NCBI GenBank assembly: GCA_903828655.1 | Contig: CAIKMX010000037.1 | Span: forward strand, 17,173 to 81,172 | DNA: 64,000 bases | Reading direction: 5' to 3' | Source of the DNA: an uncultured archaeon | GTDB taxonomy: Archaea > Nanobdellota > Nanobdellia > Pacearchaeales > GW2011-AR1 | Shown: piece after piece, positions 1 through 64,000 of the stretch | Layout: the number at the start of each line of letters is the position of its first letter | Numbering within the stretch: position 1 is the stretch's first letter | Program-made: the position numbers and the translations under genes | The notes under the pieces: generated by a model | Told to the model about the DNA's origin: nothing | Seen by the model: the letters and a program-made list of their open reading frames with translations, nothing else | Database searches by the model: none

Positions 1-229
1 AGGTAATTCTGTGAGACGGCTGTGTTACGGAGATGCTAACGGTGACGGTGCAGTTGATTTGCAGGACTTCGGAGCATTGAAGGATAACTTTGGGGTTTAT
101 GGTGGGGCAACTTGGGCGATGGGGGACTTTGTTAGTGACGGTAATGTTGATTTGCAAGACTTTGGAAAACTGAAGGATAATTTTGGAAAGACTCCTGAAA
201 GTGGATGTGAGATGACTACTGTAGGTTGA
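1..229 (+). CDS. C-terminal fragment of secreted protein with two dockerin-like Ca-binding repeats (gene begins upstream of window)
   Basis: Frame is open from base 2. It contains GDANGDGAVDLQDFGALKDNFG and SDGNVDLQDFGKLKDNFG, the two-repeat DxNxDGxVDxxD architecture of type-I dockerins. The DNA is nearly identical to 4330-4500. Confidence 0.6.
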   Translation, partial: GNSVRRLCYGDANGDGAVDLQDFGALKDNFGVYGGATWAMGDFVSDGNVDLQDFGKLKDNFGKTPESGCEMTTVG

Positions 230-319
230 GTTGATTTTGATTCATAAATAAAAAATAGTGTTATTATATAATAGTAACAATTACAAAAGATTTAAATATC
301 ATGTCGTTTTGGTCTTTTC

Positions 320-1480
320 ATGAGAATTTCAAGGTATATAGCGGGATTGCTTGTTTCAGCAGCTTCTATGGTAGGTTTTGCTGGAACAAATTCTCCAGAT
401 GAGAAACCAGCTACACGAACGGCGGCTTCTAAGCCCGCAGAATCTAAATTAATAAACGTCATTGATTCATGTTATTCTTCTAGGATAATCGCCGATGGAG
501 TAACTGATTTAGGGGATATCGCGATTGGTCATGATAATAGGGTTTATTATGTATCGGGGAATCTTGAAAAGGCTGCTGTTTATGAACTCGAAAATGGGAA
601 ACAGAAACAAGTTTTTAAGATAACTGCTCCGACTGAGAAGAGTACTGGAATTTTATGGACACGTTCGAGAATTGGCGTTAGTTCTGGAAAAAAAGGAAGA
701 GAACTTACAGTCTTGCAAATAGGTAGAGATACCTTAGATGAAGATAAAGAAAAGTGGACTTATTTTCATGGGGACAGAATAAATTTAGATAGTGGGGAGA
801 CAACAAGAGGGAAAGAATTTGGGATAAGAAAGGAGATGGAGGGTTTTAAGACGACGGATGTTAATCCCGAAAATGGTGATTTTTATTTCAGCGCCGCTTC
901 AAGTATATTTAGGCTAAAGCCTGCTACTCTTGATTTGGAATCTTTGAGATATGTAGAGCCTCCAGAAGGGATAGTTGCGGGACCTTTTTTTGGATTCTGT
1001 TTTGGAGCGAATAATCGTTCTTATGAAATATGGAATAGATGTGCAGTGGGGGCTTTGGGAAATGGCGAGACCAAAAAAATGGAGTTTAAACCGTCCATAA
1101 CTGATTCATTTAAGGTTTCTGATGATGATCCTATTCGCTATTTTTTTAGTTTGGATAATGCAAGAGTTGATACTTCTGGAGATAAACTAATTGCTGTAGG
1201 TTATATGAGCTATACTGGAGGCAAAAACATTGGTGGTGCAGGAAGGGAAAGATGGGGAACTTATGTTCTGGGAATTGATTTGAAAACAGGGAGTGTTTCT
1301 AAAATTGCTCGCTCTGGCGGAGGAGCAGATTTTCTAGCTGGAGATAAATCTTACAAGCCAGAGTTTGATTATCATATTCGGTCTTCTGCTGTTGGGAGTG
1401 ACGGAAAGATATATCTTGGTATGAGCACAGGCGGTTTTTCAAAAAGAGAGGGAAAGATTGTTTGTCTTGAGAAGAAGTGA
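320..1480 (+). CDS. secreted hypothetical protein (N-terminal signal peptide, possibly a beta-propeller)
   Basis: 386-aa ORF with a hydrophobic N-terminus (IAGLLVSAASMVGFAG) and repeated YxxG / GSDGKIY motifs. No recognisable catalytic motif. Confidence 0.5.
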   Translation: MRISRYIAGLLVSAASMVGFAGTNSPDEKPATRTAASKPAESKLINVIDSCYSSRIIADGVTDLGDIAIGHDNRVYYVSGNLEKAAVYELENGKQKQVFKITAPTEKSTGILWTRSRIGVSSGKKGRELTVLQIGRDTLDEDKEKWTYFHGDRINLDSGETTRGKEFGIRKEMEGFKTTDVNPENGDFYFSAASSIFRLKPATLDLESLRYVEPPEGIVAGPFFGFCFGANNRSYEIWNRCAVGALGNGETKKMEFKPSITDSFKVSDDDPIRYFFSLDNARVDTSGDKLIAVGYMSYTGGKNIGGAGRERWGTYVLGIDLKTGSVSKIARSGGGADFLAGDKSYKPEFDYHIRSSAVGSDGKIYLGMSTGGFSKREGKIVCLEKK

Positions 1481-3750
1481 TTTTATTTGACACTTTTAAA
1501 AAAAAGATTTATAAACTTCGATTCTTTGTGTTTGTTATGAAAAAGGGCGTGGTGTTTAGAATTTTCTTTGTAGTATTATTTTTATTTTCGTTTATAGGCT
1601 TTGTAGTATTTTGTGATGTTCCTTTTGTGAAGGCGGCGGGGGAGCCGGTTTATAATTCTATCGAGAGTTGTCGGGACTTGGGAGTTAATGATGGTGGTTC
1701 TTCCGAGCAGACACGAAAGTACTATTCTATTAGCAAGGAGATTGTCATGAATCGACCAGACTGCTTGGTTATTTCAGGGTCTTATATTACTATTAAGTTT
1801 CTTCGTGGTGGGAAGATTACTGGAATTACTGGAAATAGACACGTAGCCATACTAATCAGTAGAACAAATAATGCCCCGGTTCCAGAGGTGGTGATTGAAG
1901 GAGATGGTTCTGACGATGTAAATATCCAGAATACAGATATGGGAATCTCTGTCCAGCCTAGCTATCTTGCTCCCGTTAAGATATCCGGGGTTAACATAGT
2001 GGGTTGTGGCGTTGGGATTGAGGTGGCAGGTACCACCATGAATTATTATGATGGGGACACTATAACCCTTGAAAAAAACAAGATTAGTGGATTTACAACT
2101 AGTGGAAGTGGTACTGCTAAAGGCATTTCTATTACTGCGGCTTGTAATCTTCAGATTGAAGGGAATGCTATTGATAGTTCTGAGGGATATGGAATTTATA
2201 TTGAAGATTTGAGTAGTGATAGATTGAATACTAAACTTTTCACGAGAAACGTTATTAAAAATCAGATTAAGAATGTTCGGGTAGGAGTTTATCTTAAGAA
2301 TGCAGTTGATGTTAATGTTGGAGCGGAGGGGGCGAAGAATATTATTACCTCTACGAAGGATTGGGGAGTAAGTATGGCAGGACAGTGTAAACGAAATAAA
2401 ATTCTTTCAAATATAATTACTAATGAGAATTTTGAGGAAAAACAACTTGGTGGAGGGATAGATACTGCTGGAGAGGACAATTCTATAAAGAGTAATGAGA
2501 TTACACTCAAAACTTCAGGAAGTGCAGCTAGATATTCTTATGGTATGACCGTCTATGGAAAGAATAATGTCTTCTTTGATAATAAATTAGTGTTTAATCC
2601 TGAAGAGGATAAAGTATCTGTCTGGGCGGTGATATTTCGAACTTCAGAGAGTACAAAATTTTATCATAATAAGATTGTTGGGGCTTACCGGGGTGTAGGG
2701 GTTGGTGTTGTTGAGACTAGTCGTGATAGACAGGATAAGCTGACGGGAGTTACTGTGATAAGGGATAATTATCTAAAAACTATATCAAAGTATGACCTTG
2801 GGATAGAAGAGTATATCTATAGGAGTCAGGGTCGTGACGCTAATCTTTTATTGAATCCTGCAGAGCGTTTTGGAGCGGTTACGGAGAAAAATCCGGAGCA
2901 TAATAGTGTTCTTGGAAGCGTGTTTTCTTCAGGAAACTATTATGGAGGATTAAATGGTTATTCAGAATCTGATGGTTGCAATAGTGATGCTAAATACGGT
3001 TTTTGTGGAAGTCCTTGTTTGCTTAGTACTGATTCTAACAGGGATGAAATTTATCCTTTAGGAGCTTGTTCAAAGTCTAATGAAAATGTTTGCAATAAGG
3101 GTCTTAATACTCTTAAAAATGATAAGGGTTATTGTGACTATTTTCCATTGGCCAAGGAAAAGGTAGTTGCAGATTGTAGAGTTCTTTTTCCTAGTTGTGC
3201 TATTAATGATAATGAGGGATTTAAGATTAATATTCCTGCTAGTAGCATTCCAGATAGTTACTCTGGAATAGATTTGAGTTCGTTTAAAGATGTGATTAGT
3301 GCGTGCAATCTTTATGAGGGGGGATGCGTTCTTCAGGCTCCTAGTGATAATAGCTGTCCTGATTTTGCATGGGCTTTTGCTGATGAGTCAGAAAATCCTG
3401 TTGGAGCGATTAGTACAGACATACCTCCTGTTGGATCTTCCGAAGTGCCTGTGCGTTTAACTGTTTTAACTAATGAAATTTCGGGGTATATTTTGGATGT
3501 TGAGTTTACTGCGACTGATTGTTCTGGTGGAACGGGTGAAATGAGTGTTTGGTTACATGATGTGATCAATGGCCGTCTTACAAAGGTGGATTTGCTCGGA
3601 AATCCTGTTGTTGCGTACGGTCCTGGCATGGAAATTGATGCGACTCCTCTGCAAGTAATTGCAAGTGCCGCGTCGGGAGATGCTGGGGGTCCAGGATTCT
3701 CAGATCCTACGAGTCTACTAAATATTCAATCATTTCCTCCTACTGTTTAA
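1477..3750 (+). CDS. secreted right-handed parallel beta-helix repeat protein with a Cys-rich C-terminal region
   Basis: 757-aa ORF. The likely true start is ATG 1537 (MKKGVVFRIFFVVLF signal). Repeated GxxIxGxxxGIxI beta-helix-like segments (NIVGCGVGIEVAG, GNAIDSSEGYGIYIED) are followed by a C-terminal third with many Cys. Confidence 0.55.
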   Translation: MILFDTFKKKIYKLRFFVFVMKKGVVFRIFFVVLFLFSFIGFVVFCDVPFVKAAGEPVYNSIESCRDLGVNDGGSSEQTRKYYSISKEIVMNRPDCLVISGSYITIKFLRGGKITGITGNRHVAILISRTNNAPVPEVVIEGDGSDDVNIQNTDMGISVQPSYLAPVKISGVNIVGCGVGIEVAGTTMNYYDGDTITLEKNKISGFTTSGSGTAKGISITAACNLQIEGNAIDSSEGYGIYIEDLSSDRLNTKLFTRNVIKNQIKNVRVGVYLKNAVDVNVGAEGAKNIITSTKDWGVSMAGQCKRNKILSNIITNENFEEKQLGGGIDTAGEDNSIKSNEITLKTSGSAARYSYGMTVYGKNNVFFDNKLVFNPEEDKVSVWAVIFRTSESTKFYHNKIVGAYRGVGVGVVETSRDRQDKLTGVTVIRDNYLKTISKYDLGIEEYIYRSQGRDANLLLNPAERFGAVTEKNPEHNSVLGSVFSSGNYYGGLNGYSESDGCNSDAKYGFCGSPCLLSTDSNRDEIYPLGACSKSNENVCNKGLNTLKNDKGYCDYFPLAKEKVVADCRVLFPSCAINDNEGFKINIPASSIPDSYSGIDLSSFKDVISACNLYEGGCVLQAPSDNSCPDFAWAFADESENPVGAISTDIPPVGSSEVPVRLTVLTNEISGYILDVEFTATDCSGGTGEMSVWLHDVINGRLTKVDLLGNPVVAYGPGMEIDATPLQVIASAASGDAGGPGFSDPTSLLNIQSFPPTV

Positions 3751-3754
3751 TAAA

Positions 3755-4534
3755 ATGGAAATTAAGAATAATAAAATTGCAAGGGAAAAGAAGGGCATGA
3801 GTTACTTATGGGTAGCTTTGACTTGTGTGATTGTTTTGGCTGTCGTTGCTTTCTTTGTGTTCAATAGGGGAGCGATTAGTGGAAAGGCTGTTGGGCAAGG
3901 TATTATTGGGAGTCATATTTCTGTCGAGAGGGAGATTACCTATCTCTATGATGACGAGGACAATATAGGCAAGAAAATTTTTGCTGTTGATTTGCATGTT
4001 GTTGTTGATCAGCCCGGAATTGCTGTTGCTGCAGGAGATATTCTTTCTGAAGTAGATAACGTTGTTTATTGGACTGACCCTTCAGAGGCTGTTGATTCTA
4101 ACGGACAAGCTTATGATCTTGCCATGTATGATAAAGTAAATCATAAGGTAGTGTATAAGGATGAAAGTGGGCCTATTAGTACGACTTTCTCTTATCTTGT
4201 TTCTGCTAACGAAGGAGATAGTACTTTCGGAGATTTTTATTTTATTGATAATGATATGACTATGACTTCGGAGTCAATAACTGGAGATACCATATTTACT
4301 GATAATGCTGCTCCGGTTCATCGTCTGCGAGGGGATGCGAATGATGATGGAGTTGTTGATTTACAAGACTTCGGAGCATTGAAGGATAATTTTGGGGTTT
4401 ATGGTGGGGCAACTTGGGCGATGGGAGATTTTACCGGCGATGGTAATGTTGATTTACAAGACTTCGGAGCATTGAAGGATTGCTTTGCTGCTATTCTTAA
4501 TGATCCAGATCGTCCAGCGTGTATAATTGTCTAA
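3755..4534 (+). CDS. membrane-anchored protein with C-terminal tandem dockerin-like repeats
   Basis: Probable start at 3797 (MSYLWVALTCVIVLAVVAFFVF TM helix). The C-terminus has GDANDDGVVDLQDFGALKDNFG and GDGNVDLQDFGALKDCF. The DNA is about 90% identical to the window start (1-229). Confidence 0.6.
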   Translation: MEIKNNKIAREKKGMSYLWVALTCVIVLAVVAFFVFNRGAISGKAVGQGIIGSHISVEREITYLYDDEDNIGKKIFAVDLHVVVDQPGIAVAAGDILSEVDNVVYWTDPSEAVDSNGQAYDLAMYDKVNHKVVYKDESGPISTTFSYLVSANEGDSTFGDFYFIDNDMTMTSESITGDTIFTDNAAPVHRLRGDANDDGVVDLQDFGALKDNFGVYGGATWAMGDFTGDGNVDLQDFGALKDCFAAILNDPDRPACIIV

Positions 4535-4654
4535 TTGCAGAAATGAATATCTTAGATGGGGGTAATGTACTAAATTTTAATTGACTTGTTGATTTTGTCT
4601 TTTCTATTTTTATTTCTTCATTATGCATTATCTTTTTTTCTACTTCCCTGTTAC

Positions 4655-4806
4655 AATATACATTTAAAACCCTCTTCTTTCTTTAGAAAAGAAAGAATTG
4701 GTGGTTCAAGACACTCTTTTCTTTTTAGAAAAAAGAAAATTGGTGTTTCAAAAGAAAAACTAAGGTAGGGATATAAAAAACTAAGAAAGAAACTAAGATA
4801 GATAAC
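4655..4806 (+). repeat. R2 dispersed intergenic repeat, copy A (variant/permuted)
   Basis: Shares ctcttctttctttagaaaagaaagaattggtg(g)ttcaag ... aattggtgtttcaaaagaaaaactaag(a/g)tag with 21893-22032 and 38752-38852. Contains the perfect hairpin ctttcttt-agaa-aagaaag. Ends at the ATG of the next gene. Confidence 0.7.
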
Positions 4807-6219
4807 ATGGAAAATATATTAGAAATTGATAAAGGTGAAGAAAGAAGTGCTGTTGATGAGGAAAAACTTAAAGAAAAAACAAGAAGATTAAGTGTGAAAG
4901 AGGCGGGGATATATTCTGTAAGCGATGGATTTGGGTTTAGGAACGTTTCTCCGTATGCTTTGGCACTTGGGGCGGGAAATACTGCCATCGGACTTTTAAG
5001 TTCACTACCCTCGCTTATAGGCAACTTTTCACAGCTATTTACGGCAAGATTAATGAGAAAATATTCAAGGAAACAGATTGTTGTTGTTTCAGTATTTTTA
5101 CAGGCTTTTATGTGGTTGGCTTTGCTTGTTCCTGGATTGTTTTATTTCATTTTTCATTTTAGCTCGGGTGTTAGTTCTTCTTCGCTTGTAGTTATTTATA
5201 CTCTTCTTGTTTTGTTTGGAGCTATTGCAGGACCGGCTTGGCAGTCTTGGATGAAAGACATTACACCTAAAAAAAGCGGGCATTTTTTTGGAGTAAGAAA
5301 TAAGGTTGCTGGAACTGTCTCTCTGATATCTATGATCCTGGCGGGTTTTATTTTGGATTATTTTAAACAAACTAAAATATTCATTGCGTTTGTTATTTTA
5401 TTTTCATTTTCTTTTGTTGCAAGAAGTATTTCGGGATATTTTTTTAGTATAGAATATGATCCTTCTTTTAAGTATCAACCAGAGTCTCATTTTAGTTTTT
5501 TTCAGTTTTTGAAGAAAATGGCAGGTAACAATTTTGGAAAATTTACAATATTTCTTTCTTTGATTTCTTTTGGTACAGCAATTGCATCTCCGTTTTTTGT
5601 AGTGTATATGATTAAAGAAAGGGGGATGAGTTATTCTGCTTATTTTGCGGTTACCGTTGGAAACGCTCTTGTTACTCTTTTAGTTATGCCTTTGTGGGGA
5701 AAGTTTACAGATAGATATGGAAATGTTAAAACTATGAAGATTATGGGATTTTTTATATGCTTTACCCCGATAACTTGGGTGTTCTCCGTGTTTTTTAGTG
5801 GATGGCATCTTTTAGTTTATCTTATATTTATTGAGTGCATTGCAGGATTTGTATGGGCAGGATTTAATCTTGCTTCTGGGAATTTTATTTATGATGCGGT
5901 AACTAGACAAAGAATGGCTATATGTTCCTCTTACTTGAATATCTTGGCGGGAATTGGAGTATTTTTGGGCGCTACTCTTGGAGGGATTATAGCTTCATTT
6001 GATTTTCACTTTTTGTCTTATGCAATGTTGTCTGTGTTTTTAGTATCTGGTTTAATACGTTTGGTGATTTATTTTATTTTTGCAAGTAGAATAAAAGAAG
6101 TTCGAGATGTAGATCCTTTTGATACTAAAAAACATGTTGTGGACAAGTTAAATGTGCTTAATCCAGTGAAAATTGTTGAGTACTTTGGAAGCGGGACTGA
6201 TGGGGAGAATGTGAATTAG
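4807..6219 (+). CDS. MFS-type membrane transporter
   Basis: 470 aa with about 12 predicted hydrophobic helices and an overall MFS-like topology with a cytoplasmic N-terminal extension. Confidence 0.55.
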   Translation: MENILEIDKGEERSAVDEEKLKEKTRRLSVKEAGIYSVSDGFGFRNVSPYALALGAGNTAIGLLSSLPSLIGNFSQLFTARLMRKYSRKQIVVVSVFLQAFMWLALLVPGLFYFIFHFSSGVSSSSLVVIYTLLVLFGAIAGPAWQSWMKDITPKKSGHFFGVRNKVAGTVSLISMILAGFILDYFKQTKIFIAFVILFSFSFVARSISGYFFSIEYDPSFKYQPESHFSFFQFLKKMAGNNFGKFTIFLSLISFGTAIASPFFVVYMIKERGMSYSAYFAVTVGNALVTLLVMPLWGKFTDRYGNVKTMKIMGFFICFTPITWVFSVFFSGWHLLVYLIFIECIAGFVWAGFNLASGNFIYDAVTRQRMAICSSYLNILAGIGVFLGATLGGIIASFDFHFLSYAMLSVFLVSGLIRLVIYFIFASRIKEVRDVDPFDTKKHVVDKLNVLNPVKIVEYFGSGTDGENVN

Positions 6220-6287
6220 AAAGTTTGGTATCTCTTGTGGAGGAATCGCATTGGCAACTTTTTTTAGACTTGGCTAATTTTATTTTA

Positions 6288-7607
6288 TTAATTAAAGTCC
6301 TCAAAACCTAACTTATCATTGAATTCGTGTGAGATGTTTTCGAGAAGTTTTTCTTTGATTTTTTCTTTGTCTTTTGCCCATGTTGAATGTCCGAGTATCC
6401 ATGATAATTTGATGAAGGCTGTTTCTGATGTCATGTCTTTTAATGGGATGATGCCTGTATCTAAAAGTTCTCTGCCTGCTGAATAAACATTAAGATTTAA
6501 TTCACCATAGATTGTTTGCGCGGTTCCAACGATTGTTATTCCTTTTTGAATTGTTTTCTTTATTGTTGGAAGCCAGTTTTCTTTTGATTCTTTGCTTGGG
6601 ACGTGGCCTAATCCTGTTAATTCTAGAACGATTCCTTTGTAGCCTTCTTTTGCGTAAAAGTCTAAGATGTTTGGATTTTGTCCGGGATAGATTTGAACAA
6701 TTGCAACTTTTTCGTTGTATTTTGCGTCTAATTTGACGTTTACTTCTTTATTTCTTGCATTGAAATCTTTTAGGATTGTTAATTTATCTTTTGTTATCTC
6801 TGCTATCGGTGTGTCGTTTATGACCTTGAATGTGTCTCTCCTTGAAGAATGCATCTTTCTGGTTTTTGTTCCGGGCATTGCCAAGCATGCAGTGTCGTTA
6901 AGATCTTTATGTCCTACTATTGCGACTTCTGCAATATCTGAAACTGCGTAACGGGCTGCACAAATTAAATTTAATGCTGCATCTGTGCTACCTCTGTCAA
7001 TTGAACGTTGCGAGTACGTTAGCGCTATAGGTTTGTTTAGATCTCGTAAATAAAATGAGAGGGCTGCTGCCGTGTAATGTAAAAAGTCTGTTCCGTGTGT
7101 GATTATTATACCCTCTATTTGTTTTTCTTTGTCTTTTTCATTTAGAAGTTTTTCACAAACTTCTGCAATTTTTTTCCAGTCAAGGAAAGACATATTCTCG
7201 CTCCATTTCATAAATGGTTTTTCTATTTTTACTATGTTACAAATATCTTTTATTTCAGGAGCAATTTTAAGAATTTCTTCTGCGTCTGTGCTTATAACTC
7301 CGCCAGTTTTTGGGTCGAGACGTGAGGAGATTGTGCCTCCGGTGATGATTAGAGCGATATTTGGGAGTGTCTTTTTGTGTTCATGTTTAATTTGAGTTTT
7401 TTCTTTTTGTTTAGCTTTTTCTATAATCTTTGCATCAAGAATCTCATTTTCTCTTATTCCTATGTTGTATCCGGAAGTTAATTTTATTAGAATAACCTCT
7501 GGATCGTATGATTCTAGAATTGTGCATTGCCATTCTTTTTCACGTGTTTTAAGATGAACTTTATCTCCAACACCGAGTTCTTTGATTTTTAGGGCCATGT
7601 TTTTCAA
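6288..7607 (-). CDS. gatD: Glu-tRNA(Gln) amidotransferase subunit D (asparaginase-like)
   Basis: 439 aa. Asparaginase signature IALIITGGTISS and THGTDFLHYTAAAL. The length and the N-terminal extra domain are typical of archaeal GatD. Confidence 0.8.
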   Translation of the reverse strand: MKNMALKIKELGVGDKVHLKTREKEWQCTILESYDPEVILIKLTSGYNIGIRENEILDAKIIEKAKQKEKTQIKHEHKKTLPNIALIITGGTISSRLDPKTGGVISTDAEEILKIAPEIKDICNIVKIEKPFMKWSENMSFLDWKKIAEVCEKLLNEKDKEKQIEGIIITHGTDFLHYTAAALSFYLRDLNKPIALTYSQRSIDRGSTDAALNLICAARYAVSDIAEVAIVGHKDLNDTACLAMPGTKTRKMHSSRRDTFKVINDTPIAEITKDKLTILKDFNARNKEVNVKLDAKYNEKVAIVQIYPGQNPNILDFYAKEGYKGIVLELTGLGHVPSKESKENWLPTIKKTIQKGITIVGTAQTIYGELNLNVYSAGRELLDTGIIPLKDMTSETAFIKLSWILGHSTWAKDKEKIKEKLLENISHEFNDKLGFEDFN

Positions 7608-7718
7608 AGCTTAAAGAAGTATAAAAAGGTTATTGAATGAACAATAAGAGTCCTAATGTGAGCACGCTCTAGGAGTAAAATAAAAAGGTTTTTAAAGGGA
7701 TTATTTATAGGTAGTATA

Positions 7719-9038
7719 TTGGCCCTAGGGAAAGAGAGTTCTGATAAAATTAAGATGGCAAAAACATCATACAGAAGCGTTGGAGCAGATTCGGATAGAT
7801 ACTGGGTAGCGGAGTCTAAGACAAAATTACAAGGTGATTTGAGATCTGCTTATTTTAATTCAAAACAAAATCTTGGCGGAAATGCCGAATTGCTTAGAGA
7901 GGTAACGGAGGTTTTAGGAAATAGGGGATATAGTCATGTAAAGAGATTGAGGATTGCTGAAGAGCTAATGGGATCAAGTTATTTTTCTCTTTCTCAGGCT
8001 GAAAGAGAGTATCTTGTTGGAGTTCTTAGTATTTCTGGACATTATGTTTCTGAAAATAAAAGTTCTGGTAAAGAAATTAAGGATTCTGTATATGCAGGTC
8101 AAAAGGCAAGAAGTTTAGAGATGAAAGTAACCGTGGTTTCTAGAATGAGAAAGGTTGAAGAGGTTGAACCTGCAAGAGAAATTGAATCTGCAAAGCCTGT
8201 TGAAACATATAGACCTAATGTAAAAAAGTTGGGATTGTTTGGGAAGATTGCCGCCGCGGCTGCTATTATTGGTAGTGTTGCCGTAGGAGTTTTTTCATAT
8301 TTTGGAAGAGATTCTTCTTTGAGTAATGTTGGAAGTAGTTCTACTTCTAATGCTTCTCCTTCAACTCTTGTTGATGCTACCCCTCTTTCTAGAGGAAGCG
8401 CTTTAAATCTTTTTGATAATGAATATAAAACAAATAATCGATTAGAAGGACGTTTAGGTAATGGAAGCTCTGATGTTGGAGACAGACATGTTGCTTTTGG
8501 AGTTGATTATGCTGGTGCTTCTGAGCCTGAAGGAAATTCTAGGATAGAGGGCGCTAAATGTTCTGATCGTGTGCGTTTTTCTCAAAGCGTTGAGAGTAGG
8601 GCCAATGTTAGCTCTGAATCTGAAGGGTTTGCTGTTTCTGATTTAACCTCTCCTGCTTCTCCAGAATTGACTAGTTTACCTGTAACCGCTTCTGGCGATG
8701 ACTCTCTTAGTGTGGTTGGAAGAACTCTTACAATTTCTTTGGGGGATTTAGTTTCTTATCCAGAAAAGGCATTTCTCCCTCTTTGTGGAAAAGATGGAAC
8801 CCATATTACTATTGGCTCTAAATCAAAGAGACAGGTATTCTATAATGTTAGCAATGATAATTCTTTAGACGCTTCGGATAGAGTCTGGAGAAAATCATTT
8901 GGGGGAGGGTTAGATAGTTCTAACATTGAGAAAGTTGTTATCTACGATATGGTCAGTGGAAAGAGCAGAGAGTTTAGGGCTGAAGAATTTGCTAAAAAGT
9001 ATAGTCGTACTGATCCTTGCAAGATAACTTTGGATTGA
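7719..9038 (+). CDS. single-pass membrane protein with a Ser-rich extracellular region
   Basis: 439 aa with a central TM helix (LGLFGKIAAAAAIIGSVAVGVFSYFG) and a S/T-rich low-complexity segment. No catalytic motif. Confidence 0.45.
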   Translation: MALGKESSDKIKMAKTSYRSVGADSDRYWVAESKTKLQGDLRSAYFNSKQNLGGNAELLREVTEVLGNRGYSHVKRLRIAEELMGSSYFSLSQAEREYLVGVLSISGHYVSENKSSGKEIKDSVYAGQKARSLEMKVTVVSRMRKVEEVEPAREIESAKPVETYRPNVKKLGLFGKIAAAAAIIGSVAVGVFSYFGRDSSLSNVGSSSTSNASPSTLVDATPLSRGSALNLFDNEYKTNNRLEGRLGNGSSDVGDRHVAFGVDYAGASEPEGNSRIEGAKCSDRVRFSQSVESRANVSSESEGFAVSDLTSPASPELTSLPVTASGDDSLSVVGRTLTISLGDLVSYPEKAFLPLCGKDGTHITIGSKSKRQVFYNVSNDNSLDASDRVWRKSFGGGLDSSNIEKVVIYDMVSGKSREFRAEEFAKKYSRTDPCKITLD

Positions 9039-9092
9039 TATTTATTTTTGCCATAAATAACTTTTTATACCGGTGTTCTTTGTTTAGATTAT

Positions 9093-10556
9093 ATGGCTAA
9101 AGCAAAACAAATCCAGATTGGTTCCATTGAAAAAGAGAAAAAATCTTTAGGTGAGAGGGAGTATCCTATAAAGATTGGACTTGAGATACATGGATATTTA
9201 GATACTGAAGAGAAATTGTTTTGTATGTGCAGGGCTAAATGTCCTGAGAATATTGATTGGCGTGAGGAAAAAGACAATACAAGAATTTGTCCTATATGCA
9301 CTGGCACTCCGGGAAGTAAACCTATGCTTCCTAATAAAAAAGCTGTTGATAACTTGATTAAGATTGCTTTGGTTATGGGATGTAATGTCAATTGTGGAAA
9401 AGAATTGGTTTGGCAAAGAAAGCATTATGATTGGGCGGATTTGCCTAAAGGATATCAGAATACTATTTCTGGAGCACACGCAGTTCATCCGGCTTCTAAT
9501 GGAAAGTTTCATGGAATTAGAATAACTGAATGTCATCTTGAGGAAGATCCTGCACAATGGAATCCTGAAACTGGTAAGATAAATTATAATAGAAGCGGCT
9601 CGCCATTGATTGAAATTGTTACTGAACCTGATTTTTATGATTCTGAGATGGTTGTTGAGTGGCTTAAAAATTTAATTAATTCTTTAAGCTACATAAAAGC
9701 GATAAAGAAAAATGCAGGAATTAAAGTTGATGTTAATGTTTCTACTCATGGAGAGAGAGTTGAGATAAAGAATATTAATTCTATTGAAAAGATAAGAAAG
9801 GCTATAGAATATGAAATTGTTAGGCAACTTGAAAATCATGAAAAGGGAATTGTACAAAAGCGTGAAACGCTTGCTTTTGATGAAAGACTTGGAAAGACAA
9901 TTAAAATGAGAGATAAAGAGGGGCAGGCAGATTATCGATTTATTCCAGACCCCGATTTGCCAGTTATTGTTTTGAATGAGAAGGAAGTTAAGAAAGTTGA
10001 AAAGGAACTTCCAGAAATGCCTGAAGTTAAACTTGATAAACTTTCTAAGAAATATAAAATTGACTCGGACAATGCTGAAATTTTATCTAGGAATTTAGAG
10101 TTGGTTGAGTTTTTTGAGGAGCTTTCTAACGAGGGGGTAGATGTTAAGAAGAATCTTTCTTGGATTACTGTTGAATTGCTTCGTGTATTAAACTATAACA
10201 AAAAAACTCTTGAAGATGATGATGTTGACATAAAACCAAAACATCTTGCTGAGTTGATTAAGCTTGTTGTTAGTGGAAAGATAACTCCTCTTAAAGCAAA
10301 ACAGGTAATGAATGATTTTGTTCCAAAATCTTTTTCAATAAAAGAGAAGGGAGATGTCGTTAGTATCGCTAAAGATGCAATTGAAAATATCTGTAAGCAA
10401 GTTATTAATGATAATTTGCATGTTGTTGATGAGTTTAAGTCTGGAAAAGAACAGGCTTTAAATTGGTTAATTGGGCAGGTTATGAGGTTAAGTGAGAGAA
10501 GAGCCGATTATAAAACCGCGAAGGATTGCTTGATTAAGTTGTTGAAGTTAACATAA
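9093..10556 (+). CDS. gatB: GatB/GatE-family aminoacyl-tRNA amidotransferase catalytic subunit
   Basis: 487 aa. N-terminus IGLEIHGYLDTEEKLFCMC...ICPICTGTPGSKPMLPN is the Cys cluster and GTPG motif of the GatB/E family. C-terminal YqeY-like tail. The length fits GatB better than the roughly 620-aa GatE, so its partner relationship to gatD is uncertain. Confidence 0.7.
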   Translation: MAKAKQIQIGSIEKEKKSLGEREYPIKIGLEIHGYLDTEEKLFCMCRAKCPENIDWREEKDNTRICPICTGTPGSKPMLPNKKAVDNLIKIALVMGCNVNCGKELVWQRKHYDWADLPKGYQNTISGAHAVHPASNGKFHGIRITECHLEEDPAQWNPETGKINYNRSGSPLIEIVTEPDFYDSEMVVEWLKNLINSLSYIKAIKKNAGIKVDVNVSTHGERVEIKNINSIEKIRKAIEYEIVRQLENHEKGIVQKRETLAFDERLGKTIKMRDKEGQADYRFIPDPDLPVIVLNEKEVKKVEKELPEMPEVKLDKLSKKYKIDSDNAEILSRNLELVEFFEELSNEGVDVKKNLSWITVELLRVLNYNKKTLEDDDVDIKPKHLAELIKLVVSGKITPLKAKQVMNDFVPKSFSIKEKGDVVSIAKDAIENICKQVINDNLHVVDEFKSGKEQALNWLIGQVMRLSERRADYKTAKDCLIKLLKLT

Positions 10557-10592
10557 GTAACATGTGTGGAGGAATCGTTTTGTTAGGAGCAT

Positions 10593-10680
10593 TCTTTATG
10601 TTTATATTGCCAAAATTTAAATAAACAAAAGTTGCCAAGTATGTCAACGGATTGGGAGATACCAAAAATTGCGCGAATAA
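10593..10680 (+). repeat. R1 modular intergenic repeat, copy a (module A)
   Basis: Has ttgccaagtatgtcaacggattgggagataccaaaaa. It is preceded at 10561-10590 by module B, tgtggaggaatcgttttgttaggagc. Confidence 0.6.
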
Positions 10681-10710
10681 ATTTATATACTCTAGTTTGT
10701 ATTTAGTTCC

Positions 10711-11055
10711 ATGACAAGGGGTGCGCATCATATACATAGACATGTTAAGAAGAGGGTGAGTGAGAGACATGTTGAAGAGAAAATCGAGGATTCTGCTTTT
10801 AGAAGAGGAATTGACAAACTTGTTTTGATTATCGCTTTTTTAGCTCCTCTTGTTGAACTGCCTCAGTTGATTGAAATTTATGCACTTAAGGCTGCTGGAA
10901 GTGTTTCTTTACTAACTTGGAGTATGTTTGTTGTATTTGGAGTTCCTTGGTTGATTTATGGGATTATACATAAGGAGAAGCCGGTGATAATCTTGTATTC
11001 ATTATGGATAATAATTGATTCTGCGATTGTTGTTGGAATATTACTGTATGGGTGA
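10711..11055 (+). CDS. small PQ-loop (SemiSWEET-like) membrane protein
   Basis: 114 aa. LAPLVELPQLIEIYALK carries the PQ motif at the start of TM1, followed by two more helices. The N-terminal 45 aa is basic and non-membrane. Confidence 0.45.
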   Translation: MTRGAHHIHRHVKKRVSERHVEEKIEDSAFRRGIDKLVLIIAFLAPLVELPQLIEIYALKAAGSVSLLTWSMFVVFGVPWLIYGIIHKEKPVIILYSLWIIIDSAIVVGILLYG

Positions 11056-11091
11056 TAACTGGTCTTGTTGCTGGTGCATAAAATTAAAAAT

Positions 11092-11215
11092 GGACAATGT
11101 TGTCAACGGATTTGGATGTTACTGAGAAGCGAGCCCGGAGGGCGAGCGTTGATTGTCGCTCGAAACTGGACTCCGTCACATTTTCTCGCTCTCTCGTAAT
11201 TTTTGTGAATGGATA
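11092..11215 (+). repeat. R1 modular intergenic repeat, copy b
   Basis: Has gttgtcaacggatttggatgttac, aagcgagcccggagggcgagcg, tgtcgctcg...ctcgctctctcgtaatttttgtgaatgg. It aligns with the copies at 19923 and 22510. Confidence 0.65.
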
Positions 11216-11272
11216 ATATTTTTACATGATCGGCAGTTATTTATTACAAATGTTTTTGGCAGAGAAACAAAA

Positions 11273-11626
11273 TTATCTCTTGAGAACTCTTGCTTTCATT
11301 GTTCTTGGTTTTAGAAGATTCTTGAGATCTTCGAAAACTTGTCTTGCTTTGTCGTCGTTATTTCCTGTTGCATTGCAGGTGAAGATATCTAATTGTAGTG
11401 AATTCTTTTTTTCTGGCCAGGTATGAATTGAGACGTGAGATTCTGAAATAATAAAAACTCCCGTGAAACCAGCTTTGGGAAATTTGTAAAAACATCTTCC
11501 AACAATATGAAGCCCAGATCTTTTTATTATGTGTTCTGCTTTTCTTTCGAATAGTTTCTCGTCGAGAAGCAGACGTTTGTCTAAACATTCATAAAAGTTA
11601 GCTATAAAATGTATCCCCTCCATCAA
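11273..11626 (-). CDS. speH: S-adenosylmethionine decarboxylase proenzyme, SpeH type (pyruvoyl-dependent)
   Basis: 117 aa. ESHVSIHTWPE is the classic class-1b AdoMetDC self-processing motif. The size matches archaeal/Bacillus SpeH. Confidence 0.85.
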   Translation of the reverse strand: MMEGIHFIANFYECLDKRLLLDEKLFERKAEHIIKRSGLHIVGRCFYKFPKAGFTGVFIISESHVSIHTWPEKKNSLQLDIFTCNATGNNDDKARQVFEDLKNLLKPRTMKARVLKR

Positions 11627-11701
11627 TTATATATAAAAAATCTATTTATAAATTTATTTCTCAATAGAAAGAGTTTTAATCTTGCGTTATTTAGGTATTT
11701 T

Positions 11702-12388
11702 ATGATAGATTTCAACAAACTTATAGACAAATATCTTGAGAGAGAATTTAGACCAAAACAGATTGGGAGGTATTACCCCTCGGAAATTGGAGGGTGCTTA
11801 AGGAAAACTTGGTATTCATATAAGGTACCTAAAGCGACGGATACTAAACTCGCTAGAGTATTTGAGGCTGGAAATATGCTTCATGAGTTTATTGCTGAAG
11901 TGATAAAGAGTGAAAAGAATAAGGATGTTGAATTGCTTCAAAGTGAAATGCCTATCCAGATAAAAACTAAAGATTTTGTCATCTCGGGGAGGATTGACAA
12001 TCTTGTTTTGTTAAAGGTTTGTGATATTAATGGAAAATTTAAGGATGATGACTGTAAACAGGTTTTATTAGAAGTTAAATCTACAAAGTTTTTGCCTGAA
12101 TTTTGCAAAAAGGAACATGAAATGCAATTGCAGCTTTATATGAGGGCTACAGGTGTTGAGAATGGAATTGTTTTATATGTTCAGAAGGATAATATTGAGA
12201 CTAAATGGTTTGATGTTAAGCTGAATGTTGTTGAGGGAGAGAAGATTATCGAGAGGTTTGAAAAAATACACGAATCGCTTGTTTGTGGAAAGATGCCTAT
12301 TGCTGAAGCTAAGATGAATAAAGAGGATAAATGGATGTGTGATTATTGTCCTTGGAAGGAAGAATGCGATAAGGAAGGTAGTTTTTGA
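11702..12388 (+). CDS. Cas4-like PD-(D/E)xK nuclease with a four-Cys cluster (stand-alone)
   Basis: An N-terminal Cys (EIGGCLRK), the D...EVKST (ExK) nuclease core and a C-terminal CDYCPWKEEC give the Cas4/AddB-type C...Cx2Cx5C Fe-S arrangement. No cas genes nearby. The ORF track starts at 11609, but 11702 avoids overlap with speH. Confidence 0.6.
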   Translation: MIDFNKLIDKYLEREFRPKQIGRYYPSEIGGCLRKTWYSYKVPKATDTKLARVFEAGNMLHEFIAEVIKSEKNKDVELLQSEMPIQIKTKDFVISGRIDNLVLLKVCDINGKFKDDDCKQVLLEVKSTKFLPEFCKKEHEMQLQLYMRATGVENGIVLYVQKDNIETKWFDVKLNVVEGEKIIERFEKIHESLVCGKMPIAEAKMNKEDKWMCDYCPWKEECDKEGSF

Positions 12389-12423
12389 GTAAGATTTAAA
12401 TAAACTGGAATGGTGTCTAGTCC

Positions 12424-13620
12424 ATGGGAAGAGGGTTTACATTTTTTGTTTTTTTGGCTTTAGCTGTTTCTCTTTTAGTTTTAGTTGGATTAAGGTTTAC
12501 GGGCTTTGTTCCTCTCAATACTCAAGACACTAGTCCTTGTACTGTTGATTTTAATGAAGATGGAGCTATTGATTTGCAAGATTTTGGAGTATTGAAGGAT
12601 AATTTTGGAGCTACGGATATCTCTGGAAACTATTCTTTTTGGAGAAGAGGTGATGCAAATCTTGATGGGGTAATTGATATTCAGGATTTTGGGTTGGTTA
12701 AGGGTAACTTTGGACAGAATGCTTCGGGGTGTCCGAATTTCTGTTCTAAGGTTATTAATTGTTCTGGAGAGATATTAGATGGTTGTTGTCCTGGAAAATG
12801 TTTGGGTATTGAAGACCTTGACTGTGTGCAAGATGGGGTTTTAATGAATTCTTTATGGACCGCGAACAGCGATGTTTTAGTGGATGGTGCATGGGAGAGT
12901 TCTTCGTGTTCTGAAGCGCTTAGTGTTGTTGATTCTGGAGAGGGGAGTGGAGAGTATGCTCTTCGGGCGGATTCTTCTAATAAAAATTATTGTTGTGTTC
13001 AGAATTCTTATGGATATCATTGCTATAATCTTTATGTGGTGAATAAATTTCCTAAACTTATGAGGTCCTGGGGGGGAGAAATGTACATTAACTTAAAAAA
13101 TGTGGATTTTTCTTATAGTGATGTTAATGGGCTTGCGGTGCTGGGGGCGTATAATACTCTTTCTAGTGGGAATAGAGATTTTACAATTCTGGCTCGTGCA
13201 AAAACTGGTGGAAGGGGGAATCTTTGTTTTAGTTATTTCTGGCCTTGGATGGGTTCTGCTGCAATGTGTGGCCCAGATCAAAGTGTTGATATCTCAAAGG
13301 CTATGTGGGAATCTTGGATAAAGGTTGAGTGGTGGTTTAGTAATAATTCAAATCTTTATGTTAAAGTTGGAAATACTAGTTGGAGTGATGACTGGCGTTT
13401 TGTTCCAGTTCAGAATCCTGACTCCACGCCTAATTACGTGGAGGTTTGTGATGCTTCGGCTGGTTGTGCTAGGTCCGGTTATTTTTGTGATAATGGGATA
13501 TGTAAGACGGATTTTGATAATGTGAGAGTTGGGTGGGTTAGTTCTTATCTTAATGGTAATGTTATGATTAAAAACGTAAAACTTTATGACGGTAATTTTA
13601 TTCCAGATAATTTACCTTAA
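12424..13620 (+). CDS. secreted Cys-rich protein with N-terminal tandem dockerin-like repeats
   Basis: A signal/TM segment (FVFLALAVSLLVLVGL) is followed by VDFNEDGAIDLQDFGVLKDNFG and GDANLDGVIDIQDFGLVKGNFG. Confidence 0.6.
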   Translation: MGRGFTFFVFLALAVSLLVLVGLRFTGFVPLNTQDTSPCTVDFNEDGAIDLQDFGVLKDNFGATDISGNYSFWRRGDANLDGVIDIQDFGLVKGNFGQNASGCPNFCSKVINCSGEILDGCCPGKCLGIEDLDCVQDGVLMNSLWTANSDVLVDGAWESSSCSEALSVVDSGEGSGEYALRADSSNKNYCCVQNSYGYHCYNLYVVNKFPKLMRSWGGEMYINLKNVDFSYSDVNGLAVLGAYNTLSSGNRDFTILARAKTGGRGNLCFSYFWPWMGSAAMCGPDQSVDISKAMWESWIKVEWWFSNNSNLYVKVGNTSWSDDWRFVPVQNPDSTPNYVEVCDASAGCARSGYFCDNGICKTDFDNVRVGWVSSYLNGNVMIKNVKLYDGNFIPDNLP

Positions 13621-13681
13621 ACTTGGGAGATATATTTAGCTCTCTTGAATAAAAAAGAATTAAGTTAAAATTAAAATTGGT

Positions 13682-13900
13682 TTATTTGTGTCTGCATGGG
13701 CATAAACTGCCTAAAGCAATTAATGCTGCAGCAATTGTTATTGCTATTGGAGCCCAAGATGGAGAAGGATTCCACCAAACTAATACTACGATTAGTATTG
13801 GTAATAACCAACTACCACAAGAACACATGGGGCATCTTTTCGCGGAACATGATTCGTCTTTCATATTCTCGATTTTTTGGCCCCTTTTTCTTTTTGCCAT
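13682..13900 (-). CDS. small hypothetical membrane protein with CxxC / CPC motifs
   Basis: 72 aa (MAKRKRGQKIENMKDESCSAKRCPMCSCGSWLLPILIVVLVWW...). A TATA-like gatataaatac sits about 30 nt upstream on the minus strand. Alternative plus-strand ORFs overlap it. Confidence 0.35.
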   Translation of the reverse strand: MAKRKRGQKIENMKDESCSAKRCPMCSCGSWLLPILIVVLVWWNPSPSWAPIAITIAAALIALGSLCPCRHK

Positions 13901-14057
13901 GGATTATTATGGAATATGGAGTATTTATATCTTATCTTAAGGGAACCAAGGTTTTGACTTGCAAGCTCTCTTGAGCACCATGACAGTTCAACCCTCCTGT
14001 TACAAAACCTTTTAAACGAACTTTATTTTGTAGGTTCAAAGGATGTAAAATATTAAA

Positions 14058-14696
14058 ATGCTTCAAACTATTCTCGATTTGTTCTTGCACTTAGATGCTT
14101 ATCTGATAGGGGTTGTCATGAAATATGGTTTGTTGGCTTATCCTATTTTATTTGTTGTTATCTTTCTTGAGACGGGAGTTGTTGTAGCTCCATTCTTGCC
14201 AGGGGATTCTTTGATATTTGTTGCGGGAGCTCTTTCTTCACAGGGTTTGTTAAGTTTTATGTGGCTTTTTATTACGATTAGTCTTGCAGCGGTTTTAGGA
14301 GATAGTGTTAATTATTTTATTGGGAAGTTTATTGGACGCAGAGTTACCAAAATTAAGTTTGTCAACGAAGAGCATATAGAGAAAACTGAAAAGTTTTATG
14401 AACAACATGGGGGCAAGACATTGATTATTGCACGTTTTATCCCTGTCGTTAGAACTTTTGCTCCCTTTATAGCGGGTGTTGGAAAAATGAAATACTCAAG
14501 ATTCTTTTCATATAATGTAATTGGGGGATTGTTATGGGTTGCAATTTTCTTATCTTTAGGTTTCTTCTTTGGGAATCTTCCTTTTGTTAAAAATAATTTA
14601 AGCGCGATAATTATATTCATAGTCTTATTTTCTTTTGTGCCAGGAATATACAAATTTTTTATGAATCGGATAAAGAAGATGATTGGGAAGAAATAA
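14058..14696 (+). CDS. DedA/TVP38-family membrane protein
   Basis: 212 aa with GDSLIFVAGAL and IARFIPVVRTFAPFIAGVGKM, typical DedA (SNARE-associated) motifs. Confidence 0.75.
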   Translation: MLQTILDLFLHLDAYLIGVVMKYGLLAYPILFVVIFLETGVVVAPFLPGDSLIFVAGALSSQGLLSFMWLFITISLAAVLGDSVNYFIGKFIGRRVTKIKFVNEEHIEKTEKFYEQHGGKTLIIARFIPVVRTFAPFIAGVGKMKYSRFFSYNVIGGLLWVAIFLSLGFFFGNLPFVKNNLSAIIIFIVLFSFVPGIYKFFMNRIKKMIGKK

Positions 14697-14710
14697 AATC
14701 ATTGCGGGAT

Positions 14711-15412
14711 TTATTTTTTATAATTAGTCAACTTTTTCTCTTGCCAATATTGATAGAGTGGGCCTATGAAGGCTCCGGCAAAAAAGCCCCATATAAGATC
14801 TTCTATTGGTGCTGTTAAAATAGTTATACCTGATAAGTTTTCCATGAACCAGTAAGTCTTTACCCACCCAGGGGTTATTAGTTGTGGAACTATGAACCAG
14901 ACCAATCCGATTATAGCTAATAATATGCCTGAAAGTATAGAGTCTACTATGAGATCTTTTCTTTTGTACCAGATATAAATTATAGGTATTGCAAATGCGA
15001 TTAGTGATGAATAGAATGTATGAATCTTAAATAAGTAAACGCATACTAAAAAGATTACTGCTAATAAAATCAGGGGTATTGCAATTTTAATTTTTTTAAG
15101 TTCTGTCTCTTTCTTTTTCTTCACTTTAAGATTTATTCTTTTATTAAAAATGATTAGATAGATTACTGCTGATATGCCTGCTGTGACAAAACCAAAGAGA
15201 AAATCTTCTATTCCTACTGAAGTGTTTGTTATTGTGAGCGGATGCCACCAGTCTATTAGGTATGTAGGTTCTACGAGGACCCCGATAACTCCAAAGACTA
15301 GTGAAACTATAAGCATCTCTTTTCTTATATCTTTCCTTAGATAGTATAAAACGAACCATACTAATAGCAGGGCTAAGTCTGCGATCATATAGCTGTATGT
15401 GTAGTTCACCAT
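14711..15412 (-). CDS. polytopic membrane protein of unknown function
   Basis: About 7 hydrophobic helices. The ORF track starts at 15451, but that would overlap the tRNA, so the internal Met at 15412 is preferred. Confidence 0.45.
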   Translation of the reverse strand: MVNYTYSYMIADLALLLVWFVLYYLRKDIRKEMLIVSLVFGVIGVLVEPTYLIDWWHPLTITNTSVGIEDFLFGFVTAGISAVIYLIIFNKRINLKVKKKKETELKKIKIAIPLILLAVIFLVCVYLFKIHTFYSSLIAFAIPIIYIWYKRKDLIVDSILSGILLAIIGLVWFIVPQLITPGWVKTYWFMENLSGITILTAPIEDLIWGFFAGAFIGPLYQYWQEKKLTNYKK

Positions 15413-15421
15413 CTTTTTAAG

Positions 15422-15493
15422 CGGGCTCACGAGGAATTGAACCTCGATCAACGGGGCCGAAACCCGCTATTCTATCCATTAAACTATAAGCCC
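15422..15493 (-). tRNA. tRNA-Arg (anticodon UCG)
   Basis: Hand-folded cloverleaf of 72 nt. Acceptor stem GGGCUUA/UGAGCCC (one G-U pair). D-arm GUUU-AAUGGAUA-GAAU. Anticodon stem GCGGG/CCCGU, loop UUUCGGC. Variable loop 4 nt. T-arm CGAGG-UUCAAUU-CCUCG. Discriminator G. CCA is not encoded. Confidence 0.8.
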
Positions 15494-15667
15494 AAGCTTT
15501 GCGAGGACTTATAGGAGGATGGAGAGGTTTTTAATCTCTCCTTAAACTATAAGCCCTTATGGGAACCAAGGTTTCCCTTAAGTTCACCCTTCCTATTAAG
15601 AGAGTGATGCCTCTTTAAAAAGATTTGGCGAGACGTTTTTAATTCCCGTAGATTTTAATTTCACTAA

Positions 15668-15680
15668 TTTTATAAATGAG
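15668..15680 (+). promoter_or_regulatory. TATA-box-like element upstream of the protease gene
   Basis: ttttataaatgag lies about 25 nt upstream of the ATG at 15698. Confidence 0.3.
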
Positions 15681-15697
15681 GCTTTCTTTGACATTGG

Positions 15698-16546
15698 ATG
15701 CAAAAAAATCATGTGATAACAATTTCTGTAAGTATTATGGTTGTTTTTTTAGTTGTACAAGCGAGCATGATATATTTTGTGATGTATCAAACTAATAGGA
15801 CAATGAATTCTGTGAACCAGTCGGTTTCTGATTTAACTGATAAAATAGATTCTAATAAAAGAGAGACTCAAGCAAACTTTAATAGTTTAGCGGTGATTAT
15901 TTCCAATATATCGGCTGTACAGTCTAGTTTGCAGAATGAGGTTGCGACAGTTAAGGCCAATTCTAATTCGGATTTTTCTGATATAATCTCTAGGGAGATT
16001 GAAGGGGTTGTTACAATAAAGACGGATCTAGCACAGGGAACGGGATTTTTTATTAGTTCTGATGGATACATTGTTACTAATTATCATGTGATTGAGGGCG
16101 CAAGAGCTGCGGGGGCATTTACTCATGATGGGACTAATCATCAAGTCACTCTTGTGGGTTATGATGCTAATATAGATGTTGCTCTGCTCAAAACCTCGGG
16201 GAGTTTTACTAGGTTGAGTTTTGGAGACTCGGATAGTGTTAAGGTTGGCCAAAAGGTTCTTGCAATAGGAAATCCGTTAGGATTAAGTTTTACGGCTACG
16301 CAAGGAATAATATCGGCTATAGACCGTCCCGGGATAAATGACTTGCCTTATTATTTTCAGACGGATGTTCCATTGAATCCTGGAAATTCTGGGGGACCCT
16401 TAATTGATACTAGTGGTAATGTCGTCGGAATAAATAATTTCAAGGCCCAGGGGGCGGATAGTATCGGGTTTGCTTTGGAAAGCAATAGGGCAAAAGATGC
16501 TGTAAATGGTATTGCTATGGCTGATTTGAATATGACCTTGGTGTAA
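15698..16546 (+). CDS. membrane-anchored trypsin-like serine protease (S1C/HtrA-like catalytic domain, no PDZ)
   Basis: An N-terminal TM helix and coiled coil are followed by GTGFFISSDGYIVTNYHV (His), DVALLK (Asp) and GNSGGPLID (Ser). Confidence 0.8.
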   Translation: MQKNHVITISVSIMVVFLVVQASMIYFVMYQTNRTMNSVNQSVSDLTDKIDSNKRETQANFNSLAVIISNISAVQSSLQNEVATVKANSNSDFSDIISREIEGVVTIKTDLAQGTGFFISSDGYIVTNYHVIEGARAAGAFTHDGTNHQVTLVGYDANIDVALLKTSGSFTRLSFGDSDSVKVGQKVLAIGNPLGLSFTATQGIISAIDRPGINDLPYYFQTDVPLNPGNSGGPLIDTSGNVVGINNFKAQGADSIGFALESNRAKDAVNGIAMADLNMTLV

Positions 16547-16801
16547 ATGCATTTTTTTATTTCTCGGCTATAATAATATTTTGGTAACATCTGTGGAGGA
16601 ATCATCGGGGTATGCGCATTTTTAGGTTGTTAAGCATTTTACATATAAACTTTGTTAAATAAACCTGTGAAGAATGAGAAGATACTAAAAGTAGGGTTTG
16701 GAGGTGAGGAGTATTAGTTATTTGCATGTTTTACAAGATTATTATTATTATTATTTTAAAAACATAGAAATATTTATAAAGGATATAGTGTTAACATATT
16801 T

Positions 16802-17980
16802 ATGAAAAAGTGGTTGGTGGCTGTTCTTATCGTCGTTGCTTTGGTGATTGTTGTTTTCGTTGGATTTAAAATAACTGGCAATGTTCCTCTTTATGTAGGA
16901 GATAAGGGTCCTTGTGCTGTTGATTTTAATGAAGATGGAATTGTGGATATACAAGACTTTGGAATGTTGAGGGATAATTTTGGAATTGAGTCTGGAGCGA
17001 ATTTTTCCCAGGGAGATGCTAATGAAGATGGGATGATTGATATACAAGACTTTGGATTGTTGAAGGATAATTTTGGTCAGATTGCAGATGGTTGTACTGT
17101 TCCCCCTATTTATGTTATTGATTCTTGTACTGCAGATATAAATCATGATGGGATTGTGAATTCTGCGGATATGTATCTTGTAGGTGATAATTTGGATAGA
17201 AATGATTGTGCCTTGGTTAACAGAAGATGTAATGGGACGGATGTAAATCAAGATGGCGGAGTTGACATACAAGATTTGGGGATGGTTAAGGATCATCTTA
17301 ATGAAACTGCTATTAATTGTCCTGATTATGTGCCTCCTTGTGTAGGTGGTGATTGCAGTTTTCAATTCGAGGCGGGAAGTGATACTTATTTGATGCTGAA
17401 TGATTTTCCTTTTAAGGATGCTGTTTATGATTTAAAGATACTATACGGAGATCGGTACGGAAATTCTACGTTTTATGGAGTAGGAAGCGATAGTAGTAAT
17501 CGATTAGCGGTTCCAGTTTCTTCTTATTTGAAGAATCTTTCATTTAATGCAGGCACTGATAGTTATTTTGTGGCTAGCAATATTAATACCTCTGAGTCTT
17601 ACCTAATGAAAGCTACAAATTTCAAGATTGCTAGTGGTACTAATAAGACTACGATACAATATAGAAAGGCTGATGGTTGGGCTACATTGAAAGAAGATGC
17701 TGCTAAAGATGATACTGCAACAATTGGTAACGTTGGTTTAACTATTGGAAAGGTAGATTATCAACAAAGAACGGTAGTAATCAAACCAGATGCCGATGTA
17801 AGTTTTACTAGAATTTATGCTAGAGATGGGAGATATATGGATTTACCAACCACAGACAGATTTCCACGGGCAGTATATAATTTTGTCGTTTATAACCCTG
17901 CTGGGACTATTAATCGGAATGTAACTGCATATTGGGATCGTTCTCTTCCTACGCCTGTTGTTGCACTTCTTTATAATTAA
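16802..17980 (+). CDS. secreted protein with two tandem dockerin-like modules (four Ca-binding repeats)
   Basis: After the signal, VDFNEDGIVDIQDFGMLRDNFG, GDANEDGMIDIQDFGLLKDNFG, DINHDGIVNSADMYLVGDNL and DVNQDGGVDIQDLGMVKDHL. The C-terminal beta-rich domain is unknown. Confidence 0.6.
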   Translation: MKKWLVAVLIVVALVIVVFVGFKITGNVPLYVGDKGPCAVDFNEDGIVDIQDFGMLRDNFGIESGANFSQGDANEDGMIDIQDFGLLKDNFGQIADGCTVPPIYVIDSCTADINHDGIVNSADMYLVGDNLDRNDCALVNRRCNGTDVNQDGGVDIQDLGMVKDHLNETAINCPDYVPPCVGGDCSFQFEAGSDTYLMLNDFPFKDAVYDLKILYGDRYGNSTFYGVGSDSSNRLAVPVSSYLKNLSFNAGTDSYFVASNINTSESYLMKATNFKIASGTNKTTIQYRKADGWATLKEDAAKDDTATIGNVGLTIGKVDYQQRTVVIKPDADVSFTRIYARDGRYMDLPTTDRFPRAVYNFVVYNPAGTINRNVTAYWDRSLPTPVVALLYN

Positions 17981-18034
17981 AATTTCTTTTTTATTTTTCA
18001 AAACATTTAAAACCTTTAGTTAATTGATTGATTT

Positions 18035-19528
18035 ATGGGAGATAAAGATAAAGCTAAAGAAGTGCGAGAGAAGATTACATTTAATGTTTCTAAAGAAAAT
18101 AATTTTTCTGAATGGTATTCTGAAATATTACAGAAGGCGGAAGTTACGGACATACGTTATGGGGTAAAAGGATTTGTTGTTATAAGGCCCTGGGGGGCTC
18201 GTACAATAGAGAAAATGTATAAGATATATGAATCTGCTCTGCAAAGGACGGGGCATCAGCCTGCGATGTTTCCTACAGTGATTCCTGCATCTAATTTTAA
18301 GAAAGAGAGTTCACATGTTGAAGGATTTACGCCAGAAGTATTTTGGCTTGAAAAGGGAAAAGATGATGCTGATGAAGAAGATAGATTAGCTTTGAGACCT
18401 ACTTCTGAAACTGCTTTTTATCAGATGTATAGTTTATGGATAAGATCTTGGAGAGATTTGCCACTCAAGATTTATCAGAGAGCAAATGTTTTCCGTTATG
18501 AAACAAAAGCTACTCGTCCGCTTATTAGGGCGAGAGAGTTTTATTGGATTGAGGCACATGATGCATTTGCCACACTTTTGGAGGCAGAGAAGCAAGTACA
18601 AGAAGATATCAAGATGACTGATGCTATAATGCATAATATCTTTGGCGTGCCTTTCTTGCCTATGAAGAGGCCCGAGTGGGATAAATTTCCTGGGGCAGTT
18701 TATACTGTTGGCTCTGATTCGATATTGCCTGATGGAAAGATAATACAGCAGCCTTCAACACATTTACTTGGACAGCATTTCTCTAAAGCTTTTGATGTAA
18801 AATTTGTAGATGAGAAAGAAAAAGAAGAGTTTGTTTATCAGACTTGTTATGGGCCTGCAATTTCAAGAATACTTGCAAGTGTTGTAGCTATGCATGGAGA
18901 TGATAAGGGATTGATATTGCCTTATGCTATCGCTCCAACACAAGTTGTAATTGTTCCTATTTATGATGCTAAAAATAAAAAGAAAGTTCTCGAGGCTGCG
19001 GAAAAAATATCTTTGGAGTTGTTTGAAGAAAGAATTGATGTTGAGATTGATGATTCTGAAAAAAGACCTGGAGAAAAATATTTCTTCTGGGAGATGAAGG
19101 GAGTACCATTTAGAGTTGAAATTGGCGAGAGAGAATTGAAAGAGGGAAAAGTTACTGTTTTTATAAGAGATATTGGGGAGAGGGTTTCAAAGAGAATTGA
19201 GGGTTTAGCAGAGGAGATAGAAGATTTGGGTGCTGAATATGATGTTCGTTTAATTAAGAAGGCGGATAAATATTTCAAGGATGTGGTTGTTGATTGTTCT
19301 AGTAAAGAAGAGATCAAGAATGCTCTTGATAATAAAAAGATTGCAAGATTCAGTTTTTGTTCTGCTTCTCATGAAGGAGAAAAGTGTGCAGGTTATATTG
19401 AGAAAGAGTTGCAGGCGAGAGTGATGGGAACTCGAGCGGATAAAGAAGAAAAGCCTTCTGCTAGCGATAAATGTCCTTTTTGTGGTAAAAAAGCGAATGT
19501 GGTGATTTATGCGGGGAAGAGCTATTGA
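18035..19528 (+). CDS. proS: prolyl-tRNA synthetase, archaeal/eukaryal type
   Basis: 497 aa. Class II motifs (FRYE...RPLIRAREFYW...) and a C-terminal zinc-binding CPFCGKK typical of archaeal-type ProRS. Confidence 0.9.
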   Translation: MGDKDKAKEVREKITFNVSKENNFSEWYSEILQKAEVTDIRYGVKGFVVIRPWGARTIEKMYKIYESALQRTGHQPAMFPTVIPASNFKKESSHVEGFTPEVFWLEKGKDDADEEDRLALRPTSETAFYQMYSLWIRSWRDLPLKIYQRANVFRYETKATRPLIRAREFYWIEAHDAFATLLEAEKQVQEDIKMTDAIMHNIFGVPFLPMKRPEWDKFPGAVYTVGSDSILPDGKIIQQPSTHLLGQHFSKAFDVKFVDEKEKEEFVYQTCYGPAISRILASVVAMHGDDKGLILPYAIAPTQVVIVPIYDAKNKKKVLEAAEKISLELFEERIDVEIDDSEKRPGEKYFFWEMKGVPFRVEIGERELKEGKVTVFIRDIGERVSKRIEGLAEEIEDLGAEYDVRLIKKADKYFKDVVVDCSSKEEIKNALDNKKIARFSFCSASHEGEKCAGYIEKELQARVMGTRADKEEKPSASDKCPFCGKKANVVIYAGKSY

Positions 19529-19572
19529 TTATTTTTTGCATAAAGTAACCTTTAAATACCAAAAAATTTTCT

Positions 19573-19860
19573 ATGGTTGTAATGAAATTAGTACAGAGTA
19601 AACCTATAACTTCCTTGAAACAGGGGGATAAGATTAAGATAAATGGCCGTGCGTTTGAGGTAGATGCGAACATCTTACTGATTGAGCATAACAAGGATAC
19701 TAAGGAGATGGCGCTAGAGATCTTTGATGCTAAGAAGGATGAAGATTTTCAACTTCGTTACTTTCCTCACGATCTGGAAGGAAGCTTTGAATTTTATGAG
19801 TTGCAAAATGGGTTTATGTATACTCGAATTAAGGATGAATTGAAAAGTGTTGAGTGGTAA
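19573..19860 (+). CDS. small hypothetical protein
   Basis: 95-aa ORF, followed immediately by a perfect palindrome. Confidence 0.4.
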   Translation: MVVMKLVQSKPITSLKQGDKIKINGRAFEVDANILLIEHNKDTKEMALEIFDAKKDEDFQLRYFPHDLEGSFEFYELQNGFMYTRIKDELKSVEW

Positions 19861-19861
19861 G

Positions 19862-19895
19862 TCCTTTGTCGAGACAGATGTCTCGTCTATTTTGA
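19862..19895 (+). terminator. hairpin plus T-tract downstream of the 19573-19860 ORF
   Basis: cgagacagatgtctcg is a perfect 7-bp palindrome followed by tctatttt. Confidence 0.35.
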
Positions 19896-19922
19896 CGCAC
19901 TCGCTTTGCTCGTGCTGTTTTT

Positions 19923-20117
19923 GATTTGCCAATGCTTAATTTGTTGTATTGCCAAAGATGTCAACGGATTTTGGATGTTACCTAACTGTCGCTCGCCACT
20001 GGATTTCATCACAGTGGCTCGCTTTCCTGCCGTTTTGCGAATGTGCTAAACTTTTACTGGCTTGGTTAAGTTTTTTGTTTATATGTAAAATGCTTAAAAT
20101 TTTGAGTTGCTAAAACC
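19923..20117 (+). repeat. R1 modular intergenic repeat, copy c (full length)
   Basis: Has gatttgccaatgc...ttgccaaagatgtcaacggattttggatgttacc...cgctcgccactggatttcatcacagtggctcgctttcctgccgttttgcgaatgtgc...gttttttgttta...ttttgagttgctaa. It aligns with copies at 11092, 22510, 31896, 37928 (minus strand) and 38868. Confidence 0.7.
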
Positions 20118-20138
20118 TTATCATTACAGATACCTAAT

Positions 20139-20420
20139 TTATCTTCTCGATTTCTTATCTTCTTTGACTGGACCGTATGCTAACCTTTGAATTAATAGAA
20201 CTGCCCAAAGTATAGTGATTATCACATTAAGGACCGTAGAGTAGGTTAAGTTAAAGTTTGCATATACCACAATTAGTCCAATCATTGCGATTATATTAAG
20301 AAGTGCAAATTGTATCGAGATAAGCCCCTTTTTTGTTTTGAAACCATAGATTATCTGAGGAATCATTGCATATGCAAATATAATGCTTGCTAAGGAAACT
20401 ATCACATCTTGCCAAATCAT
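20139..20420 (-). CDS. SemiSWEET-like PQ-loop membrane protein
   Basis: 93 aa with 3 TM helices and AMIPQIIYGFKTKK, the PQ motif of PQ-loop/SemiSWEET proteins. Confidence 0.55.
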   Translation of the reverse strand: MIWQDVIVSLASIIFAYAMIPQIIYGFKTKKGLISIQFALLNIIAMIGLIVVYANFNLTYSTVLNVIITILWAVLLIQRLAYGPVKEDKKSRR

Positions 20421-20466
20421 TTTATTATAAGCCTTATTGGTTATTTATATCTTTTTATTTATCTTT

Positions 20467-20487
20467 TTAAAAACATTTAAATATGCT
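20467..20487. promoter_or_regulatory. TATA-like 19-mer acatttaaatatgctattt (copy 1), between divergent genes
   Basis: An identical 19-mer recurs at 21611-21629. It contains the palindromic atttaaat. Confidence 0.35.
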
Positions 20488-20569
20488 ATTTATTTTGTGA
20501 CAATATGGGATTAGAAGGTTATCTCTGGCCTTAAAGGGAGCAGTTTTTTCTTAGACAGGTCTTTAGTAA

Positions 20570-21610
20570 AATCTTGTCGGTGGATATTATGATACTGTTA
20601 TTATAGGCAGCGGTATTGCTGGAAGTGTCTTGGCATTTGAATTAGAAAAGAGAAATGTCAATTATTTTATCTGCACAGGGCAAGAGGCATCTTTATCCAA
20701 TACTTCTTCATTAAGTTATAGTCATTGTAGAGTTCCTAGTAAAGAAGGCTTTGAAGAGATTGTAGAAAATAGTGTACTGAAACTTGGAGAGGATGAAGCC
20801 AGGATGAGGTTCATTTATTCTCAGTCTGGAGGGATTATAGAATTGTTTAATGAGTTGGGCGTGGATTTTGAATATAGAAGTTTTGGAGTGATCCCCCAAG
20901 GTAAGGCTAGTTCGAGAAATATTCTCTTAAGAAGATTGCAAGAGAATATTCCTTTAATCGAAACAGGCACGGAATTAGTAGATTTTAGTTATGTGGGAGG
21001 TAGATTTAAAGTTTATTTTAGAAAAGGTGAAGAGACATTTTATTTGACGTCAAATTATCTTGTTTTGGCTACGGGAGGTTATGGAGGGACTTTTGAATTT
21101 AATGATAATGTCCAATATAAGAATTATAATGTCTTTGATATTGTTAGGAGAAATGGGGGTGAAGTAATCAATCTTGATTGTATTTTTGTCCATCCTTTTG
21201 GTTATGATTCTGGCAGAAGAATATTTATCGGAAATGAGATTAAAGATGGAGAATTCATAACTGATAAGGGAGACTATGTTTTTAGTAGGGATCTCCGTAG
21301 ATTAATAAAAAACAATGATTATCATGAACAATTTAGTGTTATTCTTAATCAGATTAACCACTTTAAGAAAAATGATTCTAAAGTTTATTTTGAAAACTCT
21401 TTTGGGAAAGTCGAGATTGTTCCAACAGTGCATTATACCTCTGGGGGGATTCTGTCTGATTACGTTGGAAGAATTGTTAATTGTAGAAATCTTTTTGCAA
21501 TTGGGGAGTGTAGGGCGGATGGCTCTAGGAATGGCGGGAGATTTCCAGGTTATCCCTTTACTTCGGCTATCGTAAATGGCAAATTCTTAGCTGAAAACGT
21601 TTTAAGATAA
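20570..21610 (+). CDS. FAD-binding protein of the L-aspartate oxidase / fumarate reductase flavoprotein family (short form); start codon unclear
   Basis: The Rossmann DTVIIGSGIAGSVLAFEL and the C-terminal VHYTSGGI (HYTMGG-like) motif are present. The first canonical start (TTG, 20630) lies downstream of the GxGxxG motif. The frame is open from 20570 with no ATG/GTG/TTG. Confidence 0.55.
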   Translation, partial: NLVGGYYDTVIIGSGIAGSVLAFELEKRNVNYFICTGQEASLSNTSSLSYSHCRVPSKEGFEEIVENSVLKLGEDEARMRFIYSQSGGIIELFNELGVDFEYRSFGVIPQGKASSRNILLRRLQENIPLIETGTELVDFSYVGGRFKVYFRKGEETFYLTSNYLVLATGGYGGTFEFNDNVQYKNYNVFDIVRRNGGEVINLDCIFVHPFGYDSGRRIFIGNEIKDGEFITDKGDYVFSRDLRRLIKNNDYHEQFSVILNQINHFKKNDSKVYFENSFGKVEIVPTVHYTSGGILSDYVGRIVNCRNLFAIGECRADGSRNGGRFPGYPFTSAIVNGKFLAENVLR

Positions 21611-21629
21611 CATTTAAATATGCTATTTT
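21611..21629. promoter_or_regulatory. TATA-like 19-mer acatttaaatatgctattt (copy 2)
   Basis: Exact repeat of 20469-20487, about 60 nt upstream of the 21690 gene. Confidence 0.35.
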
Positions 21630-21689
21630 TCTTAGTTACTAATCGTATACGATACGTATATTAAACAATTTGGATAGATAGAACTAAAG

Positions 21690-21881
21690 ATGGCTACAAA
21701 TGATGAAACAACAGTGAAGATAAGCAAGTGGCTACTTGGTGAGATTGAAAGATTTCTTAATAATAATCTGAAAAATATGTCTGACTTTCCTTCTAAAAGG
21801 AATTTTGTTGATCGTGCTGTAATTAAACTTCTGGAGGAAAAAGGGGTAGAACTCGAAAAGAGAGTTGCGGTTAAAAAATGA
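21690..21881 (+). CDS. small ribbon-helix-helix-like DNA-binding protein
   Basis: 63 aa. TTVKISKWLLGEIERF is a beta-strand plus helix layout, and the C-terminal FVDRAVIKLLEEKG resembles the RHH protein at 52193-52390. Confidence 0.4.
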   Translation: MATNDETTVKISKWLLGEIERFLNNNLKNMSDFPSKRNFVDRAVIKLLEEKGVELEKRVAVKK

Positions 21882-21892
21882 GAAGATGAAAC

Positions 21893-22032
21893 CACTCTTT
21901 TCTTACACTCTTCTTTCTTTGAAAACTGAGGAAAACCACGGTTTTCCTGAAGGTGACCTTTCCCTTAAGAAAGGTGTTCAAGAAAGAAACTAAAATTGGT
22001 GTTTCAAAAGAAAAACTACAATAGTAAATAAC
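21893..22032 (+). repeat. R2 dispersed intergenic repeat, copy B (with a roughly 55-nt insertion)
   Basis: Has ccactcttttcttacactcttctttctttgaaaa...aattggtgtttcaaaagaaaaactacaatagtaaataacATG. The insertion contains the hairpins ggaaaacc-acgg-ttttcc and cctttccc-ttaag-aaagg. Confidence 0.7.
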
Positions 22033-22257
22033 ATGAAACAGCTAAGTTTGTTCGAGAGTAAAAATGAAGAAGATTGCAGCAAAGAAACTAAAAAAATAAA
22101 TGGGGGTAAAAAAGAGAAAACTATGATGGAAAAAATAGAAAGTGCTAGAAGACTTTTCTTAGAGCTTGAAGAGAAAGGCAGAGTAAGAGAAGAAGCAATA
22201 GATGAAGCAAGAAGAGTGTTCTGCATACGAGAAAGATTAGATATGATACGAGGATGA
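22033..22257 (+). CDS. small charged hypothetical protein immediately downstream of R2 copy B
   Basis: 74-aa ORF, Lys/Glu-rich, no motif. Confidence 0.3.
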   Translation: MKQLSLFESKNEEDCSKETKKINGGKKEKTMMEKIESARRLFLELEEKGRVREEAIDEARRVFCIRERLDMIRG

Positions 22258-22509
22258 ATTGGGTATTAATCTCTTTTTGGATGTTCGTATCCAGGAGAAG
22301 GACCAATTAGCTCTTGTCCTAATGGAAGTGGTGGTTCTGAAAGTGCTTTGGCTAAATTTCTCAATTGCCTGCTCCTCTCGGGTGAAGGAGGGCATGTTAC
22401 TTCCAAGTATCTATTTTGTGGAGGTAGTCTATTTGTGTAATCTGGTTCCATGATGTTGTGTCAAAATTTTAGTTTATAAAGTTAATCTTTTATCTAAAAA
22501 TTTATTGAA

Positions 22510-22704
22510 CATTGCCAAAGGTGAAATGCGGTTACCAAAAAGCTCTTCGCTCGCGTCCGCCTTTGGCAGGACGCTCGCTTTCACGCCGTTTTGTGAATGT
22601 GCCATTTCTTAACATACTTGGCTAAGTTTTTTGTTTAAAATATTTTGAGTTGCCAATATATGTAAGCTGTGACATTACCTAAAAGCGAGCCCGAAGGGCG
22701 AGCG
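22510..22704 (+). repeat. R1 modular intergenic repeat, copy d
   Basis: Has cattgccaaag...cgctcgcgtccgcctttggcaggacgctcgctttcacgccgttttgtgaatgtgcc...gttttttgtttaaaatattttgagttgccaa...gttacctaaaagcgagcccgaagggcgagcg. Confidence 0.7.
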
Positions 22705-22767
22705 TCTATATGGTTATGTATATTCTATAATATAAATTCTTATAAAGTCTGGCTGTTTGGGTTTTTC

Positions 22768-23223
22768 ATGCCAATCAATCCAATGATGTATAGAGTTTTT
22801 TTGCAGGATGCAGAAGGTCAGCCTGGAGCGTATGTGGTTGGGCATTGTATGATTCTTGCATGGAGTCATAGTCAACCTGATTGGAGACCTAGTTTAAGAG
22901 ATCAGTTGAGAATAGCTATTCGCAGCGCCGTTATTGGTCCAGGTTCTGAACCATTTGAAGATGGTCACTGGCCGATTAATTGTAACGGAAGGACTCTTGG
23001 AGTGGTTCATAAAAGAGAGGAACTTTCGGATAGAACTTATAATCTTGCTTTGGGTGAGGCCGTAGATTTAGCGAATGAGCTTACAGTTGAAAAAGGTAAA
23101 CCTTATGTTTTTATTAATGCAACTTCTCGAGGGGATAGGGTAGTGGCGGAGAGACTTGCTGGAATTGTTTACAATGAGGTTGTTGAGGCTGCTTCACCAA
23201 GTGCGAGAGATATCGGTGATTAA
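22768..23223 (+). CDS. hypothetical protein, compositionally GC-richer than its neighbours
   Basis: A 151-aa ORF from the internal Met. The track start at 22669 overlaps the R1 repeat. No recognisable motif. The nucleotide composition is visibly less AT-rich than the flanks. Confidence 0.45.
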
Positions 23224-24881
23224 TTAGTATTTTGTATCTTTTCTTTCGCAAAAGTCTTTGCAACAATTAGTGGAAATAATATTGTTGCGTCTCCGTGTAC
23301 TTTGACAGATTCGCCGTCAATTGCTATTTTGCCCCAGGAGACTGCTTCGTCTGGCCTCGCGCCTGAGTCGGATGCGTCGTATTCTTGTGCGGTGTTTATG
23401 AATACAGTATAATCTGCGCCGTTTCTGTAAAGATTTGCATTGCAGATTGTATGTTTAACAATACCTGCACCCAAGACTATCATGCCTGTTTTATCTTTAC
23501 CTATTGTGCTATTGTTTAATTCTGTAATATCTTCTACTAAGTCTAGAGTAAAGTTTGGATTCTTTGACATCTTGTAAAAATAAATCATATCTCCGATTGA
23601 ACCGTCCATTATTGCAGGGCAGATTACTGGAATGTTATTTTTTTGAGCCCAGTAATAAATTGATTGTTTGTATTTTTGGTTTTGTTTTGCTCTTGGATGA
23701 TCTTCAATTTCTTTTCCTAGAAGTTTTATTAGCTGTGATGGCGTTTTGATGTTTTCTTTATTTTTGTCTAATATTGGCAGAACCCATTCTTCAAACTCAC
23801 AATATCTTGAGTTTGGTACGAAAATATTGCCGATTCGGTTTATCCCTTTTTCTCTAAGTTCTTTTCCGCTTGCATTGAAACTTCCAAGCTTGAAATCTCC
23901 AATACACTTGATGAAATCTTCTTCTATTCCTCCTGCTGTTGTTACAAGAACGTCAATCATTTTGTGTTCAGCAAGATAACGGATGATTTCTCTATTTCCT
24001 GTTGAAACCATGTTTGAAGTGTATCCCAGATAAATGAAAACTTTTTCTTTTCTCATTTTGTTTATTATTTCTATTGCTTTTGAAAGGTTTGTTGCTTGAG
24101 CTCCAACAGTCTCAAAAGAATCTAGAATTTTATTGAAGTCTACGCCGTTGTTGAAATCGTAACCTTTGATTGTTTTTCCTTCTATCTCTTCGCTTTCTTT
24201 TAGGATTGCTTCTCTTGCTGCGTGTTCTTTTTCATTTTTTGAAATATTTGAATTGAGGGAATCCCACACTATGCTTTTTTCTTCTGGGAGAAGAACAAGC
24301 ATTTTGCTTTTTGTTATTAACTTGTATCCTTCTTTGGAGGGTTTGCTATTAACAATTCTTTTTCCATCTTTTTCTAAGATATATTCTTGAGAAATGAAAC
24401 TTCTTTCTTTACCATTAAATTTTTTTTCGAAGATGTTTACCCCCTTCGCACTAACGCATAAAGCAGAGAAGCCAATTACTCTTAATTTAGGATTTGATTT
24501 TTTTAGGTTACCTATTACATCTTTTAATTCAAAGAGTACTGATTTGTAAAATTCGGTTATTGTTTTATCAATTTTTTCTATGTGGTAGATGTGAATCCCT
24601 ATTTCTTCGTCTCTTGTATTGTCAAATATTGTGCTTTCGTTTAGTTCTGATTCTGCTAACTTTCCTTGTGTTAGTTTTGTCCAACCCGTTTTGTTTAGGG
24701 GAATTACTATACAATCTGCTACGACTTCTTTTCCTTCTTTGAAGATCATACCAAATTCGGGATTTTTTGCATACCACTTCGAGATAATTTCCTTAGTTAC
24801 AGGGCTATTGGTTGGATAGATCTCTTTGTCTTGCTTTAGTATTAGTTCAAAATCATTGTGGGTTATATTATATTTTTTCAT
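23220..24881 (-). CDS. dhs: deoxyhypusine synthase fused to a roughly 215-aa N-terminal extension of unknown function
   Basis: The C-terminal roughly 335 aa align almost residue-by-residue with eukaryotic/archaeal DHS ([95 protein letters not shown]). The N-terminal part ([17 protein letters not shown]...) has no DHS counterpart. Confidence 0.85.
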
Positions 24882-25047
24882 ATTGTAAAATTAAAAGCTT
24901 GTTCAGCTAATTAAATGTTTAGAAGTATGACTAAGAAAATTAATAATTGGGTATTGCTAAAGACATTAGCAAATTTTCTTGTGTCATTATTTTTTGTATA
25001 TTTTCGGGTATATAAATCTTTATTAAATCTAATTCTTTTGTTAACTT

Positions 25048-25314
25048 ATGAAAGTTTGGGATTTAATTTTGGGTTTGTTGTCTATTCTTTCGGTTCTTCT
25101 AGCAGTTATTTCGGAAGAGTATAGAATTTTAGCATTTACTGTTGCATTTGTATTATTTATTATATTGATAATCTCTAATCAGGGTGTGGAAATATCAAGG
25201 TTAAAATTTGGTCAAGAAAAATTAGCCGAAAAGCTTAAAATACACGAACAACTTATAGATATTAAGTCTGAGTTAAAAAGATTACAAAAAGAGGTTGAAT
25301 TGATAAAAAAATGA
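25048..25314 (+). CDS. small membrane / coiled-coil protein
   Basis: 88 aa with two N-terminal hydrophobic helices and a C-terminal heptad-like KLAEKLKIHEQLIDIKSELKRLQKEVELIKK. A further 35-aa TM mini-ORF follows at 25313-25420. Confidence 0.3.
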   Translation: MKVWDLILGLLSILSVLLAVISEEYRILAFTVAFVLFIILIISNQGVEISRLKFGQEKLAEKLKIHEQLIDIKSELKRLQKEVELIKK

Positions 25315-25430
25315 GCAGGTCAAGAGATACTAATGATGTTTTAATAGATATAATAAAGGCAGGAGCGATATTAATCTTCGGATACATTATTCTTAAAGCA
25401 CTTTTTTCTGTGGCTTGATTTTTGTGTATC

Positions 25431-26492
25431 TTATTTCACTAACTCTTCAATTCTCTTTTTGAATTCTTCTAAACTATCAATTGGAATCATTGCACCTGTA
25501 GCTTCCTTATGGCCGCCGCCTGATGCGCCCTCGATTCCTTGAATTGCTTTTTCTGTAATTTCCTTTGCGTTTTTTCCTCTAATTGAGATGTTTATCTTGC
25601 CTTGATGTTCATTGTTATATGCTACGACTATTGTCTTTGTTGGATATTTGAAATATAACTTATTTGATATTTCTGAGGACATAGAGATTAGTCCTGAGTA
25701 TGAGAAGAACAATAAATGCTCATCCGTTTCCATATTTGCTTCTGCTTTGTCAACTTGTTTGTTTAGAAAGGTATTGTATTCCTTATATTTTCTATGCATT
25801 TGTCTTGTGCTGGGATTTTCTTCTAAAATGTCGTGAGCGTTTTTTGATTTTGAAAGGTATTTTATTAGGTTGATTACATTTGTTGTTGTGTCCATTAAAC
25901 CAAAATTGAGCATTCTTACTATTTTTCCTATATCCGTCGTGTATAAAGAATTGAAAGCTGATTGACCCGTTGATTCTTCTGGAAATATTTCAGGGTTTTC
26001 ATTTGAGAACTCTTCTGCAAAGTCTGGCATGTAAACGTCTCCGATACATCCAATCATTGCCAGCCAGAGATCTTCGCTTCGATTGAATATTTTCTGGGCG
26101 ATGTATGTTGTTGGTTCAGACTTTCCTGTTTTTTTATCGAATGAGTTAAAATAATGCACTTTTTCAAGTATTTCTTCTTCTATTGGAACATCGTGGTGGT
26201 CTATCCAAATAATGGGAATATTTTTTTCTTCTGCTTCTTTTATGAATTCTGCACTTACTCTTGGTTTGTCTAGAATTATAATCGTGTCTGGATTTAATTC
26301 ATTTATTTTCCTTGCGTATGCTTTTGTTAGTTCTGGGAATGACTTAATTGATACGCCCTTTCCTCGGCCTAAAGATCTTTGGATAATTAAAAAAGAGCAT
26401 AGACCATCAACATCGTTATCAAAGAAGAATAGGGGATTTTGAGATTTTTCTAATAGCTCTTTGATTTTTTCGTTTTGATGAGATGTTATCAT
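25431..26492 (-). CDS. DHH-DHHA1 phosphoesterase (NrnA/Pde2/RecJ-like)
   Basis: DNDVDGLCS (DHH motif I), IDHHD (DHH motif III) and the C-terminal GASGGGHKEATGA (the DHHA1 GGGH motif). 353 aa. Confidence 0.8.
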   Translation of the reverse strand: MITSHQNEKIKELLEKSQNPLFFFDNDVDGLCSFLIIQRSLGRGKGVSIKSFPELTKAYARKINELNPDTIIILDKPRVSAEFIKEAEEKNIPIIWIDHHDVPIEEEILEKVHYFNSFDKKTGKSEPTTYIAQKIFNRSEDLWLAMIGCIGDVYMPDFAEEFSNENPEIFPEESTGQSAFNSLYTTDIGKIVRMLNFGLMDTTTNVINLIKYLSKSKNAHDILEENPSTRQMHRKYKEYNTFLNKQVDKAEANMETDEHLLFFSYSGLISMSSEISNKLYFKYPTKTIVVAYNNEHQGKINISIRGKNAKEITEKAIQGIEGASGGGHKEATGAMIPIDSLEEFKKRIEELVK

Positions 26493-27529
26493 ACGATTTT
26501 GCCTGCTAAAATTTGTTCTCTAAATGAGTTTAGTTCTTCTTTTATAGAGGAAGTCCGGTTTTTTAATATTTGCTCTAAATCTTGGGAATCTGCAGTAAGT
26601 ATCTTGTTTAAATTTTCAAACTTTGCTACAATCTGATGAACTTCTTTTTCTGAAATAGGGAGGTGGGATAGGAATCTATATCCTCTCGGGGCGATTTCTT
26701 CGTCTAGATCTTTTTCGAGTACTAATCTTGAGATTGTTTCAATATCTAAAAGGCCGTTAAATGTTATGTTGGAAAGAAGGGTTTTTACTCTCTTTAGTGT
26801 AATCTTTGAGTAATCTCTTATTATCTCTTCTTCTTGCTTTTCTACGCCTTTTAACAATTCTCGGTAACGCATATTGAGTATGTTACCTTCATTACCTAAT
26901 TCAATAAAGTTTCTTTTTGTTGTTTCAGCTATCTTAAGCATCATTTCGGATCTTTGTATTACTCGGCAGACATCGTTTGTAGAGGTTAGTTCTGAAACTT
27001 CAAGGACATTTAATTTGTTCATCAAATCATTTAGTATTTCTCTTTGTTTTTCTAGAATTTGAAGTGTTGAGTATAAGTCTCTTAATAGTTCATCTGATGA
27101 CTTGAGGAATGTTTTTGACTGGCAGAAGTAAAGGGTTGTCTTCTTTTTTCTTTCTGAAACTGCAATTGCGAAAGTTTCTGCTTGTTTTGCAGTTCTCTCT
27201 GCTGCTTTGTGTCTTGTTCCAGTTTCGTTTGTATGAATTGTATTGTCTGGGGTCATTAGAACGTTCGCATATAGTATTCTTTTTAGATCTGAAGAGAGGA
27301 TTATTGCTCCGTCCATTTTGCATAACTCAAAGAGCTTTTGTGAGGTGAAACGGCAGTTTACTCTAAATCCTCCTTCGTATACTTTTTGCTCTTCAAGTTT
27401 TGGAGAGTGGAAGATAATCAGAGCTCCAAGGCCGGATCTTAGTATGTCATCTATGACGGTTCTTAATGGCGTTCCGGGTGATACTTTTTTAAGGTAATCA
27501 ATAAAAATTTTCTCTTTTTCTTCGCTCAT
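26489..27529 (-). CDS. diadenylate cyclase (DisA_N / DAC domain) with a helical C-terminal extension
   Basis: MDGAIILSSD and GTRHKAAERTAKQAETFAIAVSE match the DGA...GTRHRAA catalytic signature of DAC domains. The stop codon overlaps the ATG of the DHH gene (ATGA). Confidence 0.8.
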   Translation of the reverse strand: MSEEKEKIFIDYLKKVSPGTPLRTVIDDILRSGLGALIIFHSPKLEEQKVYEGGFRVNCRFTSQKLFELCKMDGAIILSSDLKRILYANVLMTPDNTIHTNETGTRHKAAERTAKQAETFAIAVSERKKKTTLYFCQSKTFLKSSDELLRDLYSTLQILEKQREILNDLMNKLNVLEVSELTSTNDVCRVIQRSEMMLKIAETTKRNFIELGNEGNILNMRYRELLKGVEKQEEEIIRDYSKITLKRVKTLLSNITFNGLLDIETISRLVLEKDLDEEIAPRGYRFLSHLPISEKEVHQIVAKFENLNKILTADSQDLEQILKNRTSSIKEELNSFREQILAGKIV

Positions 27530-27596
27530 GTCGAGGATAAATTTTGTGGCTTTTTATATTTTGTGAGATACTATCCAGTTACAAAAATGATGATTT

Positions 27597-27929
27597 TTAT
27601 TTGTCTATTGCTTCGTAGCCTCTAAGTTCTATGCCATTATAGAGTTCCATGGCGAGCTTTTCTGCTTCTTCAGTCTCACCTTCTATCCTTATTTCTAGTC
27701 TTGCTCCTTTTGAAGTTCCTACTCTTTGCATTATTTGCATAATTCTCTTTCCATCAGCAGGTATTTTTTGGCCTCCGTCTGAGGTTAGGGTTACTTTTAC
27801 ATTATATTTTGTGCAAGCATCTACGATTTGCATAGAAGGTCTGGCATGTAAACCTTGTTTGATGTTTACTCTTGCAGAGAAAATTGTGCAATCGTTTTCT
27901 CTTCTTATTCCTGGAATTTCTGGTGGCAT
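27597..27929 (-). CDS. ptsH: HPr-family phosphocarrier protein
   Basis: GLHARPS (active-site His), then the conserved KSIM-like IMQIMQRVGTSKGARLEIRIEGETEEAEKLAMEL. It has a roughly 15-aa N-terminal extension. Confidence 0.7.
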   Translation of the reverse strand: MPPEIPGIRRENDCTIFSARVNIKQGLHARPSMQIVDACTKYNVKVTLTSDGGQKIPADGKRIMQIMQRVGTSKGARLEIRIEGETEEAEKLAMELYNGIELRGYEAIDK

Positions 27930-27941
27930 TTTTACTCTCTT

Positions 27942-29174
27942 TTATTCTCCTCGGATAAGTGGAGCGAAATCTTTGTAGAATTTTGGTGTTGGGCCGAGGA
28001 TTGTTCCGAGATAATCTTGTGGAACTTGCCTTACTTGATTTGCGACGACGCTTGTCGGTATTCTGACTGGTGCAATATTGTAACCGTCTCCGTTTCTTTT
28101 TAGGGCTATTGAAACTTTTCTTTCTCCGTCAATAGCTGCACGTACTGCTTCAACTCCTGTTGCGTATGCTTCTCTTGCATCTACTTCTGAACGTAACAAA
28201 CATCTTTGAATATGTCTTGGAGAGAAGGGCGTTTCTTTAACTTTCAGATAACCAACGTCTGCCCCAGCTTTTAGACCTTTTTTTATTTCCCGTGCAAGAA
28301 ATTCTGCATAAACAAAAGCACCTGCTCTTCCGTGTTCTACATGACCAAAATCGTCCTTTTCTTCTTTAGCACCATGAACTTCTGATAGGGGTTTTCCTTC
28401 AGCATTTACAAGTTCTTCTGGGCAGACTACAAATGCAAAACCAGTTCTTCTTAGCTGGTTGTCTACTGCCGCAAGGAATTGTTCATGGCAGTATGGAATT
28501 TCTCTAGGAAGAATAATGTGTGGTGCTGCATTTTCGTCAATTGAATCTAGACTCTTTCCCCTCATTCTTGCGAATGCTGTTCCTAATGCAAGCCAGCCCG
28601 TATTTCTTCCTTGAGTTTCGTAAACAACAACTGGTGCTGTTGAATAAACAATTTTTCCTCCGTGTCTTATTTTTGGAGAGAAACTTGACATGTCCATTTC
28701 AAGTGCCTTTACCATTGCAATGTTTGAGATGCATGCAGAACCATAGCCAGATGTGTGATCGTTTCCTTTTAGGTCATTATCTATTGTTTTTTGGGCGTGG
28801 ATCCATTCAGCTTGGTCCGCAGTGTCTGCGGAGTCATTGCCTCCAATGTATATCCCTCTAGGATTTCCATAACTTTCAAAATTTGCTTTTACTACTCCGA
28901 TTAAATCTTTATTTTTTTCTCCAATCTTTAATCTTGTAGAGCCAAGATATGCTCCTGGATTTCTTCTGAACTGTTCAATATCTACACCAGAAAGATCGAC
29001 AACATTTCCTGGAATATCTGGATGCAATCCTCCGCCTTCTATTCCATTTCTTAATCCCAGAATTCTTTTTACTCTTTGTCTTCTTGCTTCTTCAATAACT
29101 CCTGCCAGAGTTTCATTTATTACTGCTGAAGGTCCGCCGGACTGTCCAACGATGATTGTTAAGTCACTTGCCAT
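27942..29174 (-). CDS. pfk: 6-phosphofructokinase, PFK-A family (phosphoryl donor not assignable)
   Basis: Has IIVGQSGGPSAVIN, YIGGNDS, KTIDNDL, GYGSAC. 410 aa. Confidence 0.8.
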   Translation of the reverse strand: MASDLTIIVGQSGGPSAVINETLAGVIEEARRQRVKRILGLRNGIEGGGLHPDIPGNVVDLSGVDIEQFRRNPGAYLGSTRLKIGEKNKDLIGVVKANFESYGNPRGIYIGGNDSADTADQAEWIHAQKTIDNDLKGNDHTSGYGSACISNIAMVKALEMDMSSFSPKIRHGGKIVYSTAPVVVYETQGRNTGWLALGTAFARMRGKSLDSIDENAAPHIILPREIPYCHEQFLAAVDNQLRRTGFAFVVCPEELVNAEGKPLSEVHGAKEEKDDFGHVEHGRAGAFVYAEFLAREIKKGLKAGADVGYLKVKETPFSPRHIQRCLLRSEVDAREAYATGVEAVRAAIDGERKVSIALKRNGDGYNIAPVRIPTSVVANQVRQVPQDYLGTILGPTPKFYKDFAPLIRGE

Positions 29175-29245
29175 AGATTTTTCCTGTAATCGGGCTTTAT
29201 AAGAATTATCAATATACAGTATATACTTGATTTATCTAAATGAGT

Positions 29246-29662
29246 TTAGGAACACTTATTTATTCTTTTTTCCCAGTCTTCTATTGCTTTCTTTAGGGCG
29301 TCTGCTGCGAGGTTTGAACAATGAACTTTTATTGGAGGTAACTGGCCGAGGGATTTTGCTACCTCTTGGGGAGTTATATTTTTTGCTTCTTTGATTGTTT
29401 TTCCTTTTGCTAAAACTGTTGTCATGCTTGATGTGGCTATTGCTGCGGCGCAACCCATCGTTTGAAATTTTATATCTTCTATTTTTGGGTTTGTTTTATC
29501 TTTTGGGTTTTCTTTTAGTTTTAAAGATAGCTTCAAGACATCTCCGCAACTCGGATTTCCTACTGTTGCTTCTATGTCTGGATTTTTCATTTGTCCCATG
29601 TTTCGTGGGTTTTGAAAATGATCTAGAACTTTTTCCGTATAGGATGTAATTTTTGGGACCAT
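29246..29662 (-). CDS. iscU: IscU/NifU-like Fe-S cluster scaffold
   Basis: Has GNPSCGD, FQTMGCAAAIATSSM, HCSNLAADAL (the three conserved Cys). Confidence 0.85.
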   Translation of the reverse strand: MVPKITSYTEKVLDHFQNPRNMGQMKNPDIEATVGNPSCGDVLKLSLKLKENPKDKTNPKIEDIKFQTMGCAAAIATSSMTTVLAKGKTIKEAKNITPQEVAKSLGQLPPIKVHCSNLAADALKKAIEDWEKRINKCS

Positions 29663-29675
29663 TTTATTTTAAGGG

Positions 29676-29903
29676 TTATTTGTTTAGTTCTTTAACTAGT
29701 TCGTCTGGATCTAAACCATGGGCCAGTGCGCCGTTTTCTATTGTTTCTAGTTGTGCCATCGGGCATCCTCCACAAAACAATCCTAACTCTGCAAGTTTTT
29801 CTGCTGCTTTTGGACTTCTATCCATTAGTTCCGCGAAAGTTAGAGTTTTCTTTATTTTGCCTTTTATCTCTTTCACTTTTGTTTTTTTCTTTTGTTTTTT
29901 CAT
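29676..29903 (-). CDS. DUF1858-like small redox/disulfide protein
   Basis: Has TFAELMDRSPKAAEKLAELGLFCGGCPMA...TIENGALAHGLDPDELVKEL, the CxGC hybrid-cluster-protein-associated domain pattern. Confidence 0.6.
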   Translation of the reverse strand: MKKQKKKTKVKEIKGKIKKTLTFAELMDRSPKAAEKLAELGLFCGGCPMAQLETIENGALAHGLDPDELVKELNK

Positions 29904-30038
29904 TTTGTTTATTCAAATTCTTCAGCATCTTCTTCAAAGTGTTCTTCTTCTACTTCATCGACATCAAGGCCTTCTTCTTCAACTTCTTCTTCACAGGCCG
30001 CTTCGTTAAGATCCTCACATGCAAGCTCCTTGTACTTA

Positions 30039-31217
30039 TCAACCATTTTTTACCTCCAGGGGATTTAGTTTGAATGGGCTTATATCATTCAGTCGTTTTA
30101 CTTTCTCTTTTATTTTTAAGATTACGAAGTTTATTTGTTTTTCTGTTAGAGGTTTTATTGTGTCTAAAGTTATTCTTAGTGAGCCATTAATGTACATTTC
30201 TGGGACGTTTATAGCCTTTAGAACGTGGCTTTCGGATAATTTGTGTGAAGAACAAGCGGAGCCTGTTGAAACTTCTATTCCTTCCTTGTCTAAAAGAAGC
30301 ATAAGGCTTTCTCCCTCTATACCATAGAGTGAAACATTAATATTGTTAGATAGTCTTTCTTTTTTTGAACCATTTAGTCTTGATCCGGGAATTTTAAGTA
30401 TTTCTTTTATTAACTTATCTCTTATTCTTTCTGTTTCTTTTTGATTGCGGTTTATTTTTAGAGCTTCTGCCATTGCGATAATCCCTGGAGTATTTTCAGT
30501 TCCACTTCTCATTCTTCTTTCTTGACTTCCTCCGTGTATTATTGGTGAGAGTCTTGTTCCTTTCCTTATGTAAATAAATCCTATTCCCTTAGGAGCATTT
30601 ATTTTATGCCCCGAAGCAGATAGTAAATCAATGTTTGTTTTTTTAACATCTACTTTTAGTTTTGTGAAGGATTGGACTGCGTCGGTATGGAAGTATACAT
30701 CTTTTTTTGAGCATATTTCTGCAATTTTTTCTATTGGTTGGATTGTTCCTATTTCGTTGTTTGCGTGCATTATGGAGACTACAAGAGTATTGTTTGTTAT
30801 TTTATTTTCTAGTTCTCTTGTATTAATTATCCCTTCTTCATTTACAGAGATATAGTCTATTTTGTATCCCCCTTTTTCAAGCTGTTTGCAAGTTTCTAAT
30901 ACTGAAGGATGTTCTATTTTTGAGGTGATTATATGTTTTTTCTCACTATTTTCAGGATTTATTGCCAAGCCTTCTATTGCTAGGTTGTTAGATTCTGTTG
31001 CCCCGGATGTGAAAAAAATTTCTTCTGGTTCGGCATTTATGTATCTTGCTATTTCTTCTCTTGCTTTTTCTATTTCTTCTCTTGCGGAGTTTCCTAAACT
31101 ATGTTGGGATGAGGGATTTCCAAATTCTTCTTTCATAAATTTTGTAAGTCTTTTTAATACTGTGTCATCTATTCTTGTCGTTGCTGCACTATCCAGGTAT
31201 ATGTTTTCTTGTTTCAT
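30039..31217 (-). CDS. iscS: cysteine desulfurase (class V aminotransferase, IscS/NifS)
   Basis: Has IYLDSAATT, GATESNN, SASGHKINAPKGIGFIYIRKG (PLP Lys), GGSQERRMRSGTEN. Confidence 0.9.
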   Translation of the reverse strand: MKQENIYLDSAATTRIDDTVLKRLTKFMKEEFGNPSSQHSLGNSAREEIEKAREEIARYINAEPEEIFFTSGATESNNLAIEGLAINPENSEKKHIITSKIEHPSVLETCKQLEKGGYKIDYISVNEEGIINTRELENKITNNTLVVSIMHANNEIGTIQPIEKIAEICSKKDVYFHTDAVQSFTKLKVDVKKTNIDLLSASGHKINAPKGIGFIYIRKGTRLSPIIHGGSQERRMRSGTENTPGIIAMAEALKINRNQKETERIRDKLIKEILKIPGSRLNGSKKERLSNNINVSLYGIEGESLMLLLDKEGIEVSTGSACSSHKLSESHVLKAINVPEMYINGSLRITLDTIKPLTEKQINFVILKIKEKVKRLNDISPFKLNPLEVKNG

Positions 31218-31218
31218 T

Positions 31219-31584
31219 TTAGTAAGTTGGCTGGCGGTTACAGTATTTTAGAACGTCTTTGTTATATTTTTTACAAACATCGCAGGAGCATTTCTTTTCT
31301 TTCATTAGTTTGAGTATTCTTTGGATTTCATTCATCGCCGCTTTTGGATCGTCGTTTACAATTTTTGCTGACTTTTCTATTTCCTTTTTTATCGCGTCAG
31401 AAAGTTTTATTTTGTTTGCTCTTTTATTGGATAAATATTGTGAAACTGCAGCCTTGCTTATACCTAGTGCATTTCCTGTCTTTTCATAACTAAGTTTATG
31501 CTTTTTTACTAGAATGTTTGAAAATTCTTTTCTTATTGCAGGAATTATATACCAAACTTCTATTTCTTGAGGTAGTCTGTACAT
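31219..31584 (-). CDS. HTH transcriptional regulator with a C-terminal Cys cluster, first gene of the isc operon
   Basis: LGISKAAVSQYL is a helix-turn-helix, and the C-terminus has CSCDVCKK...C. It sits 1 nt upstream of iscS. Confidence 0.5.
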   Translation of the reverse strand: MYRLPQEIEVWYIIPAIRKEFSNILVKKHKLSYEKTGNALGISKAAVSQYLSNKRANKIKLSDAIKKEIEKSAKIVNDDPKAAMNEIQRILKLMKEKKCSCDVCKKYNKDVLKYCNRQPTY

Positions 31585-31665
31585 GTTTTGGTTCTCCTAT
31601 TTTAGATAGTTAACTATAGTTAACTTATGTTTATAAACTTTATGAAATGAAGATACTAAACTTTT

Positions 31666-31851
31666 TTAAGAAATTTTTATTGCTTGAACGGGGCAGATAG
31701 ACTCTGCTTCTTTTTCACAGGTAACCTTGTCTACGGGAGACTTCTTTGCGTGGGCTTTTCCATCTTTCATTATAAAAGATTTAGGGCATACTGCTTCACA
31801 GGAGCCACAACCGATGCATAAATTTTGATCTACGGTTATTTTATGTGCCAT
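31666..31851 (-). CDS. single-cluster 4Fe-4S ferredoxin
   Basis: 61 aa, CIGCGSCEAVCP ... C ... CP. Confidence 0.8.
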   Translation of the reverse strand: MAHKITVDQNLCIGCGSCEAVCPKSFIMKDGKAHAKKSPVDKVTCEKEAESICPVQAIKIS

Positions 31852-31895
31852 TTTTGTAATAAATTTTTAACCTATATAAATCTTGCTTTGTTTTT

Positions 31896-31994
31896 GATTT
31901 GCCAATGCATAAGTTATTTTGTTGCCAAGTATGTCAAAGGATTGTGATGATACTAAATTGTTTGGTAACTTGTGGCGGAGTCGTTGTTGTAGGA
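31896..31994 (+). repeat. R1 modular intergenic repeat, copy e (modules A+B)
   Basis: Has gatttgccaatgcataag...ttgccaagtatgtcaaaggatt...cttgtggcggagtcgttgttgtaggag. Confidence 0.6.
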
Positions 31995-32129
31995 GAAATT
32001 TTATTAGCAGGTTAGCTTTTTAATTTATAAGATGAAGAGGGGCTTAATTAATATGGCGGATTTAACTTCCATATTTAGATATTCTTTTATGCATTTTAGT
32101 GCATAAAAGTTTTTAAAGGGTAATTTATT

Positions 32130-32687
32130 GTGAGAGTGATGGTGATTATTTGGTTTATCGTATTAGGGATTGTATTCTTAATGGCTTTGATATTCTTTGC
32201 ATATTACTCTAAGCTTTCTAGTCTGACTAATAAAATTGATAGTTCTATCTCATTAATTAGCGCTCAGATAAGGAGAAGGGCTTCATTGGCGCCATCTCTT
32301 TTGGCTAATATTGGAGGGTATGTAAAAAATGAGAGGAAGCTTGGTGAGGACATTACTAGTGCAAGACTTGCACTTTTAGATGCTCCAAATATGTCTGCAA
32401 AATTGCGAGCGGGGGCTCAGCTTCATATGGCTATAAGAACTGTTTTAGCTTCTGCTGAGAGCTATCCTACTCTTAAGAATAATGATCGTTTTCAACAATT
32501 AAGAAATGAACTTTTAGAAATTGATAAAATTGTTTCCAATGCTCGAAAAACTTATAATGATGGAATAATGGTCTACAATGTAATGATGCATTCTTCACCT
32601 GCTAAATGGTTTGCGAAGTTATATGGTTTCGGAAAGAGAGAGTTTTTGAAAATTCCTGCCGAGGATAGTTTTGGTGAGAAGAAATAG
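32130..32687 (+). CDS. lemA: LemA-family membrane protein
   Basis: An N-terminal TM helix and the conserved ESYPTLKNNDRFQQLRNELLEIDKIVSNARKTYN LemA core. Confidence 0.75.
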   Translation: MRVMVIIWFIVLGIVFLMALIFFAYYSKLSSLTNKIDSSISLISAQIRRRASLAPSLLANIGGYVKNERKLGEDITSARLALLDAPNMSAKLRAGAQLHMAIRTVLASAESYPTLKNNDRFQQLRNELLEIDKIVSNARKTYNDGIMVYNVMMHSSPAKWFAKLYGFGKREFLKIPAEDSFGEKK

Positions 32688-32700
32688 TTCTTTATAAAAT

Positions 32701-32803
32701 ATTTTGAGTTGCTAAGATGAAATGCTGTTACCAAAAAGCGAGCGAACGAAGTGAGCGAGCGTTAATAGGTATCCCTTGTGGAGGAGTCGTTGTGTTAGGA
32801 GCT
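32701..32803 (+). repeat. R1 modular intergenic repeat, copy f (modules C+B)
   Basis: Has attttgagttgctaagatgaaatgctgttaccaaaaagcgagcgaacgaagtgagcgagcg...cccttgtggaggagtcgttgtgttaggagc. Confidence 0.6.
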
Positions 32804-32833
32804 TTTATTGTTTGTTGTTAAGCATTATATTAT

Positions 32834-33814
32834 TTACTTCTCTTCTTTATATTCAAATTTTAAGTAATCATATGCGGCTCTTGCTGCAACGGCGCCCTCT
32901 CCTGCGGCAGTTACTACTTGTTTGAATTTATTATCTGTGTTGTCTCCTGCAGCAAATGCTCCTGGAATGTTTGTTCTTGATTGCTTGTCTGTGATAATAT
33001 GCCCCCCGTTTGTTTTTAGCTTTAATTCATTGACTACTTCATTTACAGGGGTTGCTCCAATCTCTATGAATATCCCATTAACTTCTAATTTTCTTTTTTC
33101 TGAATCATGTCCGTTGTTTTTGTCTGAGGAAGTTATTGTAATACTTTCTAATTTGTCTTTTCCAGATAATTTTTTAATAATTGTGTTATATAAAATTTCA
33201 ATTTTGTTTTTCTTTTCAAGTTTTTTGGCGAGTGCAGGCTCGCTTTTCATTTTTTCCCTTCGGTTTATTATGTAGACTTTTTTTGCTATAGGTTCTAACA
33301 TTATTGCTGCTTTCGCTGCAGAATCTGAACCTCCTACAACTGCGACTATTTTGTCTCTGAAGAACATTGCATCGCATGTTGCGCAATAACTTACTCCTTT
33401 TCCTACGAACTTGCTTTCATTTTTTAAATCAAGTTTCTTATTTTGCATTCCCAGGGCGATGATTAAAGTTTTTCCGTGAATTTCTTTATCTCCTATTTCT
33501 AAAACGAAACCATCTTCATCTCTTTTTACATTATCTACTTCGGTTTCTAAAAATCTTGCACCAGAATCTTTTGCTTGTTTGATAAATTTTTGCATAAGTT
33601 CTTTTCCTGTTCCAGTAAATCCTGGCCAATTTTCTATGGCTCCCGCCATCATTGCAGTGCCCCCTATCTTTTTTGCAATAACTGCTGCGGTAAGATTATA
33701 TCTTGCAGCGTATAACGCCGCAGTTAATCCTGCCGGACCTGCACCAAGGATAAGCACATCGTAATGTTCTATTTCGTGGTGAGGAAAATTCTTAGAATAT
33801 ATGTGTTTGACCAT
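32834..33814 (-). CDS. trxB: thioredoxin-disulfide reductase
   Basis: Has YDVLILGAGPAGLTAA (FAD), SYCATCDAMF (CxxC redox centre), VAVVGGSDSAAKAAIML (NADPH), GAFAAGD. Confidence 0.85.
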   Translation of the reverse strand: MVKHIYSKNFPHHEIEHYDVLILGAGPAGLTAALYAARYNLTAAVIAKKIGGTAMMAGAIENWPGFTGTGKELMQKFIKQAKDSGARFLETEVDNVKRDEDGFVLEIGDKEIHGKTLIIALGMQNKKLDLKNESKFVGKGVSYCATCDAMFFRDKIVAVVGGSDSAAKAAIMLEPIAKKVYIINRREKMKSEPALAKKLEKKNKIEILYNTIIKKLSGKDKLESITITSSDKNNGHDSEKRKLEVNGIFIEIGATPVNEVVNELKLKTNGGHIITDKQSRTNIPGAFAAGDNTDNKFKQVVTAAGEGAVAARAAYDYLKFEYKEEK

Positions 33815-33928
33815 TTACTTTTCTCCTCCGATTTTAATAAATAGTTAACTGCCCTTTTAAATATTAGTTAAGGCTGTTAACCTTATTATTTAATATTATA
33901 ACAAAGGTTTTAAATATATTCATTCTTA

Positions 33929-34894
33929 GTGATGAATATGGATGTAAAAGAAAAGATTGAATTAATAAAACGGAATGCAGATGAAGTTCTTGGAGAGGAG
34001 AAACTTTCTGGATTATTAAAAGGAAAGAAACAACCTATTGTTTATTGTGGGTATGAGCCTTCTGGTGAAGTGCATATAGGACATTTTGTTACTGTTTTAA
34101 AACTTAAGGACTTTGAAGATGCAGGATTTAAAGTAAAGATATTACTTGCAGATTGGCATGCATGGCTTAATAGGAAAGGAGATTGGAAATTTATTGGAGA
34201 GCAGGTTAAGAAATGGGAGAAATCTTTTAAGAAAATGGGTTTGAAAAACCCGGAGATTGTTGTTGGGACTAGTTTTGAAAGAAAACCGGAGTATATTGAT
34301 GACGTTTTTCAATTAGCTGCTGTATCTACATTAAATCGAGGACTTCGTTCAATGCAAGGTGTTGCTAGAGATTTAGAAAATGCTAAAGTTACTCAGATAA
34401 TTTATCCTTTTATGCAGGTTGTGGATATGAAGCATCTTAAGGTTGATGCTGTTGTTGGGGGAATGGAACAAAGGAAGATTCATATGATTGCTGTTGAGTC
34501 TTTGAAAGATATAGATTACCCCGTTCCGGTTTTTGTTCATACTGCTTTGATTCCTTCTTTAAAGGGAGAGAACGAGGGAAAAATGTCTTCTTCATCTTCG
34601 GATAAGGACGCAATGATATCTGTTTCTGATTCTTCGGATGAGATAAAGAAAAAAGTTTCAAAGGCATTTTGTCCTGAAGGGCAGAAGAATCCTGTTTTGG
34701 ATATTGCTAGGATACTCATATTTCCTGTTTTTGATTCCGTTGAAATAAAAAGGCCGGAAAAGTTTGGCGGAGATGTGATTTATGGTTCTTATCATGATTT
34801 GGAAAAAGATTTTTTAGCCAAGAAATTACATCCGATGGATTTGAAGAAAGTTATTGGGGAAAAACTTGCTGAGATGTTTGAGAAGGTGAGATAA
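33929..34894 (+). CDS. tyrS: tyrosyl-tRNA synthetase, archaeal short form
   Basis: YCGYEPSGEVHIGHF is the class I HIGH motif and KMSSSSS is KMSKS. 321 aa. Confidence 0.9.
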   Translation: MMNMDVKEKIELIKRNADEVLGEEKLSGLLKGKKQPIVYCGYEPSGEVHIGHFVTVLKLKDFEDAGFKVKILLADWHAWLNRKGDWKFIGEQVKKWEKSFKKMGLKNPEIVVGTSFERKPEYIDDVFQLAAVSTLNRGLRSMQGVARDLENAKVTQIIYPFMQVVDMKHLKVDAVVGGMEQRKIHMIAVESLKDIDYPVPVFVHTALIPSLKGENEGKMSSSSSDKDAMISVSDSSDEIKKKVSKAFCPEGQKNPVLDIARILIFPVFDSVEIKRPEKFGGDVIYGSYHDLEKDFLAKKLHPMDLKKVIGEKLAEMFEKVR

Positions 34895-34901
34895 TATTCT
34901 G

Positions 34902-35408
34902 ATGGTTCAAAAGAACAAAAACCTCGTCTGGAAATTTACAAATCAGCGGGAGCTGACTAAATCACAATTCTTGGATTATTTTGAGAAAAAGATTTTTAGG
35001 ACGATTAGACAATATGGGATGTTGAAGGATAAAGAAGGAAGAAGAATAAAACTGAAGAGAGAGAATAGTTTAAATTTTAAGGTTTTGAAACAAATCTTGG
35101 AAAAGAAGTTCGAGGTAAATGTTGTTGCAAAGGGATTTGATGTTTGTTCGGATAATCTTTCTGATGTTGCTGAAAGTGCATTTGAGAAGGTACTTGATGG
35201 AAACTTTAATCTTTCCAAAATGAAACCTGAAAATCAACCTCTTTATTTTTTATCTGACGCTGAAGTCATTTTATACTCTAAACTTATTGGCGTGAAAGGA
35301 AAGAATAACCTAAGGAACACTCATGTTCAGAAACTCTTTGCTACTTTTATGAAGAAAAATCCTGATTTAGAACATAATGTGGTTAATGCGATGAGACAAC
35401 TTGACTAG
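34902..35408 (+). CDS. hypothetical protein downstream of tyrS
   Basis: 168-aa ORF, 7 nt after tyrS. No motif recognised. Confidence 0.4.
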   Translation: MVQKNKNLVWKFTNQRELTKSQFLDYFEKKIFRTIRQYGMLKDKEGRRIKLKRENSLNFKVLKQILEKKFEVNVVAKGFDVCSDNLSDVAESAFEKVLDGNFNLSKMKPENQPLYFLSDAEVILYSKLIGVKGKNNLRNTHVQKLFATFMKKNPDLEHNVVNAMRQLD

Positions 35409-35517
35409 TTTCCTCTAAATTTTTCTAAATTTTTCAATTTTTATTGTCTATTTTATCATTTTTCCAGTTGATTTTTAGTCACATAATATTTAAATACCAA
35501 AACATCATAAAAAATGT

Positions 35518-37818
35518 ATGAAAAAAGGGATAGTGATGATGTTTGTTTGCCTCGCTTGCTTTATTTGCCTTCTATTTGGGGTGTCTGTTGTTTCTGCAAG
35601 AATGGCGATTACGGAACCTTCAAGTGCATATAATCTCGGTGATAAACTTTATGTGAGTCTTGGAGGAATAACAGGGGCTAGTTCAGGAAACTTGAACATT
35701 AATCTTCTTTGCTCAAATCAAACTATAAATCTGCTTAAGATTTCCGCTAGAGCTTTTTCTTCTACACAAGAACAATCCTATTCTTTACCATATAAAGAAC
35801 TTACAAAAGAGGATTTAGAGATTGCAAATACTCGAGACGTTCTTGGTAGCTGTCAGATTACTGCGTCACTTGGTGCTGAACAGACCACAACAAGAATGTT
35901 TACGATAACAGATAGTGTTAGTTTGTCAAATCGATTTGATAAAATAACTTATAATCCTGGAGATTTGATAACCGTGACTGTTGAGGCGACAAAGGCAAAT
36001 AATCAGCCGCTTAATGGATTTTTAGAGACTAGTGACGCGGCAGTTATCAATAAAGAAGTTGTAAATGGAAGAGCGACACTAACTTTTTCAATGGCTCCAG
36101 ATACTAAGGCTGGAGATTATAATTTAGATGTTTTTGTTTATGATAAGGGCACAAGTGGAGAGACGTTAAATCAGGCAAATAGTTCTTCAACATTCAAAAT
36201 TAATCAGGTTCCTACGAATATACAATTGGGTCTTTCAACGAATCAGTTAGTTCCTGGAGAAGAACTTACAATTAGCGCAGATATCCTTGATCAAACAGGC
36301 GATAAGATAAAAGGGGCTGTTTCATTGAGTACTAATTCTTCAAATACTCGGGAGACCCGTTCAGTTAATGTTAACTCTGGCGAGTTCGCAAAGATGAAGT
36401 TTGCTACGAACACTACCCCTGGGATTATGTATATTAATGCGAAGTTTGCGGATATACAACAAACTGAGGAGTTTGAGATACTTCCTCTTGAAAAAGTAGA
36501 TTTTGAGTTTATAGATACGGTATTAGTTATTAAAAACGTTGGAAACGTTCCATATACAAAACCTGTAGATGTTAAGATTGGCGAGGGTATGCAAACTGTT
36601 CAGACCAATATTCCTGTTGGGGGAGAGCAGAAATTTAATTTGAAGGCTCCGACTGGAGAGTATAAGGTTGCAGTTAGTGATGGACAGTCTAATGTGGAGA
36701 GAAATATTCTTTTGACAGGAAAAGCGATATCTGTTAAGGATATAACTTCTGGTTCTATATTTTCAGATTATGCAGTTATATGGGTTTTCTTGATACTTAT
36801 CTTAATTGCGGCTGCAGCAATAATTCTTCTTAAGATGAGGAAAAGGCCTATGAGTTTAAAGGATTCAATGATGAAAAATGTTCCTTCTAAATTTTCAGAT
36901 ACCTTAAACTTTACAAATAAGTCTCCTGAAGCACAAAGTCTATATCAATCTGGAGATGGAAATGATGAGCATGGAATTGTTGATTTAAGAAAACCCCGAA
37001 TGATTGGTGCAGAGTCCGCGCTCGTTTTAAAGGGGGAGAAAACTCCTTCTGCAGTTATCTGTCTTCATGTGAAGAATTATTCGTCTCTTAAGCCGGCTGC
37101 CTCTCAAGAATTGGTTAAAGTTATTGGATTGGCAAAAGAAGAAAAGGGATTAGTTGATTGGAAAGATGATTTTGTATTTGTTATATTCTCTCCAATATCT
37201 ACGAAGACATTCAATAATGAATCCCATGCAATAATCGCTGGAATGGGAATGTTTGAGAGATTAAATGAGTATAACAAAAAGTTTAGGGATAAAATTGTAT
37301 TCAGTATAGGAATAACTTCTGGAGATTTGGTTGCTTCTCCTGAAGGAAAAATGTTGAAGTATACTGCCCTGGGAAATACAATTGCTCTTTCCAAGAGAAT
37401 AGCTGCTTCTGCTGAAGGACAGCTTCTTGTTACGGATCTTGTAAGAAATAAGCTTATGAGGGATGTAAAAGCGGATAAAGTTCAGGATATTGGAAGAGTG
37501 GCTATATACTCTGTAAAAGAAATCAAAGATCACACACAAAATAGGGCGAGACTTGATGAGATGATGAAGAGGATGAAGAGAGAAGATAATAGCGATAAGA
37601 ATAGTCCTAATTACACTAAAAGGTCTGATGCTCCTGGAATAAGCGGATCTTCACATAATCCTTATGCTAGAAGTACGCCGAGAACTCCAGTACATCCAGG
37701 GCATGTGAATCATAATGCAGCAAGCCATAATGCTCATAATCCTACCCATACTAATTCTTCTCACACGAATCATAATTCTCATCAACCTTCTCATCACACA
37801 AATGAGCATAAGAAATAA
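35518..37818 (+). CDS. single-pass surface protein with extracellular Ig-like repeats, a cytoplasmic degenerate class-III cyclase-like domain and a His/Asn-rich tail
   Basis: Signal peptide, then a beta-rich extracellular region of roughly 400 aa, then TM YAVIWVFLILILIAAAAIILL. The cytoplasmic part aligns along its length with CHD cyclases (AVICLHVKNYSSL / DDFVFVIF / IVFSIGITSGDLVAS / KYTALGNTIALSKRIAASAEGQLLVTDLV), but both metal-binding Asp positions are replaced. C-terminus HPGHVNHNAASHNAHNPTHTNSSHTNHNSHQPSHHTNEHKK. Confidence 0.6.
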   Translation: MKKGIVMMFVCLACFICLLFGVSVVSARMAITEPSSAYNLGDKLYVSLGGITGASSGNLNINLLCSNQTINLLKISARAFSSTQEQSYSLPYKELTKEDLEIANTRDVLGSCQITASLGAEQTTTRMFTITDSVSLSNRFDKITYNPGDLITVTVEATKANNQPLNGFLETSDAAVINKEVVNGRATLTFSMAPDTKAGDYNLDVFVYDKGTSGETLNQANSSSTFKINQVPTNIQLGLSTNQLVPGEELTISADILDQTGDKIKGAVSLSTNSSNTRETRSVNVNSGEFAKMKFATNTTPGIMYINAKFADIQQTEEFEILPLEKVDFEFIDTVLVIKNVGNVPYTKPVDVKIGEGMQTVQTNIPVGGEQKFNLKAPTGEYKVAVSDGQSNVERNILLTGKAISVKDITSGSIFSDYAVIWVFLILILIAAAAIILLKMRKRPMSLKDSMMKNVPSKFSDTLNFTNKSPEAQSLYQSGDGNDEHGIVDLRKPRMIGAESALVLKGEKTPSAVICLHVKNYSSLKPAASQELVKVIGLAKEEKGLVDWKDDFVFVIFSPISTKTFNNESHAIIAGMGMFERLNEYNKKFRDKIVFSIGITSGDLVASPEGKMLKYTALGNTIALSKRIAASAEGQLLVTDLVRNKLMRDVKADKVQDIGRVAIYSVKEIKDHTQNRARLDEMMKRMKREDNSDKNSPNYTKRSDAPGISGSSHNPYARSTPRTPVHPGHVNHNAASHNAHNPTHTNSSHTNHNSHQPSHHTNEHKK

Positions 37819-37927
37819 ATCTAAAATTATAAAGCTACCAAGATAAAATAAAAGAACTTAGCTAGATTATAAAAGAATAAACAGCCAAGAATGTAAAAAA
37901 ACATTGTCAAGCCAGTTAGGGAGATAG

Positions 37928-38030
37928 TCCATTCACAAAGAAATTTAGTTAAGCGAAGCACTGTGACGAAGTCCAGTGCGGAGCGTAGTTTGGTAATCTC
38001 ACAATCCGTTGGCACACTTGGTAAATCAGA
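37928..38030 (-). repeat. R1 modular intergenic repeat, copy g (reverse orientation)
   Basis: The reverse complement reads ttaccaagtgtgccaacggattgtgagattaccaaac...cgctccgcactggacttcgtcacagtgcttcgctt...tttgtgaatgg. Compensatory change in the hairpin: CACTG...CAGTG (copy c) versus GCACTG...CAGTGC. Confidence 0.65.
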
Positions 38031-38124
38031 CATTGTTTATATATAAAATGCTCAATAACAAACATAAATTTATCATCAACATTTAAAAACTTCTAATCAT
38101 GCAAATATTCGTGGTGATGCTGGC

Positions 38125-38748
38125 ATGAGAAAAACACTATTTTTTGATTTTGACGGAACTATTGTAGATACAAAATCTGTGTACTACAAAGAGATATATA
38201 ACGTTGTTAGAATTTTTGGTTATAAATATAGTCAGGTTGACAAGGCAATAGATTTAGGTTTAAGTTTAACTAGGACATTGAAAAGGCTGGGACTTTCTTC
38301 TGTTGCTTCTTGGTTTACAAAAAGAAAGATCACTCATAGTGTTGTGAGTCATATCGATGAAGTAAAAAAATGCAAGGATGTTGATTCTATAAAAAATTTG
38401 AGTAAAGATTATAATAAAATTCTTGTTTCTAATTCTCTTAAGGAGTTTATTTTACCGATAGTAAAAAGGCTTGGTTTAAATAAATGTTTTAGAGAAGTTT
38501 ATGGTACTGAAGATTTTGTTGATAAGGCTGACTTTTTGAAGGATTATATCGTGCGAAAGAAATTAGATAGAAAAAAATGTTTTTACATTGGGGATAGGGG
38601 AGTAGATGTCGAGGTTGCGAAGAGGATAGGCTGTAGAAGCGTTATAGTAAGTGGTGTTTGCGCTTGGGATTCAAGGAAAGAGGTTTTGAAGCATAAGCCA
38701 GATTTTATCATTAGTGATATAAAAGATTTGAATAAGATTTTGAAGTGA
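38125..38748 (+). CDS. HAD-superfamily hydrolase
   Basis: LFFDFDGTIVDT is the DxDGT motif I. It is the right size, and GDRGVDV is motif IV. Confidence 0.75.
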   Translation: MRKTLFFDFDGTIVDTKSVYYKEIYNVVRIFGYKYSQVDKAIDLGLSLTRTLKRLGLSSVASWFTKRKITHSVVSHIDEVKKCKDVDSIKNLSKDYNKILVSNSLKEFILPIVKRLGLNKCFREVYGTEDFVDKADFLKDYIVRKKLDRKKCFYIGDRGVDVEVAKRIGCRSVIVSGVCAWDSRKEVLKHKPDFIISDIKDLNKILK

Positions 38749-38751
38749 AGA

Positions 38752-38852
38752 CACTCTTTTCTTACACTCTTCTTTCTTTAGAAAAGAAAGAATTGGTGTT
38801 TCAAGAAAGAAACTAAGATGGCGGTGTTTCAAAAGAAAAACTAAGATAGTAG
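38752..38852 (+). repeat. R2 dispersed intergenic repeat, copy C
   Basis: Has gacactcttttcttacactcttctttctttagaaaagaaagaattggtgtttcaagaaagaaactaagatggcggtgtttcaaaagaaaaactaagatagtaggatATG. It starts right after the HAD stop codon. Confidence 0.7.
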
Positions 38853-38867
38853 GATATGAATAATCTT

Positions 38868-38965
38868 GATTTGCCAAGTCTTAAATTTTGCTTAACTTTG
38901 CCAAGATGAAATTGAGATTACCTAATTTAGTAACATTTGTGGAGGAATCGTGGTGGCAACTTGTA
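38868..38965 (+). repeat. R1 modular intergenic repeat, copy h (modules A+B)
   Basis: Has gatttgccaagtc...ttgccaagatgaaattgagattacctaa...catttgtggaggaatcgtggtggcaac. Confidence 0.6.
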
Positions 38966-39046
38966 ATTTTTTCGTTGTTGAGCATTTATTGTTATTCTTG
39001 TACTTTTATTTTTTAATTTGATAAGTTTTATAAACATGGTATCTCT

Positions 39047-40186
39047 TTGATGATTATGACAAAGGAGAAAGAGATGAGTGTTACGCCTTGGGAAGTTTCT
39101 TCTGGTGATGGAAAGATTGACTATGAAAAGCTTGTGAAAGATTTTGGAACTACTCTTTTAAACGAGAAGATAGTTAAGAAACTTTCTAAATGTCATCCTT
39201 TGCTTCGAAGAGGGATTTATTTTTCACATAGAGATTTTGATAAATGGCTTGATGCTCATGAAAAAGGCAAGAAGGTCAGCGTTATAACTGGACGTGGACC
39301 TTCGGAAAAGATGCATCTTGGACATTTGGTCCCTTTTTTTGTTGCTTTGTCTTTGCAAAAAGAGTTTGGATGTGAGGTTTTTATTCCAATTTCTGATGAT
39401 GAGAAGTTTTTTGTAAAAGATAATTTAAGCTATGAAAAATCTTTAGAATATGCTCGGGATAATATATTAGACTTGATTGCTCTGGGTTTTGATGAAAAGA
39501 AGACTTTCATCTTTGAAGATTTTGTTTATACTAATATTTACACATATGCTGCAAGAATTGCAAAGAAAATAACCTACTCAACTGCTAAAGCTGCCTTTGG
39601 TTTGAAACCTGAGAATAATATCGGGTGGAGTTTTTATCCTGCAATGCAGGCGGCGCATATTTTATTTCCACAATTTTACCGAGGGAAGCACTTGTCTGTT
39701 GTTCCTGTTGGAATAGACCAAGATCCTTTTATCAGACTAACTAGAGATGTTGCTGAAATGAAAGAATTTAATTTGGATAAACCTGCGGCGTTGCATGCAA
39801 AGTTTATTCCTTCACTTTCTGGAGGAGCAAAGATGTCTTCTTCGGATTCTCTTGGAAATAATTTAATTTATCTTTCTGATTCTGCAAAAGAAGTTGAAAC
39901 TAAAATTAAGAAATATGCTTTTTCTGGCGGACGCGATACTCTTGAAGAGCATAGAAAGAAGGGAGGCAATCCCGACGTTGATGTTTCTTTTCAGTATCTT
40001 AAAATGTTATTTGAAAATGATGATTCTAAACTTCAGAAGATTCATGACGATTATAAATCGGGAAGGCTGCTTTCTGGAGAATTGAAAATGATTTTGATTG
40101 AAAAAGTAAATGCCTTCTTGAAGGAGCATCAGAAAAAAAGAGAAGAGGCTAAGAAGAAAATTGATAAGTTTGTGTTGAAGAATTAA
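39047..40186 (+). CDS. trpS: tryptophanyl-tRNA synthetase, archaeal/eukaryal type
   Basis: Has VITGRGPSEKMHLGHLVPF (HIGH) and KMSSSDS (KMSKS). 379 aa. Confidence 0.9.
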   Translation: MMIMTKEKEMSVTPWEVSSGDGKIDYEKLVKDFGTTLLNEKIVKKLSKCHPLLRRGIYFSHRDFDKWLDAHEKGKKVSVITGRGPSEKMHLGHLVPFFVALSLQKEFGCEVFIPISDDEKFFVKDNLSYEKSLEYARDNILDLIALGFDEKKTFIFEDFVYTNIYTYAARIAKKITYSTAKAAFGLKPENNIGWSFYPAMQAAHILFPQFYRGKHLSVVPVGIDQDPFIRLTRDVAEMKEFNLDKPAALHAKFIPSLSGGAKMSSSDSLGNNLIYLSDSAKEVETKIKKYAFSGGRDTLEEHRKKGGNPDVDVSFQYLKMLFENDDSKLQKIHDDYKSGRLLSGELKMILIEKVNAFLKEHQKKREEAKKKIDKFVLKN

Positions 40187-40198
40187 TAAAACAGATAG

Positions 40199-41095
40199 CT
40201 ATCTGTATTTTGTGTATTCTTTTTGTCTTGCAGTTATTCTTGCTACATAGGTTTTTGTTTCTCTTGAGCTATTTTCCCCAGTTACAAGTGGAAGAGCCAT
40301 TGAAACTCCGTCCAGGGAATCTTCTGATTGACCTTTCAAGTATTCAATATTAACTGTCTTTTTCTTTTTTTCTCCTTTTTTTGTGTGATAAGTTATCTCA
40401 CATGTTTTTTCTCCTTGGTTGGATTTTCTAATCATCTTTCTTGCAGTGAATATGTTCCCGTATCCTGCATTGAATGCTGCAAGTGCAAGTTTTGTTCTTT
40501 CTTCTTCGCTGATTCTTGTTCCTGGAAAATAATTATACATTCTTTGCATGTATCTTGTTCCTGCTTCTATTGCTTTTTCAGGAATGAGCATATCTTCATG
40601 GTTGTAACCTAAATCTTTTGCAGTTCCTTTCATAAGTTGCATTAGTCCAAGTGCGCCGGATTTTGATTTTGCGTTTGGATCAAATCTTGATTCCTGTTCA
40701 ATTTGAGCTTTTATTAAGTTTGCATCTAATCCTCTTTGTGACGCATATTTTTTTATTAGCTCTTCATAATCTGTAGGTTTTGGTTGTGGTTGAGGTTTGG
40801 ATTGAGTCTTCTCTTTTTTTGTCTTTATTTCTAAAGTTCTTTCATTGGCTTTTTCTGGCTGTATCGTTAATTCTACTTCTTGTTCTAATTCGCTTGGTTC
40901 TTCTGTTCTTGAAGTTGTTGCATTTTCTCTAGTTCCTTTTTCGGGATTTTCTTGTGCATAAATTGCTGTTGGTCTAGCAATGTTGTAGGATATTACTCCT
41001 GTGCCTGTAGCTATAGAACCTAATATTGCTGCGGCTAGCGTTATTCTTGCTATTTTGTATGCATTCTTTATTGTTTGAATTATTCTGTTTGCCAT
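40199..41095 (-). CDS. membrane-anchored lytic transglycosylase (SLT domain)
   Basis: An N-terminal TM helix, a Glu/Pro-rich linker, then ESRFDPNAKSKSGALGLMQLMKGTA...AYNAGYGN (the SLT catalytic Glu and GLMQ motif). Confidence 0.75.
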   Translation of the reverse strand: MANRIIQTIKNAYKIARITLAAAILGSIATGTGVISYNIARPTAIYAQENPEKGTRENATTSRTEEPSELEQEVELTIQPEKANERTLEIKTKKEKTQSKPQPQPKPTDYEELIKKYASQRGLDANLIKAQIEQESRFDPNAKSKSGALGLMQLMKGTAKDLGYNHEDMLIPEKAIEAGTRYMQRMYNYFPGTRISEEERTKLALAAFNAGYGNIFTARKMIRKSNQGEKTCEITYHTKKGEKKKKTVNIEYLKGQSEDSLDGVSMALPLVTGENSSRETKTYVARITARQKEYTKYR

Positions 41096-41298
41096 TGTCT
41101 TTTTTTACTTCTTTTTGATAATTAGTATAGGCGTTTTTAGTATTTAAAGTTTACTATTTGTTGTTTCTTTATAGTAGTTACAATATATGTAATGAGGGAG
41201 ATTGATGAATATTTCTTGGTTTTTCTATCATTTTTCTTGTAATATTTATGGATTTTTATCACGATAGAGTTTATAAATGATATTTCCGTGTTTATCGT

Positions 41299-44200
41299 AT
41301 GAAAGAGGGGGGTGATTTGAGACTTTTTTTGGTGCTTTTTTTAGTTGCTTTTATTTTATTTGTCTCTGTTTTTTCCGCTTCTGTTGTTGATGCTGCGAAA
41401 TTGAAGGTTAGGGGTGTAAAGGCTGGAACTGGAGTATGGGCGGCTTCTGAACCTGATGAGTATGGGATTGTAGAAACTAATCACTGCAATTGGCTTAACA
41501 GAGACTATGAGATTGGAGATAGTTCTTATAACTGGTATTATGGGGATGCCCGAGGGTGCTCCCTTAGCTACGGGGCTAGTGATCCTCCATATTTGAGTAC
41601 GGTTTATGGGGATTTGATGTATGCTGATGGCAGGAGATGGATTGCGAGCGCTTATATTGTGAAAGATCTTAGTGAAAGAGGTGTTGAGAGCTACATAACT
41701 GCAAGCTTAAGGTTTGTCAGCGAGGGAATAAAGCCTGATGGTTCTTTTACTAACCTTAAAATCTCTCCTAGTCAATCTGAGTTTTATTATGAGAGATGGG
41801 AGAACCGTGCAATATGTCTTTCTTCGTTGTGTGGCCCCTTTAGTGTTATTCCAATTTGTTCCGGATGTGCTCTTGATGGGACAAAATTGATAGCTAAGGA
41901 TAGCGTATCAAACTGTGATTTAACTGAAGCGACGGTAGAGGTAGTAGGTTTTGATAAGGCTTGCGGGGATCTTGATCCGGGCACTTTTACTCACATAGAA
42001 AAAGTTAGCGGAACGGATCAGTACCTCCCCCCTTATTTTTCTTATCCTGATGGTGGGAAACAATTTGTTGACATTGGAGCCAGCAATTGCGATGCAATTT
42101 TAACATCTTACGCGCCTTTTGATCATGTACCCTCTGCTGATGGAAATGGATGTGATATTTATTTCAACAATCTTGATTATAAAGGGGGGGGTTCTTCGAT
42201 TTTTGGGAATAGAGCAGTTTTTCATTCTAGAAGTCCTTTAATTTTGTTAAAGTATCGCCCGTCTGGACAATCCGAAGTTGGAGTGATGTTCGATGCGAGC
42301 TATGATCCTTTTGGTCTTTCCCAATACCAGACTCCTGTAAGCATCGGTTTTGGAATGAAGTTTTCAAAAACCTCTCAGGCTTCCGAGGTAATTTCTTCCA
42401 GAGGAATTAATGAGTATAGTAATTATGTTCCTAGCGAGATGACTCCTGTTGAGGTTAGTACTGAGATTGACAGTCATAAGAGATTTGTTCTAGTTGCGGA
42501 TGCTTGGTTGTCTGCTAAGCAGATTGGGCAAGGAGCTTCTTCATGTAGCGATTGGGTCGTAAAGGCAGTCATAAGAGATTATTTCCAAAATTCAGAGGAT
42601 TTCACATCAAAGTGCGGAGGAATTACGACTACGACTCCGACGGAAGATACAAGTCCTAAAGAAAATGAATGTAAGGATGGTGAAAAGAGAGAATGTTATA
42701 CTGGTTCTACGGCAACTGCCGGAGTGGGTATTTGCATGAAGGGATTTAATTCTTGTTTATTCGGTAAGTGGCAGACAATGAGTGATGGGGGTTATATGTG
42801 TTTTAATGAAGTTACTCCTGGAAAAGAGATTTGTGATGGGATTGACAATGATTGCAATAATGTTGTTGACGATAAATCTTTTGCAGATTTAGATTGTGCA
42901 GATAAGAACAAGGGCAGTGATGGAAATCCTGATACTTCTTACAAATGTTCCAGTGGGAAATGTGTGAAGGAATGTGTTCCTAATTGTAATGGTAAGGAAT
43001 GCGGAAGTGATAGTTGTTTGGGAGTTTGTGGGACTTGTGTTGATGGAAAGACTTGCGGAACGGATGGAAAGTGTGCTGTGATAAAAGAATGCTCTTCAGG
43101 CAATCCGGGTGTCAAGGCTACAAGTCAGTCTGACTGTAATTCTAAGTCTGTCAAGGAGGATAAAAAATATACTTTTACTGGCCCTACTGGAACTCCTCCA
43201 TGTGACTGTGTTGAGAAGAAATGTGATAAGTCTATGGTTGGGCAGCAGATTGCTAGTGATTGTAAGACTGGGCAAACATTTCAGGATTATCCTACATGCA
43301 CGTGTACTGATAGTCCTGTAATTCCTGTTAAATGTGATGAATCTGCCGGATCCATGTGTGCCAGCGATGCTACGTGCAAAAAACTGTTAGGCGAAAAGCC
43401 CGATGCAGTTTCTAGAACATTTTGCAATCCTCAAACATGTACTTGTGCTTCAAGGGTTTGTAGTAAGAGTTCTTTAAGTGGTCATCCTCCGGATGAATGC
43501 GATGGAGATTATGATTGTCAGACTAAATATGGTATTGATTATGTTTGTGATCCTTTAAGTTGTAAATGTACTCCGGGTGTTTGTGGTCCGGGTGTTGGTG
43601 GTGGGAAGGTTAAATCTGATTGCCAATCTGGGGAAACTTTTTTTGGTTATCCTGTGTGCAAGTGTGATTATGGGGCCCCTCTGTTCTCGGTTGTGAGAGA
43701 TAATACTAAGAAGAGAGTTATTGATACGGGAGATCAACTTATTACTGACCCTACTAAAAAGACAGATTATGTTTATCTCGAATCTACAGATAAGTTTTAT
43801 TGTGATTTAGATTTCTTGGGTGAAGGCTATTTCTCGGGTGAAAGCCTTTTGCGGAGAGGTTATAAGATTGCTCAGACCGAAGTAAGTGCTCCCTCTCTAG
43901 GTAAATATGCATCTACTACTCTTGATAGTATTTACTTGGAGGCAAAAGATGATAATGGCAAGACGATTAAATATTATCTAAGCAATCAAGATCGTAGCCC
44001 TATTCTAAATAGGTGGAAGTGGTATTCCATTGATCAAAATCTTCTTTATAATGGGCCAGTTAATGATCCTAACAATGTTTTTAGTAAGCAGGACTTTTTT
44101 GATTACCAAGCTAATGCTGGAGATTTCTTCGGAAGAGAGGTTACTTGCAATGTTCAGTTGATTGCACCTTCAGAGACCTATAAGTCTGGGGTTTATGAAA

Positions 44201-47200
44201 CTAGAACTTCTAAACCGGTTGTTATAATCCCAAGAAATATAAAGAATCCGGATTATTATAAAAAGATTAGTAAGGCATTGTTCTTGTTCTCGGATGTTGA
44301 CTGGAAAAAAGCGTTGCAGTATATGCCGGTTATTAATACTGTAAAAGATATTGGTGGAACTAATTGTTTGAATATTCTTACTAATTCTCTTCAGTCTTTT
44401 TCTTCAACATCTAAATCCAAATGCTCTTATCCTTTGATTGTTTATAATTCTCCTACACTGGCAGAGAATTCTAAGTCTAAGATGGAGATATCTTCAGAAA
44501 AATCTTGGGCGTTAAAAATTGATTCTAGCATTGATGACTTTTTGGGAAAATCTAATCTTTATACCCCTGATACGATTTTTATCTCGGATATACTTGATAA
44601 AAAATATATTAATGCTCCTAAAGGGGCTGTATTTGATAGTAGAATAAGTTCGAGTTATGGTTCTGCTGTTAGCTCGGCTTGGAAGAATTATGGTGTTGTT
44701 ATTTTGGTCAATAAAGATGATAGTGAGGCTCTTATAAAAGCTGCGGAACTTGGCGTTTTTTTTGATGCACCTATTGCTATTGCAGATGATTCTGATTCTA
44801 ATTTTAAAGACCTAATTTCTAATAAACTTGTTATTAGTGTTGGTAGCTCTAAGAAAGGATTTGATGTTGTTGGATTGGATAATAAGCCCTCTAGTATTTT
44901 GAAAGACAATTTTAAAACTTCTGTGGGGCTAATTTATAATACTCCTTCAAAAAAGCTTAATCCAACTACTCTTGTCGGAAATGTTGGTCAAACATTTTCA
45001 ACTTTTATTAAAAGTCCAGATAAGATAAGTACTGTTGAGGATTTTTTAATTGTTGCTAAAAAACCAGAGTACATAGCTTTTGTTAATCCTAATGATATAG
45101 ATTCCAAATTTTGCAAGCCATCTGTAGATCATTGTAAGACTTCAATATCTTCTGCTATCTTGGCATCTTCAGATGCCTGGACATCGCACTTTGTTAGTGT
45201 TGATTCTCCTTGGGATTCTAGTAATGTTCAATCAGCTTCATGCAGTGCTTCTTCGGAGGATACTCTTCTGGCTAGAGCGTCGATACTGACCGGGGATCAA
45301 GAAAAGATTTTTAAGAATGTACGGGATGGAATAAGATCCTATGTGGATATTTTTACTGGTCTCGCTGGTGCTACGCCTACGGGTGCAGCTATCCTTGCTT
45401 CTCCAACACAAATTGGAACTGAACAGGTTTTTGTTCGTTCTTGCAGCGGTTATTGTAAAGAATACTCTAATATTGATTTATTGACAAAACAATATTTTTT
45501 AGATGATGATGGAAAACCCTTGCCTAAGTTGGATCCTGCAGATGTTTTTAGGGCATATTCTTTTGATATCGCGAATACGTTTTCTTATTCCAACAAATTG
45601 ATTTTTGATGCTAAACCTCAGTGCCCTCAAATGAGTTTAGAGGGGGGCTATGCTAATAATGCTGTTAACAAACTTCCTTCTTATGTAGGTTATCTGTTCG
45701 GGATGGTTAATAGTGACTGGAATCCTTCTTGGCTTCTCAAATATGATGCAGATTCAGTAATATCTCGTTCTTATAATGGTGGTAAGGTTTTTAAGTCCCC
45801 TGCGGATCTTGAGTTGTTTCTTCAGAAACAACCTCTCACAAGGATTAAAGGAAATAATGGCGATCTTCTTAGCTGCTATCTTCAATATCCCTGGCATCTG
45901 TCTTATGGGGGCGAGGGTTTTAAGTTGAAGATGTCTGACTTTAAAATCAATGATGATAAACAGAAGGCAGCGATTGTTTACTATTACTGGCTTATGAACG
46001 GTATAAGATATGGCTCTTTGGGAGCATATGAGAGTATTGCTACTATTGATTCTTTCCTGCAAAAAACAAAAGGGACTCCAGGGTATATGTCTGAACCTTC
46101 TGATTCTTCTACTGAATGGCTAAGGAAATACTTTAAGGACGATATAACTATCAAGATTAGTGAACTTAAGTCTCAAGGAGCTCTTAAAGAGGGACCTGAA
46201 AAGTTCGATAATTTAGTTCAGGAAGTTAGCTGGGGGCTTTCTATGCGTCAGTATTTTCTAGATAAAAAAAATGAAAAGGCTGTTGCATGTGGGCGCTATA
46301 TTGCCTTAATAGAGAGGGATTATGCTAAGTGGTATAGAAATAAGCCAATAGACTTTTTTGTTGATTGCTATGGGACAGGTAAACAAGAACATGGAATTGA
46401 TGATTATACCTCTAATTTGGGTGAGCGTCCCGAAGTACCTCTTGAGGTACGTAATAAAATGGGGGCCTTGGTTCGTGATGCAATGAATAGTAACGCTGAA
46501 TACAGGAAGTTCAATGAGATTTTTAAGGCACTATATCCTATGGCATTTGCTACTAAGTTTGAGAAGTCCGTTAAGTCTTATTATGAGGGAAGACCTACAA
46601 AGGAGTCAGAGTTTCCATATTTTTTGGCGCAGACTCTGATCGAGCAGAAAAAATCATTTAATTCACAAATTGATCTTGGGAAGGTGCCCAAAACTTTTAG
46701 TTTGACTAGCGAGGGTTATTTAGGTAAGGTGCAGTCTGTTGTCAGAAATGCTTTGAAAGAACAGCTTTTGGAGAATAGAAAAGAGATGGTAAAATATATC
46801 CAGGATGCTAACGATGCAATAGAGTGCATTCATACTGACGCAGTTGGGATGGATCCTCTTAAGGGACATTACAACAAGTGCAAAGAGAATGTAGATAATG
46901 TTCTAAAAAGGAGCCCTACTGTATCTGATTTTACTTCACAAAGATTGATTCGCTTGAAGAATAACCCTTCTCAGGCGAATTCAGATGCTGAGACAATTTT
47001 GTCTCAAAAGGAAATTACTGCTTCATATTATTTGAAGACAATGCCGGATGTAGTGGATATGACCAAGTTGAATGAAGAGGCTAAAGAGGTTGTAACTAAT
47101 TTTGCTATTAGTGCAGGTTTAACTATTGCAACTATGGGCATGTCTCAGGCGATTATAAATGCAAGAACTTTTATAGCTCTTCAAAAGGTTCCAGGGATTA

Positions 47201-49779
47201 CCGCTGTTGGGAGAGGGGCTGCAGTTCTAAGAGCAGCAATAGTCTTGGGACCTGATGCTTATTTTGCTTTTGAGGGAATTTCTAATGCTAACAAAGTTTG
47301 TAGTGATGTAAATATTAACCAGCTTGATAGTGTTATCGGCGGGGGTATTAATACACAACAGAAATATACTTTGGGGCCTAATGTTATCTCGGATTATTCT
47401 GCTTGTCATACTGCGATATTTATGGCCTCGGTTAATTTTGTAACGATGGCTCCATTTTGGATTGGCAAACCAGATCTTAGGGTGGTGAATCAATTTTCAA
47501 AGAGCTACTCTAATAATGTTTTGGTTAAAGCATTGGCTAGGCAGGATGACGCGATACAAAAGATAGCTGTTGCAGAATCAAAACTTAATATTGTGAAAAA
47601 AAACAGCAAATCGACTCATGATGAGATTGTGGCGGCCGAGAAAGAAGTAACTAAAGCAGAAAATGTTGCGAAAACCGTTTGGAAAAATGAGGTATTGACT
47701 GCGGCTAGGGGTGAGGCGTTGCCGTTCCTTCCCAATTCGGTAGACGATCTTGTTAACTCTGCAGGTAATTCTATCTGGAAGCCTATATCGACTTCTAAGA
47801 AGGATATTAAAATTACTCCAAATGTTCTTGATGAGGCAAAGATAGCCCAATTTTTAGCGCAGCAGAAGAAAGTCAATCCAAATTTTGTTCCAGTTTGGGA
47901 AAAATTAATCGCGCATATGAGGGAAAGAAGCATTGTCCCGCAAGAGGTTTATGATTCAGCACTTAGAGAGGCTACTCTCGCCTTAAGAAGGGAACTAGAA
48001 GCGCATCCAGATGTCCCCTATATTGTTTTGTGGGATGATGGTCCACGTAAGTCTGGGAGATTTATATTTGAAAAGGCTCAGGAGGATTTACAGGGTTTGC
48101 GTCCTCCAGCGCTAAAAATTTACACAGACGATGTAGGTCTGATGGTTCTTAAGGATGAAATTTGTAAGCTTCGTGCAAAAGGTAAAGATCCTATAATTGT
48201 TGTAATGGATGATGCGATATATACTGGGGAACAAATAGGTTTTACAACGTCTAAAGTTCGAAAGATCTATGAGTCTTTGGGTGCCGATAATCCTGAAATT
48301 TTTCTTGCTTCTCCTTTAGTTTCAAGTTTGGCAGAGAATCGTTTAGTTTCTATACCTGGAGTTAAGTTATTCACTTCGGGTAAGTCTAAAGAGTATATGA
48401 AGTCTATAAAAGAGATTCTTACTCCTCAAGAAATGGACATTTTGTCTCTTGGTTCACAGCAGTATGCTACTCTTACAATTCTTCCTACGAAATTTGCTGA
48501 TAGTGTTTCGGTTTATGATTTTCTTGCTAACAAGGTTCTAAAGTATGATTATGAGACTTATCAAAGATATGTTCCTTACAAGATGATTGGAAATTATCGA
48601 ACGGAGGAATTTAATCAGTTTACGCAATATGATGATGCGATTCGTAAATGGCTGGCTCGTAAGAAAGATAATCTTGTCGATGCCTATAATGATGGTACGC
48701 TGCAGGTTCCTTTCAAACCTTCTCCGAGTCCTGGTGGACCTGGTGCGGCGACACCGCCGTCTGTTAGTCCTCCATCAACTACTACTACGCCTGTTATCGG
48801 AGATACAGGCTATGCTACTCCTGTTCCAGTAACTAAAGTTACGGATCCTTCTTATACTGGCACAGGGGTTATGGAGCCTCCGATAATTCCTATTCCAGTT
48901 CCTAAGCCTGTTCCGGTGAAATGTCCTGTAATTGATTTTTCTCCTAAGGCTGCTTCCCTGTATAGCCTTGTTGATGATGATGCTATAGTAAGTTTAGCTG
49001 AATCAGTTATTGGAAGAGAGATTACAGATTCTAAAATGAGACAAGCAATAATTAATGCTCACAATGAACTTGATAACACTAAAAAGGCTAAGATTCTTTT
49101 GGATGCCGGATTTAATTCTACAATTCCTCGTAGTGATCCTCTTTCTGGGGAGGTTAGAAAATTGCTTGATAGCGGGGTTTGTGGTCCTCTAGACTATTCA
49201 AAAATTTTGCCTTATATGGTCCGTTCAAATTTTAAGACTGAATTTGCTGATGCTTGGACAAAGACCTCTGGATTTTTTGTTAATCCTAGGGATCAAACTA
49301 AGGGTTTTTTGATTGGAAAGGTTACGTCAGGAGATTCTGGTCCGGTTTTGCAATCTATATATGGAGACAATCAAGTACTCTTGAATTTTTATGGATCACA
49401 TCTTGCTAGCGTTCCAGTTGCCGTAAAAACAAAACTGAAGCCTGGTGCGGATATAGAACAGCTTCTAATAAATCTTGATTATAAATTTGCTGGTCCTAAT
49501 AATGAAGCGAACTTTATTGACACTTTGATAAAAAAAGGTTTTGATAAACCGAAGACTCTTAAGTCCGGTAGGGCAGTTAAAAATAGGGCTATTGACATTG
49601 AAATAACTTATCCTGCACCTGACGCTACTGGGAAGATGGTGGATTATGTTCAGGAGTTTGAGCTTGAGTTTGATTCTTCTTCATATTCTAGTGCGGTAGC
49701 CGCTTCAAGAAGTGGTTGTTCTGTTAATCTTGAACTTACACATATTTTTCCAAATAAAAACGCAGTAAGGTTGCCTTAG
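41299..49779 (+). CDS. giant (2826 aa) secreted Cys-rich multidomain surface protein
   Basis: Leader MKEGGDLRLFLVLFLVAFILFV. A Cys-rich block includes CDGIDNDCNNVVDD (MopE-like metal-binding motif) and CDKSMVGQQIASDCKTGQTFQDYPTCTC. There is a Pro/Thr-rich linker near aa 2470 and a PRTase-like IVVMDDAIYTGEQ segment. The long ORF is uninterrupted. Confidence 0.8.
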   Translation: MKEGGDLRLFLVLFLVAFILFVSVFSASVVDAAKLKVRGVKAGTGVWAASEPDEYGIVETNHCNWLNRDYEIGDSSYNWYYGDARGCSLSYGASDPPYLSTVYGDLMYADGRRWIASAYIVKDLSERGVESYITASLRFVSEGIKPDGSFTNLKISPSQSEFYYERWENRAICLSSLCGPFSVIPICSGCALDGTKLIAKDSVSNCDLTEATVEVVGFDKACGDLDPGTFTHIEKVSGTDQYLPPYFSYPDGGKQFVDIGASNCDAILTSYAPFDHVPSADGNGCDIYFNNLDYKGGGSSIFGNRAVFHSRSPLILLKYRPSGQSEVGVMFDASYDPFGLSQYQTPVSIGFGMKFSKTSQASEVISSRGINEYSNYVPSEMTPVEVSTEIDSHKRFVLVADAWLSAKQIGQGASSCSDWVVKAVIRDYFQNSEDFTSKCGGITTTTPTEDTSPKENECKDGEKRECYTGSTATAGVGICMKGFNSCLFGKWQTMSDGGYMCFNEVTPGKEICDGIDNDCNNVVDDKSFADLDCADKNKGSDGNPDTSYKCSSGKCVKECVPNCNGKECGSDSCLGVCGTCVDGKTCGTDGKCAVIKECSSGNPGVKATSQSDCNSKSVKEDKKYTFTGPTGTPPCDCVEKKCDKSMVGQQIASDCKTGQTFQDYPTCTCTDSPVIPVKCDESAGSMCASDATCKKLLGEKPDAVSRTFCNPQTCTCASRVCSKSSLSGHPPDECDGDYDCQTKYGIDYVCDPLSCKCTPGVCGPGVGGGKVKSDCQSGETFFGYPVCKCDYGAPLFSVVRDNTKKRVIDTGDQLITDPTKKTDYVYLESTDKFYCDLDFLGEGYFSGESLLRRGYKIAQTEVSAPSLGKYASTTLDSIYLEAKDDNGKTIKYYLSNQDRSPILNRWKWYSIDQNLLYNGPVNDPNNVFSKQDFFDYQANAGDFFGREVTCNVQLIAPSETYKSGVYETRTSKPVVIIPRNIKNPDYYKKISKALFLFSDVDWKKALQYMPVINTVKDIGGTNCLNILTNSLQSFSSTSKSKCSYPLIVYNSPTLAENSKSKMEISSEKSWALKIDSSIDDFLGKSNLYTPDTIFISDILDKKYINAPKGAVFDSRISSSYGSAVSSAWKNYGVVILVNKDDSEALIKAAELGVFFDAPIAIADDSDSNFKDLISNKLVISVGSSKKGFDVVGLDNKPSSILKDNFKTSVGLIYNTPSKKLNPTTLVGNVGQTFSTFIKSPDKISTVEDFLIVAKKPEYIAFVNPNDIDSKFCKPSVDHCKTSISSAILASSDAWTSHFVSVDSPWDSSNVQSASCSASSEDTLLARASILTGDQEKIFKNVRDGIRSYVDIFTGLAGATPTGAAILASPTQIGTEQVFVRSCSGYCKEYSNIDLLTKQYFLDDDGKPLPKLDPADVFRAYSFDIANTFSYSNKLIFDAKPQCPQMSLEGGYANNAVNKLPSYVGYLFGMVNSDWNPSWLLKYDADSVISRSYNGGKVFKSPADLELFLQKQPLTRIKGNNGDLLSCYLQYPWHLSYGGEGFKLKMSDFKINDDKQKAAIVYYYWLMNGIRYGSLGAYESIATIDSFLQKTKGTPGYMSEPSDSSTEWLRKYFKDDITIKISELKSQGALKEGPEKFDNLVQEVSWGLSMRQYFLDKKNEKAVACGRYIALIERDYAKWYRNKPIDFFVDCYGTGKQEHGIDDYTSNLGERPEVPLEVRNKMGALVRDAMNSNAEYRKFNEIFKALYPMAFATKFEKSVKSYYEGRPTKESEFPYFLAQTLIEQKKSFNSQIDLGKVPKTFSLTSEGYLGKVQSVVRNALKEQLLENRKEMVKYIQDANDAIECIHTDAVGMDPLKGHYNKCKENVDNVLKRSPTVSDFTSQRLIRLKNNPSQANSDAETILSQKEITASYYLKTMPDVVDMTKLNEEAKEVVTNFAISAGLTIATMGMSQAIINARTFIALQKVPGITAVGRGAAVLRAAIVLGPDAYFAFEGISNANKVCSDVNINQLDSVIGGGINTQQKYTLGPNVISDYSACHTAIFMASVNFVTMAPFWIGKPDLRVVNQFSKSYSNNVLVKALARQDDAIQKIAVAESKLNIVKKNSKSTHDEIVAAEKEVTKAENVAKTVWKNEVLTAARGEALPFLPNSVDDLVNSAGNSIWKPISTSKKDIKITPNVLDEAKIAQFLAQQKKVNPNFVPVWEKLIAHMRERSIVPQEVYDSALREATLALRRELEAHPDVPYIVLWDDGPRKSGRFIFEKAQEDLQGLRPPALKIYTDDVGLMVLKDEICKLRAKGKDPIIVVMDDAIYTGEQIGFTTSKVRKIYESLGADNPEIFLASPLVSSLAENRLVSIPGVKLFTSGKSKEYMKSIKEILTPQEMDILSLGSQQYATLTILPTKFADSVSVYDFLANKVLKYDYETYQRYVPYKMIGNYRTEEFNQFTQYDDAIRKWLARKKDNLVDAYNDGTLQVPFKPSPSPGGPGAATPPSVSPPSTTTTPVIGDTGYATPVPVTKVTDPSYTGTGVMEPPIIPIPVPKPVPVKCPVIDFSPKAASLYSLVDDDAIVSLAESVIGREITDSKMRQAIINAHNELDNTKKAKILLDAGFNSTIPRSDPLSGEVRKLLDSGVCGPLDYSKILPYMVRSNFKTEFADAWTKTSGFFVNPRDQTKGFLIGKVTSGDSGPVLQSIYGDNQVLLNFYGSHLASVPVAVKTKLKPGADIEQLLINLDYKFAGPNNEANFIDTLIKKGFDKPKTLKSGRAVKNRAIDIEITYPAPDATGKMVDYVQEFELEFDSSSYSSAVAASRSGCSVNLELTHIFPNKNAVRLP

Positions 49780-49803
49780 GCATTTGCACACTAAAAGAAA
49801 TAG

Positions 49804-50436
49804 TTATCCTCTTTTTGAAATAATTTCTTCATATCTTCTTGTAGTTTGCATGTACTGCTCTTCTATATCTCTATCTGCACTATCTTGGGCTTTAGCCATT
49901 CTTATAGCTCTTTGGTGGTTGGGTTCTGTTTTTGTACTGGATGAAATAAGTACATTGGCCTTCTCTGCAAGCCAGGATCTTCTTGATAAAGATTCAAGGT
50001 CTTTTGGGTCTCTTTCTTTGTTTCTTTTTACTGCTTCTTCTAAGACTGTTGCAATCTCTTCTTTGTATTTTTGGTCCATTTCTCTTGGGGAGATATTTAC
50101 TAGGATGTTTACGGCTGCTTCAAATTCTTCAGCAGTATAATCTCTTTGGAAAAATTCTTTTATTCCGGATAGAATTGGTTTACTATCTGCTTCATTTAAT
50201 TGATAAAGCTCTTGTATTATCCTTAGAAATCTGCTTCCTTCTGAAACATCAGGATTTATCTCTCGGCATTTGCATGCAAGGGCCGTAAAATTTTTACCCA
50301 AGTTGTAGCGTATTCTTTCCGCGTCATCACCAGTTATTTGTTTAACTCTTGAATAAAAATCTTGTGGATTAGTATCTGCGAACATTCTTTGAATTGCTTC
50401 TCTTGCGGTTCTTGTCGGAGTGTATTTTTTTGCCAT
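49804..50436 (-). CDS. hypothetical helical protein, last gene of the RHH-ARH operon
   Basis: 210 aa, 5 nt downstream of the preceding gene on the same strand. Confidence 0.5.
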   Translation of the reverse strand: MAKKYTPTRTAREAIQRMFADTNPQDFYSRVKQITGDDAERIRYNLGKNFTALACKCREINPDVSEGSRFLRIIQELYQLNEADSKPILSGIKEFFQRDYTAEEFEAAVNILVNISPREMDQKYKEEIATVLEEAVKRNKERDPKDLESLSRRSWLAEKANVLISSSTKTEPNHQRAIRMAKAQDSADRDIEEQYMQTTRRYEEIISKRG

Positions 50437-50441
50437 TTTTT

Positions 50442-51224
50442 TTATTGATCTCTGTTATCTCTTTTTGCTCTTTCTTTGCACATTTGCAGATATTCTTGGG
50501 ATAATTTTTTTGATCCTAGTGCTTCGTCTCGGTCTTCAATTGAATCTAATCTTGTTGCAACTTCAGCTAGGAATTGTTCTGTTGTTTGATCAGGGTCATT
50601 TTCACTGTAAGATTTTACATGGCCCTTTAGATCCGCCATAAACTCTATAATCTTTTTTTCTTCCTCAGATTTTTCTGATTTTCTTCCGACTACCTTTTCG
50701 GTTCTGCCCAAGTTATGTGCGTAGCCTGCGATTACTCTTTTGAATTTTTCTAAAGGCATTTCATATGCTGCTCTAATAACTTCTCTACCTCCCCAAACTA
50801 CTAGTCTCTTGATATCTTCTACAGGGGGTGCCAGATACTCATTTTCACCGAGATAGAAAGAAGCGTCAGTTAGTGCTCTCTCTAGTTCGTCCCCTCTTCT
50901 ATTAAGTCCCTTTTGAAAAATATCTTTGTAAAATGAATAGTGTCTAACCATTACGCTAAATTCTGAAACTTGTTTTGCTAGTTCCACGTTTCCAGCTTCG
51001 GTACTTTTTTTCTGTGTGTGTATTATTGCATTCATAGCTCTGGCTCTTGCTGCGTAAAAGTCATTAAACTGACCCATATTGCTTATCCAAACTATTTCTT
51101 CTGTCTTACCGACAAGATATGGCTTTATTCCTTCTCCAGTATAAGTTCTTCCAGTTGTTGGATCTTCAATTATTAGTGTTCCCATACCTACTCTTTGTTC
51201 TAGAGGCTTTTTATGATTTTCCAT
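50442..51224 (-). CDS. hypothetical protein, possibly an ADP-ribosyltransferase-like partner of the adjacent glycohydrolase
   Basis: 260 aa. Candidate Arg (GRTYTGEG), S-T-x (KKSTEAG) and E-x-E (LGENEYL) triad with R-S-E-like spacing. This is weak and needs profile confirmation. Confidence 0.45.
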   Translation of the reverse strand: MENHKKPLEQRVGMGTLIIEDPTTGRTYTGEGIKPYLVGKTEEIVWISNMGQFNDFYAARARAMNAIIHTQKKSTEAGNVELAKQVSEFSVMVRHYSFYKDIFQKGLNRRGDELERALTDASFYLGENEYLAPPVEDIKRLVVWGGREVIRAAYEMPLEKFKRVIAGYAHNLGRTEKVVGRKSEKSEEEKKIIEFMADLKGHVKSYSENDPDQTTEQFLAEVATRLDSIEDRDEALGSKKLSQEYLQMCKERAKRDNRDQ

Positions 51225-51225
51225 G

Positions 51226-52185
51226 TTATTTATTTTGATACTCCATTGTTCTTTTAACTAAGTCTTCAGAAATTTTTTCAAGGCCTTTTCTATTTTCTAT
51301 AACATTTATCCATCTTTGTGGAATTGCTTGAATGCCGTTGTATGCTCCACTTATTGCGCCTGCTATACATCCTGTGGAGTCTGAATCTCCGTTGTGGTTT
51401 ACTGCAGTTATTATAGTTTCTTCAAAATCTTTTGGACTTCTCAGAAATGAGTATAGTGCTATTGCGACAGCTTCATGTCCTTTCCATCCTTCTCCGAGGG
51501 TCGTTATGGCTTGATGTTTGTCTTTCATTGTTAGTGCTTGTTCAACTTGTTTAATTTTTTCAACAAATTCTCTTGAATCTTCTCCAAAACGAGATTTGGC
51601 TAGAGTGACTAATCTAGAGATATATGTGTTTGGATCTTCTTCTTTTAGCGCTAAGGAAGTGAGGTAGGCTGTTGCTACTCCTGAAGCTACTGCTGTAGGG
51701 TGTGCATGAGTGCATACACTTGATGCTTCTGCTATTTCTACTAATTTTTCTGGATGATTGTAAAATACTAATCCTATTGGTGCCGTTCTCATTGCGGCTC
51801 CGCAACCTCTTGAAACTACTCCTGATTTTTTCCAGTCTCTGCCCATCTTGAGATTTTCTACTCCCTGGATGCATGTTGATCCAGGAGCACGATTATTATC
51901 TGGGCTGTTTAACCATGTGATGAATTCTCCTCTTACTAAGGCCATTGTTTTTTCTAAATCATATTCTATTGGTGTAGCTATTAGAGCATTCGCAACTGCT
52001 ATGCTCATTTGAGTATCATCACTGTATCTTGCTATTGTACTTCTGCTTAAGTTCATTTCTTTGGTATCTGTTTCTCCATTCCAAACTGGCTTTTTTGTAA
52101 ATTCTATTGGATACCCCAAGGCATCGCCTACTGCTAAGCCTATGATTGTTCCTCTGATTTTTCCTTCTAGTTTTTCTTTTTCCAT
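51226..52185 (-). CDS. ADP-ribosylglycohydrolase (DraG/ARH family)
   Basis: Has IIGLAVGDALGYPIEF, YSDDTQMSIAVANAL, HNGDSDSTGCIAGAISGAYNG, the conserved ARH metal-binding Asp/Thr clusters. Confidence 0.8.
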   Translation of the reverse strand: MEKEKLEGKIRGTIIGLAVGDALGYPIEFTKKPVWNGETDTKEMNLSRSTIARYSDDTQMSIAVANALIATPIEYDLEKTMALVRGEFITWLNSPDNNRAPGSTCIQGVENLKMGRDWKKSGVVSRGCGAAMRTAPIGLVFYNHPEKLVEIAEASSVCTHAHPTAVASGVATAYLTSLALKEEDPNTYISRLVTLAKSRFGEDSREFVEKIKQVEQALTMKDKHQAITTLGEGWKGHEAVAIALYSFLRSPKDFEETIITAVNHNGDSDSTGCIAGAISGAYNGIQAIPQRWINVIENRKGLEKISEDLVKRTMEYQNK

Positions 52186-52192
52186 GTTATTT

Positions 52193-52390
52193 TTATTTGA
52201 TTTCTGTCTTTCCGTTCATCAATTTATTTAGAGCAAATTCAACAAAATGGCTTTTATTTCTAAAAGAGCCATTGCTAATATAATCGTCTATTCTTTCTAT
52301 TGTTTCTTTTTCTATGCTGACGCTGAGCTTTTGTTTCATCGTATAATTTCGTATAATATGCGCTTTATAAACTTTTCTATTTGTTGTCAC
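52193..52390 (-). CDS. ribbon-helix-helix (CopG-like) transcriptional regulator
   Basis: 65 aa. KLSVSIEKETIERIDDY (beta-strand plus helix A) and SHFVEFALNKLM (helix B). Confidence 0.65.
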   Translation of the reverse strand: MTTNRKVYKAHIIRNYTMKQKLSVSIEKETIERIDDYISNGSFRNKSHFVEFALNKLMNGKTEIK

Positions 52391-52458
52391 TTTAAAGTTG
52401 TTATAAATAATCTCCCTTGGATGATAAGGTTTTTTAACTGGATTGTTTAAGAGTTTTT

Positions 52459-53229
52459 ATGATGGGCAAAAATTTGAGGCGGTACTTAATATTTGGTATG
52501 ATTTTGTTTGTTTGTTTGTTTGTGGTTTGCTTTTCGCTAGTTAGTGCCATAAATCCTGAAGGCCCGATTTATGCTATATGCCATACCCTCGGCGAAAATA
52601 ATTATTGCGAGGATTTTGAGACTAATTTTATTTGGAGCAATATATCCGATACAGGGATTATTTATTTTCAAGTTTTCCAAGATAATGAAAGTTATGATGT
52701 CAAACTTTTTGATTTCGAAAGAGGGCCCCTTGATTCTAACGAAGATCCTATTGCTCTGGATCCCTTAAGTCCTTTAGATGAGTCTGGAATTGCAAGGTTT
52801 AGCATATCTGGTGTTGGAGATTATATTATTGTGCTTGAAAACAAGGGTCCAGAATGTGACTCTATCCTAAATTATAATTATTCCAATGAAGATGAGAATT
52901 CTCTCTTTCCTAGTGATGAAGAGATAAATATCTGCTTGAGATATATTGATTTTAGTGTTTATGAAGACTCTGATGAATTTAATAATTTTATCTCTGGCTA
53001 TGATTTGGCCTTGGATAGCCTGACTGAAAGTAATCTTGAAACCGATTCTTTTAGCTATAGTTCTCCAATATTTCGGGAAATTTCTTTTGCTGAAATTCCT
53101 CTTGGACCTTTTGTGCCTTCTCTTATAAACCGGGAGATAACCCCCTTTCCTCCATCATTTGGGTCTTTTTTTATGAATTCTCCTCCGATCAACTATTTGG
53201 TTAGGACATCAGATTTGTTTTCTGACTGA
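52459..53229 (+). CDS. secreted acidic hypothetical protein
   Basis: Signal or TM segment at aa 8-31 (LIFGMILFVCLFVVCFSLVSA), an Asp/Glu/Ser-rich body, no motif. Confidence 0.45.
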   Translation: MMGKNLRRYLIFGMILFVCLFVVCFSLVSAINPEGPIYAICHTLGENNYCEDFETNFIWSNISDTGIIYFQVFQDNESYDVKLFDFERGPLDSNEDPIALDPLSPLDESGIARFSISGVGDYIIVLENKGPECDSILNYNYSNEDENSLFPSDEEINICLRYIDFSVYEDSDEFNNFISGYDLALDSLTESNLETDSFSYSSPIFREISFAEIPLGPFVPSLINREITPFPPSFGSFFMNSPPINYLVRTSDLFSD

Positions 53230-53279
53230 TTTTTTATGAAAAATCTTGTTTTTTCGATAAGATTATAAACAATCCTTTA

Positions 53280-55478
53280 TTGTTTTGGCTTATGAGAAAA
53301 AGGGGTTTTTTTGGGTCGCTTATTCTGATAGTTGTCGTTCTGATTATATTTGGGCTTGTTTATTCAGGTTATGGAAACAATATTCTAAATGCTTTGACCG
53401 GAAAGGTTGTTGGGGGGGATGCAAAAAAAGTCATAAAAGAAAATTGCTATGTGGTTCAGATTGAGGATAAGAGCGAAGTAAAAGAGAAGATTTATGTTTC
53501 TGCTTATCCTAAGAGTGTTGAAGATAATGTTTTGAGCAATGCTTTTTTATCCAAGGTGACAATTAATGGATATAGAACTGATGAAGATGATACTTCCGAT
53601 GTTAAACTATGGAATGTTATAGGATTGTGTGATTCTGAAACTGTAGGCTATTCTTCTTTGTGGAAAGCATCAGAATCTTTGTCTCCTGTCCCTTCTTTTA
53701 CACAGACTTTTACTCCGACCTCTACTGGAAGTCCAACCTCTACGAGTGGTGCTGAAGTTAGTGCTTATTTAAGTGAGGATTATATTAAAAAAGTTGAGAA
53801 AGAAAAACTGTTTACTCCTAAAGAACCTGTAAGCCTTTTTGATGAGATAACTTGTGAGCTGAGAATTCCAAAAGGAGAAAGTTTTGACAAGAAAGATTAT
53901 CTTGGGAGTTTATTTATCAAAATTAGTGGAGGGAAGACAAAAGATATATTGAGTGGTGAAAAGTTAACATATAATCGGATTGTAAATGGGGGGGGTGTTG
54001 ACTATGCAGTTTATAGCTTTGAAAAACTTCCTATGTCTGCTTATTCTTCTTCAAATGAAGATTTTGAGGATTGGGTTAAATCAGATAATATTTTTTGCAG
54101 AGTTAGCGTTGATGGAAAGATGGTTGAATCTCCTAAAGTTGCAATGGATAATGAATGTGTACATTTGTGGGGGAAGGATAACGCAAAATTTAATATTATC
54201 TCTCTTCGTGATAGTTCTAAAAATTCTAAAAGTCTTTTTAATCTAAGAACGTTTTTTGTAGATCCTGGATCAAATTCTATTACTTTTACTAAGATCGAGC
54301 CATTTGCTACATATAAGAGCAATTTTGCGTATTATATGGATATGACAAAACATAAACTTGACGGATGGTTCTTTGAGAAGAATAGGGGATTCTTTGAAGT
54401 AAGTTCTTGCAAGAAGCCAAGTTCTACCCTTGTGGTTGTTTTTGAGAGGGGGTTTTCTAGTGCGGAGGATAAAAAATATGTAGGTCTGGCGTATCAATCT
54501 GCGGGGGTAATACTTCTTAATCCGGCAAAGATTTCCATTGGAGCGGGGATACATGAGTATGGACATACTTTTTGTGGTTTGTCTGATGAGTATCTTTATG
54601 GAAAAGATGGGTTTGGTTCTAGATCTATGCCTGTGAGTTCTGATAAAAACTGCAGAAAAAACAAGAATGCCTTTTTGCCTTATGGGGATGTGGGGATTAT
54701 AGACTGTACCGATACTTCGCACTATAAGTCTTCAAAAGACAGCATAATGAATAATTATAATGATTTATATTTTAATGTAATTAGTGCAGGTTATTGTATA
54801 ACTAAGATTACTGGGAAGAGTGTTCCACAAAGTTTTCAAGAGGCTTGTGGAATGGGGGGAGTAACTAAACCAAGAGTCTGTCCTATTTCAGATGATGTTG
54901 CTAGGGTGGCTATGCAAGCTACAGCGAGGGTTATTGCTTCGGATTCATCTAGTAAAAATTGTTATGTAAGGCTTGATATAAATGAGAATAAAACCTCTGA
55001 TGATAAAATTGTATTTAGTTTGAATAGCCAGGAAAATTTAAATGAGAGTTATGAAGGTTCTGTTTCTTTTTATGATTCTAATATTAGTTCTGATTATATT
55101 TTGAAAACTTATGATTCTAATAATTTGCTAAATCAATTTTCTATTTCTTCTGCACGATTTAGCTATATTGATGGCACTAATGAAAATAATAAATCTATTG
55201 GGGGGATTAGTGAATCGGATTATGGGATTATAACTACTTATATTCCTTATGATTCAAAAATCTCTTCAGTTAGAATTGATAATAACGGAAGCGAGAGTGT
55301 TATTAATGTTGATGTAAACAGTTTTAGATGTGAGCAGAAAAAGTCTAGTAATTATAACTATTTGGTTATTTTTATTTTAATTCTTGTTGTTCTTGCTGTT
55401 TTATGGGCTTTCAGAAAGTTTTTTGGTCGTAATAATCTTGTTGAATTTTATAGATCTAAGCTTGAAGCAACTAATTAG
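53280..55478 (+). CDS. membrane-anchored paralog-family protein carrying a HExxH zincin motif and a C-terminal TM anchor
   Basis: The N-terminal TM and conserved family domain (ENCYVVQ...YVSAYPKSVEDNVLSNAFLSKVTINGYRT...WNVIGLCDSETVGYSSL) are shared with 61691 and 63694. GIHEYGHTFCGLSDEY is at 54552-54566. C-terminus NYNYLVIFILILVVLAVLWAFRKFFGR. Confidence 0.6.
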   Translation: MFWLMRKRGFFGSLILIVVVLIIFGLVYSGYGNNILNALTGKVVGGDAKKVIKENCYVVQIEDKSEVKEKIYVSAYPKSVEDNVLSNAFLSKVTINGYRTDEDDTSDVKLWNVIGLCDSETVGYSSLWKASESLSPVPSFTQTFTPTSTGSPTSTSGAEVSAYLSEDYIKKVEKEKLFTPKEPVSLFDEITCELRIPKGESFDKKDYLGSLFIKISGGKTKDILSGEKLTYNRIVNGGGVDYAVYSFEKLPMSAYSSSNEDFEDWVKSDNIFCRVSVDGKMVESPKVAMDNECVHLWGKDNAKFNIISLRDSSKNSKSLFNLRTFFVDPGSNSITFTKIEPFATYKSNFAYYMDMTKHKLDGWFFEKNRGFFEVSSCKKPSSTLVVVFERGFSSAEDKKYVGLAYQSAGVILLNPAKISIGAGIHEYGHTFCGLSDEYLYGKDGFGSRSMPVSSDKNCRKNKNAFLPYGDVGIIDCTDTSHYKSSKDSIMNNYNDLYFNVISAGYCITKITGKSVPQSFQEACGMGGVTKPRVCPISDDVARVAMQATARVIASDSSSKNCYVRLDINENKTSDDKIVFSLNSQENLNESYEGSVSFYDSNISSDYILKTYDSNNLLNQFSISSARFSYIDGTNENNKSIGGISESDYGIITTYIPYDSKISSVRIDNNGSESVINVDVNSFRCEQKKSSNYNYLVIFILILVVLAVLWAFRKFFGRNNLVEFYRSKLEATN

Positions 55479-55541
55479 TCTGTTCTGTATGTTTCATTCC
55501 AGGATAATAGAATTTATAAATACCTTTTTTCTTAATATCTA

Positions 55542-58500
55542 ATGAAAGAGAGGGGTGATTTGAGATACTTTTTGTGCTTGTTGATAGTTGCGTTTGTCTT
55601 TTTTGTTTTGTTTTTACCTAATTTTGTTTATGCTGAGACCATAGCCACGTCTTTTCCAAAGTTTTCTGTATCGGGGATAACTAACAATGATTGGACATTT
55701 ACAGACAGTTCTGGGAGTACAAATGTAAGATGCGAGCAGTTTAACAAAGCGTATGATTTCTCTTCTGTCAAGGCGCTTGATCCTGCCGATGGTTTTTTGA
55801 TAACCGAGGGGGTTCCGTATACTACAAGCGCTCCCGCTGATTCCTTTACAACTTCTGATTATTATGGTGATCAGAGAGATTGCGGATATGTTGCTTCTTA
55901 TGATACGAATTATTACTTTAGAGCGGGTGCTCCTCCCGCTGGCGAGCCGAGAGTTCAGGGCGTTGTGCGTACATTTTCAAATCTTATGTGGGCGGATAAC
56001 AAAGCATGGATTTTGAGGTTGCAGAATACGTGGGAAGAACCATGTTCTTTTCAAGAATCTTATTTTCGTCCTTTGGGGATTCCTGTCCCTGCGTGTATTT
56101 CGAGTTGGGGTAGGGGCTTTTTTTATTATAGTTCTGTTAGTGTTGCAAATGAGGGAGAATTTGTTGCAGGGGATGATAGAAAACAGTATAGTTCTAACAG
56201 TTGGAATCTGGTTAATGGTCTTGGATGGACTTCCTTTGAGAGGGGACCATATCAGGTAAAACAAGAGGGGGGTTGTAGTGTAAGCAACAATAATCCCGTT
56301 TCTATTTCTGCTAAAGAACTTTCAACTCTTAAGTGTAGTTATGGGGAGCCAAATACACATACTGAATATTGGGAAGGAAGCAATAAATTTGTTTATGGTA
56401 GTGGGTGGGATGTTCCTGCTAGTGCTTTTAATTTGGCTGGAATGTCGAAGAAGGATTTTGATAATAAAATAATTGGATCTAAGCCAAGTACAGACATGAT
56501 GACCTATCTTCCTCTCCCCTATTATAAGAGAGATTACTGTGACGTGTTTTTAGGAGAATATTTATTTCAGGGAGCTTCTTCTAATCCGGAAAAATCTATA
56601 TGCCGATTTGTTTATGGGTCATATCGTCCGGGGGCTGTTTCTCCGACTTTGTGTACTAAAGAGGGTTTGAAGGGTCCTGTGATGTATTTGGAGTACAATC
56701 TTGCTAAGGCAGGGACGTCTGATGAGTGGACTGGAGGGATTTATTTTAATGGAGTGTATAATCCCTTCTCTGATAGCTCATTTAGTTCAAAAGAGAAATG
56801 TGACCTTGCTCAGGCGGTGGATGTTGGTTTTGGTTTAGATCTTAAGATGCTTGATGCAGGTTCACTCGATGCACCGATTAGTGCTTTATATGGCAATCCG
56901 CAGTTAGAATATTCTGCTAAGAACTACATTTCCGAACTAAGAAGTTCGATTGATATTTCTTCACAGTATAAGGATCCAAATACTAAGACTGTGGTATTTG
57001 CTCTTGAACCAAATTATGCTTTGAACAAGAAGATTTCTGGTGCATCCAAAAAGTTTGTTTCTGGTGTTAGTGATTCTATATGCAACGATTGGAAAATGAA
57101 AGTTGCTATAAAGAAATCTGAATTGGAAAGTGCATTTGCTGCAGGAGGACCTTGCAGTGGTTTAAAGATTACCCCTGAGGTGATTTCTCCCACGACTAAA
57201 TGTAAAAATGGAGTTGTTGATATTGCTGATGGTGAGCAGTGTGATTTTGAGGTAACTAATGGTATTGTAAATCTTAACAAGCCCGTATTTATATCTGGTT
57301 TTGAAAAGTGTGAGAATTTTAATGGATATAGTTTATTTAATCCGGAGGGAAAGATTTATACCGGAGGGGTTTTAAAATGTAATCCTGCAGACTGTAGGTT
57401 TGATAAAAGTTCGTGCATTGAATCGTCTGCTACATGTAAAGAAGGTGATATAAAGCTTTGTTCTGAGTTTGTTCCAAAAGATTTGAAGGCGACGAGGGGA
57501 GTTTGTGCGGGTTCTTATGCGACTTGCACTGCTGACGGGAAATGGCCTGCAAAATGTACCGAAGAGGATTACAAGAAAATAGAGGACTATTACAATACTG
57601 ATATGGGGGGAGGGATTAAAGAGGTAAAGTGTGATGGAAAAGATAATGACTGTAATGGTCTGATAGATGATGTTGGGGGAGATAAGGCAAGGGCGGACGA
57701 GTTGTGCAGTGCCAAGACTGGAAGGTATCCAGATGGGTCTCGTCCTAAATGTTTTGGCGATCTCTTTCAAAATGAACGGCTTGATGGATGCGGATGTCGT
57801 GTTTCTGGTGATTGTTCTGATGTTTTTAGTGCGTGCAAGCCTATTGGTGGTGGTTTTGATTCTGGAGTTAAGGGTGTTGTTGATGGGGATGATTTGGGAA
57901 TATGCAAGAAGTGTGAGCTCACAAATGGAGACCAGTGTGAAAATGATGTGATGTGCGCTACATTTGGTTCTAATAAAATATGCTCGCATTGCCAGTGTGT
58001 AGATAAACAGTGCACTGTTGCAACGCAAAATAAAGATTGTCCTGCTATGACTACTCTTGGGTTGTTCAAACAGGAATGTGTTAATGAGAGATGTGTTGAC
58101 AGAACAAAATGCCAAGTTAATCCTTGGGGGGATATTTGTAATAATGGTCCTGGAGTTCAGCTTAAAGATAATAAGTGCACAGATCCTGCAAATCCCGTGT
58201 GTGTTGGACCCCCTTCAAGTAATGGGGGATGCAGATGTGCCAAGGGTGTTTGTGATAACTCTATGTTTGGACAGCAGCTTGCCAGTGATTGTAAGACTGG
58301 ACAAACATTTCAGGATTATCCTACCTGCAAGTGTGTTGAGAATGAGGGGTATTATAAGTCTCCTTCTGTTTGCGGAGATGGAAAAGTTAGCGGAAATGAA
58401 GAGTGTGATTTTGTTTCAGATCCTGTGAATCCAGGAAAGTTATTGTTTGCTGCTCCTGATTTTAAGAAACCTTTAATGACAACCGATTCTAATTGTGGCA

Positions 58501-61500
58501 AGAGCGTTACCCCATTTGGAGATCTTTCGACTAAGCCAGCATGCATTCCTCCGGTAGCGTATGCATTTGAGGGCCAGGGGGGTTTGCAGGCCACGAACAA
58601 TAAAAATAATGAATGCAAGTGCAGAGCAGAATTTGTGATGCCCATAATCATTCCTTCTACTTCAGGGTGTAAGAAAAATTATTTTGAGGGCCCGGATGGC
58701 AAGATATTGAGGGCATGTGACAATATTGTTGCTCCTGATTTGCTTCCGAGTATTGATGTTAGTGCGAGTGTTGTATCAAATGATGTTACTTCGTGTTGTG
58801 ACCCTAATTCTTATGCAGCTAAGGGAAAATCTATTAGTGTCGGAGTTCAGTTATATCTTCCAATTAATGGAAAGATGGATAAGATAAGATTTATAGATAC
58901 GTCAAAGATTGACTCAACTTCTTTTACAGGGGATCTTGATAAGACAAAGACAGGACATACCTTAACTTCTCATGGCGATGGAACATTCGGAGGGATTGAG
59001 GATTCTCATGGTCTTGATCCTGAAGGAATATTTGGGACAGCCGATAAGACGAGTGGAAGGAAAGGAAGAGAAGATGGTTCTGTAGATGTTTATGTTAAGT
59101 ATCTGGGGGCTGAGGGAAGTGAGGATTGCATGACATATGTTGGAGTTATGATACATGGCTATGCGGGTCTTGGAGGTAATAGAGAAAATAGATACTGCAC
59201 AGCTACTGTTCCTGGTCATTTAAGGAAAGGGTCTTTTGTGCTTATGGATTATACCAACTGTTTTGATTGGGATCCTAATGGCAAGGCTCCACTTCAGGGT
59301 AAATATATGCAAGAAAAACAATCTTATCTGGGAGATAATAGCAGACTTGTTGTTGATATTCTTGATGAGCCTTGCGGGGTTTGTGAGCTAACTAATTTAC
59401 ATTGGGAGATAGATGGAAAGTCTATAGGTCCTGTAAGTTCAGTGATTGCAGGAGATAGTAAAAAAGTAACTCTTGTTGCCAACGCAAAAAATTGTGCAGG
59501 AAAAAATATTTTTCCAGAAATTTATGAGTCTGTTAGTACCGGGTTTCTTCAATCTAAGAATGTGAGAGTTGGATTTGATACTTTTGTTAAGATTGATAGT
59601 AAAAAGTTTTCTGCAGAGTGGAATCCTGTTTATTCTAGTGCTGGGAGCAAGGGAAATAAATATTTCTTTAGTTTATCCAATCCTGATGATAATAATCTTT
59701 TTTCAAGTATAAAGAGTATACTGCTTAAGGTGAATGGTCCTTCTAAAGAGAGGGTGGGTAGTACTATAAAGGTTGTGCTTCCATCTCAGATAGATGCGGC
59801 TAGTTTTATTCCAGGTTCTCAGGCTATGATTCAAATGCCTTCTTTTAATATAAGACTTGCAGATAATTCTGAAGTTACTTGTCCAGGAATGACGATTATA
59901 CAGACCCCTATTGTTAATGAACGGGGAGAGGTTACTGGAGTATCTAACAAAGTTCCCCCTGTTGTTTGTCCTCCTAAAGATTCAAAGAGTTCTAGCTCTG
60001 GTTCTTCTAGTAGTAAGAAGGTATATACTATTAGTGTTGATGATTTTGTTACGAAATTTAAAACTCCCCTAGACCCTCGTCTCCTTTCTAATAAGAACAT
60101 AAAGATAGTTGTTAGTCTTCCTGATTCAACCGAGAAAGATAAGAAAGCTGAATTTGAAATACAACTTGAGGGAGGGAAATTTGTTTTAAGCAAAGACCAG
60201 GGGGGCTGTATGCTTAATGGGGTTTGCTTTTATGTTTTGACTCCTGCGGAGGTTACTAAAGAAGCTCCTAAGAAACTTCCCGCTGTTCCTGCGACGATAA
60301 ACGAGATAACTAAGGGTGATGGGGAGCCGACTAATAATGTTGCAGATTCGTGCGAGATTTTAAAATTGGCGAAGAGTGTTGATTTTAAGCTGAGTGCGCA
60401 GTGGACTCTTGATAAGAGAATTGATGAAACTATCAGCCTGAGTTTGGTGAAAGATAAGACGGCTTCTGATAGTTCGTTCGCAGGGGTTATACCGGTTTAT
60501 AGCGGAGAGAAGATTGTTTCCCTTCCGGATGTGGATGAAAAAGGGATGGCTATAAAAAAAGGTAACGTTGATTGGCTTGTTGAGGTTAAGTTAAGTCATG
60601 TTGCGAACGGAAATATTCTTGAGTATACAAGTGGGGCGAGTGTTAAGCCTTCGTCTAATATCTATGTTGCAATAAGAAAGGTGGAATACAAACAAGTATG
60701 GTTTGAAAAGAAAGCAGTTCCTCTTTATGGATGGAGTTATTCTGCGATGACCCTTCCTAATGGAGGATATTTCAAGGCTAATGTTTGGCAAGAGATGTTT
60801 AAGAAGATTAGTGGAGACATGGGGGATATGAAGTTCATGATTGCAACTGATTTGTGTACCAGTGCAAATTGTGAAAAACAAACTGGAAAGATAAATTACA
60901 ATCATTATCCTGGAATGGCGGTTGCAGATGTTGACAGAAGCAGATTTACTTATGATTTAATGAAAGTGCATCTTGCTGCAGGTAGTGAGGGTTTTACAGA
61001 GTATCAAAGTGCGAGAGGCGGGCATAAACTTGATGCTTCATATTATCCTGACAAGGTTGGTCTTTGTGATGTTGATACTGGAATTGGATGGAGCTCTGGA
61101 GGAAAGTGGGTTGCAGAGAGTATGGTCGAGGCATATAATATAATGAACAAAGTTTATACAAAGAATACATTGAATAAATATTATACTCAATCATTTATAC
61201 TTCTTGATGGTACAGGCTCACGTAATGGGGAAGTTGATGGATTTTCACTTGATAAGCTGCCTCCGACTGTTCCTTGCTTCCTTAATTTTAGAATGGATAC
61301 GGGATTTGGGGGAGTTACAAATGATAAAAATAGAGAGTTGTTATTCCAGGTCCAGGATGTTCCATATAATATTGATGTTGGTGGACACTGGGGAGTTAGA
61401 AGCCCGGTCGTTACTGGAGCTATCGCTTTCTTCAATGATAATCTGAAGAATAAGAATCTTGTTAAGGTTGATGTGTCTACGGGTAAGGCAGATTGCTCCG

Positions 61501-61682
61501 GTATGAAGAATGCGATGAAGATGTATCTGTCAGAAGTTGCTACGCTAGATAGAAGCCATACTAGAGAGTATCTTACTGATAGTGATGTTGCTTTTATTAA
61601 TGGTGTGCTGAATAAACTTTCTAAAGACCTCGGCACTGGAAAAATTTATAATATCAAACGTGATACTGTCGTGAGGTTATAA
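55542..61682 (+). CDS. giant (2046 aa) secreted Cys-rich multidomain surface protein, paralog of 41299-49779
   Basis: Leader MKERGDLRYFLCLLIVAFVFFV, VKCDGKDNDCNGLIDD, and CDNSMFGQQLASDCKTGQTFQDYPTCKC (58250-58337, about 88% nt identity to 43223-43308). Confidence 0.8.
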   Translation: MKERGDLRYFLCLLIVAFVFFVLFLPNFVYAETIATSFPKFSVSGITNNDWTFTDSSGSTNVRCEQFNKAYDFSSVKALDPADGFLITEGVPYTTSAPADSFTTSDYYGDQRDCGYVASYDTNYYFRAGAPPAGEPRVQGVVRTFSNLMWADNKAWILRLQNTWEEPCSFQESYFRPLGIPVPACISSWGRGFFYYSSVSVANEGEFVAGDDRKQYSSNSWNLVNGLGWTSFERGPYQVKQEGGCSVSNNNPVSISAKELSTLKCSYGEPNTHTEYWEGSNKFVYGSGWDVPASAFNLAGMSKKDFDNKIIGSKPSTDMMTYLPLPYYKRDYCDVFLGEYLFQGASSNPEKSICRFVYGSYRPGAVSPTLCTKEGLKGPVMYLEYNLAKAGTSDEWTGGIYFNGVYNPFSDSSFSSKEKCDLAQAVDVGFGLDLKMLDAGSLDAPISALYGNPQLEYSAKNYISELRSSIDISSQYKDPNTKTVVFALEPNYALNKKISGASKKFVSGVSDSICNDWKMKVAIKKSELESAFAAGGPCSGLKITPEVISPTTKCKNGVVDIADGEQCDFEVTNGIVNLNKPVFISGFEKCENFNGYSLFNPEGKIYTGGVLKCNPADCRFDKSSCIESSATCKEGDIKLCSEFVPKDLKATRGVCAGSYATCTADGKWPAKCTEEDYKKIEDYYNTDMGGGIKEVKCDGKDNDCNGLIDDVGGDKARADELCSAKTGRYPDGSRPKCFGDLFQNERLDGCGCRVSGDCSDVFSACKPIGGGFDSGVKGVVDGDDLGICKKCELTNGDQCENDVMCATFGSNKICSHCQCVDKQCTVATQNKDCPAMTTLGLFKQECVNERCVDRTKCQVNPWGDICNNGPGVQLKDNKCTDPANPVCVGPPSSNGGCRCAKGVCDNSMFGQQLASDCKTGQTFQDYPTCKCVENEGYYKSPSVCGDGKVSGNEECDFVSDPVNPGKLLFAAPDFKKPLMTTDSNCGKSVTPFGDLSTKPACIPPVAYAFEGQGGLQATNNKNNECKCRAEFVMPIIIPSTSGCKKNYFEGPDGKILRACDNIVAPDLLPSIDVSASVVSNDVTSCCDPNSYAAKGKSISVGVQLYLPINGKMDKIRFIDTSKIDSTSFTGDLDKTKTGHTLTSHGDGTFGGIEDSHGLDPEGIFGTADKTSGRKGREDGSVDVYVKYLGAEGSEDCMTYVGVMIHGYAGLGGNRENRYCTATVPGHLRKGSFVLMDYTNCFDWDPNGKAPLQGKYMQEKQSYLGDNSRLVVDILDEPCGVCELTNLHWEIDGKSIGPVSSVIAGDSKKVTLVANAKNCAGKNIFPEIYESVSTGFLQSKNVRVGFDTFVKIDSKKFSAEWNPVYSSAGSKGNKYFFSLSNPDDNNLFSSIKSILLKVNGPSKERVGSTIKVVLPSQIDAASFIPGSQAMIQMPSFNIRLADNSEVTCPGMTIIQTPIVNERGEVTGVSNKVPPVVCPPKDSKSSSSGSSSSKKVYTISVDDFVTKFKTPLDPRLLSNKNIKIVVSLPDSTEKDKKAEFEIQLEGGKFVLSKDQGGCMLNGVCFYVLTPAEVTKEAPKKLPAVPATINEITKGDGEPTNNVADSCEILKLAKSVDFKLSAQWTLDKRIDETISLSLVKDKTASDSSFAGVIPVYSGEKIVSLPDVDEKGMAIKKGNVDWLVEVKLSHVANGNILEYTSGASVKPSSNIYVAIRKVEYKQVWFEKKAVPLYGWSYSAMTLPNGGYFKANVWQEMFKKISGDMGDMKFMIATDLCTSANCEKQTGKINYNHYPGMAVADVDRSRFTYDLMKVHLAAGSEGFTEYQSARGGHKLDASYYPDKVGLCDVDTGIGWSSGGKWVAESMVEAYNIMNKVYTKNTLNKYYTQSFILLDGTGSRNGEVDGFSLDKLPPTVPCFLNFRMDTGFGGVTNDKNRELLFQVQDVPYNIDVGGHWGVRSPVVTGAIAFFNDNLKNKNLVKVDVSTGKADCSGMKNAMKMYLSEVATLDRSHTREYLTDSDVAFINGVLNKLSKDLGTGKIYNIKRDTVVRL

Positions 61683-61690
61683 AATCCTTT

Positions 61691-63313
61691 ATGAGAAAGA
61701 AGATAAGATATTCTCCTGTGAAAAATAAAAGAAGTAAATTTGGGTGGATTGTTGGAATTTTAATTATTCTCGCTATTATTGGTTTTTCTTTATATTTAGA
61801 ATATGGAAGCAGTCTTTTTTCTTTTCTAACTGGAAACGCCGTTGCTTCTGAAGGTGCTAAACAAATGAGGGAGAATTGTTATATTGTTAGTGCAATTGTA
61901 GGAAAGAGCGATAGCCTTATTACTGTTTATGTTTCTGCTTATCCTGGAAGTGTTGAGAATAATGTTTTGAGCAATGCTTTTTTGTCTAAGGTGACGATTG
62001 ATGCGTATAGGACTAATGAACCTGGGGAGACTTCACGTTCATGGAATGTTATAGGATTATGTGATTCTGAAACTGTAAGCCATTCTTCTTTGTTGAAGAT
62101 GACGAGTTCTGATGATTCGAGTTCTAGCTCGACTTCTAGTCTAACGTCTGGTGAAGGGCAGGCATCATGTCTTGATATTGATTGGGAATCTTTTATTTAT
62201 GATTCTAGTGTTTATGCATGCAGTTGTACTGGTGAATCATCTTCGTCAAGTTCTTTAAGTAGTTCGGATATTATTTCTCCTTCAATTACTGGGGCTGCGA
62301 TAACAGGATATAGTGTTTCCAGCGACGCCCAGAATGCGGTTCTAAAAAGAGGAATATATATTTCTCTTAGTGGGAGGGAGGCATATTATGTTGTGAATGA
62401 TGATGGGGCAATACAGAAACTAAATTGGGGTAAAATGAAGGATATAAAATTAGTTAGTTCATCAGTCGGTACAGGGGGATATAGCATTCAGACTAATATG
62501 AAAGCCTTGGATAATCTCAAGGATTCATTTGAGGCTTTGCCTTATGCCGAGGAGAATACTGTTCGTGACTTGTTAAGAAAAGATTTCTATTTTGGTACTC
62601 GAAGGGATTTGGAGAGTGAAATGAATGGAAAGTCTCCGGGCGTTCTTGGAGCTTTTGACTATGCAATGCTTGCAATGGGTAAGGGAATTAGTTCTGGCGA
62701 TCCTGAAAAGGGAGATTGTCCCCTTAGTATTTATGTTTCAAAGTATTATTATAGTAATGATAAACTAGACGGAGATTGGCTTATGGCTTTGGTAAGGGTT
62801 AAGGGAATAGAGGCTGAATATGTAAAGAATGAGATTGCGCGTACGCCAGTTGCTGAAAAGACGATTGCATGTCCTGAAAAACAGATTCCAAAGTGTGAGA
62901 TTATACCGGAGTGTACAAAAAAGAAGGATTGCGAGATTAAACCTCCTTTCCATAAGGATTATGTTCTTTGTGTGGCAAGTAAGTGTGAGGAGGATAAGGA
63001 AAAAGCAAAGCTTGTACTTGGTGCGATGATTCCTGGATTATTGCCTTCGGATGATTATATTGCTCTTGGTAAAGATGGGTTTTTTATTTCAACTGATCCT
63101 AAGAAGCCTAAGGTTTTTGCTTTGGATGTGAAAGTTGAAACGTTAGATGTGATTGAAAACTCTTTTGTCAAGGGAGATGTTTTAGCAGGTTTTATTATTA
63201 AGAAATCTGTCAGCGGGTCTAATGGGCTTTCTCATCTTGTTGTGCTTAGGGTAGGATTGGTTGGTCCACCTAGTAAGCCTAAACTTAGTTATGTTACTAT
63301 TAGCAATTCTTAG
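61691..63313 (+). CDS. membrane-anchored paralog-family protein (Ser-rich)
   Basis: TM helix IVGILIILAIIGFSLYL, then ENCYIVSAIVGKSDSLITVYVSAYPGSVENNVLSNAFLSKVTIDAYRT...WNVIGLCDSETVSHSSL. The DNA of this block is about 90% identical to 53490-53640. Confidence 0.6.
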   Translation: MRKKIRYSPVKNKRSKFGWIVGILIILAIIGFSLYLEYGSSLFSFLTGNAVASEGAKQMRENCYIVSAIVGKSDSLITVYVSAYPGSVENNVLSNAFLSKVTIDAYRTNEPGETSRSWNVIGLCDSETVSHSSLLKMTSSDDSSSSSTSSLTSGEGQASCLDIDWESFIYDSSVYACSCTGESSSSSSLSSSDIISPSITGAAITGYSVSSDAQNAVLKRGIYISLSGREAYYVVNDDGAIQKLNWGKMKDIKLVSSSVGTGGYSIQTNMKALDNLKDSFEALPYAEENTVRDLLRKDFYFGTRRDLESEMNGKSPGVLGAFDYAMLAMGKGISSGDPEKGDCPLSIYVSKYYYSNDKLDGDWLMALVRVKGIEAEYVKNEIARTPVAEKTIACPEKQIPKCEIIPECTKKKDCEIKPPFHKDYVLCVASKCEEDKEKAKLVLGAMIPGLLPSDDYIALGKDGFFISTDPKKPKVFALDVKVETLDVIENSFVKGDVLAGFIIKKSVSGSNGLSHLVVLRVGLVGPPSKPKLSYVTISNS

Positions 63314-63362
63314 AATTATTATTGGCCGTTGGCGATTTTTGATTTTGATTTTTTATAAAAAA

Positions 63363-63662
63363 TTATTTTTCAAGTCCGCTTTGATTTGCATTTGCAGGTC
63401 TTGAATACTGTATGTTTTGATAGGTATTTTGGGTGCTTTGATTGTAGGCATTTATGTCTTCGCAAGAACATCTAATGCTGCTGCAGAATATGCTGGCTGC
63501 AATAACTACTGCTGTGCCCAGAGCCGTTGCTATCCTTGATGTTTTTCTTGTTCTTGATTTTTCTAAGTCATAAAATCCGTTTGCCATATTATTCTTCAAG
63601 ATATATTGTTTATAAGTCTTTCTATTTGTTATCACTATATAGTTACTATGAATATTGAACAT
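63363..63662 (-). CDS. small hypothetical membrane protein
   Basis: 99-aa ORF with one hydrophobic helix (IATALGTAVVIAASIF). Weak. Confidence 0.25.
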   Translation of the reverse strand: MFNIHSNYIVITNRKTYKQYILKNNMANGFYDLEKSRTRKTSRIATALGTAVVIAASIFCSSIRCSCEDINAYNQSTQNTYQNIQYSRPANANQSGLEK

Positions 63663-63693
63663 GTTTTATAAATGTGTTTTTCTTAGGCTATTT

Positions 63694-63999
63694 ATGAGAA
63701 AAGGAGGTTTATTGGGGTCGCTTATTTTGATAGTTGTTGTTCTGGCGATATTTGGAATTGTTTATTCTGTTTATGGAAATAGTTTATTTGGTTTTATGAC
63801 CGGAAATGTTGTTGCTAATGGGGGGGTTGTAAATATTGCTGAGGAATGTTTTGTTCTTCAGTCAGAGGATAGCGATGGAAAAATCATCGGGCCAATTTAT
63901 GTTGTGGCCTATACTGGGAGCAGTGAGTATGTAGAGCTGAACAAACTGTTGCCTGTCGGGGCGATTAAAACTGGGGATGTTATTTCTGGTTATAGAAGT
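63694..63999 (+). CDS. N-terminal fragment of a third member of the membrane-anchored paralog family (runs off the window)
   Basis: Has MRKGGLLGSLILIVVVLAIFGIVYSVYGNSLFGFMTGNVVANGG...EECFVLQSED...IYVVAYTGSSEYVELNKLLPVGAIKTGDVISGYRS, the same architecture as the 53280 and 61691 N-termini. Confidence 0.55.
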   Translation, partial: MRKGGLLGSLILIVVVLAIFGIVYSVYGNSLFGFMTGNVVANGGVVNIAEECFVLQSEDSDGKIIGPIYVVAYTGSSEYVELNKLLPVGAIKTGDVISGYRS

Positions 64000-64000
64000 G

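Follow-up and report, generated by a model that had tools for sequence, protein, structure and literature searches.

DPANN archaea are known to have giant surface proteins, and those of nanohaloarchaea (SPEARE, SVXNc_0300) have been proposed to act on the host cell (PMC10266531). Polymorphic toxin loci have also been described in archaea (PMC6393860), and phosphoribosyltransferase (PRTase) domains serve as toxic effectors in conflict systems such as ShosT (PMC11961720), retron Eco11 (PMC12746101) and polyvalent proteins (PMC5512222). Here we describe a locus of a probable DPANN archaeon, found in a window of 64,000 nucleotides (the whole stretch of DNA that was analysed), which resembles each of these systems in part. 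It encodes two giant exported proteins, called here G1 and G2, and three membrane-anchored paralogs, P732, P540 and P3.

Like SPEARE and SVXNc_0300, G1 and G2 are multi-thousand-residue, Sec-exported proteins of DPANN-type archaea. However, no sequence similarity to them was detected; Ig-like arrays, TM segments and a VirB4/TraG-like ATPase characterise the nanohaloarchaeal proteins but are absent from G1 and G2, whereas a Cys-rich stalk, a toxin-type central region ("chassis") and a PRTase belong to G1/G2. As in polymorphic toxin systems, the N-terminal and central regions of a large exported protein, which serve in delivery, are conserved, and the enzymatic payload at its C-terminus varies; in addition, the nearest homolog of the G1 chassis has a Hint end and extra PT-HINT cassettes at its locus, and there are recombination-like patches between paralogs. 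The locus departs from these systems in several respects: G1 has neither Hint nor any other release domain and no adjacent immunity gene on the same strand, its payload consists of an orphan domain and a PRTase-CE domain, the head is unique to G1 and G2, and the organism is probably a DPANN archaeon. With PRTase-CE (PF24390) and the PRTases of ShosT, retron Eco11 and polyvalent proteins, G1 shares the type I PRTase fold and the conserved motifs, but its copy stands near the C-terminus of a Sec-exported archaeal protein of 2826 aa. On balance we think that these giants are probably exported effectors of modular build whose payloads can be exchanged, a polymorphic-toxin-like variant carried by what is probably a DPANN archaeon; a weapon, or a kit for manipulating the host, seems to describe the locus better than a simple cassette of adhesin and partner.

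Organization of the locus

The features of the locus are collected in Table 1. The two ORFs of 2826 and 2046 aa reported in the initial annotation are both intact, and export or anchor signals were found in both giants and in all paralogs, which form two real paralog families as had been proposed. The same annotation had described each giant as followed by a paralog, and this is true of G2 alone: P732 ends 63 nt upstream of it and P540 starts 8 nt downstream, whereas G1 is followed by a convergent operon of three minus-strand genes and by S256 before P732 is reached. The first protein of this operon (51226-52185) is an ADP-ribosylglycohydrolase (PF03747, E 3.4e-74), and the 260-aa and 210-aa proteins have no family match in PHROGs, NCBIfam or PADLOC. 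An SLT transglycosylase is encoded nearby (40199-41095). GatD/GatE and cluster mates that carry the name "archaeon" identify the source as an archaeon.

A promoter-like element of 46 nt, consisting of a TTTATAA-type box and then TTTCTATTTGTTGT..CT.TA.AGT, precedes G1, the gene string S256-P732-G2-P540 and P3. When at most one mismatch was allowed, its core was found at three sites only in the window, each ahead of one of these units, and the three units bearing it may be co-regulated.

Table 1. Coordinates of the features of the locus, numbered from the first nucleotide of the window
Feature	Position	Strand	Basis
Promoter-like 46-nt element, copy 1, upstream of G1	41141..41186	+	repeat family D9, alignment
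G1, 2826-aa exported giant protein	41299..49779	+	intact ORF; no strong hydrophobic segment besides the N-terminal leader
G1 Sec-type signal peptide, aa 1-32, ...SASVVDA/A	41299..41394	+	hydrophobicity scan; cleavage site by eye
G1 N-terminal domain common with G2, ~27% identity	41395..42648	+	alignment, blastp
G1 Cys-rich region, 12% Cys; MopE-like motif 42832-42873; Cys motif twice (43222-43310, 43582-43670)	42649..43698	+	
G1 chassis, aa 927-2110	44077..47628	+	HMMER representative search, blastp against Nanoarchaeota homolog
G1 PRTase-CE-type phosphoribosyltransferase domain, aa 2171-2451; PRPP-loop motif at 48196-48234	47809..48651	+	
G1 Pro/Thr/Ser-rich linker	48700..48920	+	read from sequence
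G1 C-terminal ~290-aa orphan domain, with the only N-x-S/T sequon of G1 (aa 2606)	48921..49776	+	
Convergent three-gene operon (ADP-ribosylglycohydrolase, 260-aa protein, 210-aa protein)	49804..52185	-	PF03747 for the first
Promoter-like 46-nt element, copy 2, upstream of S256-P732-G2-P540	52364..52409	+	
S256, secreted 256-aa protein with signal peptide	52459..53229	+	
P732, paralog of 732 aa; true ATG 53292 (not 53280)	53292..55478	+	
G2, 2046-aa exported giant	55542..61682	+	intact ORF
P540, paralog of 540 aa; TM anchor, conserved domain 61859-62110, Ser-rich linkers, C-terminal domain	61691..63313	+	
Promoter-like 46-nt element, copy 3, upstream of P3	63609..63654	+	
P3, third paralog, interrupted by the window end	63694..64000	+	

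The shared N-terminal part of G1 and G2

From blastp comparison it is evident that the homology between the giants is confined to the first ~800-1000 aa, comprising the N-terminal domain and then the Cys-rich stretch, and that their C-terminal halves are unrelated. G2 is composed of a signal peptide (aa 1-31), the shared domain (to aa ~560), a Cys-rich region (to ~1100) and then ~950 aa. The giants had been presented as a pair of Cys-rich proteins; they are indeed paralogs with a Cys-rich stretch, but are related and Cys-rich only N-terminally (aa ~400-800 in G1 and ~500-1100 in G2), while the C-terminal halves are not Cys-rich and ~2000 residues of G1 and ~1000 of G2 are ordinary in composition. 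The shared domain carries the motifs YYGD.R.C, LM.AD..WI, GFG, Y.PF and C.DW.K, and the leaders, already recognized as near-identical, have the same residue at 15 of 24 positions (74% nt identity). The MopE-like motif is present in both giants as noticed before (CDGIDNDCNNVVDD and CDGKDNDCNGLIDD; 57630-57671 in G2), though below the threshold of PF11617 (Cu-binding_MopE): G1 scores 20.6 bits (E 5.5e-4) and G2 15.2 bits (E 0.026) against a cut-off of 27, and the alignment is limited to the C-terminal half of the motif.

The Cys motif of 28 aa, for which a DNA identity of about 88% between the giants had been given, is 89% identical over 89 nt between the first G1 copy and G2 (58251-58339); the other G1 copy, the third in all, has diverged. 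Of the 24 identical residues, 20 are also encoded by the same codon, where codon usage would predict 12.6, and nucleotide identity drops to 30-34% in the flanks. Since this excess of codon identity comes with abrupt patch borders and mosaic paralogs, the short near-identical DNA patches indicate, as far as sequence comparison can tell, recombination between conserved modules, or gene conversion; recent recombination is what the initial annotation had also proposed for the Cys motif.

The shared N-terminal domain and the conserved domain of the paralogs had been suspected to lie outside the described families, and Pfam, NCBIfam, PHROGs and PDB sequence searches bear this out. A profile of the G1/G2 domain found no further member among local sequences, no match in the N-terminal region of the Nanoarchaeota chassis homolog, and none in a scan of viral contigs. 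In the protein collection G1 is a singleton at 90% identity, and a word-index search with its full length returned only itself. Similar searches with P732 and with the N-domain alignment returned nothing and missed their own records too, hence these are weak negatives; moreover, the P540 cluster is represented by a low-complexity protein of 42 aa, so that representatives can hide true members. PHROGs, NCBIfam and PADLOC gave nothing meaningful for giants, paralogs or convergent operon, and a match to BrxA (17.6 bits) was judged spurious. For the last ~950 aa of G2 no relative, payload or homolog was detected, and G2 has no similarity to the chassis homologs of G1.

The chassis and the C-terminal end of G1

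The chassis of G1 (aa 927-2108 in the match) has its only homolog-bearing organism found so far in a Nanoarchaeota MAG, with a protein of 1875 aa (L002:338-5965; blastp, 24% identity over 1243 aa, E 1e-50), which has a Hint domain at its end and a MopE motif above threshold (37 bits); the protein P0031 was matched at E 4.6e-34 and 1e-16. The same gene on another contig (L001) has two PT-HINT (PF07591) ORFs downstream. Exported multidomain proteins that share their central part were found in two forms with different C-termini, PRTase-CE plus the orphan domain in G1 and Hint plus a toxin cassette in L002/P0031, while G1 and G2 share only their N-terminal third. Because the scan of genomes and metagenomes revealed the chassis in one other lineage only (L002 and L003 are the same organism, 99.9% identity), the apparent payload polymorphism rests on two architectures.

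The last ~550 aa of the chassis are all-helical, with Gly/Ala-rich hydrophobic helices, and are, by their sequence character, a candidate membrane-insertion or translocation module; the module is also found in P0032, P0038 and P0042, and the sequences diverge past it. AF2 prediction of aa 927-2110, from an alignment of five sequences, reached a pLDDT of 31.7 and gave no fold assignment, and the chassis profile found nothing significant among PDB sequences.

Beyond the chassis, aa 2171-2451 alone are too divergent for a direct Pfam match, even at E <= 10. The region is however similar to P0028 (HMMER search, E 8.9e-35), and its homologs carry PF24390 (9/9 match, best E 3.8e-11; P0028 7e-87). 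The AF2 model has a pLDDT of 85.9; with it, the top Foldseek matches are HGPRTs (probability 1.00) and the best PDB folds are type I PRTases, while the alignment profile retrieved nothing significant from PDB sequences. The PRPP-binding loop is present (IVVMDDAIYTGEQ; a hydrophobic strand, then DD, then x-x-S/T-G), and the PRTase-CE motifs VLWD...S.R and (V/I)xDDAxY(S/T)GxQ are kept. Judging from the predicted structure and these motifs, this part of G1 is most likely a diverged phosphoribosyltransferase of the PRTase-CE family. It has another residue in place of the near-invariant His of the family's "FDH" motif, so that the enzyme could be catalytically altered. The orphan domain that ends G1 found no match but G1 itself among 1.84 billion proteins (HMMER) and none in PADLOC.

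Among the findings that speak against a toxin-like effector are that there is no immunity gene directly downstream of G1 on the same strand, and that G1 lacks Hint or any other recognised release module. In Pfam searches no Hint, PT-HINT or peptidase domain was found in G1 or G2, such modules being present only in the locus of the homolog. The window contains no spare toxin-immunity cassettes; the genes after G1 are convergent, and G2 is followed by the exported paralog P540. The idea that the ADP-ribosylglycohydrolase operon holds the immunity genes of G1 is speculative, and PRTase-CE neighbourhoods elsewhere give no support for it.

The membrane-anchored paralogs

That the genes annotated at 53280, 61691 and 63694 share an N-terminal TM helix and a conserved domain was confirmed (blastp E 2e-28); they have in common the membrane anchor and a domain of ~85 aa, diverge beyond these and have distinct C-termini. 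The identity of about 90% at the DNA level attributed to the domain stands for two blocks (86% and 93%) but not for P3, whose TM region is 80-84% identical in nucleotides to that of P732 and whose conserved domain only 47-60%. In P732 the anchor and the domain (53427-53678) are followed by a Ser/Thr/Pro linker, an M64-like zincin, a TM segment (55341-55430) and a basic tail, so that the HEYGH motif and the C-terminal anchor ascribed to one paralog are both in this protein.

The zincin signature of P732 (HEYGHTFCGLSDEY, within 54546-54593) aligns with PDB 4df9 and 3p1v (VVHEFGHSFGGLADEYFY) at E 0.036-0.05. These Bacteroides lipoproteins, like the IgA peptidase of Clostridium ramosum, belong to peptidase M64, whose zinc-binding signature HExxHxxxGLxDEY is found in P732 (HEYGHTFCGLSDEYLY versus HEFGHSFGGLADEYFY). 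The significant alignment is limited to the ~22 residues of the signature, and the PF09471 match is below threshold (13.4 bits versus a cut-off of 26, E 0.043, only profile positions 146-166 aligned). P732 also differs from M64 peptidases in being TM-anchored at both ends and in having the paralog-specific N-domain.

No relative of the paralog domain appeared in the GTDB genome scan or the JGI metagenome scan, and co-occurrence of giant and paralog was not found in any other genome. The FlaFind rule for class III (pilin-type) signal peptides is [KRDE][GA]/[ALIFQMVED][ILMVTAS]x3 ahead of a hydrophobic stretch. Such peptides were considered for the paralogs and rejected, as MRKRGFFGS, MRKGGLLGS and KNKRSKFGW each break the rule at one position when read by eye; Pfam found no match to a pilin.

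Sequon avoidance and alternative interpretations

The giants nearly lack N-x-S/T sequons, with one in G1 where 20 are expected and none in G2 where 16.7 are expected; P540 likewise has none (3.3 expected). The depletion is specific to these three proteins and to one beta-helix protein (1477-3750), which is sequon-free. Cytoplasmic and other exported proteins do not have it, nor does the Nanoarchaeota chassis homolog, and control tripeptides are normal. The near-lack of sequons in G1/G2 and the 46-nt element are new observations. Archaeal surface-layer proteins are typically N-glycosylated; avoidance of sequons fits proteins that must stay unglycosylated and sets these apart from the ordinary glycosylated surface proteins of the cell.

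This pattern tells against the interpretation from which the initial annotation started, in which the giants are adhesins or surface-layer proteins for host attachment and the paralogs their dedicated partner or processing proteins, in a repeated two-part module. The signal peptides, the great length of the proteins and their Cys-rich stalks bearing MopE-type motifs agree with it, as do the close flanking of G2 by two paralogs, of which one is peptidase-like, and the giant surface proteins reported in DPANN archaea (PMC10266531); the C-terminal half of G2, where no enzyme signature was found, could be a binding region. However, G1 is not next to a following paralog, and the pairing of giant and paralog did not recur elsewhere. 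Pfam, NCBIfam, PHROGs and PDB searches found no Ig-like, cadherin, beta-helix, S-layer or other repeat domains in the giants, and self-blastp no internal repeats. For G1 in particular, adhesin is not the most fitting term, since the C-terminal two thirds of this giant have their homolog in a toxin-type protein of the Hint/PT-HINT kind and finish with a PRTase-CE domain, an enzyme needing a cytoplasmic substrate. We therefore regard this interpretation as unlikely overall, although it is a serious one.

Archaea with such small genomes rely on scavenging, and the giants and their neighbours might be extracellular or pseudo-periplasmic enzymes and binding proteins for nutrient scavenging or envelope maintenance of the cell itself (nucleotide salvage, peptide supply), with no delivery involved. 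The peptidase-like ectoprotein, the transglycosylase and the lack of a recognisable immunity gene would agree with such a role. But PRPP is a cytoplasmic metabolite, not available outside cells, and an extracellular PRTase would be without substrate; moreover, the PRTase-CE family is found in giant multi-copy proteins, not in salvage operons, and the closest relative of the chassis carries pre-toxin HINT cassettes. These points make the scavenging role improbable.

Finally, the contig is metagenome-assembled, but it is hardly credible that the similarity of the cassettes is an artefact of assembly duplication or collapse, or comes from decaying pseudogene fragments, since both giants are uninterrupted over 8.5 and 6.1 kb, their copies are ~27% identical in protein with only patches of 57-123 nt at 80-93% DNA identity, unlike a duplicated or collapsed assembly, and the paralogs are intact with distinct C-termini.

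A model for the locus and its implications

We return to the giants as modular exported effectors. Their build plan would be a conserved N-terminal module for export and presentation joined to an exchangeable C-terminal payload. In G1 the order would be Sec signal peptide, head of ~420 aa and Cys-rich stalk (both common to G2), chassis of ~1200 aa and, as payload, the PRTase-CE domain, a Pro-rich linker and the orphan end domain; G2 would present a different payload on the same leader, head and stalk. Because PRPP is cytoplasmic, export of a PRTase would serve no purpose unless the enzyme is brought into another cell, be it a host or a competitor, where it may perturb or hijack nucleotide or PRPP metabolism. 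The paralogs would be membrane-tethered ectoproteins with a shared anchor and juxtamembrane domain and variable heads, and the M64-like zinc peptidase head of P732 may act on the giants as a processing enzyme or be aimed at the surface of the target. Recombination between conserved modules would be the way in which such systems swap payloads.

More speculatively, and with a rather low expectation that all parts will hold, the unglycosylated giants might use the helical Gly/Ala-rich module to thread through or insert into the host membrane, deliver the PRTase into the cytoplasm of the host and redirect PRPP or nucleotide metabolism there in favour of the symbiont. G1, G2, P540 and the beta-helix protein might then belong to one toolkit for host manipulation, regulated together and diversified through the exchange of modules.

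How DPANN archaea, without most biosynthesis, take resources from other cells or fight them is largely open, and giant surface proteins are the main suspects, with disputed functions. The locus offers a concrete and testable architecture, with one exported polypeptide that combines head, stalk, toxin-type chassis and an enzyme of nucleotide metabolism, and with a sibling giant, G2, that has the same front end and a different payload. If sequon avoidance marks proteins that leave the cell or enter another, it would provide a simple genome-wide predictor of archaeal effectors.

Source and gene organisation of the locus

The window is archaeal DNA, since it encodes GatD and GatE and since the cluster mates of two housekeeping proteins are named "MAG ... 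[archaeon]". The locus encodes two giant exported proteins (G1 and G2), the secreted protein S256 and three paralogs with an N-terminal transmembrane (TM) anchor (P732, P540 and P3). A single NCBI/ENA contig of 94 kb carries the proteins of interest, which clustering at 90% identity leaves as singletons.

Features of the locus (window positions)
Feature	Position	Strand	Remark
46-nt element, copy 1	41141-41186		upstream of G1
G1	41299-49779	+	2826 aa
Convergent operon	49804-52185	-	210-aa protein, 260-aa protein, ADP-ribosylglycohydrolase (PF03747, E 3e-74)
46-nt element, copy 2	52364-52409		upstream of S256, head of the S256-P732-G2-P540 string
S256	52459-53229	+	secreted protein
P732	53292 (true ATG)-55478	+	
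G2	55542-61682	+	2046 aa
P540	61691-63313	+	
46-nt element, copy 3	63609-63654		upstream of P3
P3	63694-window end	+	

The minus-strand operon, tightly packed and converging on the 3' end of G1, could be a candidate immunity or antidote set; its two smaller proteins are without any family match. Directly upstream of G1, a membrane-anchored protein with an SLT lytic transglycosylase domain, a bacterial-type murein hydrolase in an archaeon, is encoded at 40199-41095 (minus strand).

The 46-nt element is promoter-like, with a TATA-like box (TTTATAA) and a conserved downstream block, and its core, allowing at most one mismatch, occurs within the window only at the three tabulated sites. Judged from sequence, this suggests three co-regulated transcription units sharing the element. 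Other repeats are also present. The intergenic motif GTAACATnTGTGGAGGAATCGT recurs just past gene ends (6215-6260, 10557-10596, 16584-16623, 32769-32808 and 38917-38969) and could serve in termination, in processing or as a promoter. Palindromic repeats (CTTTCTTTAGAAAAGAAAG...TTGGTG type) occupy two intergenic regions (4669-4787 and 38764-38840). Dockerin-type motifs mark another paralog family (12424-13620, 16802-17980 and 3755-4534), which shares repeats at the DNA level (29-185, 4331-4487 and 16919-17075; also 12473-12609 versus 16848-16984). A sister MAG (locus L006) has the syntenic PDDEXK-VTT-trypsin-ProRS block without either dockerin gene, and therefore the two genes are strain-variable insertions.

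Relationships among the giants and the anchored paralogs

The initial annotation proposed a repeated module of a giant Cys-rich adhesin and a partner protein. The sequence features on which it relied are all present, but this reading is partly supported at best. Paralogs flank G2 and not G1, and the homology of the giants is limited to the leader, an N-terminal domain or head of ~420-540 aa (27% identity, alignment A3) and the Cys-rich stretch or stalk, the remaining ~2000 and ~950 residues showing no similarity. Cys richness is found in G1 at aa ~400-800 and in G2 at aa ~500-1100, but not in the rest of either protein. Sequence searches against Pfam, NCBIfam, PHROGs and PDB gave no significant family match for G1 or G2 beyond sub-threshold MopE motifs, and G2 has no similarity to any homolog of the central chassis or of the PRTase domain of G1.

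The Cys motif said to be shared at the DNA level was recovered as an 89-nt direct repeat (43222-43310 versus 58251-58339, 89% identity), with a diverged third copy inside G1. The same codon is used in 20 of 24 identical residues, against 12.6 predicted from codon usage, and in the 30 flanking codons nucleotide identity falls to 30-34%; the patch thus has sharp borders, as gene conversion would give. The domain common to the paralogs was also confirmed, P732 and P540 sharing a region of ~100 aa (56% identity, E 2e-28) in which two DNA blocks are 86% and 93% identical. P3 is most similar to P732 in the TM segment (84% of nucleotides), whereas P540 is most similar to P732 in the domain (93% of nucleotides), and thus the family is mosaic.

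Each paralog is built of a TM anchor, a domain of ~85 aa, Ser/Thr-rich linkers and then unrelated ectodomains. P732 has a second, C-terminal TM segment and an M64 zincin signature, HEYGHTFCGLSDEYLY versus HEFGHSFGGLADEYFY of PDB 4df9 and 3p1v (E 0.036), its whole-domain Pfam score for M64 being below threshold. Searches of GTDB genomes, JGI metagenomes and the protein collection returned no relative of the paralog domain, the negative from the protein collection being weak. Many of the exported proteins in the window (those at 3755, 12424, 16802, 53292, 61691 and 63694) share at their N-terminus a TM helix followed by an (L/I/F)(T/S)G(N/K/F)x(V/P)-like motif, which may direct sorting or cleavage in a lineage-specific way.

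PRTase-CE domain and chassis of G1

An exhaustive HMMER search of 1.84 billion representatives with aa 1627-2826 of G1 gave 20 matches, falling in two regions. In one, aa ~2171-2451 are related to a group of proteins whose members all match the PRTase-CE family of Pfam (PF24390; 9/9 aligned homologs, best E 3.8e-11); one of the related proteins, P0028, carries ten tandem copies (E 7e-87). The G1 segment is itself too divergent to match the PF24390 model. The residues invariant in the family are nevertheless retained, the PRPP loop IVVMDDAIYTGEQ among them, although a single nearly invariant His is lost; AF2 models the segment confidently from a 10-sequence alignment (pLDDT 85.9, pTM 0.85). A Pro/Thr-rich linker and an end domain of ~290 aa follow, the latter without any relative among the representatives searched. 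In another genome (GCA_015233405.1, locus L005), two adjoining giants (at least 3535 aa and 4003 aa), beside a secretin gene, consist largely of tandem PRTase-CE domains.

The chassis (aa 927-1644 and 1808-2108) is homologous to the database protein P0031 (E 5e-34 and 1e-16). Scans with the G1/P0031 alignment found a full gene in a Nanoarchaeota MAG (L002:338-5965). Its 1875-aa product aligns with G1 over 1243 aa at 24% identity (E 1e-50) and runs from a TM anchor through a bona fide MopE motif (37 bits) and the chassis to a Hint domain. PT-HINT (PF07591) is carried by the ORFs that come next on the P0031 contig (L001), which alternate with small unassigned ORFs and an opposite-strand gene for a Metallophos phosphoesterase, the classic layout of a polymorphic-toxin locus. 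The last ~300-500 chassis residues are helical, as read from secondary structure only (chassis AF2 model of low confidence, pLDDT 31.7), and contain Gly/Ala-rich hydrophobic helices; this part is also found in P0032, P0038 and P0042, whose sequences diverge beyond it.

In the Nanoarchaeota MAG, a long Asn/Ser/Gly-repeat-rich protein, beta-helix (NosD)-like by eye, precedes the G1-like giant (L003 1123-3654), and its N-terminal region weakly matches the 259-aa protein of the window at 3755-4534 (E 9e-6). Further upstream, an ORF fragment (L003 23-880) resembles, by eye, a PilB/FlaI-type secretion ATPase.

Sequon avoidance

N-glycosylation sequons (N-x-S/T, x not P) are almost absent from four exported proteins when counted against expectation: 1 versus 20.0 in G1, 0 versus 16.7 in G2, 0 versus 8.1 in a beta-helix protein (1477-3750) and 0 versus 3.3 in P540. 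The control tripeptides D-x-S/T and N-x-A/G are normal, and no depletion is seen in the window's cytoplasmic proteins or in its other exported ones; one dockerin-motif protein even exceeds expectation (8 versus 3.2). The Nanoarchaeota homolog of G1 is not depleted. For surface proteins of archaea it is unusual that some of the exported proteins are under selection against glycosylation. We infer that such avoidance would suit proteins that have to unfold, pass through a channel or work within another cell.

Proposed mechanism

Type I PRTases use PRPP, a cytoplasmic metabolite, and therefore an exported PRTase implies delivery into the cytoplasm of a target cell. G1 is proposed to be a polymorphic-toxin-like effector in which an export signal, a binding head and stalk and a delivery chassis would serve a PRTase-CE payload. 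G2 would then be a related carrier loaded with a different payload, and the paralogs would be accessory ectoproteins tethered to the membrane, the M64-like peptidase of P732 being a candidate enzyme for processing or attack; the DNA patches of high identity would be explained if conserved modules recombine. The weak points of the toxin reading are that no Hint or other release module was found in G1 and no canonical immunity gene at the G1/G2 locus, and that the chassis is known with just two kinds of payload architecture.

In ShosTA and retron systems the role of PRTase domains as toxic effectors is established (PMC11961720, PMC12746101), and such domains recur in polyvalent proteins of conflict systems (PMC5512222). 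Polymorphic toxins in archaea (PMC6393860) and giant surface proteins in DPANN archaea (PMC10266531) were already known; the locus combines them in a new way, through a new head domain, a new family of anchored paralogs, the sequon avoidance and a new chassis family ending in Hint-toxin or PRTase-CE.

Follow-up and report, generated by a model that had tools for sequence, protein, structure and literature searches.

A chromosomal operon of a DPANN-type archaeon encoding an ADP-ribosylglycohydrolase, a candidate RHH regulator and two predicted helical proteins

To our knowledge, the substrates of most members of the ADP-ribosylglycohydrolase (ARH) family are unknown, and some members may act on small molecules rather than proteins. 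Mammalian ARH1 is an ADP-ribosyl-arginine hydrolase, and DraG, the ADP-ribosyl-dinitrogenase reductase hydrolase, is a component of the DraT/DraG switch. Other members provide immunity or act as antitoxins against ADP-ribosyltransferases (ARTs), namely Imm-ARG, which is strictly linked to ART toxins of the R-S-E type (PMC3482391), and DarG3 (PMC13069673). A preliminary description of the locus considered here placed its ARH gene, as a candidate, among the latter.

The window, that is, the whole 64,000-nt stretch of DNA analysed here, belongs to a DPANN-type archaeon and is densely packed with archaeal housekeeping genes, among them those of GatD/GatE, deoxyhypusine synthase and aminoacyl-tRNA synthetases. 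Four closely spaced ORFs on the minus strand (Table 1), separated by 7, 1 and 5 nt, were found again exactly as laid out in the preliminary description, and the flanking loci are present on both sides as claimed there. At the 3' flank, a convergent ORF of 2826 aa is separated from the operon by 24 nt. At the 5' flank, there is a divergent cluster of genes encoding secreted or membrane-anchored proteins (256, 732, 2046 and 540 aa). The codon-usage log-odds of the four operon ORFs are 0.23-0.39 vs 0.14-0.44 for the 19 training genes of the window, and they are negative in all five alternative frames. Thus the codon usage of the operon is native and housekeeping-like. Since, in addition, the gene order with respect to the divergent secreted-protein gene is kept, the operon is a native chromosomal locus and not a mobile island. 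The T-rich tract just past ORF4 may possibly be an archaeal terminator. The Rfam scan found one tRNA in the window and no match in the operon, and the scan of the region for bacterial promoters and terminators was uninformative, the host being an archaeon.

Table 1. Features of the ARH operon (positions in the window)
Feature	Position	Strand	Remarks
T-rich tract CTATTTCTTTT	49793..49803	-	just past the ORF4 stop codon, in the 24-nt gap to the 2826-aa ORF; read from sequence
ORF4, 210 aa, predicted helical orphan	49804..50436	-	codon score 0.27; no family match
ORF3, 260 aa, predicted helical, cytoplasmic	50442..51224	-	one homologue; conserved partner of ARH
ARH, 319 aa	51226..52185	-	PF03747, E=3.4e-74; metal-binding and catalytic motifs intact
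RHH-like (CopG/Arc-type) predicted DNA-binding protein, 48 aa	52193..52339	-	weak profile matches; codon score 0.23 in frame
Direct repeat ATTATACG-AA-ATTATACG, 10-bp period	52340..52357	-	downstream of the TATA box, ahead of the RHH start codon
TATA box TTTATAAA, archaeal type	52364..52371	-	read from sequence; kept in 4/4 aligned cassettes
Upstream promoter element TAACAACTTTAAAGTGACAACAAATAG	52377..52403	-	conserved; about 88% identical to L001:245-285

The DraG/ARH assignment of the third gene from the 3' end is borne out by a match to PF03747 that covers profile positions 1-287 of 287 (250.5 bits, cut-off 26.2). The alignment of 21 homologues has invariant E28, D56-D57-T58 and D267-x-D269-S270, which line up with the motifs of MJ1187, the T. 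thermophilus ARH and ARH1. All motif classes are represented: [ST]-D-D-T, D-x-D-[ST] and the N-terminal catalytic Glu after GDALG. As judged from these residues, the protein is an intact family member with a complete predicted binuclear-metal site. Its relatives at 45-53% identity are spread over DPANN archaea and several bacterial phyla. A back-translated ARH pattern had no match in the genome contigs.

The exhaustive phmmer search of 1.84 billion representatives with ORF3 retrieved a single homologue, P0123, which is 42% identical to ORF3, with 60-67% identity in the N-terminal 60 residues. The P0123 gene lies 2 nt after a 73%-identical ARH gene in another archaeal MAG (contig L001). Thus the ARH-ORF3 pair is kept at a spacing of 1-2 nt in two genomes, while ORF3 diverges faster than ARH between the two loci (42% vs 73% identity). 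ARH and ORF3 appear to be the conserved core of the operon, to which the RHH gene would have been added, since L001 contains this pair behind the same promoter and no RHH gene. The synteny is read from one truncated contig of 1971 bp, and it has no bearing on the conservation of ORF4.

Other searches with the two proteins were negative. Among 5.8 billion proteins, a word-indexed search retrieved only the queries themselves. The back-translated ORF3 alignment was not found in genome, metagenome or viral contigs, nor was back-translated ORF4 in viral contigs; tblastn against phages and plasmids and sequence searches of PDB produced no match. No paralogues of either protein were found in the window. 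Comparison by hhalign rejected ORF3 and ORF4 as degenerate ARH paralogues (probability about 0.1%) and ORF4 as a paralogue of ORF3 (0.09%). The AlphaFold single-sequence models are of low confidence (pLDDT 54 for ORF3 and 56 for ORF4). At this confidence, ORF3 is predicted to be nearly all-helical, with two 3-residue strands at the N-terminus, and ORF4 to be all-helical. In ORF3, pLDDT is below 50 throughout the conserved N-terminal stretch of 110 residues, save for residues 21-29.

A comparable arrangement is seen around other ARH genes. Of eight neighbourhoods around ARHs with about 50% identity to this one, five (L002, L004, L005, L007, L008) have the ARH gene tightly linked to one encoding an unannotated protein. 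These partners, together with the flanking proteins translated from L003, were rejected as members of one hidden family, as all-against-all BLAST found them unrelated (best pair E=0.023). The flanking proteins of L002-L005, L007 and L008 have no homology to ORF3 or ORF4. The contexts of the closest ARH homologues vary and include an RHS-repeat protein, ThiF/Prok-RING, HAD/ATP-grasp and a UvrD-type helicase. The retention of the ARH-ORF3 pair despite the fast evolution of ORF3, together with the differing partners of related DPANN ARHs, forms a recurring unexplained architecture. It might be a sign of ADP-ribosylation biology in episymbiotic archaea that is yet to be discovered.

The L001 counterpart of the upstream promoter element directly precedes the orthologous ARH gene. 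The minus strand of the window has two more copies (41155-41180 and 63623-63648). The cassette, roughly 45 nt long and described by the pattern AGTGAYAACAAATAG-N8-TTATAAA, has three matches in the window vs 0 expected by chance, and 0 matches in metagenome contigs. The additional copies lie upstream of the SLT lytic transglycosylase gene (40199-41095) and a gene of a 74-aa membrane protein (63363-63587), each divergent from a gene of a large secreted or anchored protein. The sharing of the cassette by the ARH operon, the SLT gene and the small membrane-protein gene defines, for an organism that is uncultured, a concrete candidate regulon open to testing. The ATG codon is situated 21-24 nt past the TATA box in three of the aligned cassettes, out of four, which suggests a leaderless mRNA.

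The first gene can be read from GTG 52390 (52193-52390, 65 aa). However, this codon is upstream of the TATA box, within the conserved promoter cassette, and thus the gene most likely starts at ATG 52339 and encodes a protein of 48 aa (MKQKLSVS...). The best profile match of this protein, DUF6364 (E=0.005, 17.6 bits), is under the Pfam cut-off of 27.3. Further weak matches are CdrS (E=0.096) and a PHROG repressor (E=0.15), and the sequence search of PDB with the 48-aa protein gave none. A beta-alpha-alpha pattern fitting RHH is seen in the sequence by eye. On the basis of these sub-threshold matches and the by-eye pattern, we tentatively agree with the RHH-like identification made in the preliminary description. 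The 3' end of the gene is also called as a gene in an independent 637-bp contig of the same organism (L006). At the syntenic locus of L001 the RHH gene is absent, and the same promoter directly drives ARH; hence the RHH gene is probably a lineage-specific addition and not a core operon head. The 18-mer direct repeat occurs once in the window (0.03 expected), and two of the three ATTATACG copies in the window belong to it. The repeat is missing from L001, the locus without the RHH gene, and we consider it a candidate RHH operator.

The reading that we favour, tentatively and at slightly less than an even chance, is a chromosomal leaderless operon, probably repressed by the RHH protein, around an active ARH "eraser" and its fast-evolving helical partner. 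Transcription would start about 25 nt downstream of the TATA box, itself behind the conserved upstream element, and one leaderless polycistronic mRNA would carry RHH, ARH, ORF3 and ORF4. The 48-aa protein would bind the two repeats overlapping the transcription start and probably repress the operon. The motifs of ARH resemble most closely those of MJ1187 and of arginine-specific ARH1, and the enzyme would remove ADP-ribose by hydrolysis from a modified substrate, most probably a protein. Neither ORF3 nor ORF4 can be assigned to a fold or family, so that the roles proposed for them are guesses. ORF3, the only co-inherited partner, would most likely be an ARH-binding subunit that confers specificity or regulation, or else the protected target itself, and ORF4 could be a lineage-specific accessory. 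Since no nearby writer (ART) was detected, the modification would be made elsewhere, and ARH would be an orphan eraser or orphan immunity. The writer may be encoded elsewhere in the genome, or be delivered by a host, competitor or virus. If this reading is true, the locus adds one more stand-alone ADP-ribose eraser, from a poorly known archaeal lineage, and its value is mainly for annotation.

The preliminary description had proposed a toxin/immunity or defence module, with the 260-aa ORF3 (or, in a variant considered here, ORF4) an ART-type toxin, ARH its antitoxin or immunity protein, and RHH the autoregulator at the head of a toxin-antitoxin operon. Its gene identifications and tight packing hold, but this interpretation finds no support, and we regard such a module as very unlikely. 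The tight coupling of the genes would fit it, as would the fast evolution of ORF3 and the non-homologous linked partners of related ARHs, which are features of conflict systems. However, in Pfam, NCBIfam, PADLOC and PHROGs no family of ARTs, DarT, toxins, defence or phage proteins matches ORF3 or ORF4 at E<=1. The R-S-E-like triad suggested for ORF3 is not kept: the E-x-E motifs (3/3) and the [ST][ST]x motifs (3/3), S-T-x included, are all changed in P0123, the sole homologue. Foldseek of the two low-confidence models against PDB and BFVD found generic helical repeats only (E>0.04) and no ART; the absence of a predicted ART-like fold is what the preliminary description itself had named as counting against it. 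ART folds have a split beta-sheet as their core, which the helical models of ORF3 and ORF4 lack. An immunity role of ARH lacks a counterpart, no ART or DarT having been detected in the operon or the window. No Pfam ART domain was detected in window ORFs of at least 100 aa, the C-terminal parts of the giant proteins included, and these neighbours were accordingly rejected as ART-bearing polymorphic toxins; the C-terminal 927 aa of the 2826-aa protein have no Pfam or PDB match. Nor do ART families occur in any gene around the eight ARHs of about 50% identity. Of the proposed neighbourhood, the ARH-ORF3 adjacency is conserved in L001, whereas the RHH gene, the presumed operon head, is missing there. 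Hence the locus shows neither the toxin family nor the co-conserved RHH protein that would be expected of a type II toxin-antitoxin system, PADLOC produced no match, and native codon usage with a conserved divergent secreted-protein neighbour argues against a mobile island. The toxin/immunity interpretation is not supported; in the favoured reading the locus is an ordinary orphan eraser, and it is not a demonstrated toxin/immunity module. Taken alone, a combination of ARH, RHH and uncharacterised proteins is no indication of a toxin-antitoxin system.

A more serious competitor, although in our view rather unlikely, is an operon of convenience, in which a housekeeping or metabolic ARH, acting for example on free ADP-ribose derivatives (O-acetyl-ADP-ribose) or another N-glycoside, is co-transcribed with unrelated lineage-specific ORF3 and ORF4 through genome compactness. 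The widely differing gene contexts of the closest ARH homologues, the breadth of the family at 45-53% identity, the native codon usage and the dense housekeeping surroundings are all consistent with it. It does not readily account for the retention of the ARH-ORF3 pair at 1-2 nt spacing in two genomes with ORF3 at 42% identity, and a dedicated regulator and promoter cassette imply controlled rather than constitutive expression. That expression could be controlled together with the cell-surface and cell-wall-attacking genes carrying the same cassette; ARH and its partners would then protect the episymbiont from an ADP-ribosylating attack, or reset an ADP-ribosylation switch, at host contact. 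The cassettes before the SLT and 74-aa membrane-protein genes, the number of copies above chance and the conservation of the cassette in L001 point this way. However, there are only three copies, all from one 64-kb window. They may travel with duplicated upstream regions of surface-protein genes, whose products have paralogous N-termini, and may equally serve the divergent plus-strand genes. We consider such a host-interaction regulon unlikely. The least probable, and highly speculative, possibility is that the DPANN ARH clade consists of two-gene modules with hypervariable, non-homologous partners, ORF3 being one, wired in this genome to a regulon of surface and cell-wall-attack genes by the shared promoter cassette. 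The partners would be either effectors of new folds reversed by ARH, which might make an ADP-ribose-type modification without the canonical ART fold, or decoys or targets, which could serve in symbiont-host or virus conflict. If this is true, these modules would define a new class of ADP-ribose conflict systems that lack an ART.

Against the described systems, the favoured orphan eraser compares as follows. The Imm-ARG/Tri1 immunity proteins (Tre1-Tri1; R-S-E ART polymorphic toxins) have the same fold and are enzymatic erasers too (PMC3482391), and the Tri1 model NF041672 matches the window protein with E=2e-20 and 72.9 bits, the cut-off being 490. However, no ART toxin gene is adjacent; the giant 2826-aa neighbour is encoded in the convergent orientation, and no toxin domain is detectable in it. 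Thus the Imm-ARG arrangement, ARH directly downstream of a co-directional ART-toxin gene, is not seen. DarG3 is likewise an ARH-like antitoxin, encoded in the three-gene DarHTG operon (PMC13069673). DarHTG depends on a DNA-modifying ART, DarT, and on a UvrD-like helicase. The window operon encodes neither of them, and in the comparison with DarTG/DarHTG no operon protein besides ARH had a PADLOC or Pfam match. DraG shares the ARH family (PDB 2WOE, E=1e-19), but the match to TIGR02662 (E=4e-31, 108 bits, cut-off 337) is not that of an equivalog, and neither DraT nor nitrogenase or nif genes were detected in the window.

The predicted regulator resembles the CopG/Arc/MetJ autorepressors in size (about 45-50 aa), in its first-gene position, in an N-terminal beta-strand followed by two helices (seen here by eye) and in tandem 8-bp promoter repeats with a 10-bp period. 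It differs from them in having sub-threshold profile matches only and no PDB match, its DNA binding being a prediction.

The closest solved structure is that of MJ1187 from Methanocaldococcus jannaschii (PDB 1T5J; E=3.9e-32, residues 4-310, with several gaps in the aligned match), an uncharacterised archaeal ARH-family protein. It is of equal length and has the GDALG, DDT, GCGAAMR and GD(S/T)DS motifs in common with the window protein. We know of no substrate, partner, RHH or ORF3-like neighbour of MJ1187. Human and mouse ARH1 (PDB 3HFW, 6G28, 6IUX) align in two blocks with E about 3e-20. Unlike the window protein, ARH1 is of eukaryotic origin, functions as a stand-alone enzyme and is about 357 aa long. 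The two share the SDDT, RAPG, GCGAAMR, TH-HPT and GGDSDST motifs, from which we infer that the archaeal enzyme may be specific for arginine.

The four minus-strand ORFs are present as previously described, and ORF calling gave intergenic gaps of 7, 1 and 5 nt. Codon-usage log-odds in the annotated frames are 0.23-0.39 for all four, compared with 0.14-0.44 for the 19 long ORFs of the window used for training, and are negative in every other frame. Since these scores match the training genes, the ORFs are real, native genes that were not inserted recently. Regional GC content (0.365-0.378) agrees with that of the surroundings. Re-annotation of the first gene from the ATG at 52339 is called for, yielding a 48-aa protein (MKQKLSVSIEKETIERIDDYISNGSFRNKSHFVEFALNKLMNGKTEIK), because the GTG at 52390 is upstream of the TATA box, within a conserved promoter element. 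The starts of the ARH (52185) and ORF3 (51224) have near-identical contexts by eye, ATAACATGGAAAA. Neither has a Shine-Dalgarno-like sequence, and the two genes may therefore be translationally coupled through termination-reinitiation.

Features of the operon and its upstream region (window coordinates)
Feature	Position	Strand	Remark
First ORF (RHH-like)	52193-52390	minus	65 aa counted from GTG
ARH	51226-52185	minus	319 aa
ORF3	50442-51224	minus	260 aa
ORF4	49804-50436	minus	210 aa
TATA box	52364-52371	minus	same as in L001; RHH ATG 24 nt further
Direct repeat ATTATACG-AA-ATTATACG	52340-52357	minus	bulk of the 24 nt TATA-ATG stretch
Cassette copies (TAACWACTWTAWAGTGAYAACAAATAG + N8 + TTATAAA, ~45 nt)	41155-41180, 52378-52403, 63623-63648	minus	sequence match

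The source is a DPANN-type archaeal chromosome and not a mobile element. The window contains genes for GatD/GatE, deoxyhypusine synthase, several aminoacyl-tRNA synthetases, a DisA-type cyclase, PFK and giant surface proteins, and the closest ARH relatives are labelled Woesearchaeota, Nanoarchaeia or 'archaeon'. At 25431-27529 (minus) a DisA-type diadenylate cyclase gene (DAC and DisA linker) adjoins a DHH/DHHA1 phosphodiesterase gene with a 4-nt overlap, forming a c-di-AMP synthesis/degradation pair in a DPANN-type archaeon. An HPr-like protein, unusual in archaea (PF00381, E=3e-15; 27597-27929, minus), is encoded next to phosphofructokinase (27942-29174, minus). Two proteins have dockerin type I domains (12424-13620, plus, E=9e-5; 16802-17980, plus, E=8e-12).

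The 319-aa protein is, as proposed, an unambiguous ADP-ribosylglycohydrolase (PF03747, E=3.4e-74, whole profile covered). Among solved structures, archaeal MJ1187 (1T5J, E=3.9e-32), itself uncharacterised, is nearest, followed by the Thermus ARH and then by ARH1, DraG and ARH3. The catalytic E28 and the metal-binding D56-D57-T58 and D267-x-D269-S270 are unchanged in an alignment of 21 homologues, and the motifs SDDT, RAPG, GCGAAMR, TH-HPT and GDSDST are shared with the arginine-specific ARH1. Judged by these residues, the enzyme looks catalytically competent. It is an equivalog neither of DraG (108 bits, cut-off 337) nor of Tri1 (73 bits, cut-off 490).

ORF3 is close to being an orphan: an exhaustive phmmer search of 1.84 billion representatives found a single relative, P0123 (42% identity). 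On L001, a contig of 1971 bp from an 'archaeon' MAG (GCA_037128155.1), the P0123 gene comes 2 nt after an ARH gene (73% identity), so ARH and ORF3 form a conserved pair. The L001 contig stops within ORF3, short of ORF4. ORF3 evolves at roughly twice the rate of the ARH, and its conservation is centred on the first 60 residues (60-67% identity) and the vicinity of the WGGREV..AAYE motif. The divergent gene for a secreted protein is also syntenic (35% identity, E=2e-7). No homologues of ORF4 were found in the protein database search.

The intergenic region of about 75 nt is approximately 88% identical in the window and L001, far above the flanking genes. In L001 the ATG of the ARH comes 21 nt after the TATA box (GTTTATAAA). 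This distance, and the 24 nt in the window, imply leaderless transcripts, given archaeal promoter geometry. Of the proposed neighbourhood, the ARH-ORF3 pair is retained in L001 but the RHH gene is missing; the direct succession of TATA box and ARH shows, on this comparison, a lineage-specific insertion or loss of the RHH gene, outside the core, and not a toxin-antitoxin operon head as had been suggested. The RHH assignment itself is plausible. The 48-aa protein has the beta-alpha-alpha pattern, but all its profile matches are sub-threshold (DUF6364, E=0.005; CdrS, E=0.096; PHROG repressor, E=0.15) and a PDB sequence search gave no match. The ATTATACG repeats are a good candidate RHH operator across the predicted transcription start; the 18-mer occurs once in the window, and the corresponding L001 region is wholly different.

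The cassette of TAACWACTWTAWAGTGAYAACAAATAG and TATA box has three copies in the window (zero expected) and one in the related MAG (L001:245-300). The window copies precede an SLT lytic transglycosylase gene, the RHH-ARH operon and a 74-aa membrane-protein ORF, each divergent from a gene for a large secreted or anchored protein. This sharing suggests co-regulation and a candidate regulon. Alternatively, the copies could reflect duplicated upstream regions of surface genes. The SLT domain (PF01464, E=5e-27) is in a 298-aa archaeal protein (40199-41095, minus). Such enzymes cleave peptidoglycan, and its target could be a bacterial partner or prey. Three membrane-anchored proteins (53280-55478, 61691-63313 and 63694-64000, plus) share a paralogous module at the N-terminus (about 100 aa) and seem to be a family of variable surface proteins. 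The module is 56% identical in the 732-aa and 540-aa proteins; the third N-terminus was seen by eye, and its gene continues beyond the window end. The 2826-aa giant protein (41299-49779, plus) has Cys-rich repeats (a weak MopE motif). Pfam and PDB sequence searches with its C-terminal third were empty; a phosphoribosyltransferase-like motif 'IIVVMDDAIYTGEQ' was seen there by eye (residues ~2280-2300).

The preliminary description proposed ORF3 as a candidate ADP-ribosyltransferase (ART) toxin and the ARH as its immunity protein. ORF3 and ORF4 belong to no family in Pfam, NCBIfam, PADLOC or PHROG, and profile searches gave no ART, DarT or toxin matches. The R-S-E-like triad is not conserved: in the alignment with the homologue, ELE, ENE and EEE are replaced by HVE, -DP and TPK, and TTG, STE and TTE by NTG, ITQ and DID. 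Single-sequence AlphaFold models of low confidence predict essentially all-helical folds, with ten helices and two 3-residue strands in ORF3 (pLDDT 54) and ten helices in ORF4 (pLDDT 56). Foldseek searches with them (PDB, BFVD) produced just designed helical repeats and 14-3-3-like noise (E>0.04). No ART domain was found in the other window ORFs of at least 100 aa or in the C-terminal parts of both giant proteins. ORF3 and ORF4 are neither degenerate ARHs nor paralogues of one another, by direct comparisons.

Eight loci with ARHs 47-53% identical to the window ARH have entirely different neighbours (a YD/RHS-repeat protein, Prok-RING with ThiF and metallophosphatase, a second degenerate ARH, HAD with ATP-grasp, a UvrD-like helicase), and none (0/8) has an ART family. 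In five (L002, L004, L005, L007, L008) the ARH is tightly coupled (0-62 nt apart or overlapping) to a protein of 220-340 aa that has no annotation. No homology was found among the flanking proteins translated from L002-L005, L007 and L008, ORF3 and ORF4. This recurrent arrangement of an ARH and a variable unknown protein is the basis for the most novel remaining reading. L003:3296-7151 contains co-directional genes for Prok-RING_1, ThiF (E1-like), an ARH (52% identical) and a metallophosphatase, and this ARH may be linked to a ubiquitin-like conjugation system. On the DPANN-like contig L004 (4196-8319) there are two ARH genes, and the unknown protein beside each is different. The second ARH, of 383 aa, is probably catalytically dead, since by eye the GDALG, DDT and DxD[ST] motifs are lost; its 224-aa neighbour has Cys/His motifs recalling a transglutaminase-like protease.

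The best-supported reading, still tentative, is a native, regulated, leaderless operon around an active ADP-ribosyl hydrolase with a co-inherited helical ORF3. ORF3 would then be a protected target or else a specificity or regulatory subunit. ORF4 would be an accessory without relatives, the RHH protein a repressor acquired locally, and the writer of the modification would be foreign or encoded elsewhere. A purely metabolic ARH within an operon of convenience is a weaker candidate. A role in a host-interaction regulon, overlapping with the native-operon reading, is somewhat less probable again. The toxin/immunity reading is very improbable, as it has no positive evidence and the adjacent ART, required in all known ARH immunity or antitoxin precedents, is missing. 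Here the operon differs from both known systems: Imm-ARG/Tri1, where the ARH is an immunity protein and needs an adjacent ART (PMC3482391), and DarG3, an ARH-like antitoxin that likewise needs an adjacent ART (PMC13069673).
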